DNA of 64,000 nucleotides from positions 893,504 to 957,503 of the forward strand of contig NW_005434658.1 in assembly GCF_000315625.1 (NCBI RefSeq), written 5' to 3'. A program made the position numbers and the translations under genes. Numbering within the stretch: position 1 is the stretch's first letter; each line of letters opens with the position of its first letter. Below are positions 1-64,000 of the stretch, in pieces. The DNA comes from Guillardia theta CCMP2712. Taxonomy: Eukaryota; Protista; Cryptophyta. The notes below the pieces were generated by a model. The model saw only the letters and a program-made list of their open reading frames with translations. It made no database searches and had not been told where the DNA came from.

Positions 1-20
1 TCCCCCCCACGTCCCCCCAC

Positions 21-114
21 GTCCCTCCCCTCCCCTCCCCTCCCTCCCCTCCCCTCCCCTCCCCTCCCCTCCCCTCCCCTCCCCTCCCCTCCCCTCCCCT
101 CCCCTCCCCTCCCC
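21..114. repeat. (CCCCT)n pentanucleotide microsatellite, intronic
   Basis: Direct inspection. Confidence 0.9.
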
Positions 115-124
115 TTTCGTCTCA

Positions 125-2683
125 CCTGGTCATGCAGGAAGGTCTCACAAGGCGCGAGCGGTCTGCTGCCCTCGTGAGCATTTAGGACGCGCTGTGGATA
201 GCGCAGGGTGAAGCCCTCGAGGTGCGGGAAGGAGACGTCGCCGACGATGCTCTGATAGTCTCCGTTCCTCTGCGTCACGTTCTTCATGTGAGCCGCCATG
301 TGCGCGCACATGATGCAGCAGGATGTATAGCCCAGGCAGAGCCGGACGGCAACCCCACCCTTGTTGCCAGCCATGCCGCGAAGACCGGTCCTGCATGCTT
401 CCACGCTGACGTTGGAAATGAGGGACTTGATGCTCGGGGAAGCGAAGACGAGGAGGACGACGCCGACGAGCTGCCGGGAGGCAATGAGAGAGAGCTCCTT
501 CTTGGAGCCGAAAATTTCTAAAAAATGTTCAGTAAGGAAGGAAGAGGAGGAGGAGGATCAGAGGAGGACGGGGATCAGAGGAGGAGAGGGAGGAGGAGGA
601 GGATAAAAACGGAACAAAGACAATACAAGGAGTGAGAGAGAAAGGAAGGAGGAAGGAAGAGATCAGAAACACAGAGGAACAAGAGAAGAGCAAGGGAGAA
701 GCTCGCGGAGGAGGGAGGGGGGCTGCACGCACCAGCGATCGCAGCTTCAACCTCCTGCGTCCATCTGCTCATCACGGAGCTCTTGCCCGCATCCTCGTCC
801 GAAAGGTCAGCAAGGATCCCTTGTCCTGTGTCCTTGAGAACTGACATGGCGCCCAACTCCACCGCCTCCTGCAGCCCCAGCACGTAGAGGTCCGGGCCCT
901 CCGTCCCCCACTCCTTCACAGCTGGGAGCAGCCAGCCCATGATCTCGTCCTTGCTCATAACCTTTCCGTTGACGTTCCACGAGCCGACGAACACACTCAC
1001 CCTCCTGCCCTCCCACAGATCCTCCTCGCTTCCTGCCAGCAGCCCGTGCCTCCTCCAAGCCAGCTGCGCCTCCTCCCCCGTCACGCGCAGGGAGGAGAGC
1101 AGCTGCAGCGCGACGTCTGCTCCTCCGCTCGAGGAGGAAGCAAAACCGCCGATGGCGCTCGCAGTGTTGACGAACTTGGAGTAGAAGGAGGAGGCGACGC
1201 CTCCGGTGATGCCGGAGAACCGGGAGGAGATTCCAGAGTTAGAGCTCGGGGGGTCGCTGCCCGTCGACTGCCGGAACAGGCTGATGCCGTTGGCCGCCCA
1301 CTGGGTGAGGAGGAGAGAGAGGAGGGGCTGGGGCACTGAGCTCGAGCCAAGGGAAGAAAGGAAAGATTCCATGGCGCGGAGAGCGAGCAGCGTCTGGAAG
1401 TTGTTGACTTCGAGGAGGTCGAAGCCATGCACGCGATGGAAGCTCGTCTGCCTCCTCTCCTCCCCTTGCCGCTCCCTCTCCATCCCCCGCATGCTGAAGT
1501 CATGCGTGAACTTGGAGCCGGTTGCCTTGTCGAGGGGGTCGACCGGCATCGACATGCTCGTGCACTGCACGTGATCCATGCTGCTGCTCTCCTTCCCGGC
1601 GATCTTCACCGCAGCCTCCAGCGACCTCGCCAGCATCGTCTCGTCTGAGGACTTGGACACGGTGGAGGAGCTGATACCCACCAGCACTAGCTGGTCCGAG
1701 TAGATGCTGGCGAGCTTAGCGATGTGGCTGCGGAGGGAGGCGGCGGACTCGTTCTCCGGGGCGGCGGAGATGGAGGAGCTAGAGCTCTTGCCCCACACCA
1801 GAGGACAAGACCCTCTCATGCTCGCATGCCTGAACTCCGTCCTCCTCCCCGCACTGTTGCTCGCCCACAGAATCATCTGCGTCTCCACAAAGTCCGCCGA
1901 GTTCCCTTCCTCGTCGAGCCCCGAGGACGATCGCGGCCAGGACCGTACCCTGCTCCTCCTGGAGATCACAGCAAGAGACAGCTTGCTGGATCGGAGCTGA
2001 GGAGCGAAGTTGTCGTCGTCGGAGGAGACCAGGAGCTCTCCTCCCTGCACGCTGCCGCACATGACCGGAACCATCCACTCCAAGGAGAGGTCGACGGTAG
2101 GAGCTTGTTGCAGGGTGAACATCTCAGCAGGAATGAGCATCTCCTTGTTCCATTCGAACTGCTCCTGCGCGTCCTGACTGGCGGCGAGAGGAGACGGAGC
2201 GAAGACGTCAATGACGCCGGAGCGCGTCAGGTCGATGTCGAAGGAGAAGAAGAACCCTTGCGAGGAGAGGGCCGTTTCCAGCGCCTTCACTTCCTTGAGG
2301 ACGTTCTCCGACCTGGCCTTCCTCTCAGGCGCGAAGTTGAAGCTGAACGGCAGGAACTCGACGCGGGTGATCTCACAGATCGTCTTGTCGTCGAACTTGG
2401 CGACCACAGCAGCGTCGGTCACTACCACCAGGAAGCTCTGTGTCTGACGGTGAAAGACCCCCAGAACAGCCATGACGAGCTTCTCGCAACACCCGGGGGG
2501 ATCAGCAGGCATGGGCTCGTAGAAGAAGGAGGAGGTCTCTTTCTGTATCCTCAGAATTCCCTTGTGGCCTCCAGATCGCGGGAAGCAGTAGAAGTTGTCC
2601 GCGTCGAAGCGAACTGTGAAAGCCATAGGCTTCTCCCGGCTGACCACGTTTTCTGATGGTTGTGGCAGATCCTTTGAGCTCAT
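125..2683 (-). CDS. Synaptojanin-like protein: degenerate Sac1 domain plus inositol polyphosphate 5-phosphatase (multi-exon, continues off the window start)
   Basis: ORF 575-2683 has Sac1-like motifs (FFFSFDIDLT, QFEWN, WMVPVMCG, LAVISRRS, ADFVETQ, RGSCPLVW) followed by the 5-phosphatase start VFVGSWNVNG...PDLYVLGLQE. The next exon (~125-518) reads SRQLVG...GMAGNKGGVAVRL...CAHMAAH...RNGDY. Confidence 0.85.
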
Positions 2684-3248
2684 AGTTGAAGTGTGTGAGA
2701 GGAGGAGAAAGAAGTTGATGGACTACCTCCTACCTCGTCTGATCTCTGCCTCCCTTCCTGTCACTCACACAGACAGTCCAGTGACTCGCTGCCTAGTCAA
2801 TGTTCCACGTGCTTGGCTCTGCGATATCACCCTCTATCCTCTTCTATCTCTCTCTGTGCTCACTCTGCTCTCTTCGTCCTTCTCTTTGTCTTCACTCTCT
2901 TCCTCCCTTCCTCCTCCTCCTCCTCGTCTCTGCCTCCTCTCCTCCTCTCACTGCGTCATCGCTGGCTCACCAGCGACGCCATTCCCCCAAACTGTGTTGT
3001 AACGGTCAAAGTAACCGTCATCATTCTGTTTGAAACTGTCAGCCTTCAGCTGGCCCCACCGGGCCGGGGGGGCCGGCCGCCCGGCCGGACACTGTGACTC
3101 AGTGCTCGGATCGGAGTTGGACAGTCAGCTAGCCGCCGGACAACCGGGCCGGAGATGCCGTTGCCCGGGCCCGAAGTTGCCGGACACTATATAGTGAGAC
3201 AAACTGATTTCTTACAATAACTGTGCTAGATTGAGACCGCCCCTCCGG

Positions 3249-6200
3249 TCAACCCCAGCTCTGGTCCAGCACCATCCTTTGCGTCGCCACCCGTGGGCGT
3301 GACAGGCTCGGAGTCAGGAGAAGAGAGGATGCCGTGAAAGCCTTCGATGACCTGAAGCTCAAGTCACTGACCTCCTGGAAGGAAGGCCCGGAGGGAGGGA
3401 AGGAGAGGGAGGGAGGGGAGGGGCAGGCGGGGCAGGAAAGGGCCGCCGAGGGTGTTTGACACCTGTTGGCGGTGGAAGTCAGCAAAATTGTTCTGGACGC
3501 AGCGCTTGATCGACAGCACTCCATCCTGTCAGCAAGTAAGAGGGAGCCGGAGAGCAGCCGGAGTAGGATGTCATGCCTGGAAGAGTCCCCCCACTGTTCT
3601 CTTGCCCGTCCTGGTGAGATCGCCTTTGAGGGCTGGGGAGATGGTGAGCAGAAACAAGATGCCGTAAGAGCGACGGGGAGAAGCGATGGGGAGGAGAGGA
3701 GGAGGAAAGGAAAGAGGGGAATCTCAGGGAGGACCAGCAGAAGGGGGGGAAGGGGGGGGAGCTACTGAGAACGAAAGAGGAGAAGCAGAGGAGGGAGAGG
3801 AGAAAGAGAGGAGAGTAGAGTGGGAGGGCACTCTAGGAAGCTGCAAGAGAAGGGAGCTGTACCTGCTGTGCCGGAGTACTGCACTGAGATGAAGTCGCCA
3901 TGGTCGGCCCACAGCGCCTTGAACTGCTGTAATATCAGCCTCCTCCTCCTCCTGCCTCTTCATCCTGCCTGTTTACTCATCTGCTCCGCCCAGGGGAAGG
4001 GAAGTTTCGTCTCTGTCGCCACGGCTGCCAGGCACGCGTCGCTGTCCTGGAGAGCCGTCATGACCAGCCCTATGTCTGCTCTCTCCCTCAACCTCCATGC
4101 TGATCGCCCCGATCGCTGCCAGCTGCTTCATGGCGATGTGGAAGGACAAGACGCTCTGCGAGCTTGTGTGAAGATGCTCCCCCTCTCCTCCTCCTCCTCC
4201 TCGTCCGCCTCTCTCTCATCTTTGTGCCCCTGCCCCTGCCCTTGCCCCTGCCCCTCCTCCTCCTGCCCCCCGCGCTCCCCTCCTGCCCCCTCTCCCACCC
4301 TTCCATTACCCCCTCTTTTCGCTGCTTACCTGCGCGACATTCGTTCGGTCCAGACAGTCCACACAGTTGACTCGCATGACTCCACCTTGCTGCCTGTCCT
4401 CCCGCAAACCTCCATCCCTAACCTTGAGCAAGCAAAACCCGTGGGACTCAAGTTGCGATGAGCATTCGTTGACAAGCAGCGGCAGATTCCTACAGGAAAA
4501 GGAGGAGGAGAAGGAGATAGGAGGAGGAGGTAGGAGGTAGGAGGAGGTAGGAGGAAGGAATACATCAACAACACATTGGCTTGCAACGGGTTCTCAAACA
4601 CCTGAAAGCTAATTTCCCGCAGATGTTATGGAAGTCGAAGGGAATGAAGACTATGTCTCCCTCCAGCTCCTTCTTCGCCTGCCCGACAAGGATCAACAGG
4701 CTCTAGAAGGAGGTTGGGGGGCGGGGGGGAGCACAGAAGGAAGGCGAAGGAGGACAGTGAGAGTCTCAGTCAAGATTCTCAGCACCTCCTGCACCATCCT
4801 CTCGTACGCCAACCCCAACGGCCGCTCGTGAGACGAGTCCTTCTGCTCCACCAGCGAGAGGATCGCGAGCTTGCCGTACTGCCCACTCAGCTCCTGCACG
4901 AAGTGAGGAGGAACAATCTTCCACCCTGCATGCTCAACCATCAGGTGCTTGGACAGAGGGTTCCCATGCTCGCTGTCGTTCCCTAGCTCGGGCTGGAGGG
5001 CAGCAGGGACTCAGTTGGAGGCTAGCTGGGGTCTGATAGACCTTAGGCTTGTGCTTGAGGTTCAGGAAGGCGTCTGCTTCCGTCCAGATGAGGGGGATTG
5101 AGCCTCGGACCTGACGAAAAGACGATGAGAGGAGCAGAAAGGAGATCCCCTCCCTTCCTTCCTCCCCTCCCTCCCTCCCTCCTTTCTCCGTTCCTCCCTC
5201 TCTCCCCTCCCCTCTTTCCCTCTCCCTCACAATCACAAACGAAGAGACGGAAGTCTCCCGGTCGCTCGGCCCTGCCGCGTCCTGTGCGGAATCTGCATGA
5301 AGCAGCTCAACCTCAGCTGGCAGCCAGCTGCTGCACATCTACCCATGGTCGCGCTCGTCCAAGGAGAGATGATCTGTTCGGTCTCGACGCTGTTGGAAAC
5401 GTGCCCGTCTGCGTCTACCCCCCTTGACAAGTACCTGACAACCCCTTCAGCTAACCCCCCACTTCTCCTTCATCCCTGCTCCCCTGCTCCTGCTCACCTG
5501 TAGCCCGATCGCCTCCAGTCTCGTCTACCGATGACGAGAAGACTCGCAGTCTCGTCGCTCGACAGGGGGATGCTGCGGAAGCCGACGAAGCCACTGACAA
5601 CAGGCAGGAGGCAGTCAGTGTGGTGGAGGGCGCTGAATGGCTTGAGGATGTTGTGATTCCAGATGAAGCGATTCTCTCGCTCCTCGTAAGTCCCGTTGTA
5701 CGACTGGTGGAAGTTTGATCTGAACTTCTCTGCCAGCCTTTGCTGGGTTTGCGTCACATCCCAATCATAACTGAAAAACATGTTGAACGTGTCCAGCAGC
5801 TCTTCCAGCTGGAAAATGTCCACGTCATCACACACGCAGGGCTGTGGGGCTCTCAGGAACGACTCACCAGCTTGTACTCGATGGCTCGATTCGAGAGCTC
5901 CAGAGGGTTCGGGTCGGATTTCTTGGCAAGTACTCGTACGCTGCTCGAGCTGACCTTGTAGATCACTCCACAGTGCATGCTCGCCACCATCTGCCTCCCC
6001 GTACACAGGATGAGGTAGCTCGCATGCATCAGGTTTGCGATCCCCAGGATCCCCATGATCTCTGCCTTGGCCTTTCCGCGCACCATGCTCTCCGCCTCCT
6101 CCACCGCAAGGGACGAGATCTCGATAGAGGAGCGGTCTATCAGCACAGCCTCCCGCTTCGCCGCGCCGCTGCTCGGGGTCGGAAGCACGGGAGGCATGAT

Positions 6201-6863
6201 GACGAATTTGTCGGGGAACGTGTAGAGGTACATACAGTAGTCCTTGGGCTTCGGGTCTACCTGCGGGGCCAACTCCTTCTGGATGTTCTTGAGGACGGGC
6301 AGGGCTGCGGACGTGGCCACTTGCTTGACCATGATAGCCCTGTTGGAGATGTTCTCGAAAATGGCGTTGTTCTGCACTGAAGTCTGCAGGTTCTTCATCT
6401 GCTTCATCAACGATCCTTGCAGGGGAGCAACTCCTGCCCATAGCCGGTCTGCCCCCTTTCTGATCCCCTCGCTGAAGCGAGAGCGGCTCCCCTCGGAGTC
6501 TGACGGCTGGAAGTTGATCCATGGAACGAACTGTGCGTCATTGATAGAGAACTCAATTCGAGGGACTTCCACGACCACGACTTCGTCCTCCAAGTTCGCA
6601 TCTTTCTCCTCGTCCTCAGACTCCTTCCTCCTTAAAGTCAGGATCACGGTGCTTCCTGCAGGCCCTTGAAAGTACTTGGCGAGATCGGCTGCCGACTTCC
6701 CTTCCACCTCGATGCCATCGATCGTCAAGAGCTCATCCCCTTGTTTGAGTTCGCCACAGGCATCGGCGCCTGATCCCGGCACGAGGCTTTCGATCCGAAG
6801 AGGCGTCCCACCCTCCTTCTCGTCGAAAACGATCCCCACGCCGACAATCTTCTCTTCAGACAT
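3249..6863 (-). CDS. PDZ domain plus Sac1 phosphoinositide phosphatase (multi-exon; 3' end approximate)
   Basis: N-terminal PDZ (VGVGIVF...IESLVPGSGADACGELKQGDELLTIDG...GPAGSTVILTLRR). Sac1 motifs FFSYDWDVT, RFIWN, RGVDADGHVSNSVETEQI, QVRGSIPLIW. The intact catalytic RVNCVDCLDRTN is read from the exon at ~4330-4390. Confidence 0.85.
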
Positions 6864-7902
6864 GGAAGATCATGCGGGTGTGATATGAAGGTTCTCAACG
6901 ACCAGGCTTGGCAATCATGGAAGTTAGCAGATGCCCTGCATTAATCCGAATAAAAGCAATTAGTTGTCGTGTCGCCAAAGCTTCACCTAGTCAAAGATGT
7001 CCAAAATGCTGCATTCAATCTTTCAGGATCTCTTGTTCTGCTTCGTCTCTCCCTACGTTTTTGTGGAGCGCTACACCGATTATGATCTTGATATTTTCCT
7101 GCTTCTCTCCATTTCTTGTTTCTTGCTCTACTTCGCCAGGGTATGTATTTGACCACCTCCAGATCTCATTTCTGCGTATCATGCTCAAACTCCATACCTC
7201 ACTCTCGCTCTTACATCCTCTCATGCTCTTAGTCTCTGTATGTCTTTCTCTCTCTCAATCATAATCATTGCTTCATTCCTCCTCCTCCTTCTCCTCCTGC
7301 ACTAACCTACGGTGCTCGCTTTTCCCCAACATATTTCATCGGTGACCAATCCCCCAACACACCCACCCTACCCTACCGGACACCATATGGACCCTGACTC
7401 ATTACCCCTACTCTTTAGCTAATTTTGTGGGGTTATGACACCCACCCCACTTTCTATAGCTTGATATCTGAGGGGGACTTGCTCGACCTGGTGAAGGTCA
7501 TGAAAGGGGTACCCCCACCAACCTTGTCCCTCCAAAAACTGGAGAAATTTAGGGGTACTCAGGGTACTGTGAACCGACCACCATTCACCATGTAGTACCC
7601 CCTGTACTGTACTAGGGTGTTCATGGGAAAAATAGGGGGTATACTGACCCTACCCCCTGACTAGAATTTATCCTAGTGGAATGAACCCCTCCTTTCCTCC
7701 TCATTCCCGTCCTCCCCTCCCCCGACCCCCTTCCCTGCCGCTCCTCCTGCCAGCAGTTGGCTTACTTCACCCCTGCTGCCCTGCTGTTTGACCTCTTACT
7801 TTTCTGTGATCTGGATCCTCCCGATCCGAGGCACCGAGGGCTTGGCCCCCATCTTTTCCAGTTTGCAACAGCCTTGATTGAGTCGACAGGAGTAAGCACA
7901 AG

Positions 7903-8536
7903 ATGGCTCGTATTCAACATGTTTACACTCAATTCTGTACAATCATATCGCTCATTTTCCATGTCTCTGGTCTCTCGCTCAGTACTGGCCCTGTACATGG
8001 CTCCTTGATTAGGAAAATCAATGATGCAAAGCTCGCATTGCGCCCAAGCAGCATCCCCTTATCTTCCAGCCTTGCTCTGCTCATGAAATTGCGTGGTGGT
8101 GCCAAGTCTAAGAACCATACAAATCATAACCAGAACCGTAAGGCTCATCGCAACGGAATCAAACGCGTGAAGACGTGAGGGCCTTTCCTGTTTCTTGTTG
8201 TGATCTGGTCCACAACGGTGTCAACTTTCTTCTGATTTGTTATGCAGGCATAGATTCGAATCGACAAAAGGCCGCAGTCTGAAGCTGTGGAGAAATGACA
8301 AGTACTCACGCAGAGGGTCTATGCGTGTGCATCGCAAGAATATCTTGCCAAAGAAGATAGCAATCAGGGAGGCAAGGCTGGAACAAATCGCTTCCACCGT
8401 CCTGTCACCAGTGAAGAAGATGGGCTCGGAGACGGAGTCCGGGAACTCCAACAAAGACGAAATGGAGACTGAAGCCCAAAACACAGATGAGGCTGTTGGA
8501 GACGATGGAATGCATGACGGAACGGCTGAAGCGTAA
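7903..8536 (+). CDS. RPL29: Ribosomal protein eL29 with N-terminal signal/transit presequence ending in LRGG; intron 8175-8247
   Basis: AKSKNHTNHNQNRKAHRNGIK is the eL29 N-terminus. Splicing GTGAGG...TGCAG joins it in frame to HRFESTKGRSLKLWRNDKY. A 66-aa N-terminal extension precedes it. Confidence 0.85.
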
Positions 8537-8769
8537 GATGAAATAATGGACTAACAATCTCGTGACATCAGGTAAGTTTATTTTGATGGCAGCATCTATG
8601 TTGTTGGTCAAGCTGAGCTGCAGTGTCGCATACACAAAGTATAGTTCTGTTATTTCACTCTTTGAGCCAAAAAAAATGCAACAAAACATCACGATCCATA
8701 ATTCCTTCATCCGACTTCTATTCATCCCCAGATCACCACCTTCTTTCGTTTCAATCAAGATTAATGTAT

Positions 8770-9561
8770 TTAGGAGCTTTCGATCAATCTGTCGATTTCG
8801 TGCACTCGATTGAGAATCTAAGGAAGGAGTTGTCAGACGCCGGAGATAGACTAATCACAAATCATTATGAATACCTGCACTTTGCTAGTCTCCATAACTT
8901 CGCCGGCAAGAAAATATTCGTCAAGAATCACGAAGACCTGTCATGAATGTTCGCGAAATTCAAATTACACACAAAGTGAAACCTTGTGAAAGTTGAACAC
9001 AAGGTCAAGCTCACACACGTTTCCGAAGTATTGATCCAGAATCTATAATCTAGGTCAGAAATCCCCAGCACTGAATGCTTCCAACAATATCATATTACTT
9101 CAACAAACAAGTGGATTGCCTCCAAGCAAGCAAGTTCATTGTCATTTACATCCACACAGAGCGTGAAAAATAGTCCCGCATATCTCCTGTAAACTGCGTC
9201 AAAGAAAACCTTATACAAACTCAGAGGATAGCAGGAAAGCATTTCTAAATGAGGGATTTGACTTAACCTGTAAACTAACTTGTGAGTTCTCCATTCTACA
9301 AAGTTTGTGAACTTTGATTCACGTTGGGTAACGACTTTATGGCACTCCAGCTGAGTAAGAGAACACATTCAAATCAGCGTCGCTGGCCATGCTCAAAGGG
9401 TCTCCCTTCACCTGGATCGACTGCTTCTCGGTATCGTCGTAGGGAACGTACCACTTGGAGAGACGAGTCTTCCCCTGTCTGTTCTGTAGGAGGAGGAAGC
9501 GGATCTACAGCCATGGTCTCAGCTGCTCTGCTGCCGTTCGCTCTCGCCTCCAACTCACCAT
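8770..9561 (-). CDS. AP2S1: AP-2 complex sigma subunit (multi-exon)
   Basis: Spliced exons read M|[19 protein letters not shown]...|...[14 protein letters not shown]|...[30 protein letters not shown]|...[16 protein letters not shown]|[19 protein letters not shown]. Confidence 0.9.
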
Positions 9562-10563
9562 TGGGCGCCTTCCTTGAGGAATATTGCGTGGTGGGAGGGG
9601 TTGGGGTGAATGGTTCAAAAGTACCGGTGGGTAGGTCTGTGGGAAATTTATCCATGGTGGGTACAGAAACATTGAAGTCTGCTGATGGTGGGGTTATATA
9701 AATTGACCGGCAAGGACTAGGAAAATGGAAGGTAAAAAGTAGGGTACTAAAACCACAGGGGGTGAAGTTGTTGGGTACTACCTGTCTAAGACTACCGGTA
9801 AAAGAAATGAAGTCTAAAGAATCAGTGGGGTGGGTAGTGGCAGGTGGGTGGGGGTTATTGGAGGAGATATAGGGGCTCATAACCTGATGAAACGGCATTT
9901 CCCGGGCCGACCGGTGCCGGGCCATGGGCAGGACTGAGAATGTGGTAGAGTTGTGTCCCTTGTACTCGTAGGGGAATCGATGGGGTACATGAACGGTAAA
10001 AACAGGGGGTGGTTGTTCTCGAGAGCGCACCAGGGGTGCTGGAGATAGGAAAATACACGGTGGTAAAAGGGAGGGTGGTACCCCTGGTGTGGTGGCATGC
10101 AAGGGGAAGGATGGGGTAGGGGGTACGTCCTATTTAGTTCTAAGGCGGCCATGGCGCTTTTAAGGGAGGAGGAGGAGGGGGAAGGAGGCAGAGAGCGAAG
10201 ACGCGTGGGGGAGGAGAGACAGGAAAGAGGCAGGAAAAGATGATAGATATGAGGCAGAGGACGATGGGGGGAGACTGAGGGGGATAGAGGAGGGAGGAGG
10301 AGCAAGGTACAACAGGATGAAACTTGGATGGCAGATTGGGGTGTTTCGTGATAGGCGCAAGACACGTATCAACCTTAAGAACACATGAAGCAGCTCCGAT
10401 AATCTGGCAGAGTGAGGCAGAGTGGGAGAAGCAGCGAAGGAGAGAGGAAGAGGAAACAGGGTGTGTAGCCTGGATCAGGACAGGAATTGTAACGTTGCAA
10501 CCAGCAGCAAAGCCTCCATCTCTATCTCCTCCCCCTCACTCTGATCGACAGGTTCTGCTTATC

Positions 10564-12545
10564 ATGAAGGCGGCATTGCTCTGCCTGCCACTGATCTTCT
10601 CTCCCATCGTGGACACCCTCGCCTTCGTCCCGACGCATGTTCACCGCTCATTTTCCGTCGTTCCCTCCCCCACCAGCTGCATGCTCAGAAGCGGCATGAG
10701 ACTCGGCAAGAGAGCAGCAGCAGCGGCGAGGATGAATGCTCTGTCTAACAAGGAGCAGCTGCTGGACCGAGAGAACGCTCACTCCGTCGGGCTGCTGCAG
10801 AACCCGTTCAACGCCCAGGGCTCGAGCGGAGCCTTTCCTGGCCTCCCTGAGCATCTCAGCTTCGTCAAGAGCGTACCCGCAAGGCCAGGGACGCCTACCC
10901 TCAACCCCTGGAAGGACGGCGGGAAGTTCCCTGACGGATGTCCGGAGGATCCTTTCGCGCTGGTGAAGGAGGAGCTGTCGCCATTCTCAGACAGCATCAA
11001 AGACGTTGTTGACACAGACCACCCCATCCTCTCGGAGGCCGCGAAGCATTTCTTCGCCGAGAGGCAGGGGAAGCGCTTCAGGCCCACGATCGTTATGCTC
11101 ATGGCCAAGGCGACGGCACCCAACCCGAAGGAGCACAGGAGCGGGCCCGTGTACGAGAAGCAAGCGGAGCTCGGGCAGATCACTGAAATGATCCACGTGG
11201 CGTCTCTGATCCACGACGACGTGCTGGACGAGGCGGACACGCGACGAGGAGGGGAGTCAGTGCACAAGCTCTACTCGAACAAGGTGAGGAGCGCGAGGGG
11301 AGGGGAGGGGGAAGGGAGGGGAAGGGCTGGACATTTACAAGTGAGCAGGTTGCGGTGATCGCTGGTGACTATCTGCTTGCTCGAGCTTCTGTTGTGCTCG
11401 CTCGGTTGGAGAACACGGAAGTGACTGAGATCATGTCGACCGCTCTGGAGAGTTTGGTGCAGGTGACAAGAGGATGGAGGCTGGAGGAGGCGAGGAGAGG
11501 AGACAAGAGGAGAGGAGGAGGGGGAGTTGAGGAGTTGATCCATCGTATGTGCAGGGAGAGATCATGCAGATCAAGACCGGAGAAGATGACTTGCTAGACA
11601 TGATGACATACTTGAGGAAGAGCTACCACAAGGTAACGAAACTCTGAATCATTCTTTCTCCTCCTCCTCCTCCTCCTCCTCCTTCGTTCACCTTCCTTCC
11701 AGGAAGTGTGCTTGTTTTCATTCTACACATCCCTTCCTCTATTTTCTCTCCTCGTCTCCTGTCCCTCTGACTGGACCAACAGACTGCCTCTCTTATCTGT
11801 GACGCATGCAAGTCCTGTGCCATCCTTGCCGGGTATGAGGAAGAACAGGAGGAGAAGCAGAGGGTGGTGGTGCTGGTGCTGGTGGTGCTGGGCAGAAGAA
11901 AAAGATGGAGGAGGGGACGAGGAAGGAGGACTGAAGTTTTGATGAGGGAAAGACAAGCGACTGCCAATTCTGATGGCTGGCGTTTCAGGCATGCAGCAGA
12001 CAGCGAGGAGGCGAACGCGGCGGAGGAGTACGGATATCACCTCGGACTCTCCTATCAGATCATCGACGACGTGCTGGACTTTACAGGGGCATCGGACGTG
12101 CTGGGAAAGCCGGTAAGAGGAGGGAGCAGTGGAGGGTAAAGGGGAGATGGAAATGGGAAGAGAGGGGTGGAACATAGAGGAGAGCAGAAGAGAGCAGGGG
12201 AAAGAAGGGAGAGTGAAGGAGAGCAGGGGAGAGGAGAAGGTCAAGATGTTGATGTGTGTACAGGCCATGGCTGACGTCAGTCTCGGACTCTCTACTGCTC
12301 CCGTGCTGTACGCGGCTGAGAGCATAGCGGAGCTGAAGCCGATGATCAGGAGGAAGTTCAAGCAGGAGGGAGACGTTGAGAAGACGCTGAGGTTTGTCCT
12401 CCAGTCCGACGGCATCGAGCGCGCCAAGTCTCTCGCTCTCTTCCATGCTCAGCGGGCAGTCAACGCCATCTGTCGCCTCCCTGAGTCCGAGGAGAGGAAC
12501 GCGCTCATCTCGCTTGCTCACATGGTCCTTAGCCGCAAGTCCTAA
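10564..12545 (+). CDS. Solanesyl (long-chain trans-polyprenyl) diphosphate synthase, plastid-targeted (multi-exon)
   Basis: GKRFRP, EMIHVASLIHDDVLDEADTRRG, AGDYLLARAS and YQIIDDVLDF motifs. The signal peptide ends ...TLA-FVP, with Phe at +1 as in complex-plastid stromal presequences. Confidence 0.9.
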
Positions 12546-12709
12546 TTTCTCCTCCTCGCATCCCCCCCCCTCTCCCTCCTCCTCCTCCTCATCCCCTACC
12601 GCAGCTCGGGCTTCATTCTTATCCCAGAGATGTACTCATTTTCCTCCTCTCTTTGCCTTCCTCTCCCTCTCCCTCCCCTCTTCGTATGCAGTAAAGGCTC
12701 GTGGCTGCT

Positions 12710-15700
12710 CACAAATAGTCGAAGATCGCCCTCATCGCCGTCCGCATGTAGACAATCGTTCTCTTCACGCTCCCCTCCACGTGCTTGGGAATGTTCACCC
12801 GCAGAGTCCTCGCGCCCGCATCCCCTCTCCTGCTCATCACCGTCACCGTGAGCTCCCCCGGCATGTCCTGCGGGATCATCATCCCCTTGAGGGTGTAGAG
12901 GTCGAAGCATGAATCCCGTATGTCGCTATCTGCAGGCGAAAATGTCATCGAGGAGGAGCAGGATGAGCGGGAGGAGGAGGAGGAGCAGGAAGAGCGGGAG
13001 GAGGAGGAGGAGGAGGAGGAGGAGGAGGAGGAGCACAAGGAGGAGCAAGAGGAGGAGCACAAGGAGCACAAGGAGGAGGTAAATGCTACTAATCCGAGAA
13101 GGCAAGAGGAGGGGAGGGGAGGGGAGGGGAAGATGGAAGGGGAGGATGGGAATCGAGGTGGGGAGAGGTCAACAAGAGGGTGGAGGAGCAATTACCAGCC
13201 GTGAGCTTCCCGAGCAGGATGGCGCAGCACTCGCAAGTCCGCATCAGCATCTTCCTCCTGTGCTCGAGCGCGAAGAACTGAGCATGAAACTCTCCGCCCT
13301 CCTCCTTCATCTTCGGCCCGTGGACTTCACACTGGGACTCCAGCTGAATGATGAACTGAAGGAAAGAAACAGAGCACTCGGTCGCCAGCGTCAGAGTTCC
13401 CAGGGAGCATCGCAGGGGAGACGAGGAGGAGGAGACGGCGGCGAAGGAGGAGGAGGAGCTGTAACAGTTCACGTCCCCCTCCTTGGAGCGAAACCTCTGC
13501 GCGGTCCTGTCGACGAAGGGGCTGATCTTGTCGCCAAAGCAGCACATGATGCGCAGGCAGTTGTGAATGAGGAGAAAGAGAGTGTCTACCAGCTTCTGAT
13601 CGAATAGGCATCGCTGCCTTGAGTACTGCAAGCCAGTCAGCCTCTTCTTCCTCCTCTTCCTCATCCTCTCCCCACCTTGAGCAGCGCCTGCTGCCTCGGG
13701 ATCTCGGTCTCTTCTTTCTTCCCCGTGTGAAGGAACTGGAGGAGGAGGACGGTGTCGCGGATCTGCTCGTCGAGGACGGTCTTTGACTGCAAGCTCGGCT
13801 CCTCCCACACCTGCCCGTCTCGGCTCTTGTTCGTCTCCATGCGCGCTTGCGCCTGCTCCTCGTGGGAGACGGGGCGGAACCGCTACGGCAGAACGTCAGG
13901 GTCACTTGCTGGGCATCAGCTGGGCTGACCTGATTAAACTTGCTCGTGTCGTCTCGCCAGAGCTTGAGGCAGTCGGAGAGGTTGGCGACCACCTCCGGGA
14001 TCAGCTCGAGCAGCAGCTGCGTCAGCTTCGGCACTTGTGACGACCACAAGGTACACTTGCTGGCCAGTCGCAGGAGGATCGCGGTCCACTGGCAGAAGAA
14101 GTCAGCGTGCGGGGGAGACGAGAACAGGTTCCTACCAGCTTCGCTTCCTCAAGGAGGGCGAGGGAAGGAAGTTTGCCGACCTCCACGTCCTGCATCTCCT
14201 GCTGCATCGTAGACGTCCCGTGCAGGATCCCACCGCCGTTCATGGCCGCCGCGTCGTTCCCGCTGCTCCTGCTCTCCCTGTGAGCCCTCACGTCTCGCCG
14301 GAGGTCAAGCGCGAGCGTTAGGACGCGTGTGAGTCGCTCCTGGTAGTTGACGACAAACGCGATCAGCTCGTGCAGAAAGTCTTCGCGGGTTTTCAGCTTA
14401 AGGCTCAGCAGCAGCACAGCTTGAAGCGACTGGCACCAGACCTGATGCCAGATGTTCCTTCCCCGCGAGTTTCCGCTGCCCACGTAGAACCGAAGCTGCT
14501 CCGCGTCCCACCGGACGATCTTGGTGTGCAGCGGAGACTCGCGGAGGGCGAGCATGAAGGAGAATTTGGCCAGCAGCTGGGCCCCCTGCAGGTTCTGCGC
14601 GACTTCAGTGATAACCTCGAGGGCTGCGAGCGCGTCTAGAGCTGCGTCCTTGCTGGACATCAGGTCGGATCCTTCCATGGCCATGCGACCGCCGCTGCTG
14701 CCCTGCAGCGAAACTCCTGAGATCCAGGAAAAGAGCCCGGGGGTCTGCGTCCAAAAGGCCTGCGTAGGAATGAACGACAAATGAGTAGAGAGGAGTGAGA
14801 CGGAGGAACTTGCTGTAAGGGAGGGGGGAGGGAGGGGAGGGGAGGAACTTGAAGCAAAGGAAGGAGGCAGGAGAGGGAGGGAGAGAGGGAGGGAGGGAGG
14901 GAGGGAGGGAGGGAGGGTTGCTCACCTGACCAAGCATGGACTGCCAGTGAACAGGGTCTGACCATTTGCACAGGCGGATAATGACAGCGAGGAGCGTGCA
15001 GGACTTGCGAGCCACAGGGCCCGACAAGTCGCCACTCTGAAGCTTCTCGCACACGATGGAGCTCAGGCGGACCAGGACGAGGTCGTAAAGCAGCGCCACT
15101 TCACCTGCGACACCTCGTTCAGCTGTTGCCCAGCAGAGCAGGACGACACTCACCCGCAGTCTCCTCGTCGGACTTCCTTGACTTGTCATCGTTGGACGTG
15201 GCGAGCGTGACCGAGTCAAGAGTGATCATGTCCTGGACGTGGATGAGGAGCCGCAGGCTGGCGTCGACCAGCACGTCGTAAAGGAGCGACCTCTGCTCGT
15301 TGCTCTCGATCTGCTCTGCTACCGTCCCAACAAATTCCGCCTTCCCCTTGCACTCCATCCAGAGAGCGTCGGTCACCTTGGACAGCAGGTTGACTGCTGG
15401 CAGGTGACTAGCTGCCTTCACCATGTTCTTCTGAGGGTGCAGCGGCCACCCGCAGTGGATGATGACTGACAATGTCCTGCCAATCTCCGTCTTCACCTCG
15501 AGGTCGCCGCTCAGACCTCTCATGTGGTTCAGCATGACCAGGCGGTTGCAGAGCGCTGAGAGGAGGCGAGTCAGCATCAGCCCGTCGTGATCGTTGAGAG
15601 TGTGGAGAAGGTCGCTCGGGCAGCGGCAGGCAGCGGCCTGCAGGAACTTGCAATAGGAGATGGTCAAAAGACACTTGAGGTCATGCACAGCCTGGTCTTG

Positions 15701-18700
15701 GTTCAACCCGCAGGCAACCTTCTCCAGCTGCCCACTAGAGACGTCACGGGCGTGTTTGGTGTCGAAGTACCAGTCTTCTGAGAAGTCGAACATGGCTTGA
15801 AGTTTCTGCTCGACCCTGTCGCTGTGCGTCAGGCTCTCTCGGCTGCCCCGGAGGTTCATCGAGACTCGCTGCATGCCGTGGAGCAGAACTTCGTTCTTGA
15901 GCGAGCAAGCGTCGTAGTCGAACTGACTCCTCCTGGGGTTTTCGGCCATGATCTCCAGGCTCTGGGGCGGGTTGTGGTAGGAGGAGATGTTAGACAGCTC
16001 GAAGACCGCTCTCCTTGCGATCGTCTGCACCAGCTTCTTCCTCTCCTCGTCGGCTGACTTGGCGAAGGAAGAGTCGACATGGTGATCCTCCACATGCATC
16101 GCGCAGATTGAGACGGCGAGAGCTTCGATGTGACTTCTCCTGCAAATGCTCTCGATCGCATCGGCGACACACAGCGGCTGCCACAGAGAACTTTCCATTA
16201 GGTCGGCCGGTCGCCGCCACAGGCGCTCGATGGGCTCTACTCGGGTCCCAGCAAGAGAGCTCAGCATCGACTCGTAGAGGTACTTGAAGAGGATGTAAGG
16301 GAGAGGGACAGGGTTCCAGAATTTCTTCATCTTCCCCTCGCTGTTCTTCGCAGGGTGTCCGTCCATATCCACGAACTCCAGTTTGAACTTGAGCCTGTTC
16401 CACATGCTGGACAGAGCGCTGTCGATGCACTCGCTCATGTCGTATCCCTTCCCTTCGATCTCTTGGATGCAGACGTCCACCACCCGCAGCTCCAGCCGGA
16501 TGCGGTCGACGTTGTCAGTGCCCACGTCGGGATCAAGGAAGTATCGGAGGCTAGAGAACATCTGTCGGGCAGTGTCTCCATGTACGCATGCCTCTTCTCG
16601 AAGAATCGTCGTTAGCACAGACGCGTCAGTGAGGAACTCGATAAGAGGGTTGCCTTCCTTGGAGGAACAGTCTAAGATGGGAAGAGGAGCTCGCTTCAGA
16701 GCTTTGGGCATCTTCACCCTCACCACCTGCCCCTCCGTCCGATCGTCCACGTAGTCAACCTTGAGTTCGGTCAGCAGGGAGTCGTTGCCGCCCTGGATGA
16801 GCCTCACGAGCGTCTCCCAGAAGCTCGCCTCCTGCTCCCGCTGCGACTTCTCATCCCCCTTCAAGGATCCGAGCACCTTGTCGCTGCTCTGCGGGGATAG
16901 AGTGATCTTCTTGGCCTGTTCGTCGGGGGTGCCATTGAGCTTGGAGCCGGATCTTACCTCTTGAATGAAAGGATCCTCGGGGGCGGCAAACACCTGGTAG
17001 CAACGCCTGGAGCCATCCTTCACGTGCAGCCTCACCTTGTAGCTCCTCCTCTGCCCTGTCTTGTTGTAAATCTCCGTGTGATAGGGCGAGCTCAGCCCCC
17101 AGATCAGGCAATCTGGATCAGAGAAGCCCTGCACTATCCCAGCTCGCTCCTCAGGCGCACATGTCCAGATGGTCTGGATCAGCATGAGGCTGTGCTCGAG
17201 GACTTTGAGTCTGTTCAGTTCCTGCTCGCTGATCGCAGACCCCCCCGAGAACGCGATGTCGGGATGCAGAAATGCCTTGATGATCCGCCTCAGCTGAAGC
17301 TGCTTGGACAGCAGGTAGTGGCTGGAAGTGTCAGGCATCTCAACCTTCGAGTCCCAGGACCTGCTGAGTGTCGCCTTGCGCGTCAGGCCCTCATAGGCGT
17401 TGATGACAAGGGGAGGCTGCATGTAGCCCTTTCCGCTGCGAATCTCGACGATCCAGCCGTTGTAATAACCATCGACCTGTTTTGCAGTCTCGTCTAGCGT
17501 GATTGACCTCTCGCTCACGTCCTTGACGCATCCCGCAAGCGACGAGAGCTCGTTGGCTGGCTTCAAGGACTCGCTGTCGGAGTCAAACAGCCAGTCGGCA
17601 AGTCCAGGTTGGAGGCGAGAGCCTCCGAGAGGAACGCGAGGATCGAGACCCTCGTGTCGACGGGCTCGTCATGGCAGGTCGCAATGTCAATGAGCTCCCG
17701 CCTGGTGTGCGCATTCTTAGGAGGCGTCAGCCGATACTGACTAGTCCCATCAGGTTTTTCGACGTCCTGCTTCCACGGTTTTGACAAGGTTGCCTTACGT
17801 GACTTTCCATCATACGTCGCAATCCGTCGGGCACTCTGCATCTTTCCCTTGCCGTTGACGATTTCAATGGTCCAGCCATTGTAGAAGCAGTCAGCGTCGT
17901 TGGCATCCGACTGCAACGTCAGCGAGTCGTCTGTGACCTGCCCGACTTTCCCCGTCTCAACTCCGTGAGCGACGGCATCGTTCTCCAGGGCCTGCTTGTG
18001 CTCTTCTTCTCTCTTCTCCCAACTTTGCCTGATCGTGTGAGGCCGCAGGTCGAGCCTACAGACCAGCGAGAGAACTCGCGAGGCAGCCTGTGGCAACTTG
18101 GGCGATAGGTGCTGAGACTGCAAGAGCGTAGGGAGGCCAATGGGAGGAGAGGAGTGGAGCATTGACTGAACCATAGGAGCCGCAAGGTACAGGCAGGCAA
18201 ACTCCACATTCCGATCGTTGCAAGACACCTGCTGGTCCGAGCGGCACAGGATGATACGCTCTAAGATGGACAGGATGGAGCATGCGACTGCGTCTAGACC
18301 CCGGTTGTAGGTCTTCCAGGCTGTGCCGGCCGGGTTGTAGAGCGAGTCGACAAGTTTCAGCAAGTTGGTACAAGGGCCTGAGTCCCTCTCAAGCCACCGA
18401 AACACCGAGATGTGAAGATCCGGTCGGTCTTGAATCCCTGCGCAGCCAATGAAGCCACTCTGAAGCATGTGGGGGAAGCGCTCCCGAAGAAAGCTCTCGG
18501 CACGAAGCTGAGACAGAAGCAGTACTTCCTCACCGAAGATGGCGTGAATGACCTTGAGGATACGGGCGACCCAAGGCAGCGTGTCCTTGCTCCTGTGGTA
18601 GTTGAAAATCTGGCACAGAAAGTCAGCAAGGCAAGACAGGAGGATCACGCTCTACCATGAAAGACTGCTCTTCATAAGAGGTAAAGTTTCGCTCGAGGGC

Positions 18701-21700
18701 TTCTTCTAGCGTGCTCACACCGTACAAACGACTGACATTTGGGAGAATGATCTCAACACAAAGGCGAACCAACGGCAATACACTGTGATAGGCAACTGAC
18801 CCCTGCTTCGCACACACAGGGTAGGGGGTAAACCAACCCCAGGTCGACTGCGAGTCGTCAGATCTGATAGTCCATTCACATCTCTCCTGCCTCTCCGGGC
18901 GAGACCAAGTATCTTCGATTTTTGCCAACACCACACAAGCATTCGTCGTCAAACCCTCAGTCATGGCCACCTCAAGCACGCTCGTGTCTCCCCCTGCGTT
19001 CTCAAGCTCCTGGTTCCTAAGGCCCGTCCCCGAGAAATACATCTTGCTAGCCCAGTAGACTCTCTCTGTCAACGCAGCCACTGCGAAGGAGATCGGGCTT
19101 CTGTTTACCACCATTCGGTTCTCAAGCTCCCAGTGCAGGATCTGAGCAAGCAGTCGTTGAAACCCTCCCTGGCTGTCGCTACGCTGAGAAGAGCTCCATT
19201 GCTGCTGCCTTTCGTACAGCTCCTGACCTGAACCACTCCATCCCCCGATGTCCTCTAGCAGCGCAACGGCTTCATCGTGCGACCCCGAGAGCTCGGCATG
19301 GTGCACGTACCATCCTATCGACTTGAGGGTGTTGACAAGGACGTCGCGCCAACCCTGTCGGGCCAGCTCCTCTTGTGAGCTGATCAAATCTTTGGAGATG
19401 AGGAGTTGCTGGGCAGACACGTACGAGACGGCACTGAGAGTCCGTGAGAGACGATTGGAGAGGTTGATCTCGATCTCCCGTATGACGACGCAGCTCTCGA
19501 CGTACTCCCAGCAGAAGGCCAGCCTTCTTGATATCTCGACGAGAAATCTGGGTGCTGCAACCCTGCTGGATGGGTGAAAAGAGAGGTTTTGCAGCTGAGT
19601 ATCGATGCTTTCGCAACGGTTACAGAACTGTTCGATCGAAGTGAGGAGGACCTCGTTGAGGAAGTCGCTGCGATGTGTGGGGAGGGGGATACCGTCAACG
19701 CCGGCTATCCACCGATGAAGAGCGAAAGCCATGTTGAGGGTGGTCACATACTGCGGGGCGTCTGCATGATACCCGAGGAATCCGGCGGGGTTGGAGAAGT
19801 TGTTCTCTTTTCTGAAACGGCTGTCTTGACATGCGGAAGCTTCTTGAATGATGAGCAGCAAGCTTCGCCACCGGGCCGACGTCGATATCTTGTTAGTTTC
19901 TCCTCCAAGTGCATCCAACGAACTTCCAAGATATTCGCTTAGCAGATATTCGTTCCATCCGCCGAGCACGGAGCACAGAGCCTCGTCGACAGCTCCCAGG
20001 ATGAGATCCTTTACCTGTGGCGAGCTTTGAGGTTCGCCAAGGAAGCGATCATAGAAAGACGAGCAGCGGGCCTTCAGGTATTTGATGCCGTTAAATATGG
20101 CAGGAATGGCTTCAATCAATGATTCCCTGTAAAACTTGTTGTACGATTCCTCCCAATCACTCTCCCATGACTTGTCATCAACACTGTCCGAGAACTTCTC
20201 GTTCCCAGCAAGCAGCCAGGTTGTTTCGACTGTAGAGGAGATGCACTCAAAGCCTTGCATCATGAATTTGGTGTACAGCTCCAGGATATCAGACATTTGA
20301 GGATCATTTGAGAAGATGTCACCAGTCAAGCAGCAGTCATTGCCAACTTTACAGTTTTCAACCTTCCAGTTTCCACCCGATGGATCAAATCCCTTGCGAA
20401 CCAAGGACTCGACGGCCATTGCACATGTTTGTGAACATTGAAAGGTCGGCGAATTTCTATCTGAAATCGAGTCTGTCGCGCTGACAAACTCGACGATATT
20501 CAAGCAGTGACACAAGAAGAAGGAAATCAGGACTTCAGCTGGAAGCGGAGAACTCTTCCCGCACCACTTCGACTCAGCTCCCTTTATCCCAAGTGCTGGT
20601 AAGTCAAAGCTTTGACCCACGGCAGAGGAAAATCGAATCTAAGAAGCAGGAAAGTACGTCAGGGGAACGAGTTGAAATGGGAAAAACTTACATCCAATGT
20701 GCACAGTAAAGAAAATTTGATAGAATCGTAAAGCTTCGACCTGAGACTATCAAGAAGGATTGGGTCCTCTTCACCGAAAGTGCAGAGCGATTGCAGATAA
20801 ATCTTTGACAACAAACCATTCTGTGAAGTTCCTGCCGATGCAGAGGAGATCGCGAAGAATTTCTTGTACATGAAAGGGAAGTAGCCGAGTTCTTCGTGCC
20901 AGTGCTCCATGTTTTTTGACTTGCTGACACTTTTCGGGCAATGTTCATCGTTCAACCAATCGCTGATTCGCCATGAAGCCCGCGAAATGCCTGCCAACAA
21001 AATGAACAATTGCGTTTGAACCTGAAGGCACTCAATCTGCACTATCCCAGCATGCAGCGAGCTCTTGTCCCTCGATCGCCTCAGGTCACAGCCCAAGCCC
21101 GTTGTGTTAAGCAAGAGGACATCGTCGGACATGGCCCTCGACATTCGGACATAGCTGGAAGCATCTTCATCGCTGATCTCCCTAGTTTGAATAGACGCTG
21201 TCACTGCCTCTAAGCATGACAACAATCGGTCCAGCAGGCCTGCTGAACCATCGTTCTGAACAAGGAGATGATCTCTCAGCCTTTCCCAGTACTCGAATGA
21301 CCTGTCCTCTTCTGAGCTCGGACTCTTTGAGTGCAGCACATTGGACACGAGGGCTTGTAGGTAATACAAAACCTGCCTTGGAGTTCGAAAGTTTGACTTG
21401 ATTTTGTTGCTTCTGCAGAACTGAAACAGAAGGGAATGCAAAGACTCAATGGCCTTGTGATAAGTCTGTTGCCCTGACCCTCCTGTGCTTGCAGGTACTG
21501 AGGCTAAAAACAAATCAATGACTTCTTTGCCCGATGAAAATTATCCATACCTTGACTTTGGAATCCGAACGTGGCCATTGCTTTCGTTCAAAACCAAATG
21601 TGCAAATAGCACAGGAGGTCAATCAAGACTTCTAATGGAATATCCTGAGTTAAAATCACTGAGAAGCATGAACGAAAAGCATAAAATAGTTCGCAGGGCT

Positions 21701-21720
21701 AGACTCATATCCCTGCTTCA
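12710..21720 (-). CDS. NUP188: Very large nucleoporin NUP188-like gene (multi-exon; ends approximate; apparent 1-nt frameshift at ~17611)
   Basis: Consecutive long minus-strand ORFs. The segments ILAFLSEALA(S)QPGLADWLF and FLHELIAFVVNYQERL...SLALLEEA...WSSQVPKL resemble conserved Nup188 segments (recalled as ILEFLTVAVETQPGLIELF and ALDFVGVHQER...SLACLEEA...WHFHLPQL). Confidence 0.65.
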
Positions 21721-21849
21721 AATTTGCAAACATAGACGGGATAGAAGGAAGTAGATGAAGGAGATAGCAAGGAGCACGGCAAGTTCAAGCCATGGACAAG
21801 AGGCAGCGAGATCAGCCATTGAGTATGAGCAAGACTAGGATAAGCCACA

Positions 21850-21898
<49 letters not shown>

Positions 21899-21900
21899 GG
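21850..21900. repeat. (GCAGGA)n hexanucleotide repeat
   Basis: Direct inspection. Confidence 0.9.
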
Positions 21901-22015
21901 CAGAAGGAGCACCAGGTTCAGGAGGAGTACATTATTTGAAACGAAGAGGAAGGGAGGAGAAGGAGGAAGGTGATGACGATGATGATAAGGAGAGGATAAT
22001 GATGATGCTGATGCT

Positions 22016-22836
<821 letters not shown>

Positions 22837-23587
22837 TGCAGCTTCACTTCACCTCGCAGTTGAATCCTTTGGCGCCAACACGCGCATTTCCTCTTTACCG
22901 TTACATAAAATAACGTATCTTTCACGGTTACATACCGTTGCAGAACTTCCGGAACGGTACGGTACGGTACGGTACCGTAGTGACTCATCAGACGGTCGCC
23001 GGCCGGGCCCCGGGGCCGCGCCGAGGGTCCAGTAGTACTACTAGTGCGGGGCCAGCCCGTTGGTAGGCACAAGTTCAATGATCATATTGGTTCTCTCTGT
23101 CTTTTCTCTTCTCGCCGTTTGGCCAGTGTGACAGTGTCAGGGTGTCAGGGTCAAGTGATTTGAGTGCCGGGCCCCGGGCCCGACCGACTTCGCTTAGTTT
23201 TCCACTTCAAACGCATTTCTTTATCCATTTTGTTCCTCTAGGACCGAAGGGGGTACGAGCTACTAGAACAGGGTCCTAGTAGCACTTGAGATGACTTGAG
23301 GAAGAGGTCAAAGGGTAGAGGAGGTGAGCTTGGCTGGATGGAGGCAGCAGGCGGGGGAGGAAAGAGGGAAGAGGAGGACGGGAGGAGAGGGAGGAGGAGG
23401 CGAGAGAAGGGACGAGAAGGCAGGAATATGAATGCTGTGAGCGGGAGGAGGGAAAGCCTGGGAGCAGATGAATAAGGGAGTAGACAGAGAAAGGGGGAGG
23501 AAGAACTGACCGTTTTGCTTGCAGTCTTTCGTCTATGAGCGAGGGCCGCTGCTCCTCTTTCCCTCCTTTCTGAGCTTCTATATTGCA

Positions 23588-26500
23588 ATGAGACCGCATG
23601 TCATCCCTCCCCTGCTCCTCCTCCTCGCCCACCAAGTGTTGTCCATCACTCCCGAAGTGATTGAGGTAACTGTCTGTCCCTGCTCCCTCGTCGACCTCAC
23701 CTCACTTGCTGCAGCCCGAGCAGACCATCACCTCTTCTATCCTTCCTAGCGAGATCAAATGCTACTATCTCTCCCTCAACGACACTGTAACGCGGGAGAT
23801 CGTGTACTGGACAAAGGTCCCTCCCAACGCTCCCTCGACCGAAGAGGCTGAGTGAGTGTGCGGCAGGCAAAGATGTTCCTTCACCTCGAGCCATATAGCG
23901 GGACGCCGCACATGCTCGTGTCTGCGTTGGGCTGCCCTTCCAATGGCTTTCCGGTGCACTACGAATATCAAAATGCCATGTAAAAATGACCCTCCCTCCC
24001 TCCCTCCCTCTCTCCCTCCATCACTCACTCCCTCCCTCCATCACTCACTCACTCACTCACTCACTCACTCCTCCCTCCCCTCCTCCCGTGCGTTTCTGAT
24101 GACCTTCCATAGAAGCCGCAATGACATGTTGGCGGCGGGTCAAACTCCTCCGCAGGAGTGGGAGTGGGTCGGGGACATTGAAACTCTTGACATCGACCTC
24201 TCGTAAGCTGCGTCTGAGATAGGCTGCTCTTTGACTGCGTCTTAAGTTACCGCAACTTCTACATCGAGATCGTTCAATTCCACCCTAAGGTTGACTCCAA
24301 CTACACCATGACGGAGCTGTCAAGGAAGCTGCGGTTGAGTCAGCAGAGCGTCTGCTGGGCAATTGCTGATGGTTTCTCCTTGCAGCAATGCAGGATACAA
24401 TGCAGAGGCAAACAACGTCGATGAGATTGTATATTGAGAAATCGGCGCTTGTTCGTAGATGTATTGACTCGTCCTCTCTTCTAGATTTTTCGAGGCTTTT
24501 CCTACCGAATGACTCCAGCATGCTTCGCAAGTATCAAGAATTGATCATGCCGACTGCGAAATTTGTAGGAGTCAACGCCTGCGCCGCTCGCATCTCACTT
24601 CATCGGCAGCAATTTTCGGCGAAGATTCATGACGAGAAGAGGATTCCTAAGGAGAAGTTGAACCCAATCGCAAACGTGCAGTCAACTGTGCGAGGCCTGT
24701 CAGGACTTGACTCGTTCCCTCCAGACCGTCGGGTGGAGTCGAGACATCACCAAGATGCCCTCAGCTGACCCCGCGTATGAGAACGTATCGCTCGGTCTTG
24801 TGAGATGATTTCCTTCCCAGGGAGTACCAAATCTCTTTCTGGCCGCCAACCAGGAAGTCAAACTCGACAACAGCCCGACGACACATCGACTTCCGCCAGC
24901 TGCGGGACATGCACGAGGAGGAGGAGCCGCTGGGCGAGCATGACGTGGCCTTGCGGAAGCTCATGGTAAGGAGAAGGGAGGCTGAACGCAAGTGACGGGG
25001 TCCAGGCTGATGGGTCGCACGTGCGATGGGGGGATGTGGAAAAGATTCTCAAGGAGGCGGGATACCATGACATTGTAAGTGCTGGAAAGTGCGGGATCGA
25101 AGTCACTTTTGCAAACTAGTTGTTGACTCGAAGTGATTGAGTTTGTGCTTCAGGTCCAAGAGGCCAGCGATCTGCTCTCCCATGAAGACATCATCTTCCG
25201 AGCAAACGTGAAACAGCACCTCCTCGCTCCCTCCCCTCTCTTCGACCTGACGCGGGCTCTCCAGCCGGCCTCGTCCATGACAGCGTTGTCCTCTCAAAGA
25301 AGGCTGAATGCTCTTGAGGAAGACGATCGATCGGCTAGGGTGAGAGCACTCATAACAAAATTCAGGTGGTTCAACTGAAACTCGTCCAGGGCCTCGATGC
25401 CTCCACACTGCAGGCTGAGCTGAAGAAGACAAATGAGGCCTTGGAGGCTCTAAAGAGCGTTCCTGGTGGGGATCGAACAGCCGCGCCTACGGGCTGGCTG
25501 ACTGAGTTCTCAGGTTTCGAGGATTCCATGAGGAGAGGAGCCCAAGAATTCCTTGAGTTCCAGCAGTCTGCGAGTCAGAGGAGCGCCGGAGAGCGGCGAG
25601 GCAGGCGGGACCTCCAGAACGTGACTGAGCTGTACATGGGAGGAGCGTCTCCTGCAGCGGTAAGACCTCGTCTCCTTGCTCCTCCTCGTCTGACAGGCCC
25701 TGGCTGGGGATCAGATACAGCAGGCAGTGCACGCGATCTCCGACGAGGAGCTGGAGTACATGATTTACGTCGTCGACCTCACCCAGATCATTCGCGACAG
25801 GTGCGCCTCAGGACTTTCAGTTCCTGCCCTAGTGACGTGGCATCAGGTGGGGGGTTGTAAGGGACAGCATCTACAACCAGTACACGAGGCTGATAGACTG
25901 GGATCAACCCTCCGTCTTCTTCTGTGACGAAAGCCCGTATGCTCCTCTTCTCCTGTGCTGGCCCACTGACCTCGTCGCTCCTCCCCTTCTACAGTCAGGG
26001 CAAGTGCGGGATCTACCAAGTGATCACCAGGCAAGAGTTCGCCCGGTTGGACGGTGACGACCAACTTTGCTGACCCTGACGCCTGACTTTGACCGTTACA
26101 CGAGCAGTCAACGGCGATGGGCTGATATCGAAGAGCGAGTACGAAGCCGAATACAGCGTTGAGCGACAGAAGTACGACAACGGCTTCAAATCTGTGAGCG
26201 AACCAGCTGTGATGACATGAGAGAGGATGAAGGGTGCTAGATGTTGAGTGCGAGGAGGGAAGGATAGAGGGAAGGGGAGCCTGAAGGCGAGGATTCAGAG
26301 GACACAGAGGCAGGGCAGGCAGGAAGGGAAGGAGAGGTCGGGACATGTCAGTGCTGATACATCAACCCTGACAGGGCTGGAACTTCCAAATCGCCGCCTT
26401 GAATCACTCGGGTCAAGGCATCGACCTCGCAACGTGGGAGGAGGCGTACAATGACTACAAGGGGATCTTCGACGCCTCTCTCAAGGACCCCCTGGTGAGA

Positions 26501-27391
26501 TGGGAAGAAAGAGTCCAGCTGGGCTCGAGCTGAGAGAGCTGCAGGTGAGGACCTACTGGACGTCTCTCGGCCTCAACCAGACTGGGAGGCCGGTGGGAGT
26601 CACGGGGAACATCTCAGCTGCCAATCCAGTGATCGAGTGGCTGACATACAAGGCCTTCGATCAGGTTGGAAGGCTCCCTACCGCCTCCCTCACTTACCGA
26701 TCCCTTCTCAGCTCCCTGACGGCCGGTTGACCCGCAACCTCAAAGGCCTTGACGACTCTGACAACAACGTCTACATCGTGAACGTGGTTGTCCGCAGCAG
26801 AGCTACAGGTTCCTGCCGCTCCCTTCTGGTCTGAGGACTGACCTGGTCGTCCAGGGGAGGAAGTTGCTTACAAGGCGCATGTGCTGCAGAGAAGGTCGCC
26901 GGTATACATGCCAGCTGATACGACCGGGCCGAAGCAAAAGAGCGTCATCGTGAGAGCTCAAGGCAAATCTTCTTTCTTCATTAGCTAACTTCTTTTCGAA
27001 GATTGGAGCGGTCTCCAGTATCGTAGGCATCACAGTAATCTTCCTCGTCGCAATCTATTTCTCTCGCCTCAAGAAGGTAAATTCTTTCCCACCCCGTTTC
27101 TCTCCTCTCCTCTCCTCCTCTCCTCCTCCTCTCCTCTCCTCCTCCTCTCCTCACATCGTTTTCCCTCCTGTCTCCTCCCTCCCCTTTCCTCTACTCTTGT
27201 CTCCTTCAATCTTCACCTCTCTGCCACTGGCCTCTTCGCCCTTCCCTTTCCCTCCTGTCTTCTCCCTCCCCTTCCTTATCTCTCCACTGCCCGCCCATCT
27301 CCTCCAGCTGATTTCTGGACAGAAACGACCCGTCGTCAAGATTGTTCACGAGGGACCTGATGGTCCAGTGCTGATTGGTCAAGTCAGATGA
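23588..27391 (+). CDS. Multi-exon predicted type-I membrane protein of unknown function (signal peptide, possible EF-hand, C-terminal TM)
   Basis: Start MRPHVIPPLLLLLAHQVLS; many short GT-AG introns; an NGDGLISKSEY segment near 26110; TM-like IGAVSSIVGITVIFLVAIYF followed by SRLKK near 27000-27075. Confidence 0.45.
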
Positions 27392-27588
27392 GGCACTGAG
27401 GGGGGTGGGACCACATCACTTCGTGCCGGCATCCATTGTTTGTGTGTGTTGAGAATTAAGCTCAAGCTTTTTCTGAGTGATTTACCAAATTTGAGCAAGA
27501 TTGACCTAATGAATTGTTTGTTGTGCTGTGACATGGCAAGAAAATCTCTCAATCCCATTCGTCGTGACTGACGTGTCGTCCATCTGCG

Positions 27589-29700
27589 TTATCGAGGGAG
27601 CTTTCGTGACGATCCTGGTGAAGGATCAAACGCACCTCGCCGAGATGGGGTGATGTTGTTGAGTTCTTGCCGGAAATTACTCCATCTCCGTCTCTCAAGA
27701 TTTCGGAAAGCGTCTTTCAAACTGGTTGCCGAACGGTTTCCTCCACAAGAAAGAATGAGGCTATCATCCATATTCGAATGTTGTCTGACTTACCAAAATT
27801 GTAGTGCTCTAAGATTGCCTTCCATTTCCCAAATCCAAATCTTTGGACCCCTTCAATGAGACTTCGTACTTCTTCTTCCGAGAACTCTTTCTTTTTCCAT
27901 TTCTTCCTTTGCAATAGATTACAGTATCGAAACCTTGCGAGTTCTAATTCAGCTACCTTCTTGCACTTCGCCTTGGTGGAACACTTTTCTTCCTTGGTGG
28001 ACTTGGGGCACTGTCTTTTCCATTTCCTTCAGGGAGAAATTCCAGGATTTCATCCAGAACGATTTTGTATTTATCATCTCGGAGGATCAACCTAAGTTCA
28101 TTCCGAGCATCTGTCACTGGCAGAGACTTTTGGTTGAAGCGCTGGAATAATGTGATAATTTCTGATTGGATCTGTGGTGTAGAAGAAAAATTTTGCTGAG
28201 GCACAAGTTATTGACACACCTTCAAAAATATTATGTTCACCTGTATTTTGAGTGCAAGGTCGTAAGCTTGTGATGATTTTGCAATGAAGTTCATGGATGA
28301 TCTCTGCGGTTTTTCAAATTCATCACTCGAAGCTCTCCTCAAAACTTCAGGTGAATCGTAATCAAATTCTGAGCTGGAACCTTTCGATGAATCTGGACTT
28401 GCTGAGAAGGCACTAAAATTCCTGACATCATGTTTCTTCAATTTTTCCGAAGGAGTTTGAAGCGGCATGTTTTCTATCCCATGATTGTGAATGCTGCTTG
28501 ACGTTTTGGATCCCGCACCAAATTGATTTCTTCTAGTTGTGATTTCAAAAACGTTTGGTCCTACCTTTGGACTGATGCGATCATGTATTGATTCTATCTC
28601 CATTTCTCCGTCTGCGACATCTTGAAACGGAGAAGTGGACTTGATGGACTCCATCACGCTGAAATCTTGGTCTTGCTCTGTCCAAGGTGAAGCAGATCGA
28701 AAAACTCGTTGGGTATGGTTTATAGGATTGGATGCCTTGTAGAAGCTGCTCGAAGGCGACGAGAAAGATGACAGAACTCTGGATTTTAGCTTCGTTGTAT
28801 CTGATATTCCACAGAGATTGTTTCCATTCTGTCAGTCAAACAAACACGAAGTCATCCCCACGTAGATCCTTGCCTCCGTGAATTCAAAACAAATTTACCT
28901 GAGAACATGATCCGCATGTAATGTCACTGGAGACAGTCACAGTCACCAACGGGCCGTCGTCATATGACATCAAAACAAGCTTCACCTCACATGGCCAAAT
29001 AGATATCCCTGGCAGCTTCGGCATGCTCCGAGTGAGCAGAGTAGAACCTCCGGCCTGCAAAGCAACGGTCTTGCACTTGGTCTGATATGCTTTGCACCTG
29101 AGAAAGCGTGCTCAAAAAGGCCGCTGTTCACATCCTTCGTGGTTGAGTCTGCAATGCAGCTTTCAGGCAGTATACTATGGTTCATCGACGTCCCGGAATG
29201 AGGCAAGCTTGGGGACGACGGTGCATACTTGGATACACATGACTTGAAGAAGTGATGAAGAGCAGATATGCGTGTAGCATCGTTGCGTTTCGACGCATCT
29301 ATACATCGATCAATCTCACTGAGACTTGCATTTCCAGAGATAACCTGAAAAATGCGACAAAGATACAGATAGTGATCTTGAATCAAGGAGATCGAGCCTC
29401 CGAAACGCAGCAAGTCCGCATAGGCACAGACCAAGACTTTCTTCTAAATCCACTCTTTGCTTCTCTTCTATGACGAAGTCTGAATCAAGCAGGTTGAGGA
29501 CATCGCTGACAATCGATGCAAGATCGTTAGATTTTAGCTGACCCATCTGCATCTTCTTCATTAGAGCTTCTGCTCGGATACTTCCAAGCATTTTCAGTTC
29601 CTGCCAGCCTTATCCTGATCAGGGCCAGAAACAATATTCACTGAATCGATGTCACTGCATTCTCATCCATCTCATATCCTTCCACTTGCTCGCTTCGCCT
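27589..29700 (-). CDS. TRF-like telomere-repeat-binding protein with C-terminal Myb (telobox) domain (multi-exon; start approximate)
   Basis: FSEEEVRSLIEGVQRFGFGKWKAILEHYNF|...NRSATSLKDAFRNL matches the telobox Myb consensus. Confidence 0.7.
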
Positions 29701-30369
29701 CTGCTCCTCTTCTTCTGTGTCCATCGTTCTCCGTCCTCGAATTTTTCGTTCCGCATGTTTCCCGCCCTCCTGCCACAAACTTCCGCTAGGACCACCCCAC
29801 CTACTCCATACTTGTTTGAGGTTCGAGAGATTTCAGTACCGGTACTGGACCCGCAAACCGATTACCCGGTACGTCTGCAGGGGGTGGGGGTGGAGCCGTA
29901 AAAGATCATCTAAAGGAAAAAATGGCAGGAAATGACGAAGGAATGGTAGGTGAAGTAGACGGAAGATAGGAGGAGGAGAAGGTCGTGATATGCATGTCAC
30001 GGTGATCAAATGACAAGAGTATTATGGTGGGAAAGTGATCGCGCACATAGGCAGTACATGGCTGCGTGACTGCGTTACTTGACAACAGTCCGGAGCAGGT
30101 GGTAAATCAGATTCCGAGTGTCAGAGTTAGTTTCAGTGTTGTACATGTTAGTAAGATTATCGTGATTGACAAGACAGGTAGCAATAAGTAATACAGAGGA
30201 TAAGGTGCTATATTTCTTCATGACATTATGATATTACGCTTGGGTGACTAGTAGCGCAAAGTGTGACTAGCTGTAAATTAGATTCAGGATGGTTTTGAAG
30301 GAAGAGACTCCATTGAGAAGTTATTAGGTCCGTTTCACTCGCATTGAATGTATTTGCAGCTGAAAAAGG

Positions 30370-30620
30370 ATGACTATCTTGGTTCGAAGACCGGTTCTCA
30401 ACTTGCTCAAACAGCACTGTGCTACAATTGGGCGTTTGTCTTCAAGGTCAAACACTACGAGGGCGGCAGATTATCAATGCAAGGCTGTTGTAATGGACTT
30501 TTGGGGGGTGAGACTTGCTGTTCTGTGATTGCCTGTCTCTGAACGCTGCTGATATTCTTAGCTGGTGGCTTCACCACAATGGAGTGCCGCAGAGTCGTGG
30601 GAAAAGGCCAAGAACCTTCC
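30370..30620 (+). CDS. 5' part of a host HAD-like hydrolase gene (ACAD10/EPHX2 N-terminal-type): exon 1 30370-30507, exon 2 from 30562, interrupted by the provirus
   Basis: MTILVRRPVLNLLKQHCATIGRLSSRSNTTR (mitochondrial-type presequence)...KAVVMDFWG|LVASPQWSAAESWEKAKNLP. The intron 30508-30561 is GT..AG. Confidence 0.75.
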
Positions 30621-31116
30621 TAGCTAAGTAAATACATTGGAAACGTGAGGAGACAAACTTTTATAAATCAATTTAAAATTTCAATGATTTTTACGAACAC
30701 CCAAATAATTCATTTATTCCTCTTTATTTTCCTTACCTAATCCCTATTATATTTTATGCAATTGAAATAATAGCTGCGCATTGGTGCGGATTATCACACA
30801 AAATAACCAAAAACAAACGAGCGCACACACGGAGTGTGCCAGAGCAAACATAATATTAATGAAAATTATGAATCCTTCAAGGATCATATAAGTAATAAAA
30901 AAATCTATGTGGGGTGAGGGGGTAAAATATTAAACACGTTGTTTTTACAAACCTTTGCAAAACCCTGCCAATCTTTGAAGAGTGGAGGGTTTTTCAATAA
31001 ATCATAAACCCTCCACTAAACCCTCCACTTCATAAATCATTACCAGAATCATATATATATTTATTATTTATCTGTATATATAGACGTTAGAGGTGGAGGG
31101 TGTGGAGGGTGTGGAA

Positions 31117-31441
31117 GGTTTTTTCAAGAAGTTCTTCTCAGTTGATCGATCTTGGCCTATTAGTAATTGACCTAACAAACCCTCCAACCTTCCACACTCC
31201 CCTCTCTCTATTGGCATTTTTTATTTTTATAAATATTCCTTACTAATTCAATGTTATTTTTTTTCTATTATCTATTATCTATTATCTATTATCTATTATC
31301 TATTATCTATTATCTATTATCTATTATCCATTATCTATTATCTATTATCTATTAGGAGGGTTTTTTCAAGAAGTTCTTCTCAGTTGATCGATCTTGGCCT
31401 ATTAGTAATTGACCTAACAAACCCTCCAACCTTCCACACTC
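31117..31441 (+). repeat. 83-bp direct repeat inside the TIR (31117-31199 and 31359-31441)
   Basis: GGTTTTTTCAAGAAGTTCTTCTCAGTTGATCGATCTTGGCC...CCTTCCACACTC occurs twice and is mirrored in the right TIR. Confidence 0.95.
31264..31354 (+). repeat. 13 x TCTATTA tandem repeat in the TIR (mirror copy 56139-56229)
   Basis: Direct inspection; one TCCATTA variant is present at the same position in both TIRs. Confidence 0.95.
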
Positions 31442-31478
31442 TCCATCCGCCCCAAAAACCTATCTTTCTTTATTATAA

Positions 31479-31949
31479 ATGAGTACTAGAAAAGGCAACA
31501 CATGGATTCAAGCGCTTAAAGAGTTCAATAAAGGTCATTCTGGCACGTGGTGCATTGTCAAGAAAGGATCAAAAGAATATGACGAAGTTAAGCAGATAAT
31601 GGACGATATTAAAAAAAAATCACAACCACACCAACAATATAAAAGCGCTCAAGATGTAAAACCAAATAGATCAAGCATACAACCACACACACAATATAAA
31701 TATACTGCACTACCAAACAGAGGGACATTAAGCATGAAATACAATAATTTGAAACCACATGATTTAATAGTTGAGACTCACAAAGGAAAAACTATTTATA
31801 AATGCCCTGTATGCTCTAGAACATGGAACAAAAAACCAACACAAGAACAAATCGAAAAACATGAAACAACATGGAACCATACATTAAAACTAGGTCAATA
31901 TGAAATACGCGCTTATAATGGAAATAGAGACATAGACCTTGGTCTATAA
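31479..31949 (+). CDS. PLV hypothetical basic protein with C-terminal C2H2-type zinc finger
   Basis: YKCPVCSRTW...IEKHETTWNH; the ATG is the last 3 nt of the left TIR. Confidence 0.75.
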   Translation: MSTRKGNTWIQALKEFNKGHSGTWCIVKKGSKEYDEVKQIMDDIKKKSQPHQQYKSAQDVKPNRSSIQPHTQYKYTALPNRGTLSMKYNNLKPHDLIVETHKGKTIYKCPVCSRTWNKKPTQEQIEKHETTWNHTLKLGQYEIRAYNGNRDIDLGL

Positions 31950-32035
31950 AAATGATCAAATCTTAATTTTTGTTTTTTATGTAAGGAAACATAAAACTAC
32001 ATAAGAAAAATAATTATCTATATATATTATAAAGG

Positions 32036-33898
32036 ATGAATCGCCAAAAAAGAAACCCCCAACCAGTTCAGAAGTTCAAGCCAGACAACTTTAAAGCCCC
32101 AAAGGCACAAAAGCCCAAGAAGCAACCAAAGCAACCAAAGCAACCAAAGCAAAATCAACCAAAGCAAGCACAGCCCAAGCCTGCACAAGCAAAGACCATC
32201 AACAAGGCGCCGCGTGATGTTGGATTTTACAAGGAGCTTAAGCTTATGAATGATGCCACCTCTCAAGCTTATGAAAACTCATTAAAATTGCTTGATTTCA
32301 ATCAATTCACGGATGCAACTAAAGCCTTTACACTATGGGATAAATTCGAGGCTATGGTTGAAAGTATTAATTCATATGTCAACGGCCCCAACGCTTGGAC
32401 TAATGGAATATATAAGCTAGATTATACACCTGAACAATATAAGAAGATAAAATATAATGTTGTGCCTACATTGGAAGATTTGAAACAAAATAAATATGCT
32501 AATATTGGGCCTGTCAAATCAGACAAAGGACCGGCATCAATGATTAATTTTATTAAGAAAAATGTTCCTGATGTGCCGCAAGATTTACAAGATCTTAAAT
32601 GGATTATAGAGAACCACAGAAAGATTTTAAATCAGATGTTGATTATTAGATTCAATAAGGGTCAATCAGTCGCAACAATTAGGAATGATATATATGATTT
32701 TGCTAGATTGTTGAAAATTGCATTTGGTCCAGATAATGAATTGCACAAAAAACTTGTGATGCTTGCGACCGATTTCGATTATGCAGTTGTAAAAGATCAA
32801 GAGGGAAAAAACCAATTGAACAAATATGAAGAATTAAAATTTATTCCTTATGGTGCATTGCTTGACCTTGTTGAAGAAATGAATAAACAATTTAGAGAAT
32901 CACTCAAAAACAAAGGTAAAGATCATCAAGAGACTTATAAACTGCACATGTATGCCTTAATTTTGCAAGCGTATTTATACACGCCACCGGTAAGGCTTGA
33001 ATTGTCAGATTGTAAATTCACAAGCACATTGAACAATCTTAATAACAACACAGATTATATTTATTTGCCAAACGACAAATCGAAGCTATGTGAATATGTA
33101 TTCAATAAGGACAAGAAAAAGCACGGATCTATAAGGTACTTTGTCGGCTATATGATCAATACCAAAGCAAAGATAAGCGAGAATCTCTCACCATATGCTT
33201 TTAAATTAAGTGATTTCATTCGTGAGAGCTACGCCCTATATCCACGTGAATATTTCATAACACAAATCAAAGATAGAAATAAACCAGCAAAGGCAAATAT
33301 GCCAACCTATTTAAAATATATGTTTGATAAGCATCAATTGAATGTCAATATGTTTCGCAGTAGTTTCGTGACATATCTTTATCAGAACAACACACCAAAT
33401 AAGATTTTACAAGATGTAGCCTTGAAGATGCGCAATAGTGTGATGCAACAACAAGCAACATATAAAAAATCATTGTCCAAAAATGAGATGATCCAGATCA
33501 AACAAGAAAAGGGATTCACTGACCCCCAACCTGCGGCCGCTGAAACAATCAGGATCAAACAAGAACCAACCGATGAGATCCAACCTATCGAGTCAGTACA
33601 ACCAACGCTGCGCTTGGCTTCGCCAACGATAAGGCAACCAATGAAACCACCTATAAAAGATCCTAGAATTAGCGAGAGAGCAAGGCAAAAGAAATATTAT
33701 AACAATAATAAATCTGATATATTAGAAAAGAAAAAACAGCAATACGAAGATAATAAGCAGCGGATAACTGCAACTAAAATAATTAAACGATTGAATGATA
33801 TCATTTCAACCGGTGGCAATGCCAAGCCTACAGCCGCAAGCATGGCAACATATCAACTATACAAAGAAAATAATATATGGAAGAGCCGGATAATCTAA
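32036..33898 (+). CDS. Tyrosine recombinase (virophage/PLV OLV11-like integrase)
   Basis: Catalytic-type motifs in order: YTPPVRLE (R), FNKDKKKHG (K), VNMFRSSFVT (xxxR), ALKMRNS...QQATYKK (Y). Confidence 0.8.
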   Translation: MNRQKRNPQPVQKFKPDNFKAPKAQKPKKQPKQPKQPKQNQPKQAQPKPAQAKTINKAPRDVGFYKELKLMNDATSQAYENSLKLLDFNQFTDATKAFTLWDKFEAMVESINSYVNGPNAWTNGIYKLDYTPEQYKKIKYNVVPTLEDLKQNKYANIGPVKSDKGPASMINFIKKNVPDVPQDLQDLKWIIENHRKILNQMLIIRFNKGQSVATIRNDIYDFARLLKIAFGPDNELHKKLVMLATDFDYAVVKDQEGKNQLNKYEELKFIPYGALLDLVEEMNKQFRESLKNKGKDHQETYKLHMYALILQAYLYTPPVRLELSDCKFTSTLNNLNNNTDYIYLPNDKSKLCEYVFNKDKKKHGSIRYFVGYMINTKAKISENLSPYAFKLSDFIRESYALYPREYFITQIKDRNKPAKANMPTYLKYMFDKHQLNVNMFRSSFVTYLYQNNTPNKILQDVALKMRNSVMQQQATYKKSLSKNEMIQIKQEKGFTDPQPAAAETIRIKQEPTDEIQPIESVQPTLRLASPTIRQPMKPPIKDPRISERARQKKYYNNNKSDILEKKKQQYEDNKQRITATKIIKRLNDIISTGGNAKPTAASMATYQLYKENNIWKSRII

Positions 33899-33984
33899 TT
33901 TATATAAAAATGATTTGATTATTTTTAATATATATAAGTAAAATAAACTTTCTCACTTATATATAAAGTTGAAACATACCAACT

Positions 33985-34188
33985 ATGACCGCCAAGGCAC
34001 AGGCTCGCTATTACAAGAAGAGATTCAACAATGATAAAGAATTTCACGACAAAGAATGCAAGAGGATTGCAGAATTTAGAAACAATAAATATTTAAATGA
34101 CGAGGAATACCGAAACATGATCAAACAAAGGTCGCTTGAATATTATTATAGGAAGAAGGCAGAAAGAGAGAATCAATCATCTAATTAA
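33985..34188 (+). CDS. Small basic helical PLV protein
   Basis: 67-aa ORF filling the gap between recombinase and primase, with an upstream AAAAATGA motif. Confidence 0.6.
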   Translation: MTAKAQARYYKKRFNNDKEFHDKECKRIAEFRNNKYLNDEEYRNMIKQRSLEYYYRKKAERENQSSN

Positions 34189-34293
34189 TGCAGTGATGCA
34201 GTCTTTTTTTATTTTTTTACTGTTATAATAGTAACAAAAATAAATTGCAAAAAAAATGCTAAAAATCAAGAAAAAATGATATAAAGTAAAAAA

Positions 34294-36831
34294 ATGAATA
34301 TAAGTAAAAAAAAAATCTCACCTATAAGTAAAAGGATGACTTTTCGCTTGCCTTCTGCAACTTATGATATTCAAGGTGCTATTCAAGACTATAAGCATAT
34401 CAGGGAAGATTTAGGTTTCAAATGTGTCCCCCTCTATCCAAAAGATCCCAATGATAAGGACAACAAGGAATTTGAATCTGACATGATCATTAAAAAAACA
34501 TATGTCCTTGCTGCTGGCTGGAACGATACAAAAATACACAACAAAGAGACATTCAAGATCTGGCATAAATTAATCGATGACAAAATAAACGACAATAAAG
34601 GCGTTCTTTATGCTGTTCTTACTGGAAAGATCAATAATATCACGGTCATCGATCTTGATATTGTTAAGGCTGAGAACAGGAATGAAGAATTTGAAAACTT
34701 GGTGCAATCTGCTGAAACCTTTCAAGTCTCAACACCAAAAGGCGAACATCACTATTTCTTATATTGTCCATATTTGAAAAATAAAATTGGCTTTCTTGGT
34801 TATATTGATATCCTCAATGATACAAAATGCGTCATTGGTGCGGGGACACTCCGTGATGATGGATTTTATAGCATTCTTGAAGAAAATGAGTTAAAACCCA
34901 TCTCAAAAGCATTGTTTGATTTTATCCCAGATAATTTAAAACAAATGATTGACAGCCAACCTTTAAATGATAAAGCATTATATGCATCAGACGCTTCCAG
35001 CAAAGCTGCTCGTAGAGCGCTTGCCGAAGGCAACAACAAACCAGCAAAAGGGCCGAGTGATTCAGTTTCTACAACGTCAGAAGATGCTTTATCTTACGAG
35101 TCAAGTGAAGAAGATTTCGAACAGGTTAAAAATCTGCTTGGTCTTATCTCTCCCGATTGCAACTATGATCAATGGATAAGAGTTCTTGCGGCTGTTGCTA
35201 ATCATCTAGGATCTGATAAAGATGAGGTTTATGATCTCGCTGATGAATGGTCGTCTAAATCTGATAAATATGACGCTCGTTCATTTGGTAAGATATGGAA
35301 TTCTGTCAAAAACTATAAGGATATTAATATTGGGACACTGCACTTTTACGCAAAACAAGAGAATGAAGATCAATATAATAAAATATTCAAGACAAACCAA
35401 ACTAAGAAAAAACTTAATCTCAAAGATTTGAATACGTATTCAGCAATGAAAAAAGCCTTTGAAGAAGACACCTTCAAGGTCAGATATCCCCCAAATATTT
35501 ATCGTAAAGAATATGGCAAAAATTCTTATATTATTTTGGATAGTAAAAAAATACGAGAGGCAAACAATGATATCAAATTTAATAAAATCGTGACCGATAA
35601 GAAAGGCAAACCAGTGCTCGATGAAAACGGCAATCCTATGATTGCAAGAGTTAGCTTTATAAAAGAATGGCTAGATGACGAAGATAAACGAGTATATGAA
35701 GCCGTAAGATTTGACCCAACAAAAACAGTTCCTCCTGAAATCTTCAACACGTTTGAAGGATATGAAGCCGAAAAATTCCCTGAGGTTGATGATGATCGTA
35801 TGATGGAGCTTGTACAACCATATTTAGATCATTTTGATATGCTTATTGGCAAAGAAGGACGAATTTATTGCATGAAATGGCTAGCTAATATAATTCAAAA
35901 CCCAACCAATAAATCGGGGGTTGTTCTCGTTTTCAAGAGTGAAGGCGAAGGATCCGGTAAATCCTCACCCTTTGATTTCTTCGGTAAAAAAGTAATTGGC
36001 AAGAATTACTATAAGGTAACCCGTGATGCTGAAAATGACTTATTCGGCAGATTTAGCAACGGCTTGCATAATTCATTGCTGGTACAACTCGAAGAAATTA
36101 AAGGGACAACATTTCATAAAAATGCCGGACAATTTAGGGATATGATCACTAATAATACAAGCCGTCTCGACTTAAAAGGCATGAATACGATTGAAATCGA
36201 TAATTTAGCGAGTTTCGTGTGTACAACAAACAACGATAACCCTTTGACCATATCAGCAACAGACAGACGATTCTGCGTCTTTAATGTATCCGAAGAAATG
36301 ATCGGTAATGTTAAGTATTTTGATAAATTCACTAATACTATGAAACAGCCAGATTGGGGCGCTGCCATGTTTAAATATCTTAAAAATCTCCCTGATATTC
36401 CAAAAAGCACCGCTGAATTTCAAAACCAAAGGCCCAACGGGGAGGCATACGAAGATATGAGAAAGCAAAACATCCCAACTTGGGCGCGATTCTTTGCAAA
36501 TAAAATAATGTTAAATCAAACGAAATTTGATGATTCGGATGATGAGGATGATAAGGATGATAAGGATGATAAAGATGATAAAGATGATGAGGAAATAATA
36601 CAAGCAAGCAACTTATATTCTGAATATTGCAAATACTGCACAAAAACAAGAAATGAGCAGGCAACTATGAAACAGACCGCATTTTCTCTCAAATTAAAGT
36701 CTATTAAAGGCCTAGAGAAAAAAGAAGAAAACAAATTCAATAAATATTCAATTAACTTCAAAGAAGTTAAAGAGTGGTTAATTCAAAAGAAGTTTTGGGA
36801 CGATGACGCTATTGTTGTTCCTATATTCTAA
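34294..36831 (+). CDS. Primase-helicase: Prim-Pol domain, PriCT-2 and SF3 (D5-like) helicase
   Basis: AVLTGKINNITVIDLD, STPKGEHHYF, IDIL (Prim-Pol); DCNYDQWIRV...DEWSSKSDKYD...GTLHFYAK (PriCT-2); Walker A GEGSGKS, Walker B LVQLEE, motif C TTNN, and DRRF. Confidence 0.92.
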   Translation: MNISKKKISPISKRMTFRLPSATYDIQGAIQDYKHIREDLGFKCVPLYPKDPNDKDNKEFESDMIIKKTYVLAAGWNDTKIHNKETFKIWHKLIDDKINDNKGVLYAVLTGKINNITVIDLDIVKAENRNEEFENLVQSAETFQVSTPKGEHHYFLYCPYLKNKIGFLGYIDILNDTKCVIGAGTLRDDGFYSILEENELKPISKALFDFIPDNLKQMIDSQPLNDKALYASDASSKAARRALAEGNNKPAKGPSDSVSTTSEDALSYESSEEDFEQVKNLLGLISPDCNYDQWIRVLAAVANHLGSDKDEVYDLADEWSSKSDKYDARSFGKIWNSVKNYKDINIGTLHFYAKQENEDQYNKIFKTNQTKKKLNLKDLNTYSAMKKAFEEDTFKVRYPPNIYRKEYGKNSYIILDSKKIREANNDIKFNKIVTDKKGKPVLDENGNPMIARVSFIKEWLDDEDKRVYEAVRFDPTKTVPPEIFNTFEGYEAEKFPEVDDDRMMELVQPYLDHFDMLIGKEGRIYCMKWLANIIQNPTNKSGVVLVFKSEGEGSGKSSPFDFFGKKVIGKNYYKVTRDAENDLFGRFSNGLHNSLLVQLEEIKGTTFHKNAGQFRDMITNNTSRLDLKGMNTIEIDNLASFVCTTNNDNPLTISATDRRFCVFNVSEEMIGNVKYFDKFTNTMKQPDWGAAMFKYLKNLPDIPKSTAEFQNQRPNGEAYEDMRKQNIPTWARFFANKIMLNQTKFDDSDDEDDKDDKDDKDDKDDEEIIQASNLYSEYCKYCTKTRNEQATMKQTAFSLKLKSIKGLEKKEENKFNKYSINFKEVKEWLIQKKFWDDDAIVVPIF

Positions 36832-36881
36832 ACAATTATTATATACATATAATTTTTTAAATTTTTATCTGCAAACTCCTA

Positions 36882-37119
36882 AAGAGTGGAGGGTTTGCAT
36901 GTAAAAATTAACCATCCTATAAACCCTCCACTAAACCCTCCACTTTAAAAAAGATTACTATTATACAGTATATATATTATTTATCTGTATAAATATGGTC
37001 GTTTGAGTGGAGGGTGTGGAGGGTGTGGAGGGTTTTTTTCACAAGTTCTCTCAACCAATACCCAACGCTTGATAAGTAATTAAGGACCTAAACCCTCCAA
37101 ACCCTCCACATTCTCCATC
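36882..37119. promoter_or_regulatory. Candidate replication origin: TGGAGGG/CCCTCCA iteron block, a diverged internal copy of TIR segment ~30978-31199
   Basis: Same order and orientation of 8 heptamers around an AT-rich spacer as in the TIRs; lies just downstream of the primase-helicase stop. Confidence 0.65.
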
Positions 37120-37157
37120 TAAACTAAAAAAATTAATAATAAATTTATATTCTTGCA

Positions 37158-37490
37158 TCAATCAAAGCACTCATTGAATTCATCTATTTCATCCATGCTA
37201 TTAAACAGATTACCGATGTAATCATCGGATATAATTTCGTATTTATAGGCCACATAATCAAGTTCATCAATATATTTAATCATCTTATTATGTAGCTCTG
37301 CATGACTTGAATTATTTTTAAATATATCTTTCATCTCTATGAAGATATCAATATTTTCAAGAAAGAAATTTAGCTTAAACTCCATCATAGCTATTGCTAT
37401 ATCGATGTTATCCATGACCTTATCAATGTTATAATTTTTTTCAAATATCCTCTCTTGGATATCATGCGGCAACTCAAACAGATCAAACAT
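37158..37490 (-). CDS. Small acidic protein with F-box-like N-terminus
   Basis: LFELPHDIQERIF resembles the LxxLPxEIxxxIF F-box start. Confidence 0.5.
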   Translation of the reverse strand: MFDLFELPHDIQERIFEKNYNIDKVMDNIDIAIAMMEFKLNFFLENIDIFIEMKDIFKNNSSHAELHNKMIKYIDELDYVAYKYEIISDDYIGNLFNSMDEIDEFNECFD

Positions 37491-37586
37491 TTTGTTTACT
37501 TATACATATATTTTATTACTTATATCACTTTTTATTAAATTTCATCAATTTTTTCACAATTTAAAATTTAACCTCAAATAAAAGCA

Positions 37587-37892
37587 ATGTCCTATAAACA
37601 TGTTAAGCTATCTAGAAGCGATGTTAAAGGCAAGAAATACAAGATGGAATTTTATAACAAGGATAAGCAAAGAATAAAAACTATACATTTCGGCGCTATT
37701 GGCTATTCAGATTATACCAAGCATAAAGATGATAGTCGCAAGGCTAATTATATAAGCCGCCATCAATCAAGTGAAAATTGGAATGTACCAGACACAGCGG
37801 GAAGCTTGAGCCGATGGATTCTATGGAATCATAAAAGCTTAAATGAATCTTATAAATCTTATCTAAATAAATTTAACCTTACTAAATTGTAA
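37587..37892 (+). CDS. Conserved NCLDV/PLV small basic protein (DUF5754-like)
   Basis: KKY...TIHFGAIGYSDYTKHKD...YISRH...AGSLSRWILW pattern. Confidence 0.7.
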   Translation: MSYKHVKLSRSDVKGKKYKMEFYNKDKQRIKTIHFGAIGYSDYTKHKDDSRKANYISRHQSSENWNVPDTAGSLSRWILWNHKSLNESYKSYLNKFNLTKL

Positions 37893-37893
37893 A

Positions 37894-38139
37894 ATGGATC
37901 GACTCCCCCAAAATGGATATGCCATCATCACAAAGATAGGATGTCAGTATTGTGATTGGCTTGAAGACTTCTTAATTGATAAAGCCATTGAATATAAAAA
38001 ATTTGATATCCTCGAATTCAATGATGAAGAAATGAAAGATTTGAAAAGCAAATTAAATTTCAAGACATACCCCGCCTTTATTCGTGATAGATATTGTATA
38101 GGAGGGTATAAAGAGGCCCTTCGGCACTTAGATCGTTAA
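37894..38139 (+). CDS. Glutaredoxin-like protein
   Basis: GCQYC active-site motif, TYP cis-Pro motif, IGGY. Confidence 0.85.
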   Translation: MDRLPQNGYAIITKIGCQYCDWLEDFLIDKAIEYKKFDILEFNDEEMKDLKSKLNFKTYPAFIRDRYCIGGYKEALRHLDR

Positions 38140-38687
38140 GCATCGTTAATAACGATATTAGCATTGCTATTGTGATTACTGTCACCATTGAGAATATAGG
38201 GAATATATGTATAATTTGAAATCTTCTTTTTCATCTGTTGCTTACAATAATCAGGTATGTTATCCGTGTTCTCCATAAGATTATCATAGGCAACAATAAA
38301 ACTGTTTAATTTTTCATTATTCATGTCATTGAGATTCATTGTTGTCTCAATGCTATGTTCAAGTTTGCTAAACTTCATTCCTAATATGAAGAATTGACTA
38401 GCCTTCTCGTTAAACTTTAATTGATTATTTAATGATATTAAGATAGCAGTTAAGGCATTGAATACAATATTTATAATCTTCATTTCCTTGCTGTCAATGT
38501 TGCTATTGAGAATAGCCATCGCTGATGATGTAATGATCAGAGGAACTTGCAGCAATTGCTTCCAAAAATTATAATATGAACCCACATTGTTGCAAAGAAT
38601 AGACATGATTTTTGACATCTCCTTGTATTTGTCCCATAATGATATAGATGAGACACACCTTTGCAAATCTTCATTGACCATCACCAT
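38136..38687 (-). CDS. Two-TM SLATT-like membrane protein
   Basis: Helix, TM (LQVPLIITSSAMAILN), TM (IVFNALTAILISL), then KFNEKASQF...FSKL coiled region: a SLATT-type layout. Confidence 0.55.
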   Translation of the reverse strand: MVMVNEDLQRCVSSISLWDKYKEMSKIMSILCNNVGSYYNFWKQLLQVPLIITSSAMAILNSNIDSKEMKIINIVFNALTAILISLNNQLKFNEKASQFFILGMKFSKLEHSIETTMNLNDMNNEKLNSFIVAYDNLMENTDNIPDYCKQQMKKKISNYTYIPYILNGDSNHNSNANIVINDA

Positions 38688-38962
38688 TTATTCTAAGATT
38701 AGATGAAAAATTAAAATGCTCAATTCTTCCATCAGCTGCAACATATTGCCCATTGCTAATAATAAAATTGATGCTATGATTTAACGCATCTATTTGATGC
38801 TGTGTATGAATGCTATAATATTCTATTTTTTCATTAACCATGCGATATAATTATATTTTTTACCTCCTTTATCTTAGCTTCAAGATATTTCGGATATTCT
38901 TTTTTGTTATATGTTGGTGGTCGATTGCATGAGCCATCAAATGAAACACCCCGCGGCATCCT

Positions 38963-39859
38963 TTACTCATTAAGAGATATATAATTGCCTATTAAGACAA
39001 ATAATCGGCTTAAATACATCTCAAGCCTATTGATTGCTTTTAAAATCGTTGTCTTGTTTGTCAATGAATACGTCTTAAATTCTAGATTAATGACATAATT
39101 TGACAATCTCTTGAATTCTTGCCCATTCTCATTTATGATCCTTATCTTGATGTTATTGATTGCCTTATTTGATATCTTATATTCATTACAATTGCTTGCA
39201 TCAATAAGGCTATAAAATGGTATATCATTTAAATTGATTATGCCTAATACCTGCGAGCTCTTGAAATCATTATATATGATATTATTGATTGAAGATGCCT
39301 CAAGATTGACATCGCCGCTAATCTCTATAATCAAATTGCTATGACCTGATAGATTCACAAATGAAGGCAATTCTTGGCCCAATTCTAATATCTCATATTG
39401 TATATTGTCATCACAGCCAACCAGAATGCCACAACTTACAGATGTAAAATAATATCTGCCGAATTCATCAGATATATTCTTTTTGACAATGATTGAATTT
39501 CTTTTCTCATTGTATGAAAATGTAATCTGTGCCTCTGCTATATAGATATTGTTTTGCACAATGTCATTTAAATCTCTAATCAAATTATCTATGCTATAGA
39601 ATCCCTCTGATAAATAGAAATTATGATTTGTTGTTTGTTCATCTGGGCTCACAAATGTTATCTTAAATGCATTATTGACACTAGGAATAACAGCGAAAAA
39701 GCTTTTTATCATAGAGAAGTTTTTCAAAGATACTGTCAAATATTCATCACTTCGACATTTAATTAAGCCATTTGTCAAAGCATAATTCACATTTGAAATC
39801 TCTTCATTGATTTGTCTATTCTTTGACGATATTAAGACGTTAAGGCTTTGGTGAGCCAT
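38963..39859 (-). CDS. Minor capsid protein (penton), PLV type
   Basis: LISSKNR, NNAFKI, LSEGFYS, NL..HSNLIIEI, VLGII, INNIKIRIINENG...YVINLEF pattern typical of PLV mCPs; adjacent to the MCP genes. Confidence 0.75.
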   Translation of the reverse strand: MAHQSLNVLISSKNRQINEEISNVNYALTNGLIKCRSDEYLTVSLKNFSMIKSFFAVIPSVNNAFKITFVSPDEQTTNHNFYLSEGFYSIDNLIRDLNDIVQNNIYIAEAQITFSYNEKRNSIIVKKNISDEFGRYYFTSVSCGILVGCDDNIQYEILELGQELPSFVNLSGHSNLIIEISGDVNLEASSINNIIYNDFKSSQVLGIINLNDIPFYSLIDASNCNEYKISNKAINNIKIRIINENGQEFKRLSNYVINLEFKTYSLTNKTTILKAINRLEMYLSRLFVLIGNYISLNE

Positions 39860-39886
39860 TTTTTTATTATATCAACATATTAATAA

Positions 39887-41308
39887 ATGTCTCTACCGAA
39901 TGCTTTAAATGTAGATATAAATGAAATCAAGGATTTCAGAAAAACCATCGTTTCGTTCTTTCCTGAGGAAATAAGCAGATCATACAAACCGAGCGATACA
40001 ATAAAAATCAAATTCCCAAAGGGATTATTGGATCTATCATCATTCAATATATTCTTCGATGGTGAAACCTCATTCTATCGATTGGTATCAAATGGAGGCG
40101 TGTTCTATTCATTAAATTATCATTTTCCTAAGCATACGCAGTCAATTATTCAATCTTTACGAGTCTTTATCAATAATAACGAAATTTCAAATATCGATGA
40201 ATTCAACACTATATACAATATTATATATGATATCGAGCACGAAACATTGAACAATAATGCCGTTGATAACCAATCTCCTGAATTTAAAGTAATTTCTATT
40301 GACGGATATCAATATGATACAAGTTTTAATGTTGCATATAGCAGATCAACGCGTAATATAGGGAATACATTAAGTTCAGGTTGGTTCCAGTATGCAGCCC
40401 AACCAACAGAAGCATATAAAGAGAGATTCGGCATCACGGAATGGATAGGATTTTTTAGAGATTTAAAATATATCAATACCCACAATATCGATTTATCAAT
40501 TGAAATCGAGTTGGCGCCTGCTTATATTATGTTCCAACATACGACAGCAGGAACACAAAGAAGAGCAGCAGGAGACACGCAGGTAATCGATGGAGGGGCT
40601 CCATCTTACACAATATCAAATGTAAAGGCAAACATCCATAAGCTAGATTTCGAGGGTGCCCCTAACATTTTGAATAACAATTTGATCTTTACCGATTATG
40701 TCTCTAGAAAGGGCCAAAAATTGACAGTTGATAAGAACCAAAAACTAACAATGAATGTCAAAGCCGAATGTATTAAAAAATTGATTGCTACATTTCTAAG
40801 GAATACAAGAGAGACAGAAACGGCAGCCTTTCAATCAAATTTAACAAATCATTTTGGCGTAGAATATCAAAGATTGATAAGAGAGGATGCAACGACTCGC
40901 TTAGGCAATTCTATATATTTTAAACGACAGGGCAAGGGAATCAAGAATGTATCTTTTTATATTGATGATATACCTATTAATAATAACCCGATGGATTTGA
41001 TAGAGATCGAGAGAGAAACAAAGCACGCATTTAATATCAGAAAAACATTATGGAATGATGTTTATGAGTTTCAAAATGATTTTTTCAGCGCTGTGATGTC
41101 CCTTGAAGATCATATTAAAACAAAGGACGGTATTGTTAAATCTGGATATAATACAAATGGAAGGAATGCAAAGATCATGTTTGAATCTCAGGCCTTCGGT
41201 GTCCCTGCAGGAACACAGAATGAAGCTGATTTTATCGGCACACCGATTTTATTCATAGAAACAGAAAGGACAATAAACATCGATAACAATAATATATCGA
41301 TATCTTAG
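39887..41308 (+). CDS. Major capsid protein paralogue 1 (double jelly-roll, PLV type)
   Basis: YKPSDTIKIKFP..LLDLSSF..FPKHTQSIIQSLRVFIN..ISNIDEFN; collinear with the next ORF. Confidence 0.75.
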   Translation: MSLPNALNVDINEIKDFRKTIVSFFPEEISRSYKPSDTIKIKFPKGLLDLSSFNIFFDGETSFYRLVSNGGVFYSLNYHFPKHTQSIIQSLRVFINNNEISNIDEFNTIYNIIYDIEHETLNNNAVDNQSPEFKVISIDGYQYDTSFNVAYSRSTRNIGNTLSSGWFQYAAQPTEAYKERFGITEWIGFFRDLKYINTHNIDLSIEIELAPAYIMFQHTTAGTQRRAAGDTQVIDGGAPSYTISNVKANIHKLDFEGAPNILNNNLIFTDYVSRKGQKLTVDKNQKLTMNVKAECIKKLIATFLRNTRETETAAFQSNLTNHFGVEYQRLIREDATTRLGNSIYFKRQGKGIKNVSFYIDDIPINNNPMDLIEIERETKHAFNIRKTLWNDVYEFQNDFFSAVMSLEDHIKTKDGIVKSGYNTNGRNAKIMFESQAFGVPAGTQNEADFIGTPILFIETERTINIDNNNISIS

Positions 41309-41345
41309 GTGAAAAATTATTATCTCACAATAAATAAAAAGTAAA

Positions 41346-42854
41346 ATGGAAGGTGCAGAAGGTGAAAGCCGAATGATGAAAGGAACTCACTTCCCTTCAA
41401 ATTTTGATAGTAGTTTTAATGTTTTACAAAATTATTATACTCAGCCAGTGCGCATCGTTCCAAGCACTGGGCAGCAAACCCTAGCAGCAGGCGATGAATT
41501 GATTATCACTCTGCCTCCTGCCTCTGTTGTTGATCTTAGGACATTTCAATTGTTCTTTCAAGCTGAAACGAAAACTAATGCTAATACTGAGCCTTGCGGC
41601 TTTCCTAAACATATCGCATCATTGATTCAAACCCTAGATATATATGTTAATGGTGTGAACATCCAGCACATCGACAATTACAATCTGCTTTATAACATCT
41701 ATAAGGACATGTACGGAAGCGGTGAGCAGGAAAGCAAGCAAGCAGTGAGTACAAATGCTGATCCATCTTTAAGGGTCTTAGTAGATGATGCCGGCAATGT
41801 CATTCGTCAGTCATTCCACGCAAATGCTGCTGTGGCTACAGCCAATCAGGCAACCCTTAATTATGCAAAGAATACCTACTGCATCAAGGATTGGGTCGGA
41901 TTTCTTGGAAGTTGCAGACCCTCGATCATTGATACAAACCTATTTGGCAGTTTTGAAATCAGAATGAGGCTTGCACCTGACAATGTTTTATGGCGCAATG
42001 TTGGGACTGCAGCAGTAACATACGAGATTTCAAATCTGTATGCGTATATTAACCGCATTGATTGGAAAAGCCCCGACTATTACAGTCTGTTTGATGCTAT
42101 GCTTTCAAGCGGTGGGTCTATGAATATCCCATATAATAATTTTAGATGCCATATCGGCAACGCTTTGACGAATTCAAAGACAAACATTATGAGATTTACA
42201 GAGAGCACACAATCACTCAATAAAGTCATTTGGACTTATAGAGCATCAAACTACAACACAATCGCGCCTTTGCAGCTAGCGAATAACGCAACAGCTGCAG
42301 CCCTTACAGCAAATGCTGCCGCTGATATCAACACATATCTAAATGATACGGTATCAGTTCCTCGAAAATTAGCAAATTATGAGACGTTTTTAGCTATGAA
42401 TTACGCCCCTTTATATAATTCTTCCCAATATTTTAGAAGATCGGGCTTAGGTTTGGGCTCTTTGACTGGCACTTATTCAGGGTGCGCGCAGCTTGAGGTA
42501 AATTCTCAGCTTATCCCATCATATCCTTTGACTCTTCCTCAAGTCTATCAAGAGACATTAAAAAGTTTCAACCTTCTATCTAATGATAAGGGAATTCATA
42601 GCGCTATCAAGGATATTTCACACTATGAAAGGGACTTTTTTGTTGGGGCTTTTGCATTGTCTCATTTTAATCATAATGATTCGCAATATCTTATCTCTGG
42701 GTTTGATAGTGCCAGCACATCGATTCAATTGGCTCTGCATGTGACAAATAACAGAACAGCTGACGCGGCGCAGAGTGGGACCCCCGTTGTGTTTACGTCA
42801 ATGGACGCAGTGCTCAAGGTATCATCAGGCAGACAGGTCCTTCCTATATTCTGA
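41346..42854 (+). CDS. Major capsid protein paralogue 2 (double jelly-roll, PLV type)
   Basis: VRIVP..AGDELIITLP..VVDLRTF..FPKHIASLIQTLDIYVNG..IQHIDNYN..WVGFLG..EIRMRLAP..LISGFDS..C-terminal DAVLKV. Confidence 0.85.
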   Translation: MEGAEGESRMMKGTHFPSNFDSSFNVLQNYYTQPVRIVPSTGQQTLAAGDELIITLPPASVVDLRTFQLFFQAETKTNANTEPCGFPKHIASLIQTLDIYVNGVNIQHIDNYNLLYNIYKDMYGSGEQESKQAVSTNADPSLRVLVDDAGNVIRQSFHANAAVATANQATLNYAKNTYCIKDWVGFLGSCRPSIIDTNLFGSFEIRMRLAPDNVLWRNVGTAAVTYEISNLYAYINRIDWKSPDYYSLFDAMLSSGGSMNIPYNNFRCHIGNALTNSKTNIMRFTESTQSLNKVIWTYRASNYNTIAPLQLANNATAAALTANAAADINTYLNDTVSVPRKLANYETFLAMNYAPLYNSSQYFRRSGLGLGSLTGTYSGCAQLEVNSQLIPSYPLTLPQVYQETLKSFNLLSNDKGIHSAIKDISHYERDFFVGAFALSHFNHNDSQYLISGFDSASTSIQLALHVTNNRTADAAQSGTPVVFTSMDAVLKVSSGRQVLPIF

Positions 42855-42963
42855 GACGTTTTAGCTGTGTTCTCGTGTTAATTATAGGCAATTATAAATT
42901 GCAAGAAAAACACAAAAAAACACAAAAAAATGATTCCATTATTTTTATTTTGTATAAGTCAAT

Positions 42964-43611
42964 ATGCCTATTGATTATAGCAAAGGCAAGATATACACAA
43001 TAAGATATCGTAATGATGATAATTTGATATATGTCGGCTCTACTGTCAATGCTTTATCTTATAGATTTACACAGCATAAAAGACGTTTCAATAATGAGAT
43101 TGACAATAGTTATAATATGATTCTTTACCAAAAAATGAGAGAAACACAAGACATAGATAATTGGTACATTGAATTATATGAAGAATTTCCCTGTGATAAT
43201 AAGGAGCAGCTACGAAAAAGAGAGGGTGAAGTAATAAGAGAAATTGCAACATTGAACAAGATGATAGCTGGTAGAGACGATAAACAATATAGAGAAGACA
43301 ACAAAGCAAAAAATAAACAATGGAGAGAGGAGAACAAAGAAAAATTACGAGAAAAAAATAAGCAGTATAGAGAGAACAACAAAGATAAAATCAAAGAAAG
43401 AGATAGAGAATATTATCAAAAAAACAAAGAAAAAATATTAAAAAATGTCAAAGAATATTGTATAAACAATGAAGATCATATATTGCAAAAAAGAAAAGAA
43501 AAAATTAAATGTCAATGTGGCATTGAATTGTTGAAATACAATATGCCTATGCATATAAAATCCAAGAAGCATCAAGATTTCATCAATAATCAACAAGCTG
43601 CAACCAATTAA
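42964..43611 (+). CDS. GIY-YIG endonuclease with C-terminal helical repeats and zinc finger
   Basis: GKIYTI...YVGST...RFTQHK...REGEVI...LN; CQCG...HIKSKKH. Confidence 0.9.
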   Translation: MPIDYSKGKIYTIRYRNDDNLIYVGSTVNALSYRFTQHKRRFNNEIDNSYNMILYQKMRETQDIDNWYIELYEEFPCDNKEQLRKREGEVIREIATLNKMIAGRDDKQYREDNKAKNKQWREENKEKLREKNKQYRENNKDKIKERDREYYQKNKEKILKNVKEYCINNEDHILQKRKEKIKCQCGIELLKYNMPMHIKSKKHQDFINNQQAATN

Positions 43612-43656
43612 ATTATTTATCATTCTATTATTTTTTTATACATCAATTATTAAAAG

Positions 43657-43995
43657 ATGATTGACGCAAAGTATGCCCCGAATGGAAGTCTTAGAATGTT
43701 TGAGCATCATATAGCTCATCATTCTGTTAATGATAAGAATGCTAATGTTGCGCGCAAAATTGAGAGACCGCAGAAATTCAAGAAATCTTTGCCAATGGAA
43801 ATAAATAATATCAATCCAGCCATCCAGAAATTTTTCTGGCTTGATAAATATTGCCCTGAAGTTTTAAGGGCTCCTTACGACCCCCACGATGACCTCAACT
43901 TCTCACCTCTTAGAACAGCACAGGATAAACCGATTCAAGTCGGCAATAAATTAGTTTCTCCTAGTTCTATTAAGCCTTTAAGGTATGGCAGATAA
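43657..43995 (+). CDS. PLV hypothetical protein
   Basis: 112-aa ORF in the gene-dense structural block. Confidence 0.6.
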   Translation: MIDAKYAPNGSLRMFEHHIAHHSVNDKNANVARKIERPQKFKKSLPMEINNINPAIQKFFWLDKYCPEVLRAPYDPHDDLNFSPLRTAQDKPIQVGNKLVSPSSIKPLRYGR

Positions 43996-44037
43996 TACAG
44001 ATTTTTATAGATTATTTTTATCTGTTATTTCTATAAA

Positions 44038-44571
44038 ATGGGTAGAAATAGCAAGCAAGCGCAAAATGTCGATATTGAAGCTTCATCTATTGATGAGGTT
44101 GAAGAACACATTGAACATGAACCTGAACCTGAACCACCAAAACAAGCAAAAAAAAGAGTGATGACAAAAGAACAACTCGAGCATTTAGCCAAATGTAGAG
44201 AATTGGCAAAACAGAAAAAAGCACAATTGGCCGAGGCAAACCCAAAATCAAGATTAAATAAACAATTGAAGCATAAGGAGGTATTAGAGCAAGCAAAAGA
44301 AATCGATCAATTAGTTGATCAAAAGATAGAACAGCAAAAAAAGGCATTGCCTCAAGACTTTATAATAAAAGATGCCAAATATTACAAAGAGAAATATAAC
44401 AGATTGAAAGCAGATTATAGAAATCTACAGAGCACACCACAACCACAACCCACGCCATCAATCCGATCACAGATAAAAACAGAGAGCGACAATAGCTTAA
44501 GGCAACAGCTAGAGCGTGAAAGGCTTAGGCTGTCAGCCATGAACCTATTCGGCCATGCTAATTTTTTGTAA
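44038..44571 (+). CDS. PLV coiled-coil protein upstream of the ATPase
   Basis: KKRVMTKEQLEHLAKCRELAKQKK basic helix; 177 aa. Confidence 0.65.
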   Translation: MGRNSKQAQNVDIEASSIDEVEEHIEHEPEPEPPKQAKKRVMTKEQLEHLAKCRELAKQKKAQLAEANPKSRLNKQLKHKEVLEQAKEIDQLVDQKIEQQKKALPQDFIIKDAKYYKEKYNRLKADYRNLQSTPQPQPTPSIRSQIKTESDNSLRQQLERERLRLSAMNLFGHANFL

Positions 44572-44582
44572 TTATCTAGTAA

Positions 44583-45548
44583 ATGGCGGATATCGAGACA
44601 ATACAAATTAAATATCTAGACAATAAGCCGAAACCCTTCAAAAAACTTATATACCCTCAGACTGACCCAAATCTACCGAGGCCTTATTGTGTATGTCTTG
44701 CTGTGGGCATGAGAGGCTCAGGGAAGACTTACGCAGTAACCAAGATGATAAGCAACTTTGAGAAGTTCGGTTATATTGATCCAGAGACTGGCGATAAGGT
44801 AGCAATTAGAACTATTCTATTTAGTCCGACATATGATGCGAACCCTGTTTTTACTGTCTTAAATAGCTTAGACGATGATGATATAATAAATGAATTTACA
44901 GAAGAAAAGTTAGATGAGGTTTTAGAGGATATTAAAAGAGAAGCAGAAGAGACAGAGAAATATTTAAAATATAAAAAGGCTTATCTGAAGTTTCAGAAAA
45001 CGCCTTTATCAAAGATTGAATCAATGGATCCCGAAGATCTGCAGATGTTATTTATCAATGATTTCAAGAATCCCAAGGACTTACCAAACAAGCCAAGATA
45101 TCCGAATGGGGTTGTCAATAATGTAATTCTAGATGATTGTTTGGGATCTAACGCCTTTAAGAACAGCCGCAAAAATTCACTTGTGAAAGCTATTCTCAAC
45201 AGTCGTCATATGCGATGCCAATTTTTTATTTGTGCCCAGAATCTGAAAGCAATCAATAAATCAATAAGAGTCAATACATCGGTTTATGTTCTGTTTAAAT
45301 TTGCATCAAAAAAAATCGTCATGGAAGACATTTATGAGAACATATCAGGCTTGATAACAATTGAAAATTTTGAAAGATTATATGAATTTGCAACATCAGA
45401 TAACCCACATGATGCCTTAGTTGTAGATACAACACAGAAAAAAGAGAATGTCTTTAAGCTTAATTTTGATAAGATCCTACGAATTAAAAAATCTAATGAT
45501 AATAATAAACATGATGGAGGAAACAATAGCACAAACGGCAACAATTGA
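44583..45548 (+). CDS. A32-like (FtsK-HerA) genome packaging ATPase
   Basis: Walker A GMRGSGKT, Walker B VILDDCLG, SRHMR...AQ, SIRVN. Confidence 0.93.
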   Translation: MADIETIQIKYLDNKPKPFKKLIYPQTDPNLPRPYCVCLAVGMRGSGKTYAVTKMISNFEKFGYIDPETGDKVAIRTILFSPTYDANPVFTVLNSLDDDDIINEFTEEKLDEVLEDIKREAEETEKYLKYKKAYLKFQKTPLSKIESMDPEDLQMLFINDFKNPKDLPNKPRYPNGVVNNVILDDCLGSNAFKNSRKNSLVKAILNSRHMRCQFFICAQNLKAINKSIRVNTSVYVLFKFASKKIVMEDIYENISGLITIENFERLYEFATSDNPHDALVVDTTQKKENVFKLNFDKILRIKKSNDNNKHDGGNNSTNGNN

Positions 45549-45804
45549 GGCGATTGAACAAGAGAGCGCTCTTCGAGCAGCTTCGCTGGAAGAATTGCCA
45601 TATGATAAAGAATTGTATAAGAAATATTTTGACGAGGCAAAAAAACGATTTCCTAAATTAGATGATTTCTTAATTCATTTAGGTTGTGTCAATCTATTGA
45701 TGAACAATGAAATAAATGATGATAAGGGGGATCAATTGCAAAAATCATATTTCAAAGGTGAAATATATGAAGGCATTCAATTATGCCCATCAGAGGATGC
45801 ATAG
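45511..45804 (+). CDS. PLV hypothetical protein
   Basis: ORF overlapping the ATPase end; likely start MMEE at 45511. Confidence 0.55.
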   Translation: MMEETIAQTATIEAIEQESALRAASLEELPYDKELYKKYFDEAKKRFPKLDDFLIHLGCVNLLMNNEINDDKGDQLQKSYFKGEIYEGIQLCPSEDA

Positions 45805-45842
45805 CTTAGCAAAGCTAAATAATATATATCATATATAAATAA

Positions 45843-46529
45843 ATGTCTGGGCAATATTTCAAATTGAAGAATAGTTATATCATAGATATTGATAGCTCAA
45901 ATATTCAAAGCTATGAAACTTTGCAGTATTCCAACAATGCAACCCCTCCGCAAGTATCCGATTTTCTTAATGATTATAGAATTCATCTAAATATTCCTGT
46001 TGAGTTCTCACGAAATTGCAAAATTGCAATAGATGAATTTGATTTAAAAATACTTTTAGCACATAATCAGAATGAATTTATTGTCGAGACTGTCAATTTA
46101 TTCACTCCGAGCATATCAGTAAAAAATCAATATCTATCTAGCAATAAAGCACATCTAAAATTATTTAGCAAATTCTTTGATAATCAAGATCAGGTTGTCA
46201 CTGTCGGAGATGGAGCGGGTGGTTTTTCATCTCAAAACAATCAAAGCTTGATATACCACTATAAAAATAATGATTTGCAATTGAATTCGTTTGAATTACG
46301 ATCAAGCGATTTCGCTAAAAATGAATTAGTCTTAACATTTCAAAACAAATATACAATCGCCGGATCTGCCAATGTTTTACTAAATCATGGCTTAGTCAAG
46401 GGGTCTGAATTTAATTTAAGACTGATCATATATGACTATGATGAAGACCAAGTCAATTATACACCGCCAGAGGCAACAATCAAAAATTTATTGCCTATGA
46501 GCAATACTGGAATAAATAAGATTGCTTAA
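45843..46529 (+). CDS. Beta-rich protein, possible second minor-capsid/penton-like protein
   Basis: IDIDSS...YRIHL...KIAIDEF...LVLTF...FNLRLII alternating beta pattern reminiscent of single jelly-roll mCPs. Confidence 0.4.
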   Translation: MSGQYFKLKNSYIIDIDSSNIQSYETLQYSNNATPPQVSDFLNDYRIHLNIPVEFSRNCKIAIDEFDLKILLAHNQNEFIVETVNLFTPSISVKNQYLSSNKAHLKLFSKFFDNQDQVVTVGDGAGGFSSQNNQSLIYHYKNNDLQLNSFELRSSDFAKNELVLTFQNKYTIAGSANVLLNHGLVKGSEFNLRLIIYDYDEDQVNYTPPEATIKNLLPMSNTGINKIA

Positions 46530-47413
46530 GGCCTTGCACCCGCTGCCATTGATTGCGAATTCTGATAATCATTTAATAGAGATAAATAATGTAGCTTTGT
46601 TTCTTGATTTGTGATAAGATTTTGATCAAGCGCAATCTCTAGCAATTTATACATTTGATCACCGAAACGATCAAATGTTCTTTTTTGTGTTGCTGATCGA
46701 CGATTTTCATTGAATGATCTTATGAATCTATCATAAGCACCCCTATCATTTGGAGTTGTTAAAGTTCTATAGAATTGATTAAAATTTTGTGGCAACTGTT
46801 GATTTTGTACGATGGTGGCCCTTGGTGAAGATGGCGGGGGTGGTGTTGGGGGCGGTTGTGGTTGTGTTGTTGCTGCCGTTGGCGCAGGTGTTGGGGGTGG
46901 AAATGGTTGATATTGTTGAGTTGCCGCTGAATTCTGCGACGCTCCGCTTGGCAAAGCCGAGCCAAATTGTAATGTTTGTGGTGTTGGCAATGTTCCAGCT
47001 GCTGGAATTGGTGCCGTTTGTTGCGGTGTTGCTGGCATTGGCATGGCTGGTACTGATGGCATAGCCGGTTGATTGATTAGATTATTAAGCATTTGGTTAA
47101 AATTAGTCTGTTGTCTTTGCACATCTTGATAATAATTTTGCATGTCTCGGCTTAAAGTCTGATACATTGAACGGCCTTGATCATCAATCCTTCTTATCTC
47201 ATTAAAATTGATAGACCCGAAAGGGTCAGATATAACCCTCATGCCATGGCCATAAGATAATTGATTTTTATTAGGTGGTAATCTAAGACCAGCCGTTTTT
47301 TTTCTTTCTTGTGATTGCTCATCACAACACTCATCATTTTTAGAATTTAAATTGTTCTCTATCTTCACATTTACAATAAGCGGTTTTGAGGATGTTTTAT
47401 TTTGTGTTACCAT
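46526..47413 (-). CDS. Pro/Gln-rich PLV protein (possible core or scaffold protein)
   Basis: 295-aa ORF, low-complexity centre, TAAATG start context. Confidence 0.6.
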   Translation of the reverse strand: MVTQNKTSSKPLIVNVKIENNLNSKNDECCDEQSQERKKTAGLRLPPNKNQLSYGHGMRVISDPFGSINFNEIRRIDDQGRSMYQTLSRDMQNYYQDVQRQQTNFNQMLNNLINQPAMPSVPAMPMPATPQQTAPIPAAGTLPTPQTLQFGSALPSGASQNSAATQQYQPFPPPTPAPTAATTQPQPPPTPPPPSSPRATIVQNQQLPQNFNQFYRTLTTPNDRGAYDRFIRSFNENRRSATQKRTFDRFGDQMYKLLEIALDQNLITNQETKLHYLSLLNDYQNSQSMAAGARP

Positions 47414-47441
47414 TTACATATTATATATTATTTATTTTATT

Positions 47442-48866
47442 TTATCCGCAATGATATGTACAACCTATAAAAACACATATATAATCAATTCCTTCATAAG
47501 TCTCATATCTATGCTTAAAGTTCTTGTAATACCAATCTGAATTCTCATCAATAAAATCAACTGGACAGCTTGTTTTTGCTACTGTATAACTATGTAAAAG
47601 GTCATCGCTCTGGACCATGCTATAACCCTTAATAGGACTTGAACATAAGTAATCGCCATTGTCTATTTTTTCTATGTTGTTATAATTCGTTACCCATATG
47701 GCACCCTCTCCCACTGCGTTAATCATTACACGATGACCGTCAAGCTTCTTGTACGCATAATGCCAATTGCCGGTTCTGTAAATTCTCTTATCTCCTTCTT
47801 CAACGTTTGAGATGACACCATAAACGGCCTTATCTTTTTCATACTCTGTTATTTTTATGATTGGTAGGGAACTATCAATTCTTATATTTGAACTAAAATC
47901 ATTATCAATTCTGTTGAGGTCTTGATAATATCCGGTTGTTGATACTAGCATACCCTGATAATAATCAATGTTTGAAGTTATATCATCGAGTAAGTTGGAG
48001 GTCTCAGCTATACACCTATGCGAACCTGTGAAATCTAAATCGTCATTGCCATTGTCATTATTTCGGAGCCATTGCTCCCCGACATCGTCATAATTTCCAT
48101 ATTGGAACATTAAATCATTGGCTGCGCTTGACCCACCCAATCCAGCACCACCTGAAAGCAAATAAATTTTCCATTTATTCGTATCATAATTCCCACTATA
48201 GTCTCTAGGTAAAGTTATTTGATTTGTATTAAGCACTGTGCATTTCATATTGGTCCCTGCTATGATTTCAGTGCCTGATGTGATGTATTGATTAGCAGAT
48301 ATATAACTTGTCGTTGAAATAACAGAATTGCCAGCGATAGGGCCATAAAAATTTATATACCGTCCGCTAGAATAATAGTTTAAGTATAAAGTTTTATTAG
48401 TGCCACAATCAATATACAAATCTCCAGTATTGACAAGGATTTGAGCACGTTCAGCAGTTCTAGAATCAGTCCCAGCCCCAATCGATAGGTAACCTCCTAA
48501 TGATGAAGGACCGAATAATATTTTTGAATTGTTTGCATTGCTAATGGTTGCATCTCCATTTGTAATAGATAAGCCGCTATTGATACTGAATGTCTGTCCA
48601 GCAGGGAGGGATATTCCTCCCGCTGTCGTAGCATAATTTGCTGTCGTTGCTGTCGTTGCTGTGTTTGCTGTGTTTGCACTTCCTGCTGTTTCAGCATATA
48701 ATGCAGAAAACCTCTTCCAAGGTTGCCATACATTGTTCCATTTATGCCTAAAATTTATATATGTATAAGGGTTATTGCTTGCGCTGCCTACATTAGCAGG
48801 ATACGCAATTTGTAAGCCATAAGACGAGTCACCATTATAATTATAACCGCTGCCAATGTTACACAC
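47442..48866 (-). CDS. C-terminal part of the giant fibre protein (knob-like region plus intramolecular-chaperone-like C-terminal domain), separated by a frameshift
   Basis: FTGSHRC...GMLV...VYGVIS...INAVGEGAIWVTN...NGDYL...YTVAK...GCTYHCG resembles the C-terminal domain of algal-virus fibre proteins; overlaps the 2408-aa ORF in the -1 frame. Confidence 0.7.
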   Translation of the reverse strand: MCNIGSGYNYNGDSSYGLQIAYPANVGSASNNPYTYINFRHKWNNVWQPWKRFSALYAETAGSANTANTATTATTANYATTAGGISLPAGQTFSINSGLSITNGDATISNANNSKILFGPSSLGGYLSIGAGTDSRTAERAQILVNTGDLYIDCGTNKTLYLNYYSSGRYINFYGPIAGNSVISTTSYISANQYITSGTEIIAGTNMKCTVLNTNQITLPRDYSGNYDTNKWKIYLLSGGAGLGGSSAANDLMFQYGNYDDVGEQWLRNNDNGNDDLDFTGSHRCIAETSNLLDDITSNIDYYQGMLVSTTGYYQDLNRIDNDFSSNIRIDSSLPIIKITEYEKDKAVYGVISNVEEGDKRIYRTGNWHYAYKKLDGHRVMINAVGEGAIWVTNYNNIEKIDNGDYLCSSPIKGYSMVQSDDLLHSYTVAKTSCPVDFIDENSDWYYKNFKHRYETYEGIDYICVFIGCTYHCG

Positions 48867-51800
48867 ATAAAAAATTCAGTCTCATTCGGATTATTTGGAG
48901 GAGAATTTAAGGGGGTGGGACCATTTACATAATGAAATCCAAAATTTGGGAGCCCATTAAAATCTTGATAGTTCGTAGTTGGAAATATGATGCCGCTATT
49001 ATTGAATAGATAAAAGTTTGGATTTGACACCAAAGCCGGCTTATTTGTTAAATTATTATAATCTCCATTAAAAAGACTAGTGCTAAGAGCAGAATTATTT
49101 ATATATAAATCAGTACAGTTTATAATACCATTAACATCAAGTTTATAAGCTGTGTTAGTTGTTGTTGTAGCAATGCTTACAGTGCCATCATAACTTATTT
49201 TCATTTTTGTGTCTGTAGCAGCTTGGCAATCAACTTGATTATCATTATTTCTAAGCATAAAATACATATCACCAAGTCCATAACTGTTAAAGCTTCTTTG
49301 TATAACCCCTATGGCTTGCGATGCATATTGACCTCTATATATAGAGTGATTAAATCCAATAGCACAACGACAATTAGTAGTTGTATTATTTCCATTATCA
49401 TTTATCAGAAGCATTTTAGGAGCTGTTGAATTTCCTATAATAAATAGAGGTATGCCTGATTGAGGTTGTGTTGTATCTACTGAGCCATTTCCAAGCACCA
49501 TGCTTGCAGGACATTTTAACCCTGCGTTTGTAATATCTAGCTTTGTGTTTGTAATATTTCTATCAATTCTCACTTGTTCAATCCAACTATCACGAATATT
49601 ATTGGCCCCATATTTTCCAATAACAAAATCAAGATTAGTGTTGAGGCCAATTCTGAAATCTACACCAGTGCTATTTAGATTTCTAGAAAGTATAATATGA
49701 CCGTCCGTGTTTGCAACGCTGCTATTTCCGACATGTAGAGGCGCTTGCGGATTTACATTATTTATGCCTACACAAGGGTTAGATACTAAGCTATCATAAG
49801 GATTTACAGTCAAAGGATTATAAATATTTGTATTAAGTTTAGATTCTATCCCAAAGAAATTGAGTGCAATGTTAGTAACACCTGTCCCGATTCTATAATC
49901 TTGTATGTTTGTGCCAATAGGGTCTAATGAAGATGCCCCGCGTTTGAACTCAAGCCACGGCTGACCTCCTGAGTCATATATTCTTAATACTTTCGAAACT
50001 AATAAATCATAATAAGTATTGTTATTAAAGTTTAGCTCACCATCTACAAGCTTAAAACTTGAACTAACAGATGTTATTGTATTACCTGATATAGGAACAT
50101 CGTTGAATTGTAAATTAGGACCATATATATAAACACCTTGACTATTCCATTTTATCCGTGTTGTATTGTACCAACTAATATATCCCCAGTCTGTACTATT
50201 AATCACAACCTTATTTCCCCAAGTTGTATCATTAGAAATAAATATATAATTGTCATTTGTTTGTTTGACACCAAGAACCAAATATTTATCGTGAAATATC
50301 TTAGGTAATTGTGCGCCATCATTATCCTTTAATCCTATTTCAATACCATTTGCAGAAATATTCCCTTCAATCTGTAATTTGGAACTATTATTAGGGATTG
50401 TGCCTATTCCAACGTTACCGGTATTATAATATATATCATTATTTACTTTTGTCCATTTTGAAGCTAAACCGCCGCTAGTCGCTAATCCCCCAGTGAATGA
50501 TAGTAAGCCATTGCTTACACTAAAATCTGCTGATACAAGTTTAATATATTCATTTTCTGACAAAAGATAAGGTGACAAAGTGCTTGTCAGACTTGAAGAT
50601 GTAACATAGCTGCCTAGCGTGCTTGTCAGACCTGAAGATGTAACATAGCTGCCTAGCGTGCTTGTCAGACTTGAAGATGTAACATAGCTGCCTAGCGTGC
50701 TTGTAAGATTTGTATTGGTCACATAGCTTGTAAGATTTGTATTGGTCACATAGCCGTCTAGTGTGCTTGTAAGGTTTGTATTGGTCACATAGCTGCCTAG
50801 TGTGCTTGTAAGGTTTGTATTGGTCACATAGCTGCCTAGTGTGCTTGTAAGGTTTGTATTGGTCACATAGCTTGTAAGATTTGTATTGGTCACATAGCCG
50901 TCTAGTGTGCTTGTAAGGTTTGTATTGGTCACATAGCTGCCTAGTGTGCTTGTAAGGTTTGTATTGGTCACATAGCTGCCTAGTGTGCTTGTAAGGTTTG
51001 TATTGGTCACATAGCTGCCTAGTGTGCTGGTTAGACTTGAAGATGTCACATAGCTTCCTAGCGTGCTTGTAAGGTTTGTATTGGTCACATAGCTGTTTGT
51101 GAGACTTAATTGTCCAACAGCTGACACATTAAAATCTGATGTAACATCTCTTATATATTGATTATCTGATGTAAATAAATCAGGCTTTCCAGTTATTTGA
51201 GTATCATAATCAAATGATGTCGGAATGTCACTTATCAAAGCATTGTTTATAGAATCAAGGTAGGCCGCTGTGTTTATATCTGAATAACCTGTTGGAATAA
51301 CAATATTATCTATCTTGTTATCTATTTCTTCATTAGTATATGGATTAATTACTTCTTTGATGCTCAATGAACCTACACCATTATACCCGATAATATCTCT
51401 TACTTCATTTTGAGTCAATTCTCTATTGAAAAACCTTAAATCTTGATAATATGATTGCAAACTTGGAAAAAAACCTTTTGATGGATAGATGTTTCCAAGT
51501 AAAGATTTATTCCAAGTCATACTTTGCAAATATGATTTGGGTATATTTGTTTGAAAAGGAATTCCATTTTGATATAAAATGATACCAGCACCCCCAATTG
51601 TTATGGTGTAATGGTCCCACGTATTTAAATTATAGTAAAAATATGATACATTTGTTGTTGAATAATTAACTTCGATAGCAATATTTCCATTAGATATATA
51701 TAATCTGATGCCATAGGCCCCTCCACTGGTTGAATCTATGCCACTGTTTAAATCGATGATTGTATTACCTATAGTAGGATAACCATCATATCTTTTGATA

Positions 51801-54800
51801 TACAACCAGAAAGAACACGTAAGAAAACCATTATAATCTATTGATGGCAATTTTACAATTGTATTTAAAACATAGTAACAAAACCCAGAGAGCGTGCTTG
51901 TCTTTGGAATGGCTGCATGTGAGAAAGACACAGTCAATGAACTGCCTCCAGTGTTATCGCTGAATCTTATTCTTATTGGATAATATTTATATGCTGTATT
52001 TAAATATATAGTTCCTGACCGCTCTTGTGTGCCATGAGTTCCACCATTATTAACGACCAATGTCTCTGTACCATCTACAGTCAACCAAAGATAGCTTTCA
52101 TCGTCACTATTAGTATAAAATGTAAAATTGCCTAAGTATCCAGAAGTATAAAAATAACCTACATATTCAACTGCGAATCTGTCCTCTGAAATATTCCAAG
52201 AATTAGAAATACGAAGTGCAACACCAACGGAATTAATAGGGTCATTTCCATAATTAGCATATCCATTATTCCATTTTGTATATGCCAAACCATCAAGATT
52301 AAAAGTATCGAGAGAGAGACTTTTTTTATTTGTTTTTACAGTATGAGACGCAAATGAATGACCGCCATAAGCTATTTGTACATCAGGTTTTAGGGATAAA
52401 GTATCAGCCAAAGAATCATCAAATTTGTACCAAGCTATATCAGGAATTGGACCAGTATATTCGATACTAGGTTTTAAATAACTAGTACCACTGCTAGAAT
52501 ATTGAAAATTATAAGCATCGGTATTTATTATAACATTATCATAGAGCTTATCTTGAAAATTAAGTGATACAGTTCTATTTGATAACGTTAAATATAAAGC
52601 TGTATTTGTTTGATTATATGTCTCTATTTGAATGTGGTCATATATTGACACATCATTTGTTTGATTGACTATGAATTGCGCAGGGTCAAAGTTATAAGAA
52701 TTTTTTTGAATATCTTGATAAAGCTTATTGCTTGTGTTGTTCAATGTTGTTATATTGATATAATTGCTTGATGCTATCCAATTGTTATAATTGGTAACAC
52801 TTAGGATATTACTATTAGCTATCCAATTGTTATAATTGGTTGTACTTAGGATATTACTATTAGCTATCCAATTGTTATAATTGGTTGTACTTAGGATATT
52901 ACTATTAGCTATCCAATTATTATAATTGGTTGTACTTAGGATATTACTATTAGCTATCCAATTATTATAATTGGTTGTACTTAGGATATTACTATTAGCT
53001 ATCCAATTATTATAATTGGTTGTACTTAGGATATTACTATTAGCTATCCAATTGTTATAATTGGTAACACTTAGGATATTACTATTAGCTATCCAATTAT
53101 TATAATTGGTTGTACTTAGGATATTGCTATTAGCTATCCAATTATTATAATTGGTAGTACTTAGGATATTGCTTGATGCTATCCAATTATTATAATTGCT
53201 TATTTCTAGATAGTCAGGCAATGCCTCGACGACTGATTCTGTCTGTTGTGTTGTCTGATTATATAATAATTTGACATATCCTGTTCTATTTTGCGAATCA
53301 TACACATCATTAACATTAGTGACTGCCGTTGTACCTCCCAAAGATAAACTTCTCCTACCAACTCCTCCGCTCGTGGTAATACTTGTGGCAACCGTTGATA
53401 TATCCACATTTTGCACTGATATGTTTTGAGCTACAACCGTTTGCGTGCTCAAATCTATAACGCTAAGATTACCCCTTTTAATATCTATAAAATCAACCTC
53501 TAATTTACCGCTAATCTTTGCCGATAAATCGTTGTTAAATATCTGATTGATAGCATCAGAATACTTGTTTTCAGTCCAAAATAGATTTATTGTCTCAAGT
53601 GTCCAAGATATATATTTGCTTATTGCTATTAAATCGAGTTTATTTGATTCATTGATAGCCTCTTGACCTGTTGGCCCTTGCTCGTGGTCTATTATTCTAA
53701 AATGATGATTATTATTATTGACATTATATAACTCTTTAAAATTTGTTATTTGTGTTGTCCCCTCAATCTTCAATTCAAATTGATTGCGTATTGTATAAAA
53801 TATGGTTCCATCTTCACGGAGAACAAAGCAATAAAAATTTAGTTCAGCGATGCGACTATTTTGAACACTAAAAACAGGGCCGCCAATATTTGGATAAACA
53901 TAAGCAAAAGCATTTATATTTATCGTTTTCTTCTCGTAGCTTAAAACATTGTTTGTATTCTTATAATATATCTCAAACACTAAATCAAGAGATATGTTGG
54001 TAATATTTAGCGAACCATCTTGAGTTATTTGATAATCTAGATAACAAATAAAACCTCTATTATTTGGTATATTCTCAGTTGTTAAACCAGCCAAATAATA
54101 ATTGAATAAATTATATTTGCCGCTGTAATATTTGCCATTCATATAATTAGTCTTAGGTCTAAATTGATAATAAAAATAGATAGAGAATTTATTTGTAAAA
54201 CTAATGTCAAAACATTCGATATAAAAATTGTCTGGGATGGCTGTCATTCTATTTGCAAAAGAATACCTGACCCATTCCCTATCTTGTGCTGGATAGGTTG
54301 GCACGGTTTCATATGGAGAACCATTCAAAAAGTCCCAATTGTCATAAGTAATTGTATATGTATCATTCAATTGATTTTTAATATAGTTCGGTGCTATTAG
54401 TTGATTGCCTTGTAATTTTAGGAAGATATCGGCTATATATAGACTGTCTGGCCCTGTTACAGTAAGCTTCTTTGTTGTGAATGATTCTCCTATTAGAGCA
54501 AATTGATTTGCCATTTGTGTTTGATTAACAAAATTAGAGCTATTTATAAAATTTGTGTAGGTATCCGTTTTCAGGAAATTAGAGCTATTGAGATAATTTG
54601 CATAGACATCCGTTTTTAGGAAGTTTGAGCTTGCCAGATTTTGATATGAAAGAAATGTATCCAATCCCTGCTGTTTTGTGTAAAAGTCTGTTGATAATTC
54701 CCATTCTTGATTATCATTGAAATATAGATTGCCTATAAACCCCGGTTTGACATCGTTTATAAGTGTGCTTGCTGTATGTTTTGTTCTTATATGATTGTAT

Positions 54801-56014
54801 AATACATTTGACTCTTCATATATTTTGTTGAATAATATATTAGACTCTGTCAATATATGATCAAATAATATATTTGACTCATCGTATATGTGATTATATA
54901 ATATGTTCGATGTATTATCAATTATATCATCTATCTCATTTTTGTCATAGATATTAGGGACAATAATATCATCAATAAAAAGAGTTTTACCTTTGAATAT
55001 TGTTTTATATTGCTTTAATGTTTGCAGTGCATAATTGCTACCAAATACAAATTCATTTAATTCATCTTGTGTTAATTCATTGCCTAATGTTATAACTTCT
55101 TCACCTTGAAAAACAATATTTCTTTCGTCTAAAACTGTCTGTTCCTGTCCATCAATAACAAGCAATTTATACGTGTCATTATATATAAATGCTTCGTTAG
55201 GGACCAAAGCAAGTTTTTCACCATCTGTTAGATTCCTAGAATATATTTTAATGACTCTACCTTGTAATTTAGTATTTATTACCTCATTTTCAAGAACAGA
55301 AATAACAACACCTAATGATAATCTTAAAACATTAATCCACGAGAGAATAAACAGGCCATCAGCTTTTGAGGTGTTTGTTCCTGACGCTATCAATCCCCCA
55401 ATGAAGCCAGTTCCAATTGCTAGCCCTCCTTTTATAATTTCACCTAAACCACTAAATAAATTAAAGCCATTTTCAGCCGTATCGTCCAAATCTTCTAAGG
55501 ATTGGGCAGCATTTGCGGTTTCTTGCGCGGCAGCATTGTTGTTTAAATCATCTAATTGTTGTTTAATCTGTTGAATTGTAATAAATGAGCCGTTTTCAAG
55601 TGTGAATTTAATGATATATTTATTAGGATTAGTCTGATATTTGACATATAATATATTCCTATTGTTGTTTGTTAAAATGGTCTCATTCGTGTTAGAATCA
55701 TATTTGATAAGAGATTGCAGATCTAGAACAAAATTTGATGTGTTAAACAATATATTGCTTGTTTCAATTAAGTTATTACTAGTAATAAGTAATAAATCAT
55801 TTGTTTCAATTAAGTTATTGCTAGTTTCAATGGTGATAATTTCTAGATCGTTAGTCTTTTGAAATAGTTCGGTTGTCTGATGATTAAGGACATCAACATT
55901 ACTATAAAGGACATTGATATTTGAATTTATTTTATTAAAAATAGGCGTTAAAGTTGTGTTATTAGTAGTGCCGACATACTGATATAAATTTTGATATCTA
56001 TTGTCACATGACAT
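48788..56014 (-). CDS. Giant fibre/adhesin-like virion protein (repeats, LamG-like domain with inserted PA14 domain, GNVGIG fibre motifs)
   Basis: 2408-aa ORF. PA14 (YVGYF...FYTNSDD...NNGGTHG...YPIRIRF), LamG (AWYKFD...SFWL...WDHYTIT...QDLRFFNRELTQNEV), YNTGNVGIGT, VGINNVNPQAPLHV. Confidence 0.8.
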   Translation of the reverse strand: MSCDNRYQNLYQYVGTTNNTTLTPIFNKINSNINVLYSNVDVLNHQTTELFQKTNDLEIITIETSNNLIETNDLLLITSNNLIETSNILFNTSNFVLDLQSLIKYDSNTNETILTNNNRNILYVKYQTNPNKYIIKFTLENGSFITIQQIKQQLDDLNNNAAAQETANAAQSLEDLDDTAENGFNLFSGLGEIIKGGLAIGTGFIGGLIASGTNTSKADGLFILSWINVLRLSLGVVISVLENEVINTKLQGRVIKIYSRNLTDGEKLALVPNEAFIYNDTYKLLVIDGQEQTVLDERNIVFQGEEVITLGNELTQDELNEFVFGSNYALQTLKQYKTIFKGKTLFIDDIIVPNIYDKNEIDDIIDNTSNILYNHIYDESNILFDHILTESNILFNKIYEESNVLYNHIRTKHTASTLINDVKPGFIGNLYFNDNQEWELSTDFYTKQQGLDTFLSYQNLASSNFLKTDVYANYLNSSNFLKTDTYTNFINSSNFVNQTQMANQFALIGESFTTKKLTVTGPDSLYIADIFLKLQGNQLIAPNYIKNQLNDTYTITYDNWDFLNGSPYETVPTYPAQDREWVRYSFANRMTAIPDNFYIECFDISFTNKFSIYFYYQFRPKTNYMNGKYYSGKYNLFNYYLAGLTTENIPNNRGFICYLDYQITQDGSLNITNISLDLVFEIYYKNTNNVLSYEKKTININAFAYVYPNIGGPVFSVQNSRIAELNFYCFVLREDGTIFYTIRNQFELKIEGTTQITNFKELYNVNNNNHHFRIIDHEQGPTGQEAINESNKLDLIAISKYISWTLETINLFWTENKYSDAINQIFNNDLSAKISGKLEVDFIDIKRGNLSVIDLSTQTVVAQNISVQNVDISTVATSITTSGGVGRRSLSLGGTTAVTNVNDVYDSQNRTGYVKLLYNQTTQQTESVVEALPDYLEISNYNNWIASSNILSTTNYNNWIANSNILSTTNYNNWIANSNILSVTNYNNWIANSNILSTTNYNNWIANSNILSTTNYNNWIANSNILSTTNYNNWIANSNILSTTNYNNWIANSNILSTTNYNNWIANSNILSVTNYNNWIASSNYINITTLNNTSNKLYQDIQKNSYNFDPAQFIVNQTNDVSIYDHIQIETYNQTNTALYLTLSNRTVSLNFQDKLYDNVIINTDAYNFQYSSSGTSYLKPSIEYTGPIPDIAWYKFDDSLADTLSLKPDVQIAYGGHSFASHTVKTNKKSLSLDTFNLDGLAYTKWNNGYANYGNDPINSVGVALRISNSWNISEDRFAVEYVGYFYTSGYLGNFTFYTNSDDESYLWLTVDGTETLVVNNGGTHGTQERSGTIYLNTAYKYYPIRIRFSDNTGGSSLTVSFSHAAIPKTSTLSGFCYYVLNTIVKLPSIDYNGFLTCSFWLYIKRYDGYPTIGNTIIDLNSGIDSTSGGAYGIRLYISNGNIAIEVNYSTTNVSYFYYNLNTWDHYTITIGGAGIILYQNGIPFQTNIPKSYLQSMTWNKSLLGNIYPSKGFFPSLQSYYQDLRFFNRELTQNEVRDIIGYNGVGSLSIKEVINPYTNEEIDNKIDNIVIPTGYSDINTAAYLDSINNALISDIPTSFDYDTQITGKPDLFTSDNQYIRDVTSDFNVSAVGQLSLTNSYVTNTNLTSTLGSYVTSSSLTSTLGSYVTNTNLTSTLGSYVTNTNLTSTLGSYVTNTNLTSTLDGYVTNTNLTSYVTNTNLTSTLGSYVTNTNLTSTLGSYVTNTNLTSTLDGYVTNTNLTSYVTNTNLTSTLGSYVTSSSLTSTLGSYVTSSGLTSTLGSYVTSSSLTSTLSPYLLSENEYIKLVSADFSVSNGLLSFTGGLATSGGLASKWTKVNNDIYYNTGNVGIGTIPNNSSKLQIEGNISANGIEIGLKDNDGAQLPKIFHDKYLVLGVKQTNDNYIFISNDTTWGNKVVINSTDWGYISWYNTTRIKWNSQGVYIYGPNLQFNDVPISGNTITSVSSSFKLVDGELNFNNNTYYDLLVSKVLRIYDSGGQPWLEFKRGASSLDPIGTNIQDYRIGTGVTNIALNFFGIESKLNTNIYNPLTVNPYDSLVSNPCVGINNVNPQAPLHVGNSSVANTDGHIILSRNLNSTGVDFRIGLNTNLDFVIGKYGANNIRDSWIEQVRIDRNITNTKLDITNAGLKCPASMVLGNGSVDTTQPQSGIPLFIIGNSTAPKMLLINDNGNNTTTNCRCAIGFNHSIYRGQYASQAIGVIQRSFNSYGLGDMYFMLRNNDNQVDCQAATDTKMKISYDGTVSIATTTTNTAYKLDVNGIINCTDLYINNSALSTSLFNGDYNNLTNKPALVSNPNFYLFNNSGIIFPTTNYQDFNGLPNFGFHYVNGPTPLNSPPNNPNETEFFMCVTLAAVIIIMVTRLMAYKLRILLM
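50575..51095 (-). repeat. Coding tandem repeat, 39-bp unit (YVTNTNLTSTLGS) with some 27-bp truncated units
   Basis: Direct inspection of DNA and protein. Confidence 0.9.
52760..53205 (-). repeat. Coding tandem repeat, 45-bp unit (NYNNWIANSNILSTT), about 10 copies
   Basis: Direct inspection of DNA and protein. Confidence 0.9.
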
Positions 56015-56867
56015 TTATAATAAAGAAAGATAGGTTTTTGGGGCGGATGGAGAGTGTGGAAGGTTGGAGGGTTTGTTAGGTCAATTACTAATAGGCCAAG
56101 ATCGATCAACTGAGAAGAACTTCTTGAAAAAACCCTCCTAATAGATAATAGATAATAGATAATGGATAATAGATAATAGATAATAGATAATAGATAATAG
56201 ATAATAGATAATAGATAATAGATAATAGAAAAAAAATAACATTGAATTAGTAAGGAATATTTATAAAAATAAAAAATGCCAATAGAGAGAGGGGAGTGTG
56301 GAAGGTTGGAGGGTTTGTTAGGTCAATTACTAATAGGCCAAGATCGATCAACTGAGAAGAACTTCTTGAAAAAACCTTCCACACCCTCCACACCCTCCAC
56401 CTCTAACGTCTATATATACAGATAAATAATAAATATATATATGATTCTGGTAATGATTTATGAAGTGGAGGGTTTAGTGGAGGGTTTATGATTTATTGAA
56501 AAACCCTCCACTCTTCAAAGATTGGCAGGGTTTTGCAAAGGTTTGTAAAAACAACGTGTTTAATATTTTACCCCCTCACCCCACATAGATTTTTTTATTA
56601 CTTATATGATCCTTGAAGGATTCATAATTTTCATTAATATTATGTTTGCTCTGGCACACTCCGTGTGTGCGCTCGTTTGTTTTTGGTTATTTTGTGTGAT
56701 AATCCGCACCAATGCGCAGCTATTATTTCAATTGCATAAAATATAATAGGGATTAGGTAAGGAAAATAAAGAGGAATAAATGAATTATTTGGGTGTTCGT
56801 AAAAATCATTGAAATTTTAAATTGATTTATAAAAGTTTGTCTCCTCACGTTTCCAATGTATTTACTT
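56012..56867 (-). repeat. Right terminal inverted repeat (856 bp)
   Basis: Reverse complement of 30626-31481. Confidence 0.97.
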
Positions 56868-56872
56868 GCTAG

Positions 56873-57623
56873 CCAGTTGGCTCCTTCCGAAATCTCTCCA
56901 AGTTGAAGAATGGAGTTCTGTACAAGATAGTCTCAGGAGCTGTCGATGTTGAGAGCGGATCGAAAGAACTTCTCAAAGAAATGAAGGAAGTCGGGTTGGA
57001 CACAAGTCAAATTGTCAAGCCTTCGGAAATTCATGAGTGTCTTTCAAGCATCCTGGAGTCAGTCAGGGTGAATGGAGACATACGAGACATGATCCAGTGC
57101 CTGCGTTTTGATGGGATCCAGACATGTCTGCTTTCGCATACAAGGAAAAGAGAAGGAAGAGACGCAAACATGGTCAAGGATGAGATGGCCGTGCTCAACA
57201 AAGAGATGATTCGGCATTTCAATGCTACGTTTCAATATTCCGACCAACAGTTCAAGAAGGAACCTCAAATCTTTCACGAGATATTCAATGTAGTTTGTGT
57301 TGACAACTGATGGGCCACTTGTAACTAATTTTCCATTGTGCAGAAATTCTCTTTGCATCCGGAGGAGGTGGTCTTTTTAGACCCACGGAAAGATATGCTT
57401 CAACCAGCTGCCAAACTCGGTGTGAAAACGTTGCAGGTAGTGCTCACTGTCCTTTGTTTGGTTGTTTTGAGATTAATCGTTACAGGCTGAGAATGCCAAC
57501 AAGGCAATCGAGCTTCTTGAGGATGAATTGCAAGTCCCGTTGCGCAACTTTGCTTGGACTCGTGATCAATATGCGAAGGTCTTGTGGGTATCCAACAAAG
57601 ATTGTAATAGTGCAAGCACATAG
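56873..57623 (+). CDS. 3' part of the interrupted host HAD-like hydrolase gene
   Basis: PVGSFRNLSKLKNGVLYK...CLLSH...KKEPQIFHEIFN|KFSLHPEEVVFLDPRKDMLQPAAKLGVKTLQ|AENANKAIELLEDELQVPL: HAD motifs III/IV. Confidence 0.75.
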
Positions 57624-57781
57624 AATGAGATATGAACAAGATGGCAAGGAGAGACAAACAAATGGCTGTAGTTTATACGAGATGCGAGCTGAAAGCTAAA
57701 ACGGGATACCTGAATTCCTAGAATTTCCATCAAGTTCGAAAATGTTATATGCAGTTGTCAAGCTTCGGCAGTTTTGAGGGT

Positions 57782-58769
57782 TTATGAATCATGATAGTAA
57801 AACACTGCAGAAACGCCATAATGATCGGAAATAGTGCCAGGATCTTCATCTGTCTTATTACCTTTCGCTAGAACCTGGTCATGAAAAACGATTTTTCAGC
57901 AACACAACAAAAGAAAACAGATGTTATTACCCCCCAAGTCTTGCTGGAAGCTTTGATCTTCTCGACCTGACAGGAGCCGTCTTCGTACTCCCATCTCGGA
58001 CCTTCCTTCGCAGCTCGGAGGAAGATGTAATCCAAGGACTCGTCAGGACGTTCAGCATTCGACATTGTCACTTCGCGTGCCTGAGAGTCGTGACCCTGTG
58101 CATAAGCTTTTTCCGCCAGGATATCTCGAACAGGATTCAAGATTTCGAGCATTTCCTTGTACCTCTCCACGTCATTTCGAGCACAGATATTCATATCTCC
58201 TGCTACAATGCAGTTTGTTTCTCCCTCCAACAGCTTATTCGCCAAATATTTCAGTTGAGTTTTTCTTACTTCAACTGCATTTTCTCCACCACTGTAACAC
58301 TGAAGATGAGTGTCAATAATGACAAGCGGGGGTAAATTGGGGTCCACTTTGACATAGCATTTGAGCGCTCCCTTGGAAGTAAAAATTTCAATCCCAGCAA
58401 ATGTTCGGTATGAGATGAACTTGTTCTTCTCCTCTTCCAGTGGGAACTTGCTGAGGATCAGCAGGCCCGAGCATTGCGCAAACAGAACATTGGGAGACGA
58501 GAAACTGTACAGAAATCCCTCTTTCTTGAGCCTTTCCTTGAGCCAATCTTTAGCGCTCTGCGTTGATAATCCAAAGACAGAGAAAGTGAAAACCTGGCAA
58601 AAATTTGTCAACACAGACTAGAAAAAATCCAGGCCACTCTGCAAACCTCTTGGAGTATCAGGATGTCGAACCGACTGGCCTCAGCAGCCATGTCAGCCAG
58701 TCTTTGCGAATGGTGCGATGCTCCCGCGATGGGGAGGTACAGGTTTTGTGTGAGCACTTTTACCCGCAT
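57782..58769 (-). CDS. Endonuclease/exonuclease/phosphatase family protein (neutral sphingomyelinase-like)
   Basis: VLTQN, DILILQEV, SGLLILSKFP, KGAL, DTHLQ, AGDMN, LDYIF, and last exon SDHY. Confidence 0.85.
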
Positions 58770-59508
58770 CGCGGCAGGAATGGCAAAGATCCTAGGACCT
58801 GGGGCCTGGAAGACAAGAAACGACCAGAGCTTGAGCAAGAGAGATGAAGTGAGAGAGAAGGGGCACAAAGACGGTAAGGAGGGACACTACAAGGTAAAGG
58901 AAAGTCCAAGGGTTGAAGAGGCAGTGCAACGAACAGAGGAGGAGAGGAGAACCAAGTGGGATGTAAAGGAGATGGGAAGGACGGTTGGAGGATGAGAATA
59001 CTAGTGGAGAAGGGGGGGGGAGATAAGGGTGAGGTATGGGACACGTGAAGGGGAGAGGAGGGGAGAGGAGCGGGAAGACGCGAAGGGGGCGAAGGGGACG
59101 AGAATCGAGAAGAGGAAGGATTGGGAGGTGAAGGGGGTTTGTTTACCTCTTCAGGGTGGGTGGTTTCAAAAAGGTTTATATACTGGGAAAGATAGGGGTA
59201 CTCAAAAGAGGATCAAGGGGTGATCAGAGAGAGGGGGTGGTCAGTAAAAGCTTGCTCTTCACAATAGACCCAGTTGTTGCAATAACTATGTTTTAAAGAC
59301 TTTTCCTCTGGTGTGTAGAAGTGTACCAGGATTCACTTAAAATTATTAAACGTTTCGAGATTTGATGATAAAATATTATTACTGGTACAAATATATCAAG
59401 GATACATTGTTTTGTGACACATATATAATCTGCTTATATGGTATAAATTGTTTCACTTTCAGAGGCGGGCTTACTATCTTTTTTGTTTGTTTTACACTTC
59501 AGACAGCC

Positions 59509-61559
59509 ATGCTTTCGGCCTTTGTCGGTCAGTTTGGCGGGAGCGTGGGAGGGATGGTGATGGAAGAGGCGGCAACAGAGAGGAGAGGAGAGACAACGAG
59601 AGAGAGGAGAGGAGATGATACCACGAGGTTGGTGGATGCGAAGGGATTCAGCCGCGCAGTCATGGTGGATGGAGAAGCGAAGGTTGTAAAGAAGTGGGGA
59701 GACCGAGGACGACTGAGGACGGAGAATCGAGTTTGGAGGGACAGTGGTTGCGGAAACAACTGGGCAATGGGATACTTTGGTGAAGGCGCAAGGATGAGGA
59801 CACCGACTGCAACTGAGGAGAATGAAAATGTTTTGGTGAGGCGAGCAATGGAGGTTTTGAGGAGGGAGGGAGAGCGTCTAGATCGTTGTGAAGGCTGCAT
59901 GGTGTATCACTCGCTTGCAGGAGGCACGGGTGAGTAATCACATGAGAGAGTTCGCAGGGGTGAAACAATTTCAACAGGATCGGGACTTGGGTCCAGGCTC
60001 TTAGAGGAAATCCGTGATACCTTCAGCTGCCCTTTACTTTCCGTCTCCGTCCTGCCCTTCTCGGTCGGAGAACTTCCTCTTCAGGTCGAAGTCCCTCCCC
60101 CCACTCCCTCCTCCATCATATCGTGACTCTCTCCATCTGTGCTGTGGGTTCTGGAATCATGCTTCTTGCTGTGATGACGACAAATTGGTTGCTGAATGGG
60201 GAGCTGCAGTACTACAATAGCACGCTCTGTCTTTCCCGCATCGTAGAAGAGGCTGATGCTTGCCTTCTCTTTTCTAACGACGACATTCTTTCCATCATGT
60301 CAAAGCGGCTGGCTAAGAAGATAGGTTTGTCCGCTCTCTGTCCGGTCCAAGAAATCCACCTGAGCATTGTGCCAGGATCTGTTGTACGACCCGGGGATGC
60401 AGCAGGAACGCTCGTGAAGACAGAAGATCTCAACATGTATTCCCTCTCGCCTCATTTTCCTGCCAAGTCTGCGATTCTGATCGCAGGCATTTCCAGGTAC
60501 ATAACGACAGCGATTCTTGGACTAATCTTCCCCACGTTGAACTCATCCTCACACGGTCAAACTTGGGTACTTTCAAATGATCTTGTCATGGATGTTGATG
60601 ACTTAAAGAACAACTGGAGTATCTCAAAAATGGTTGCGGAGATTTCTGCGACTCGAGAGGCAAAGTTTGTTGGTATGCTTATCATGCAAAGGGTTGTCCC
60701 TTGAAATGAAAACAGAGTTATGGTCCACCACTGGCTCCTTACAGACTTCGAGCAAGCATCGATCTGATGTGCAAGGAATCTCCTGGACTAAATTGAGCCA
60801 GCAACTTTTCACTGAGGTAAGACAGAAGGAGAGCGTGCGAGCAAAGTGACTCTGTGTGCCAGGCTCCGCGTTATCAGCCGGCTCTATCCTCTACGAGTGG
60901 TGAAGCCCTCTGTCGGATCAAGACGTGCGCGTGAGACTGTTTGAGTCTGTTGTCTCGCTCTGATGTTCTCTCAAGGTCTCGGCTGATATTTCGAGGAAAC
61001 GCAGCGATGAGTCAGGCATCTGAGGTGCTTCTTGTTTCCTAGCCCTACCTCGCACTCTCGATTCACTCGTAAGAGTTCCTGTTGACACCGTGCCAACAGA
61101 TATCGTCGAGCCTCGAGAACGAGCTCTGTCGCAGTGCCGAACAAGTTCCAACCTGTTCTCTCCGCGGAGATGTCCCATGACCCTCGTTGCAGGTCTCGTG
61201 GATGAAAGGACCCAAGTCGTTCGTGTACGGCTCTCCTCGCCCAATCTTCAAACACTCGACCAAGAGCCTCACGTGGGCGACCACAAGGTCCTCCCGCACC
61301 TTGTGACGTGGACGCTGACGTTTGACAGGTCCTCGTACCTGCCGGCTTTCACCCACATCCTTCACCGCTGTGAAGACATGCTGGAGTCGAGAGCCTATCT
61401 TCACTGGTATGTTCGGTGAGTTTCTTCACATTCTGTGCTGTCTCTGATGTGGACAGGTATGGACTGAGGGCAGAAGATATGCAAGAGGCAATCGAGTTGA
61501 TGAGGAGTTGGTTGTCAGACTCGAGCGAATTCTTCGGTCGTTCACTTCTTTTTAACTAG
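59509..61559 (+). CDS. Divergent tubulin of the zeta/delta group (multi-exon)
   Basis: RAVMVDGEAKVV, GNNWAMGY, HSLAGGTG|SGLGSRLLEEIRD, GELPLQ|YYNSTLCL, AYLHWY. Confidence 0.8.
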
Positions 61560-61759
61560 AATTGTCCAGACTGACTTGACGGCTATCACAGAGATGCGAT
61601 AAGTCAAAGATCGAAAGTCATCTCAAGGCTTCCTGTCAGCCTTTCGCAAGTCACTCATACGGAAGGAAGATGTGAGAGGCTTGCTTCATGCTCGTGTTCT
61701 TGACTGACACTAACACCAGAGCTTCGTTTCTTTAAAAGTACAAGCAGCATCTGCGAGCA

Positions 61760-62520
61760 TTCGTCCTTGCCTGTTAGAATCCATGTCCTCGATAGCCCTG
61801 GTGGCTCGGGTATCCTCGGCCCTGCGGCTCAGGCTGGAAGTATCCGATCTGCCTTGCAGGCCTGCACATTTACTGTCAGCGTTCCTTGCTCGCTTGTGCT
61901 TCATAGCCTACCTGGCCTGAGGGGCCTGAGGGGCCTGAGGGGCACTGATCATACCATGCCTGCCATGTCCATGCATGTAGCCGTGGGACCGCATCGCTCG
62001 GTGGAACTCCTGGTCGAACTGCTCCTCTTGTCCGTCCTCGATGCCGAACGTGTTGTCTGTTGTCTCCTCCTCCCCGGACTGGAGGTCTCGAGACTTCTCA
62101 ACTCTTCGCGCGCGATCTCCGAGGCGCCTCTCGAGCATGATCCTCTCTCTGCCGCTTCCATCCCTCACCTGCCCCCCCCAGTCATCTACTCTCTTCCTCT
62201 GTCACACATCATCACCTGGCTCTGGACCTCTGCAACGCCTCCTGGGCCCATCCTTGCTGTCGTCGAAGACTGATGAACAGTACGCCCGTTGGAGGAAAAG
62301 GAAGACGACTGGAAGACCATGGACGACCCTCCTCCCATTCCACCACCGCTCATCATCATCTGGTTCATAGATGGAAAGCCTCCCATTGTCATCTGCATTC
62401 CTCCGAAGTTGTCGAAGCTACCGCCCACCAAACCCTATCCAACTTCATCAGATCACCACCACCAACATCACCACCATCATAATAATGGATAATGTCACTA
62501 CAACTATCACCACTATTTGC

Positions 62521-62552
<32 letters not shown>

Positions 62553-62730
62553 CTTTACCCCTCTGCCCGGGAATCCTCCAAAGGGGTCTCTGAAGAAGGG
62601 GTCGTCTTCGAACGGATCATGCTGCCTCGCGAGATCAGTGGAAGGAACAACCGCAGGACAGTAACCAACCCCCATCATCTCCCGGATCATATTCCTGCCC
62701 ATCATTTTTCCTAAAGAAAAGTCGTCATGG
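61760..62730 (-). CDS. Myeloid leukemia factor (MLF)-like protein (multi-exon; ends approximate)
   Basis: QSSTTARMGPGGVAEVQSQV|RDGSGRERIMLERRLGDRARRVEKSRD..GEEE..EQFDQEF matches the MLF domain. Confidence 0.75.
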
Positions 62731-64000
62731 ACTGGAAGGATCAGATTTTATCTTGGCAATGTCAACACGAACGCCATTGCTGAGTAGACTTTCTCTCTCT
62801 CCTCTAGGAATTAAAAGAACACGTTGCACTCCATATCTCATGTCTAAGTCCAAGGACTTCAACTACTGTGAAATGCGAATAAATGGTGAAGTGAAAGTGC
62901 TTTGCACGACAACATGTTAAGAAAGGTTTTGCATTTTTTGGTTACTCGTGCTCTCCCTTTCTGCTGAGCTCAACCAGTGATTCCGTTCCAAAATTACTGT
63001 CCTGTCGTGTACCGTACCACACCTCCTTGTTACGGCACCATCAAGTTATGCTGAACCATGGCAGCTCATCGCTAGTCTGCTCTATCATTGCATGCAATTT
63101 TCATCATCTTTTCCTTCGGCATCGTTCGCTCTCCCTCCCTCTACCTTCGACTGCCTGCCGCTCTCTCTTTCCCTCCTGCATTTGTTCCAGTCCACCAGCG
63201 ATGTTCCACCCCCACCCTCTCAAGTTCATCTCTGCTCAAGGACCCCACATCTTGGTCTACCCCACTTTCCCCTGTCATACACCCCTTATTCTTAGGCCAA
63301 CCAACCCTATTCCTAGCCCACCCCACCCCACCCTTGCATACAAGTTCGAGAGAATTTTCGAGCGCTTGACTAATAAACTGACGTAACTGTTGATTCGTAA
63401 CGGCTGGTTTGGACAATGTTCCGGGAGTCCGGCGACCTCGTCAAGTTCCCGGCGAAGTTCAACGGTTCACGGCCCGGCCGGCGTCACGTTCCGAGAGCAA
63501 TCAAGTTACGAGGACGGTTCAACCGTTGAACGGTTCCCTGGCATCCGAGTCACTGACGGCTGAGTCGGTCGTGACCGTGACTGGCCGTGTCCGGCGGACT
63601 CGCTTGGCTACAACACGGAAGACTAACTGATGATGATGTGTAGTTGAAGCACTAGTAAACAGTGCCGGGCTTCCGGGAGGCTTCTAGTAGCCTCCGCCTA
63701 GGCTTTCCGAAGTTCAAGTTTCTTCTTGCATCCTCTCATCGTCTTTCCGGGTCGGAGCTCCCGCGCTCTGCATCGACTGATTCTGCAGTCTGAGGAAGAG
63801 GATGGCGCTCTGCTCGAGAGGACGAAATGTGAGCAGGCGAGATGATAGCGAGGTCACGTTACCGCGTTGAAGCACTGAGACAGGATCTCGCGCTTGGATG
63901 GCCTTCCGTCTCGCCTCCCCTCCCTTCTTGGCTTGTTCCCAGCATCCGCAGCACTCCTGGCCCTCAGCTCAGCCCCTCGTTCTCCTCCCGCAGGGTTTGG

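Follow-up and report, generated by a model that had tools for sequence, protein, structure and literature searches.

The 64,000-nucleotide stretch of Guillardia theta CCMP2712 DNA analyzed here (the window) very probably carries a complete Polinton-like virus (PLV) provirus, element 3 of this alga, within an exon of a host HAD-hydrolase gene; the element's own tyrosine recombinase probably inserted it there in recent times, from a circle and at a core of 2 bp. On sequence comparison, the insert is the published G. theta PLV element 3 (Guil3; Yutin et al., 2015, PMC4642659): the MCP1_Guil3, MCP2_Guil3, and ATP_Guil3 rows in supplement 3 of that paper match the ORFs at 41346, 39887, and 44583 throughout the stretches shown (a comparison by eye that covered the greater part of the trimmed rows and the beginning of the untrimmed ones). 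At the four visible sites that differ in a near-identical database protein (P0001, 98.8% identical to the MCP), the published row has the residue found in the window, so the window holds the published copy and not a sister.

Element ends and insertion site

The insert (30621..56874; 26,254 bp including one copy of the core) comprises the whole element. Its GC content (33.4% within 30626-56867) is lower than that of the adjoining 3 kb on each side (45–46%) and of the entire flanks (53% left, 50% right). Exact alignment of the TIRs gave 0 mismatches over 856 nt (100% complementary) and, because the arms are identical, the variant unit of the 7-mer array is common to both. A preliminary description of this DNA had reported the 26 kb AT-rich insert, the matching 856-bp TIRs, and the shared variant unit, and these all hold. 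The ends and their repeats are as follows:

30626..31481, + strand: left TIR; within it lie the 7-mer array, two direct repeats of 90 nt, and the first ORF's start codon
56012..56867, − strand: right TIR, containing the start codon of the fibre gene
30620..30625, + strand: element end beyond the perfect TIR, matching 56868-56872 in inverted orientation with a bulge of 1 nt
36869..37126, + strand: internal copy of a portion of the TIR, in direct orientation and diverged (78% over 209 nt)

The inverted match of the element ends thus reaches ~5 bases past the perfect TIR, and both start codons lie at the inner ends of the TIRs. The internal copy sits after the primase-helicase gene; together with the TIR it brackets the recombinase and the replicase, that is, an end module. 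A 20-nt TIR-end pattern had 0 matches among viral contigs; two metagenome loci with this pattern were dropped as chance, the match spanning just 20–27 nt.

For the ORF directly to the right of the element, a single longer homologue was found: the HAD-family protein P0172 (275 aa) of Hanusia phi. P0172 aligns with the left flank as far as the element and then continues on the right flank; as a homologue from Hanusia phi, it is also independent support for the host. The element divides one exon of a host HAD-hydrolase gene, with one half in each flank:

30370..30620, + strand: 5′ part of the host HAD-hydrolase gene (exon 30370-30507, intron 30508-30561, exon 2 up to the insertion)
56875..57623, + strand: 3′ part of the gene (remainder of exon 2; introns 57290-57343 and 57422-57485)
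30619..30620, + strand: CC core, which recurs at 56873-56874

When 30621-56874 is removed and the three GT-AG introns are spliced, the host gene reads through 275 codons with 0 internal stops and is identical to P0172 at 209 of 276 positions; the coordinates first described, 30621-56874, delimit in length and register just the segment that must come out for the host frame to be restored. The sharp GC step at the element edges would also be expected if a co-cultured virus or contaminant had been joined to algal DNA during assembly, but we regard such a misjoin as extremely improbable because excision restores the host reading frame. The flanks are consecutive exon halves that join in frame when precisely the length of the element is taken out; the stretch 27000-60000 contains no N letters, so there is no gap near either junction; and the text of Yutin et al. 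reports junction-spanning sequence for the G. theta elements (PMC4642659). Judged from the sequence, the AT-rich block is thus inserted into this locus. The insertion is probably recent, a reading that fits the identical TIRs and a host gene that is split in one exon and otherwise open, without decay; the earlier view of a complete, integrated, and probably recent PLV is upheld.

We tested all in-frame, stop-free joins within 30612-30626 / 56866-56881. The best five (30617/56872 to 30621/56876) are free of indels and share one offset, 26,254 bp, and no other offset is indel-free; these joins are equally good and delimit a 5-base crossover window. When the junctions are compared base by base at this frame-restoring offset, CC is the sole contiguous sequence that both contain. 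The shared core, derived in this way from protein homology, is likely 2 bp and not a 6-bp duplication; because synonymous positions make the five joins equally good, a longer overlap containing mismatches may also be compatible with them. Duplications of 3 bp (GCT) or, offset, of 5 bp (CTAGC) were rejected, since each leaves a stop or shifts the host frame. As reconstructed, the junctions have no target-site duplication of the rve type.

This layout is consistent with a recombining circle in which a tiny core lies between the inverted ends. Some bacterial tyrosine recombinases require little overlap homology. The junctions also fit the pseudo-TSDs, offset and partly symmetric, that have been noted beside YREC elements (Bulzu et al., 2025, PMC12220804). 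A literature search (most subscription papers lay outside its scope) found no attachment or empty site of a recombinase-bearing PLV. The exact host gene and the 2-bp core are new detail relative to the published element; compared with the text of Yutin et al. (2015), the host gene, the core, the fibre frameshift, and the sister copies are added here, although the figure and supplement of that paper may show some of these.

Genes of the element

The genes in the preliminary description (recombinase, Prim-Pol/SF3 helicase, two major capsid proteins [MCPs], minor capsid protein [mCP], ATPase, and giant fibre) are all present. Those for recombination and replication lie near the left end:

32036..33898, + strand: tyrosine recombinase, 620 aa, catalytic residues R320, K361, R441, and Y476
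34294..36831, + strand: primase-helicase, 845 aa, with Prim-Pol-type primase motifs, PriCT_2, and an SF3/D5-like helicase

The recombinase has 186 relatives at E values up to 0.001. In an alignment of the query with the 49 longer, better-scoring of the 150 listed matches, R320, K361, R441, and Y476 are invariant (50 of 50 sequences). The canonical tyrosine recombinase pattern is R-K-(H)-R-(H/W)-Y; both His positions of this classic motif are replaced throughout the aligned family. The best match of the recombinase profile among solved structures, XerC-like 4a8e, is weak (E 0.015) and spans the second Arg to the Tyr, and the Pfam phage-integrase family was matched by only one of the 50 members. 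By its R-K-R-Y residues, the predicted 620-aa protein is a tyrosine recombinase.

The 845-aa ORF contains PriCT_2 and D5/VapE-like helicase domains together with primase-type motifs. For pPolB, rve integrase, and protease, searches with Pfam, PHROGs, and NCBIfam gave no match, in agreement with the earlier observation that none is recognizable; several ORFs of 110–295 aa lack annotation. The pPolB that characterizes Maverick/Polinton elements was thus not found, and the largest ORF without annotation has 295 aa.

The capsid and packaging genes are as follows:

41346..42854, + strand: MCP1 (MCP1_Guil3), 502 aa, double jelly roll
39887..41308, + strand: MCP2 (MCP2_Guil3), 473 aa, second major capsid protein
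38963..39859, − strand: minor capsid (penton-like) protein, 298 aa
44583..45548, + strand: packaging ATPase (ATP_Guil3), 321 aa, Walker A at residues 42-49

A model of MCP1 built with a 12-sequence alignment (pLDDT 65.3, pTM 0.73) matched PBCV-1 Vp54 with a Foldseek E value of 1.2e-14 (VIA Z 24.8, rmsd 5.4, 357 residues aligned); the MCPs of mavirus and Sputnik scored below PBCV-1 (Z about 19). Judged from this model, MCP1 is a double-jelly-roll capsid protein, so the fold predicted for the MCPs fits for the one that was modelled. MCP2 aligned with the MCP1 profile over its full length (hhalign probability 99.8, E 1.7e-28, 24% identity) and, by this profile comparison, is related to MCP1. These are the two MCPs found, the other ORFs without annotation having at most 295 aa. 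For the 298-aa ORF, the model is of low confidence (pLDDT 62.6, pTM 0.45); its best matches are the pentons of mavirus, Sputnik, and adenovirus, with that of mavirus at the top (E 9.4e-7, Z 10.2, rmsd 6.4, 250 aligned), and we assign it as a putative penton-like minor capsid protein. The 321-aa ORF carries Walker A and Walker B motifs and matches ATP_Guil3; an A32 family match for it was absent from Pfam and from the solved structures, and a sequence-profile search of solved structures gave no match for MCP1 or the ATPase. A 228-aa ORF was considered as a second minor capsid protein and found no support (hhalign probability 0.1; no Atlas match).

The remaining ORFs are listed here, those given by their length being unassigned, with the fibre gene last:

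31479..31949, + strand: 156-aa ORF, weak zinc-finger-like match (E 0.035)
33985..34188, + strand: 67-aa basic ORF
37158..37490, − strand: 110-aa ORF
37587..37892, + strand: DUF5754 / Tlr6F-like protein (E 3.8e-20; the name Tlr6f is from Bulzu et al., PMC12220804)
37894..38139, + strand: glutaredoxin-like protein (CxxC)
38136..38687, − strand: SLATT-domain protein (E 1.7e-11, below the curated cut-off)
42964..43611, + strand: GIY-YIG endonuclease (E 1.8e-5), missing from a related copy in run X1
43657..44571, + strand: two ORFs of 112 and 177 aa
45448..47413: three ORFs of 118 aa (+), 228 aa (+), and 295 aa (−)
47442..56014, − strand: giant fibre-like gene; its product has Laminin_G_3 and PA14/GLEYA domains as well as repeats of 13 and 15 residues

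As a candidate promoter motif, TATCT occurs upstream of 7 of 18 genes (1.7 expected); its p value of about 0.001 is uncorrected for the ~1000 words tested and is non-significant after correction, and the candidate was rejected.

Fibre frameshift, related copies, and expression

Near 48869, a frameshift in a homopolymer run breaks up the fibre gene: a 2408-aa ORF is followed by a downstream frame of 475 codons, which ends at 47442. The preliminary description, which considered the ORFs essentially intact, was correct in that they are otherwise uninterrupted and make up 95% of the DNA between the TIRs, but it missed this frameshift. Four runs were compared with 36600-50500, that is, contigs from X1, X2, and X5 and RNA from X18. 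At the frameshift, two bases of the window are absent from the contigs in all three of the contig runs, and the window's form occurs in none; the depth with the 2-nt difference equals the total depth at 48869 in each (160.3/160.3 in X1, 5.32/5.32 in X5, and 4.28/4.28 in X2). The simplest reading is that the frameshift is an assembly error; it may also be real in this copy, and because contigs drop minority alleles, a copy-specific slip would be compatible with these depths.

The same runs point to relatives of the element. Overlapping contigs from X1 and X2 have other alleles (e.g., 39399-39581 at about half of the summed depth), and a contig joint in X1, 42830-43631, skips 42831-43630, that is, the GIY-YIG gene. 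These alternative alleles and this joint show that the runs contain at least one relative, be it a copy, an allele, or a strain; depth is not to be read as copy number. In X5, which is labelled as a freshwater metagenome, relatives with 90–99% identity reach about 100-fold depth over the penton and ATPase regions, and depth over the MCP genes is low at the 90% cut-off. A near-identical database protein also exists for the recombinase (94%). Scans of viral contigs with MCP1 and with the MCP1 alignment gave confirmed relatives for 0 of 2 and 0 of 81 pattern matches, respectively, and an exact-sequence look-up of eight element proteins in a 15-billion collection found none of them present.

For 27000-36999, the listing of matching runs included no RNA. 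In the X18 RNA, 45 of the 19,816,771 records read (~6% of the run) fell on 36600-50500, 13 of these at ≥99%, and depth was at most 0.42 in all 30 bins of this region; this suggests that the element is near-silent in one RNA library, which has no host-gene control and whose strain may differ.

If the frameshift is real, the element could be a recent but dead-end provirus, mobilized only via sister copies or never. The loss of the last 475 codons of the fibre gene and the near-zero RNA signal would agree with this, and the related copies could be the source of the unshifted contigs. We nevertheless consider a dead end unlikely: no contig from X1, X2, or X5 carries the frameshift, homopolymer runs often give rise to assembly errors, the remaining genes are open, and R-K-R-Y is conserved in the recombinase.

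Comparison with known elements and proposed life cycle

By the PLV definition in the text of Yutin et al. (2015), element 3 belongs with the PgVV-like group: it has a double-jelly-roll MCP, a penton, an A32-like ATPase, and, at 26.25 kb with 856-nt TIRs, the size (18–28 kb) and long TIRs of a PLV genome. It resembles Maverick/Polinton elements in its TIRs, size, double-jelly-roll MCP, mCP, and ATPase and differs from them in that pPolB, the rve integrase, and a 6-bp TSD were not found. The gene combination had been thought unusual and its architecture in need of classification; neither view is supported, since the same set is common in cryptophyte PLVs (Bulzu et al., 2025, PMC12220804) and MCP and ATPase trees that include element 3 were published in 2015 (PMC4642659). 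The text of the 2015 paper describes TIRs and states that all three integrated G. theta PLVs have distinct tyrosine recombinases near their ends, two of the three have an AEP-S3H primase-helicase, several PLVs have MCP duplications, and the protease is generally absent from PLVs.

Bulzu et al. describe tandem MCPs (adjacent pairs in 104 other cryptophyte PLVs), tyrosine recombinase, AEP-S3H, giant fibres, and no protease as common in cryptophyte PLVs, and they link the tyrosine recombinase with the absence of TSDs. Their Table S5 places 'Guillardia-3' in cluster C6. In their Table S6, recombinase, primase-helicase domains, Laminin_G_3, Tlr6f, and SLATT occur in all three G. theta PLVs and pPolB, rve, and protease in none (0 of 3), with 0 virophage-type MCPs in G. 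theta; GIY-YIG (PF01541) is also given as 0 in the three, whereas we found one in element 3 (E 1.8e-5). The two-MCP PLVs of Storeatula and Rhinomonas nottbecki (C5/C6) belong to another host genus and likewise have YREC without true TSDs, AEP-S3H, SLATT, Tlr6f, and no protease, with Laminin_G_3 fibres of up to 3.9k aa (PMC12220804). A strong general correlation of tyrosine recombinases with AEP or PolA replicases is reported in the available text of a 2026 preprint. The combination that the preliminary description found notable is thus the rule in the group.

As far as their published descriptions extend, Gezel-14T (PgVV) and the Tetraselmis Tsv-S2x PLVs have, as does element 3, the recombinase beside the primase-helicase near one end, and Gezel-14T has a direct repeat in the TIR and just downstream of a mobile 'end module' (PMC11296320), like 36869-37126 here; those PLVs have been isolated or reactivated and their helper giant viruses are known, whereas element 3 is known here from its sequence. 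The Trimcap PLVs have three divergent MCP paralogues, in contrast to the two in element 3, and a mixed capsomer is proposed for them from AlphaFold 3 models (available text of bioRxiv 10.64898/2026.06.19.733378).

In the life cycle that we propose, the recombinase would bind the inverted ends, which in the circle would face each other across the core, and would join the circle ends to a barely homologous host site; the reverse recombination would excise the element as a circle. The primase-SF3 helicase may start replication at TIR-type origins, and replication would depend on a polymerase of the host or a helper virus, a dependence proposed because the searches revealed no pPolB-type DNA polymerase. 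Assembly and filling of an icosahedral particle would be the task of the two MCPs together with the penton and the ATPase, and attachment to glycans on the cell surface would fall to the fibre. By analogy with the PLVs of Tetraselmis and Phaeocystis, the provirus is probably silent until a trigger arrives, most likely a co-infecting giant virus.

Host enzymes might instead suffice, with element 3 being an autonomous nuclear virus or capsid-bearing transposon that needs no giant-virus helper. TsV-N1 is described as an autonomous lytic PLV (available text of bioRxiv 10.64898/2026.06.19.733378 and 10.1101/2025.10.09.676808), MCP transcripts have been observed in cryptophyte cultures without detectable giant viruses (PMC12220804), and the related copies in the runs suggest spread within the genome. 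We find this autonomy conceivable but doubtful, given the near-silence in one RNA library and the strict giant-virus dependence that the text of the latter preprint reports for Tetraselmis S2x PLVs with the same module of recombinase and D5 primase-helicase.

As a discovery, the element carries little weight, since both it and its set of genes have already been published. A broader and tentative proposal, to which we give less than even credence, is that the cryptophyte PLV recombinase, which lacks both catalytic His residues, is a nearly homology-independent transposase that inserts into host exons via a 2-bp core, and that its family is active now. What can be offered for current activity is the recent copy, the sister copies that differ by the mobile GIY-YIG gene, and the 90–99% relatives at ~100-fold contig depth in the freshwater metagenome. 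If this proposal is true, the trigger or helper virus of a two-MCP PLV could be sought in G. theta as a readily available laboratory system, in which excision has a defined PCR target. The practical gain is the exact attachment site, which leads to a PCR assay of excision (restored host exon, circle joint) in the cultured alga; this assay would probe the proposal that recombinase-bearing PLVs circularize and move, and whether they answer to giant-virus infection in cryptophytes.

Fibre gene, 228-aa ORF and repeated motifs

The gene for the giant fibre (47442-56014, minus strand) is interrupted by a frameshift at window position 48869 that lies inside a homopolymer run. This shift is missing from the contigs in all three of the sequencing runs compared, so it is possibly an assembly error. 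The 228-aa ORF at 45843-46529 looks beta-rich when judged by eye; it matched no family, nothing in the Atlas and no penton profile.

A diverged internal copy of the motifs of the 856-nt terminal inverted repeat (TIR) is located at 36869-37126, 3' of the primase-helicase gene; this copy is a candidate origin or, alternatively, a candidate scar from an end-module swap. The word TATCT occurs upstream of 7 of the 18 start codons in the element (1.7 expected; not significant after correction), and a similar word is present in the 7-mer array of the TIR.

Related copies in sequencing runs

In run X1, one contig omits window 42831-43630 and with it the GIY-YIG gene; this suggests a mobile origin for the nuclease, as an insert carried by some copies only. 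Another contig in X1 departs from the element at 47413 into at least 255 GC-rich bases and is possibly a sister copy broken by host or transposon DNA.

Over window 37064-48200, run X5 contains relatives (90-99% identical, about 100-fold depth) as well as near-identical pieces (about 5-fold depth), and it has certain alleles in common with the second form found in X1. X5 is labeled as a freshwater metagenome; in contrast, descriptions of G. theta give it as a marine alga.

Host genes around the element

Host genes recognized in the window include:

10321-11358, polyprenyl synthetase (Pfam E 4e-21)
57868-58617, exonuclease/endonuclease/phosphatase-family protein (E 3e-5)

An assembly gap (22100-22700; 560 N, flanked by CAT repeats) is located about 8 kb to the left of the element. 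The element splits exon 2 of a host HAD-hydrolase gene (parts at 30370-30620 and 56875-57623). The gene is otherwise open, and its product is identical to the Hanusia phi homologue (P0172, 275 aa) at 209 of 276 positions; presumably, it is knocked out on the haplotype that carries the element.
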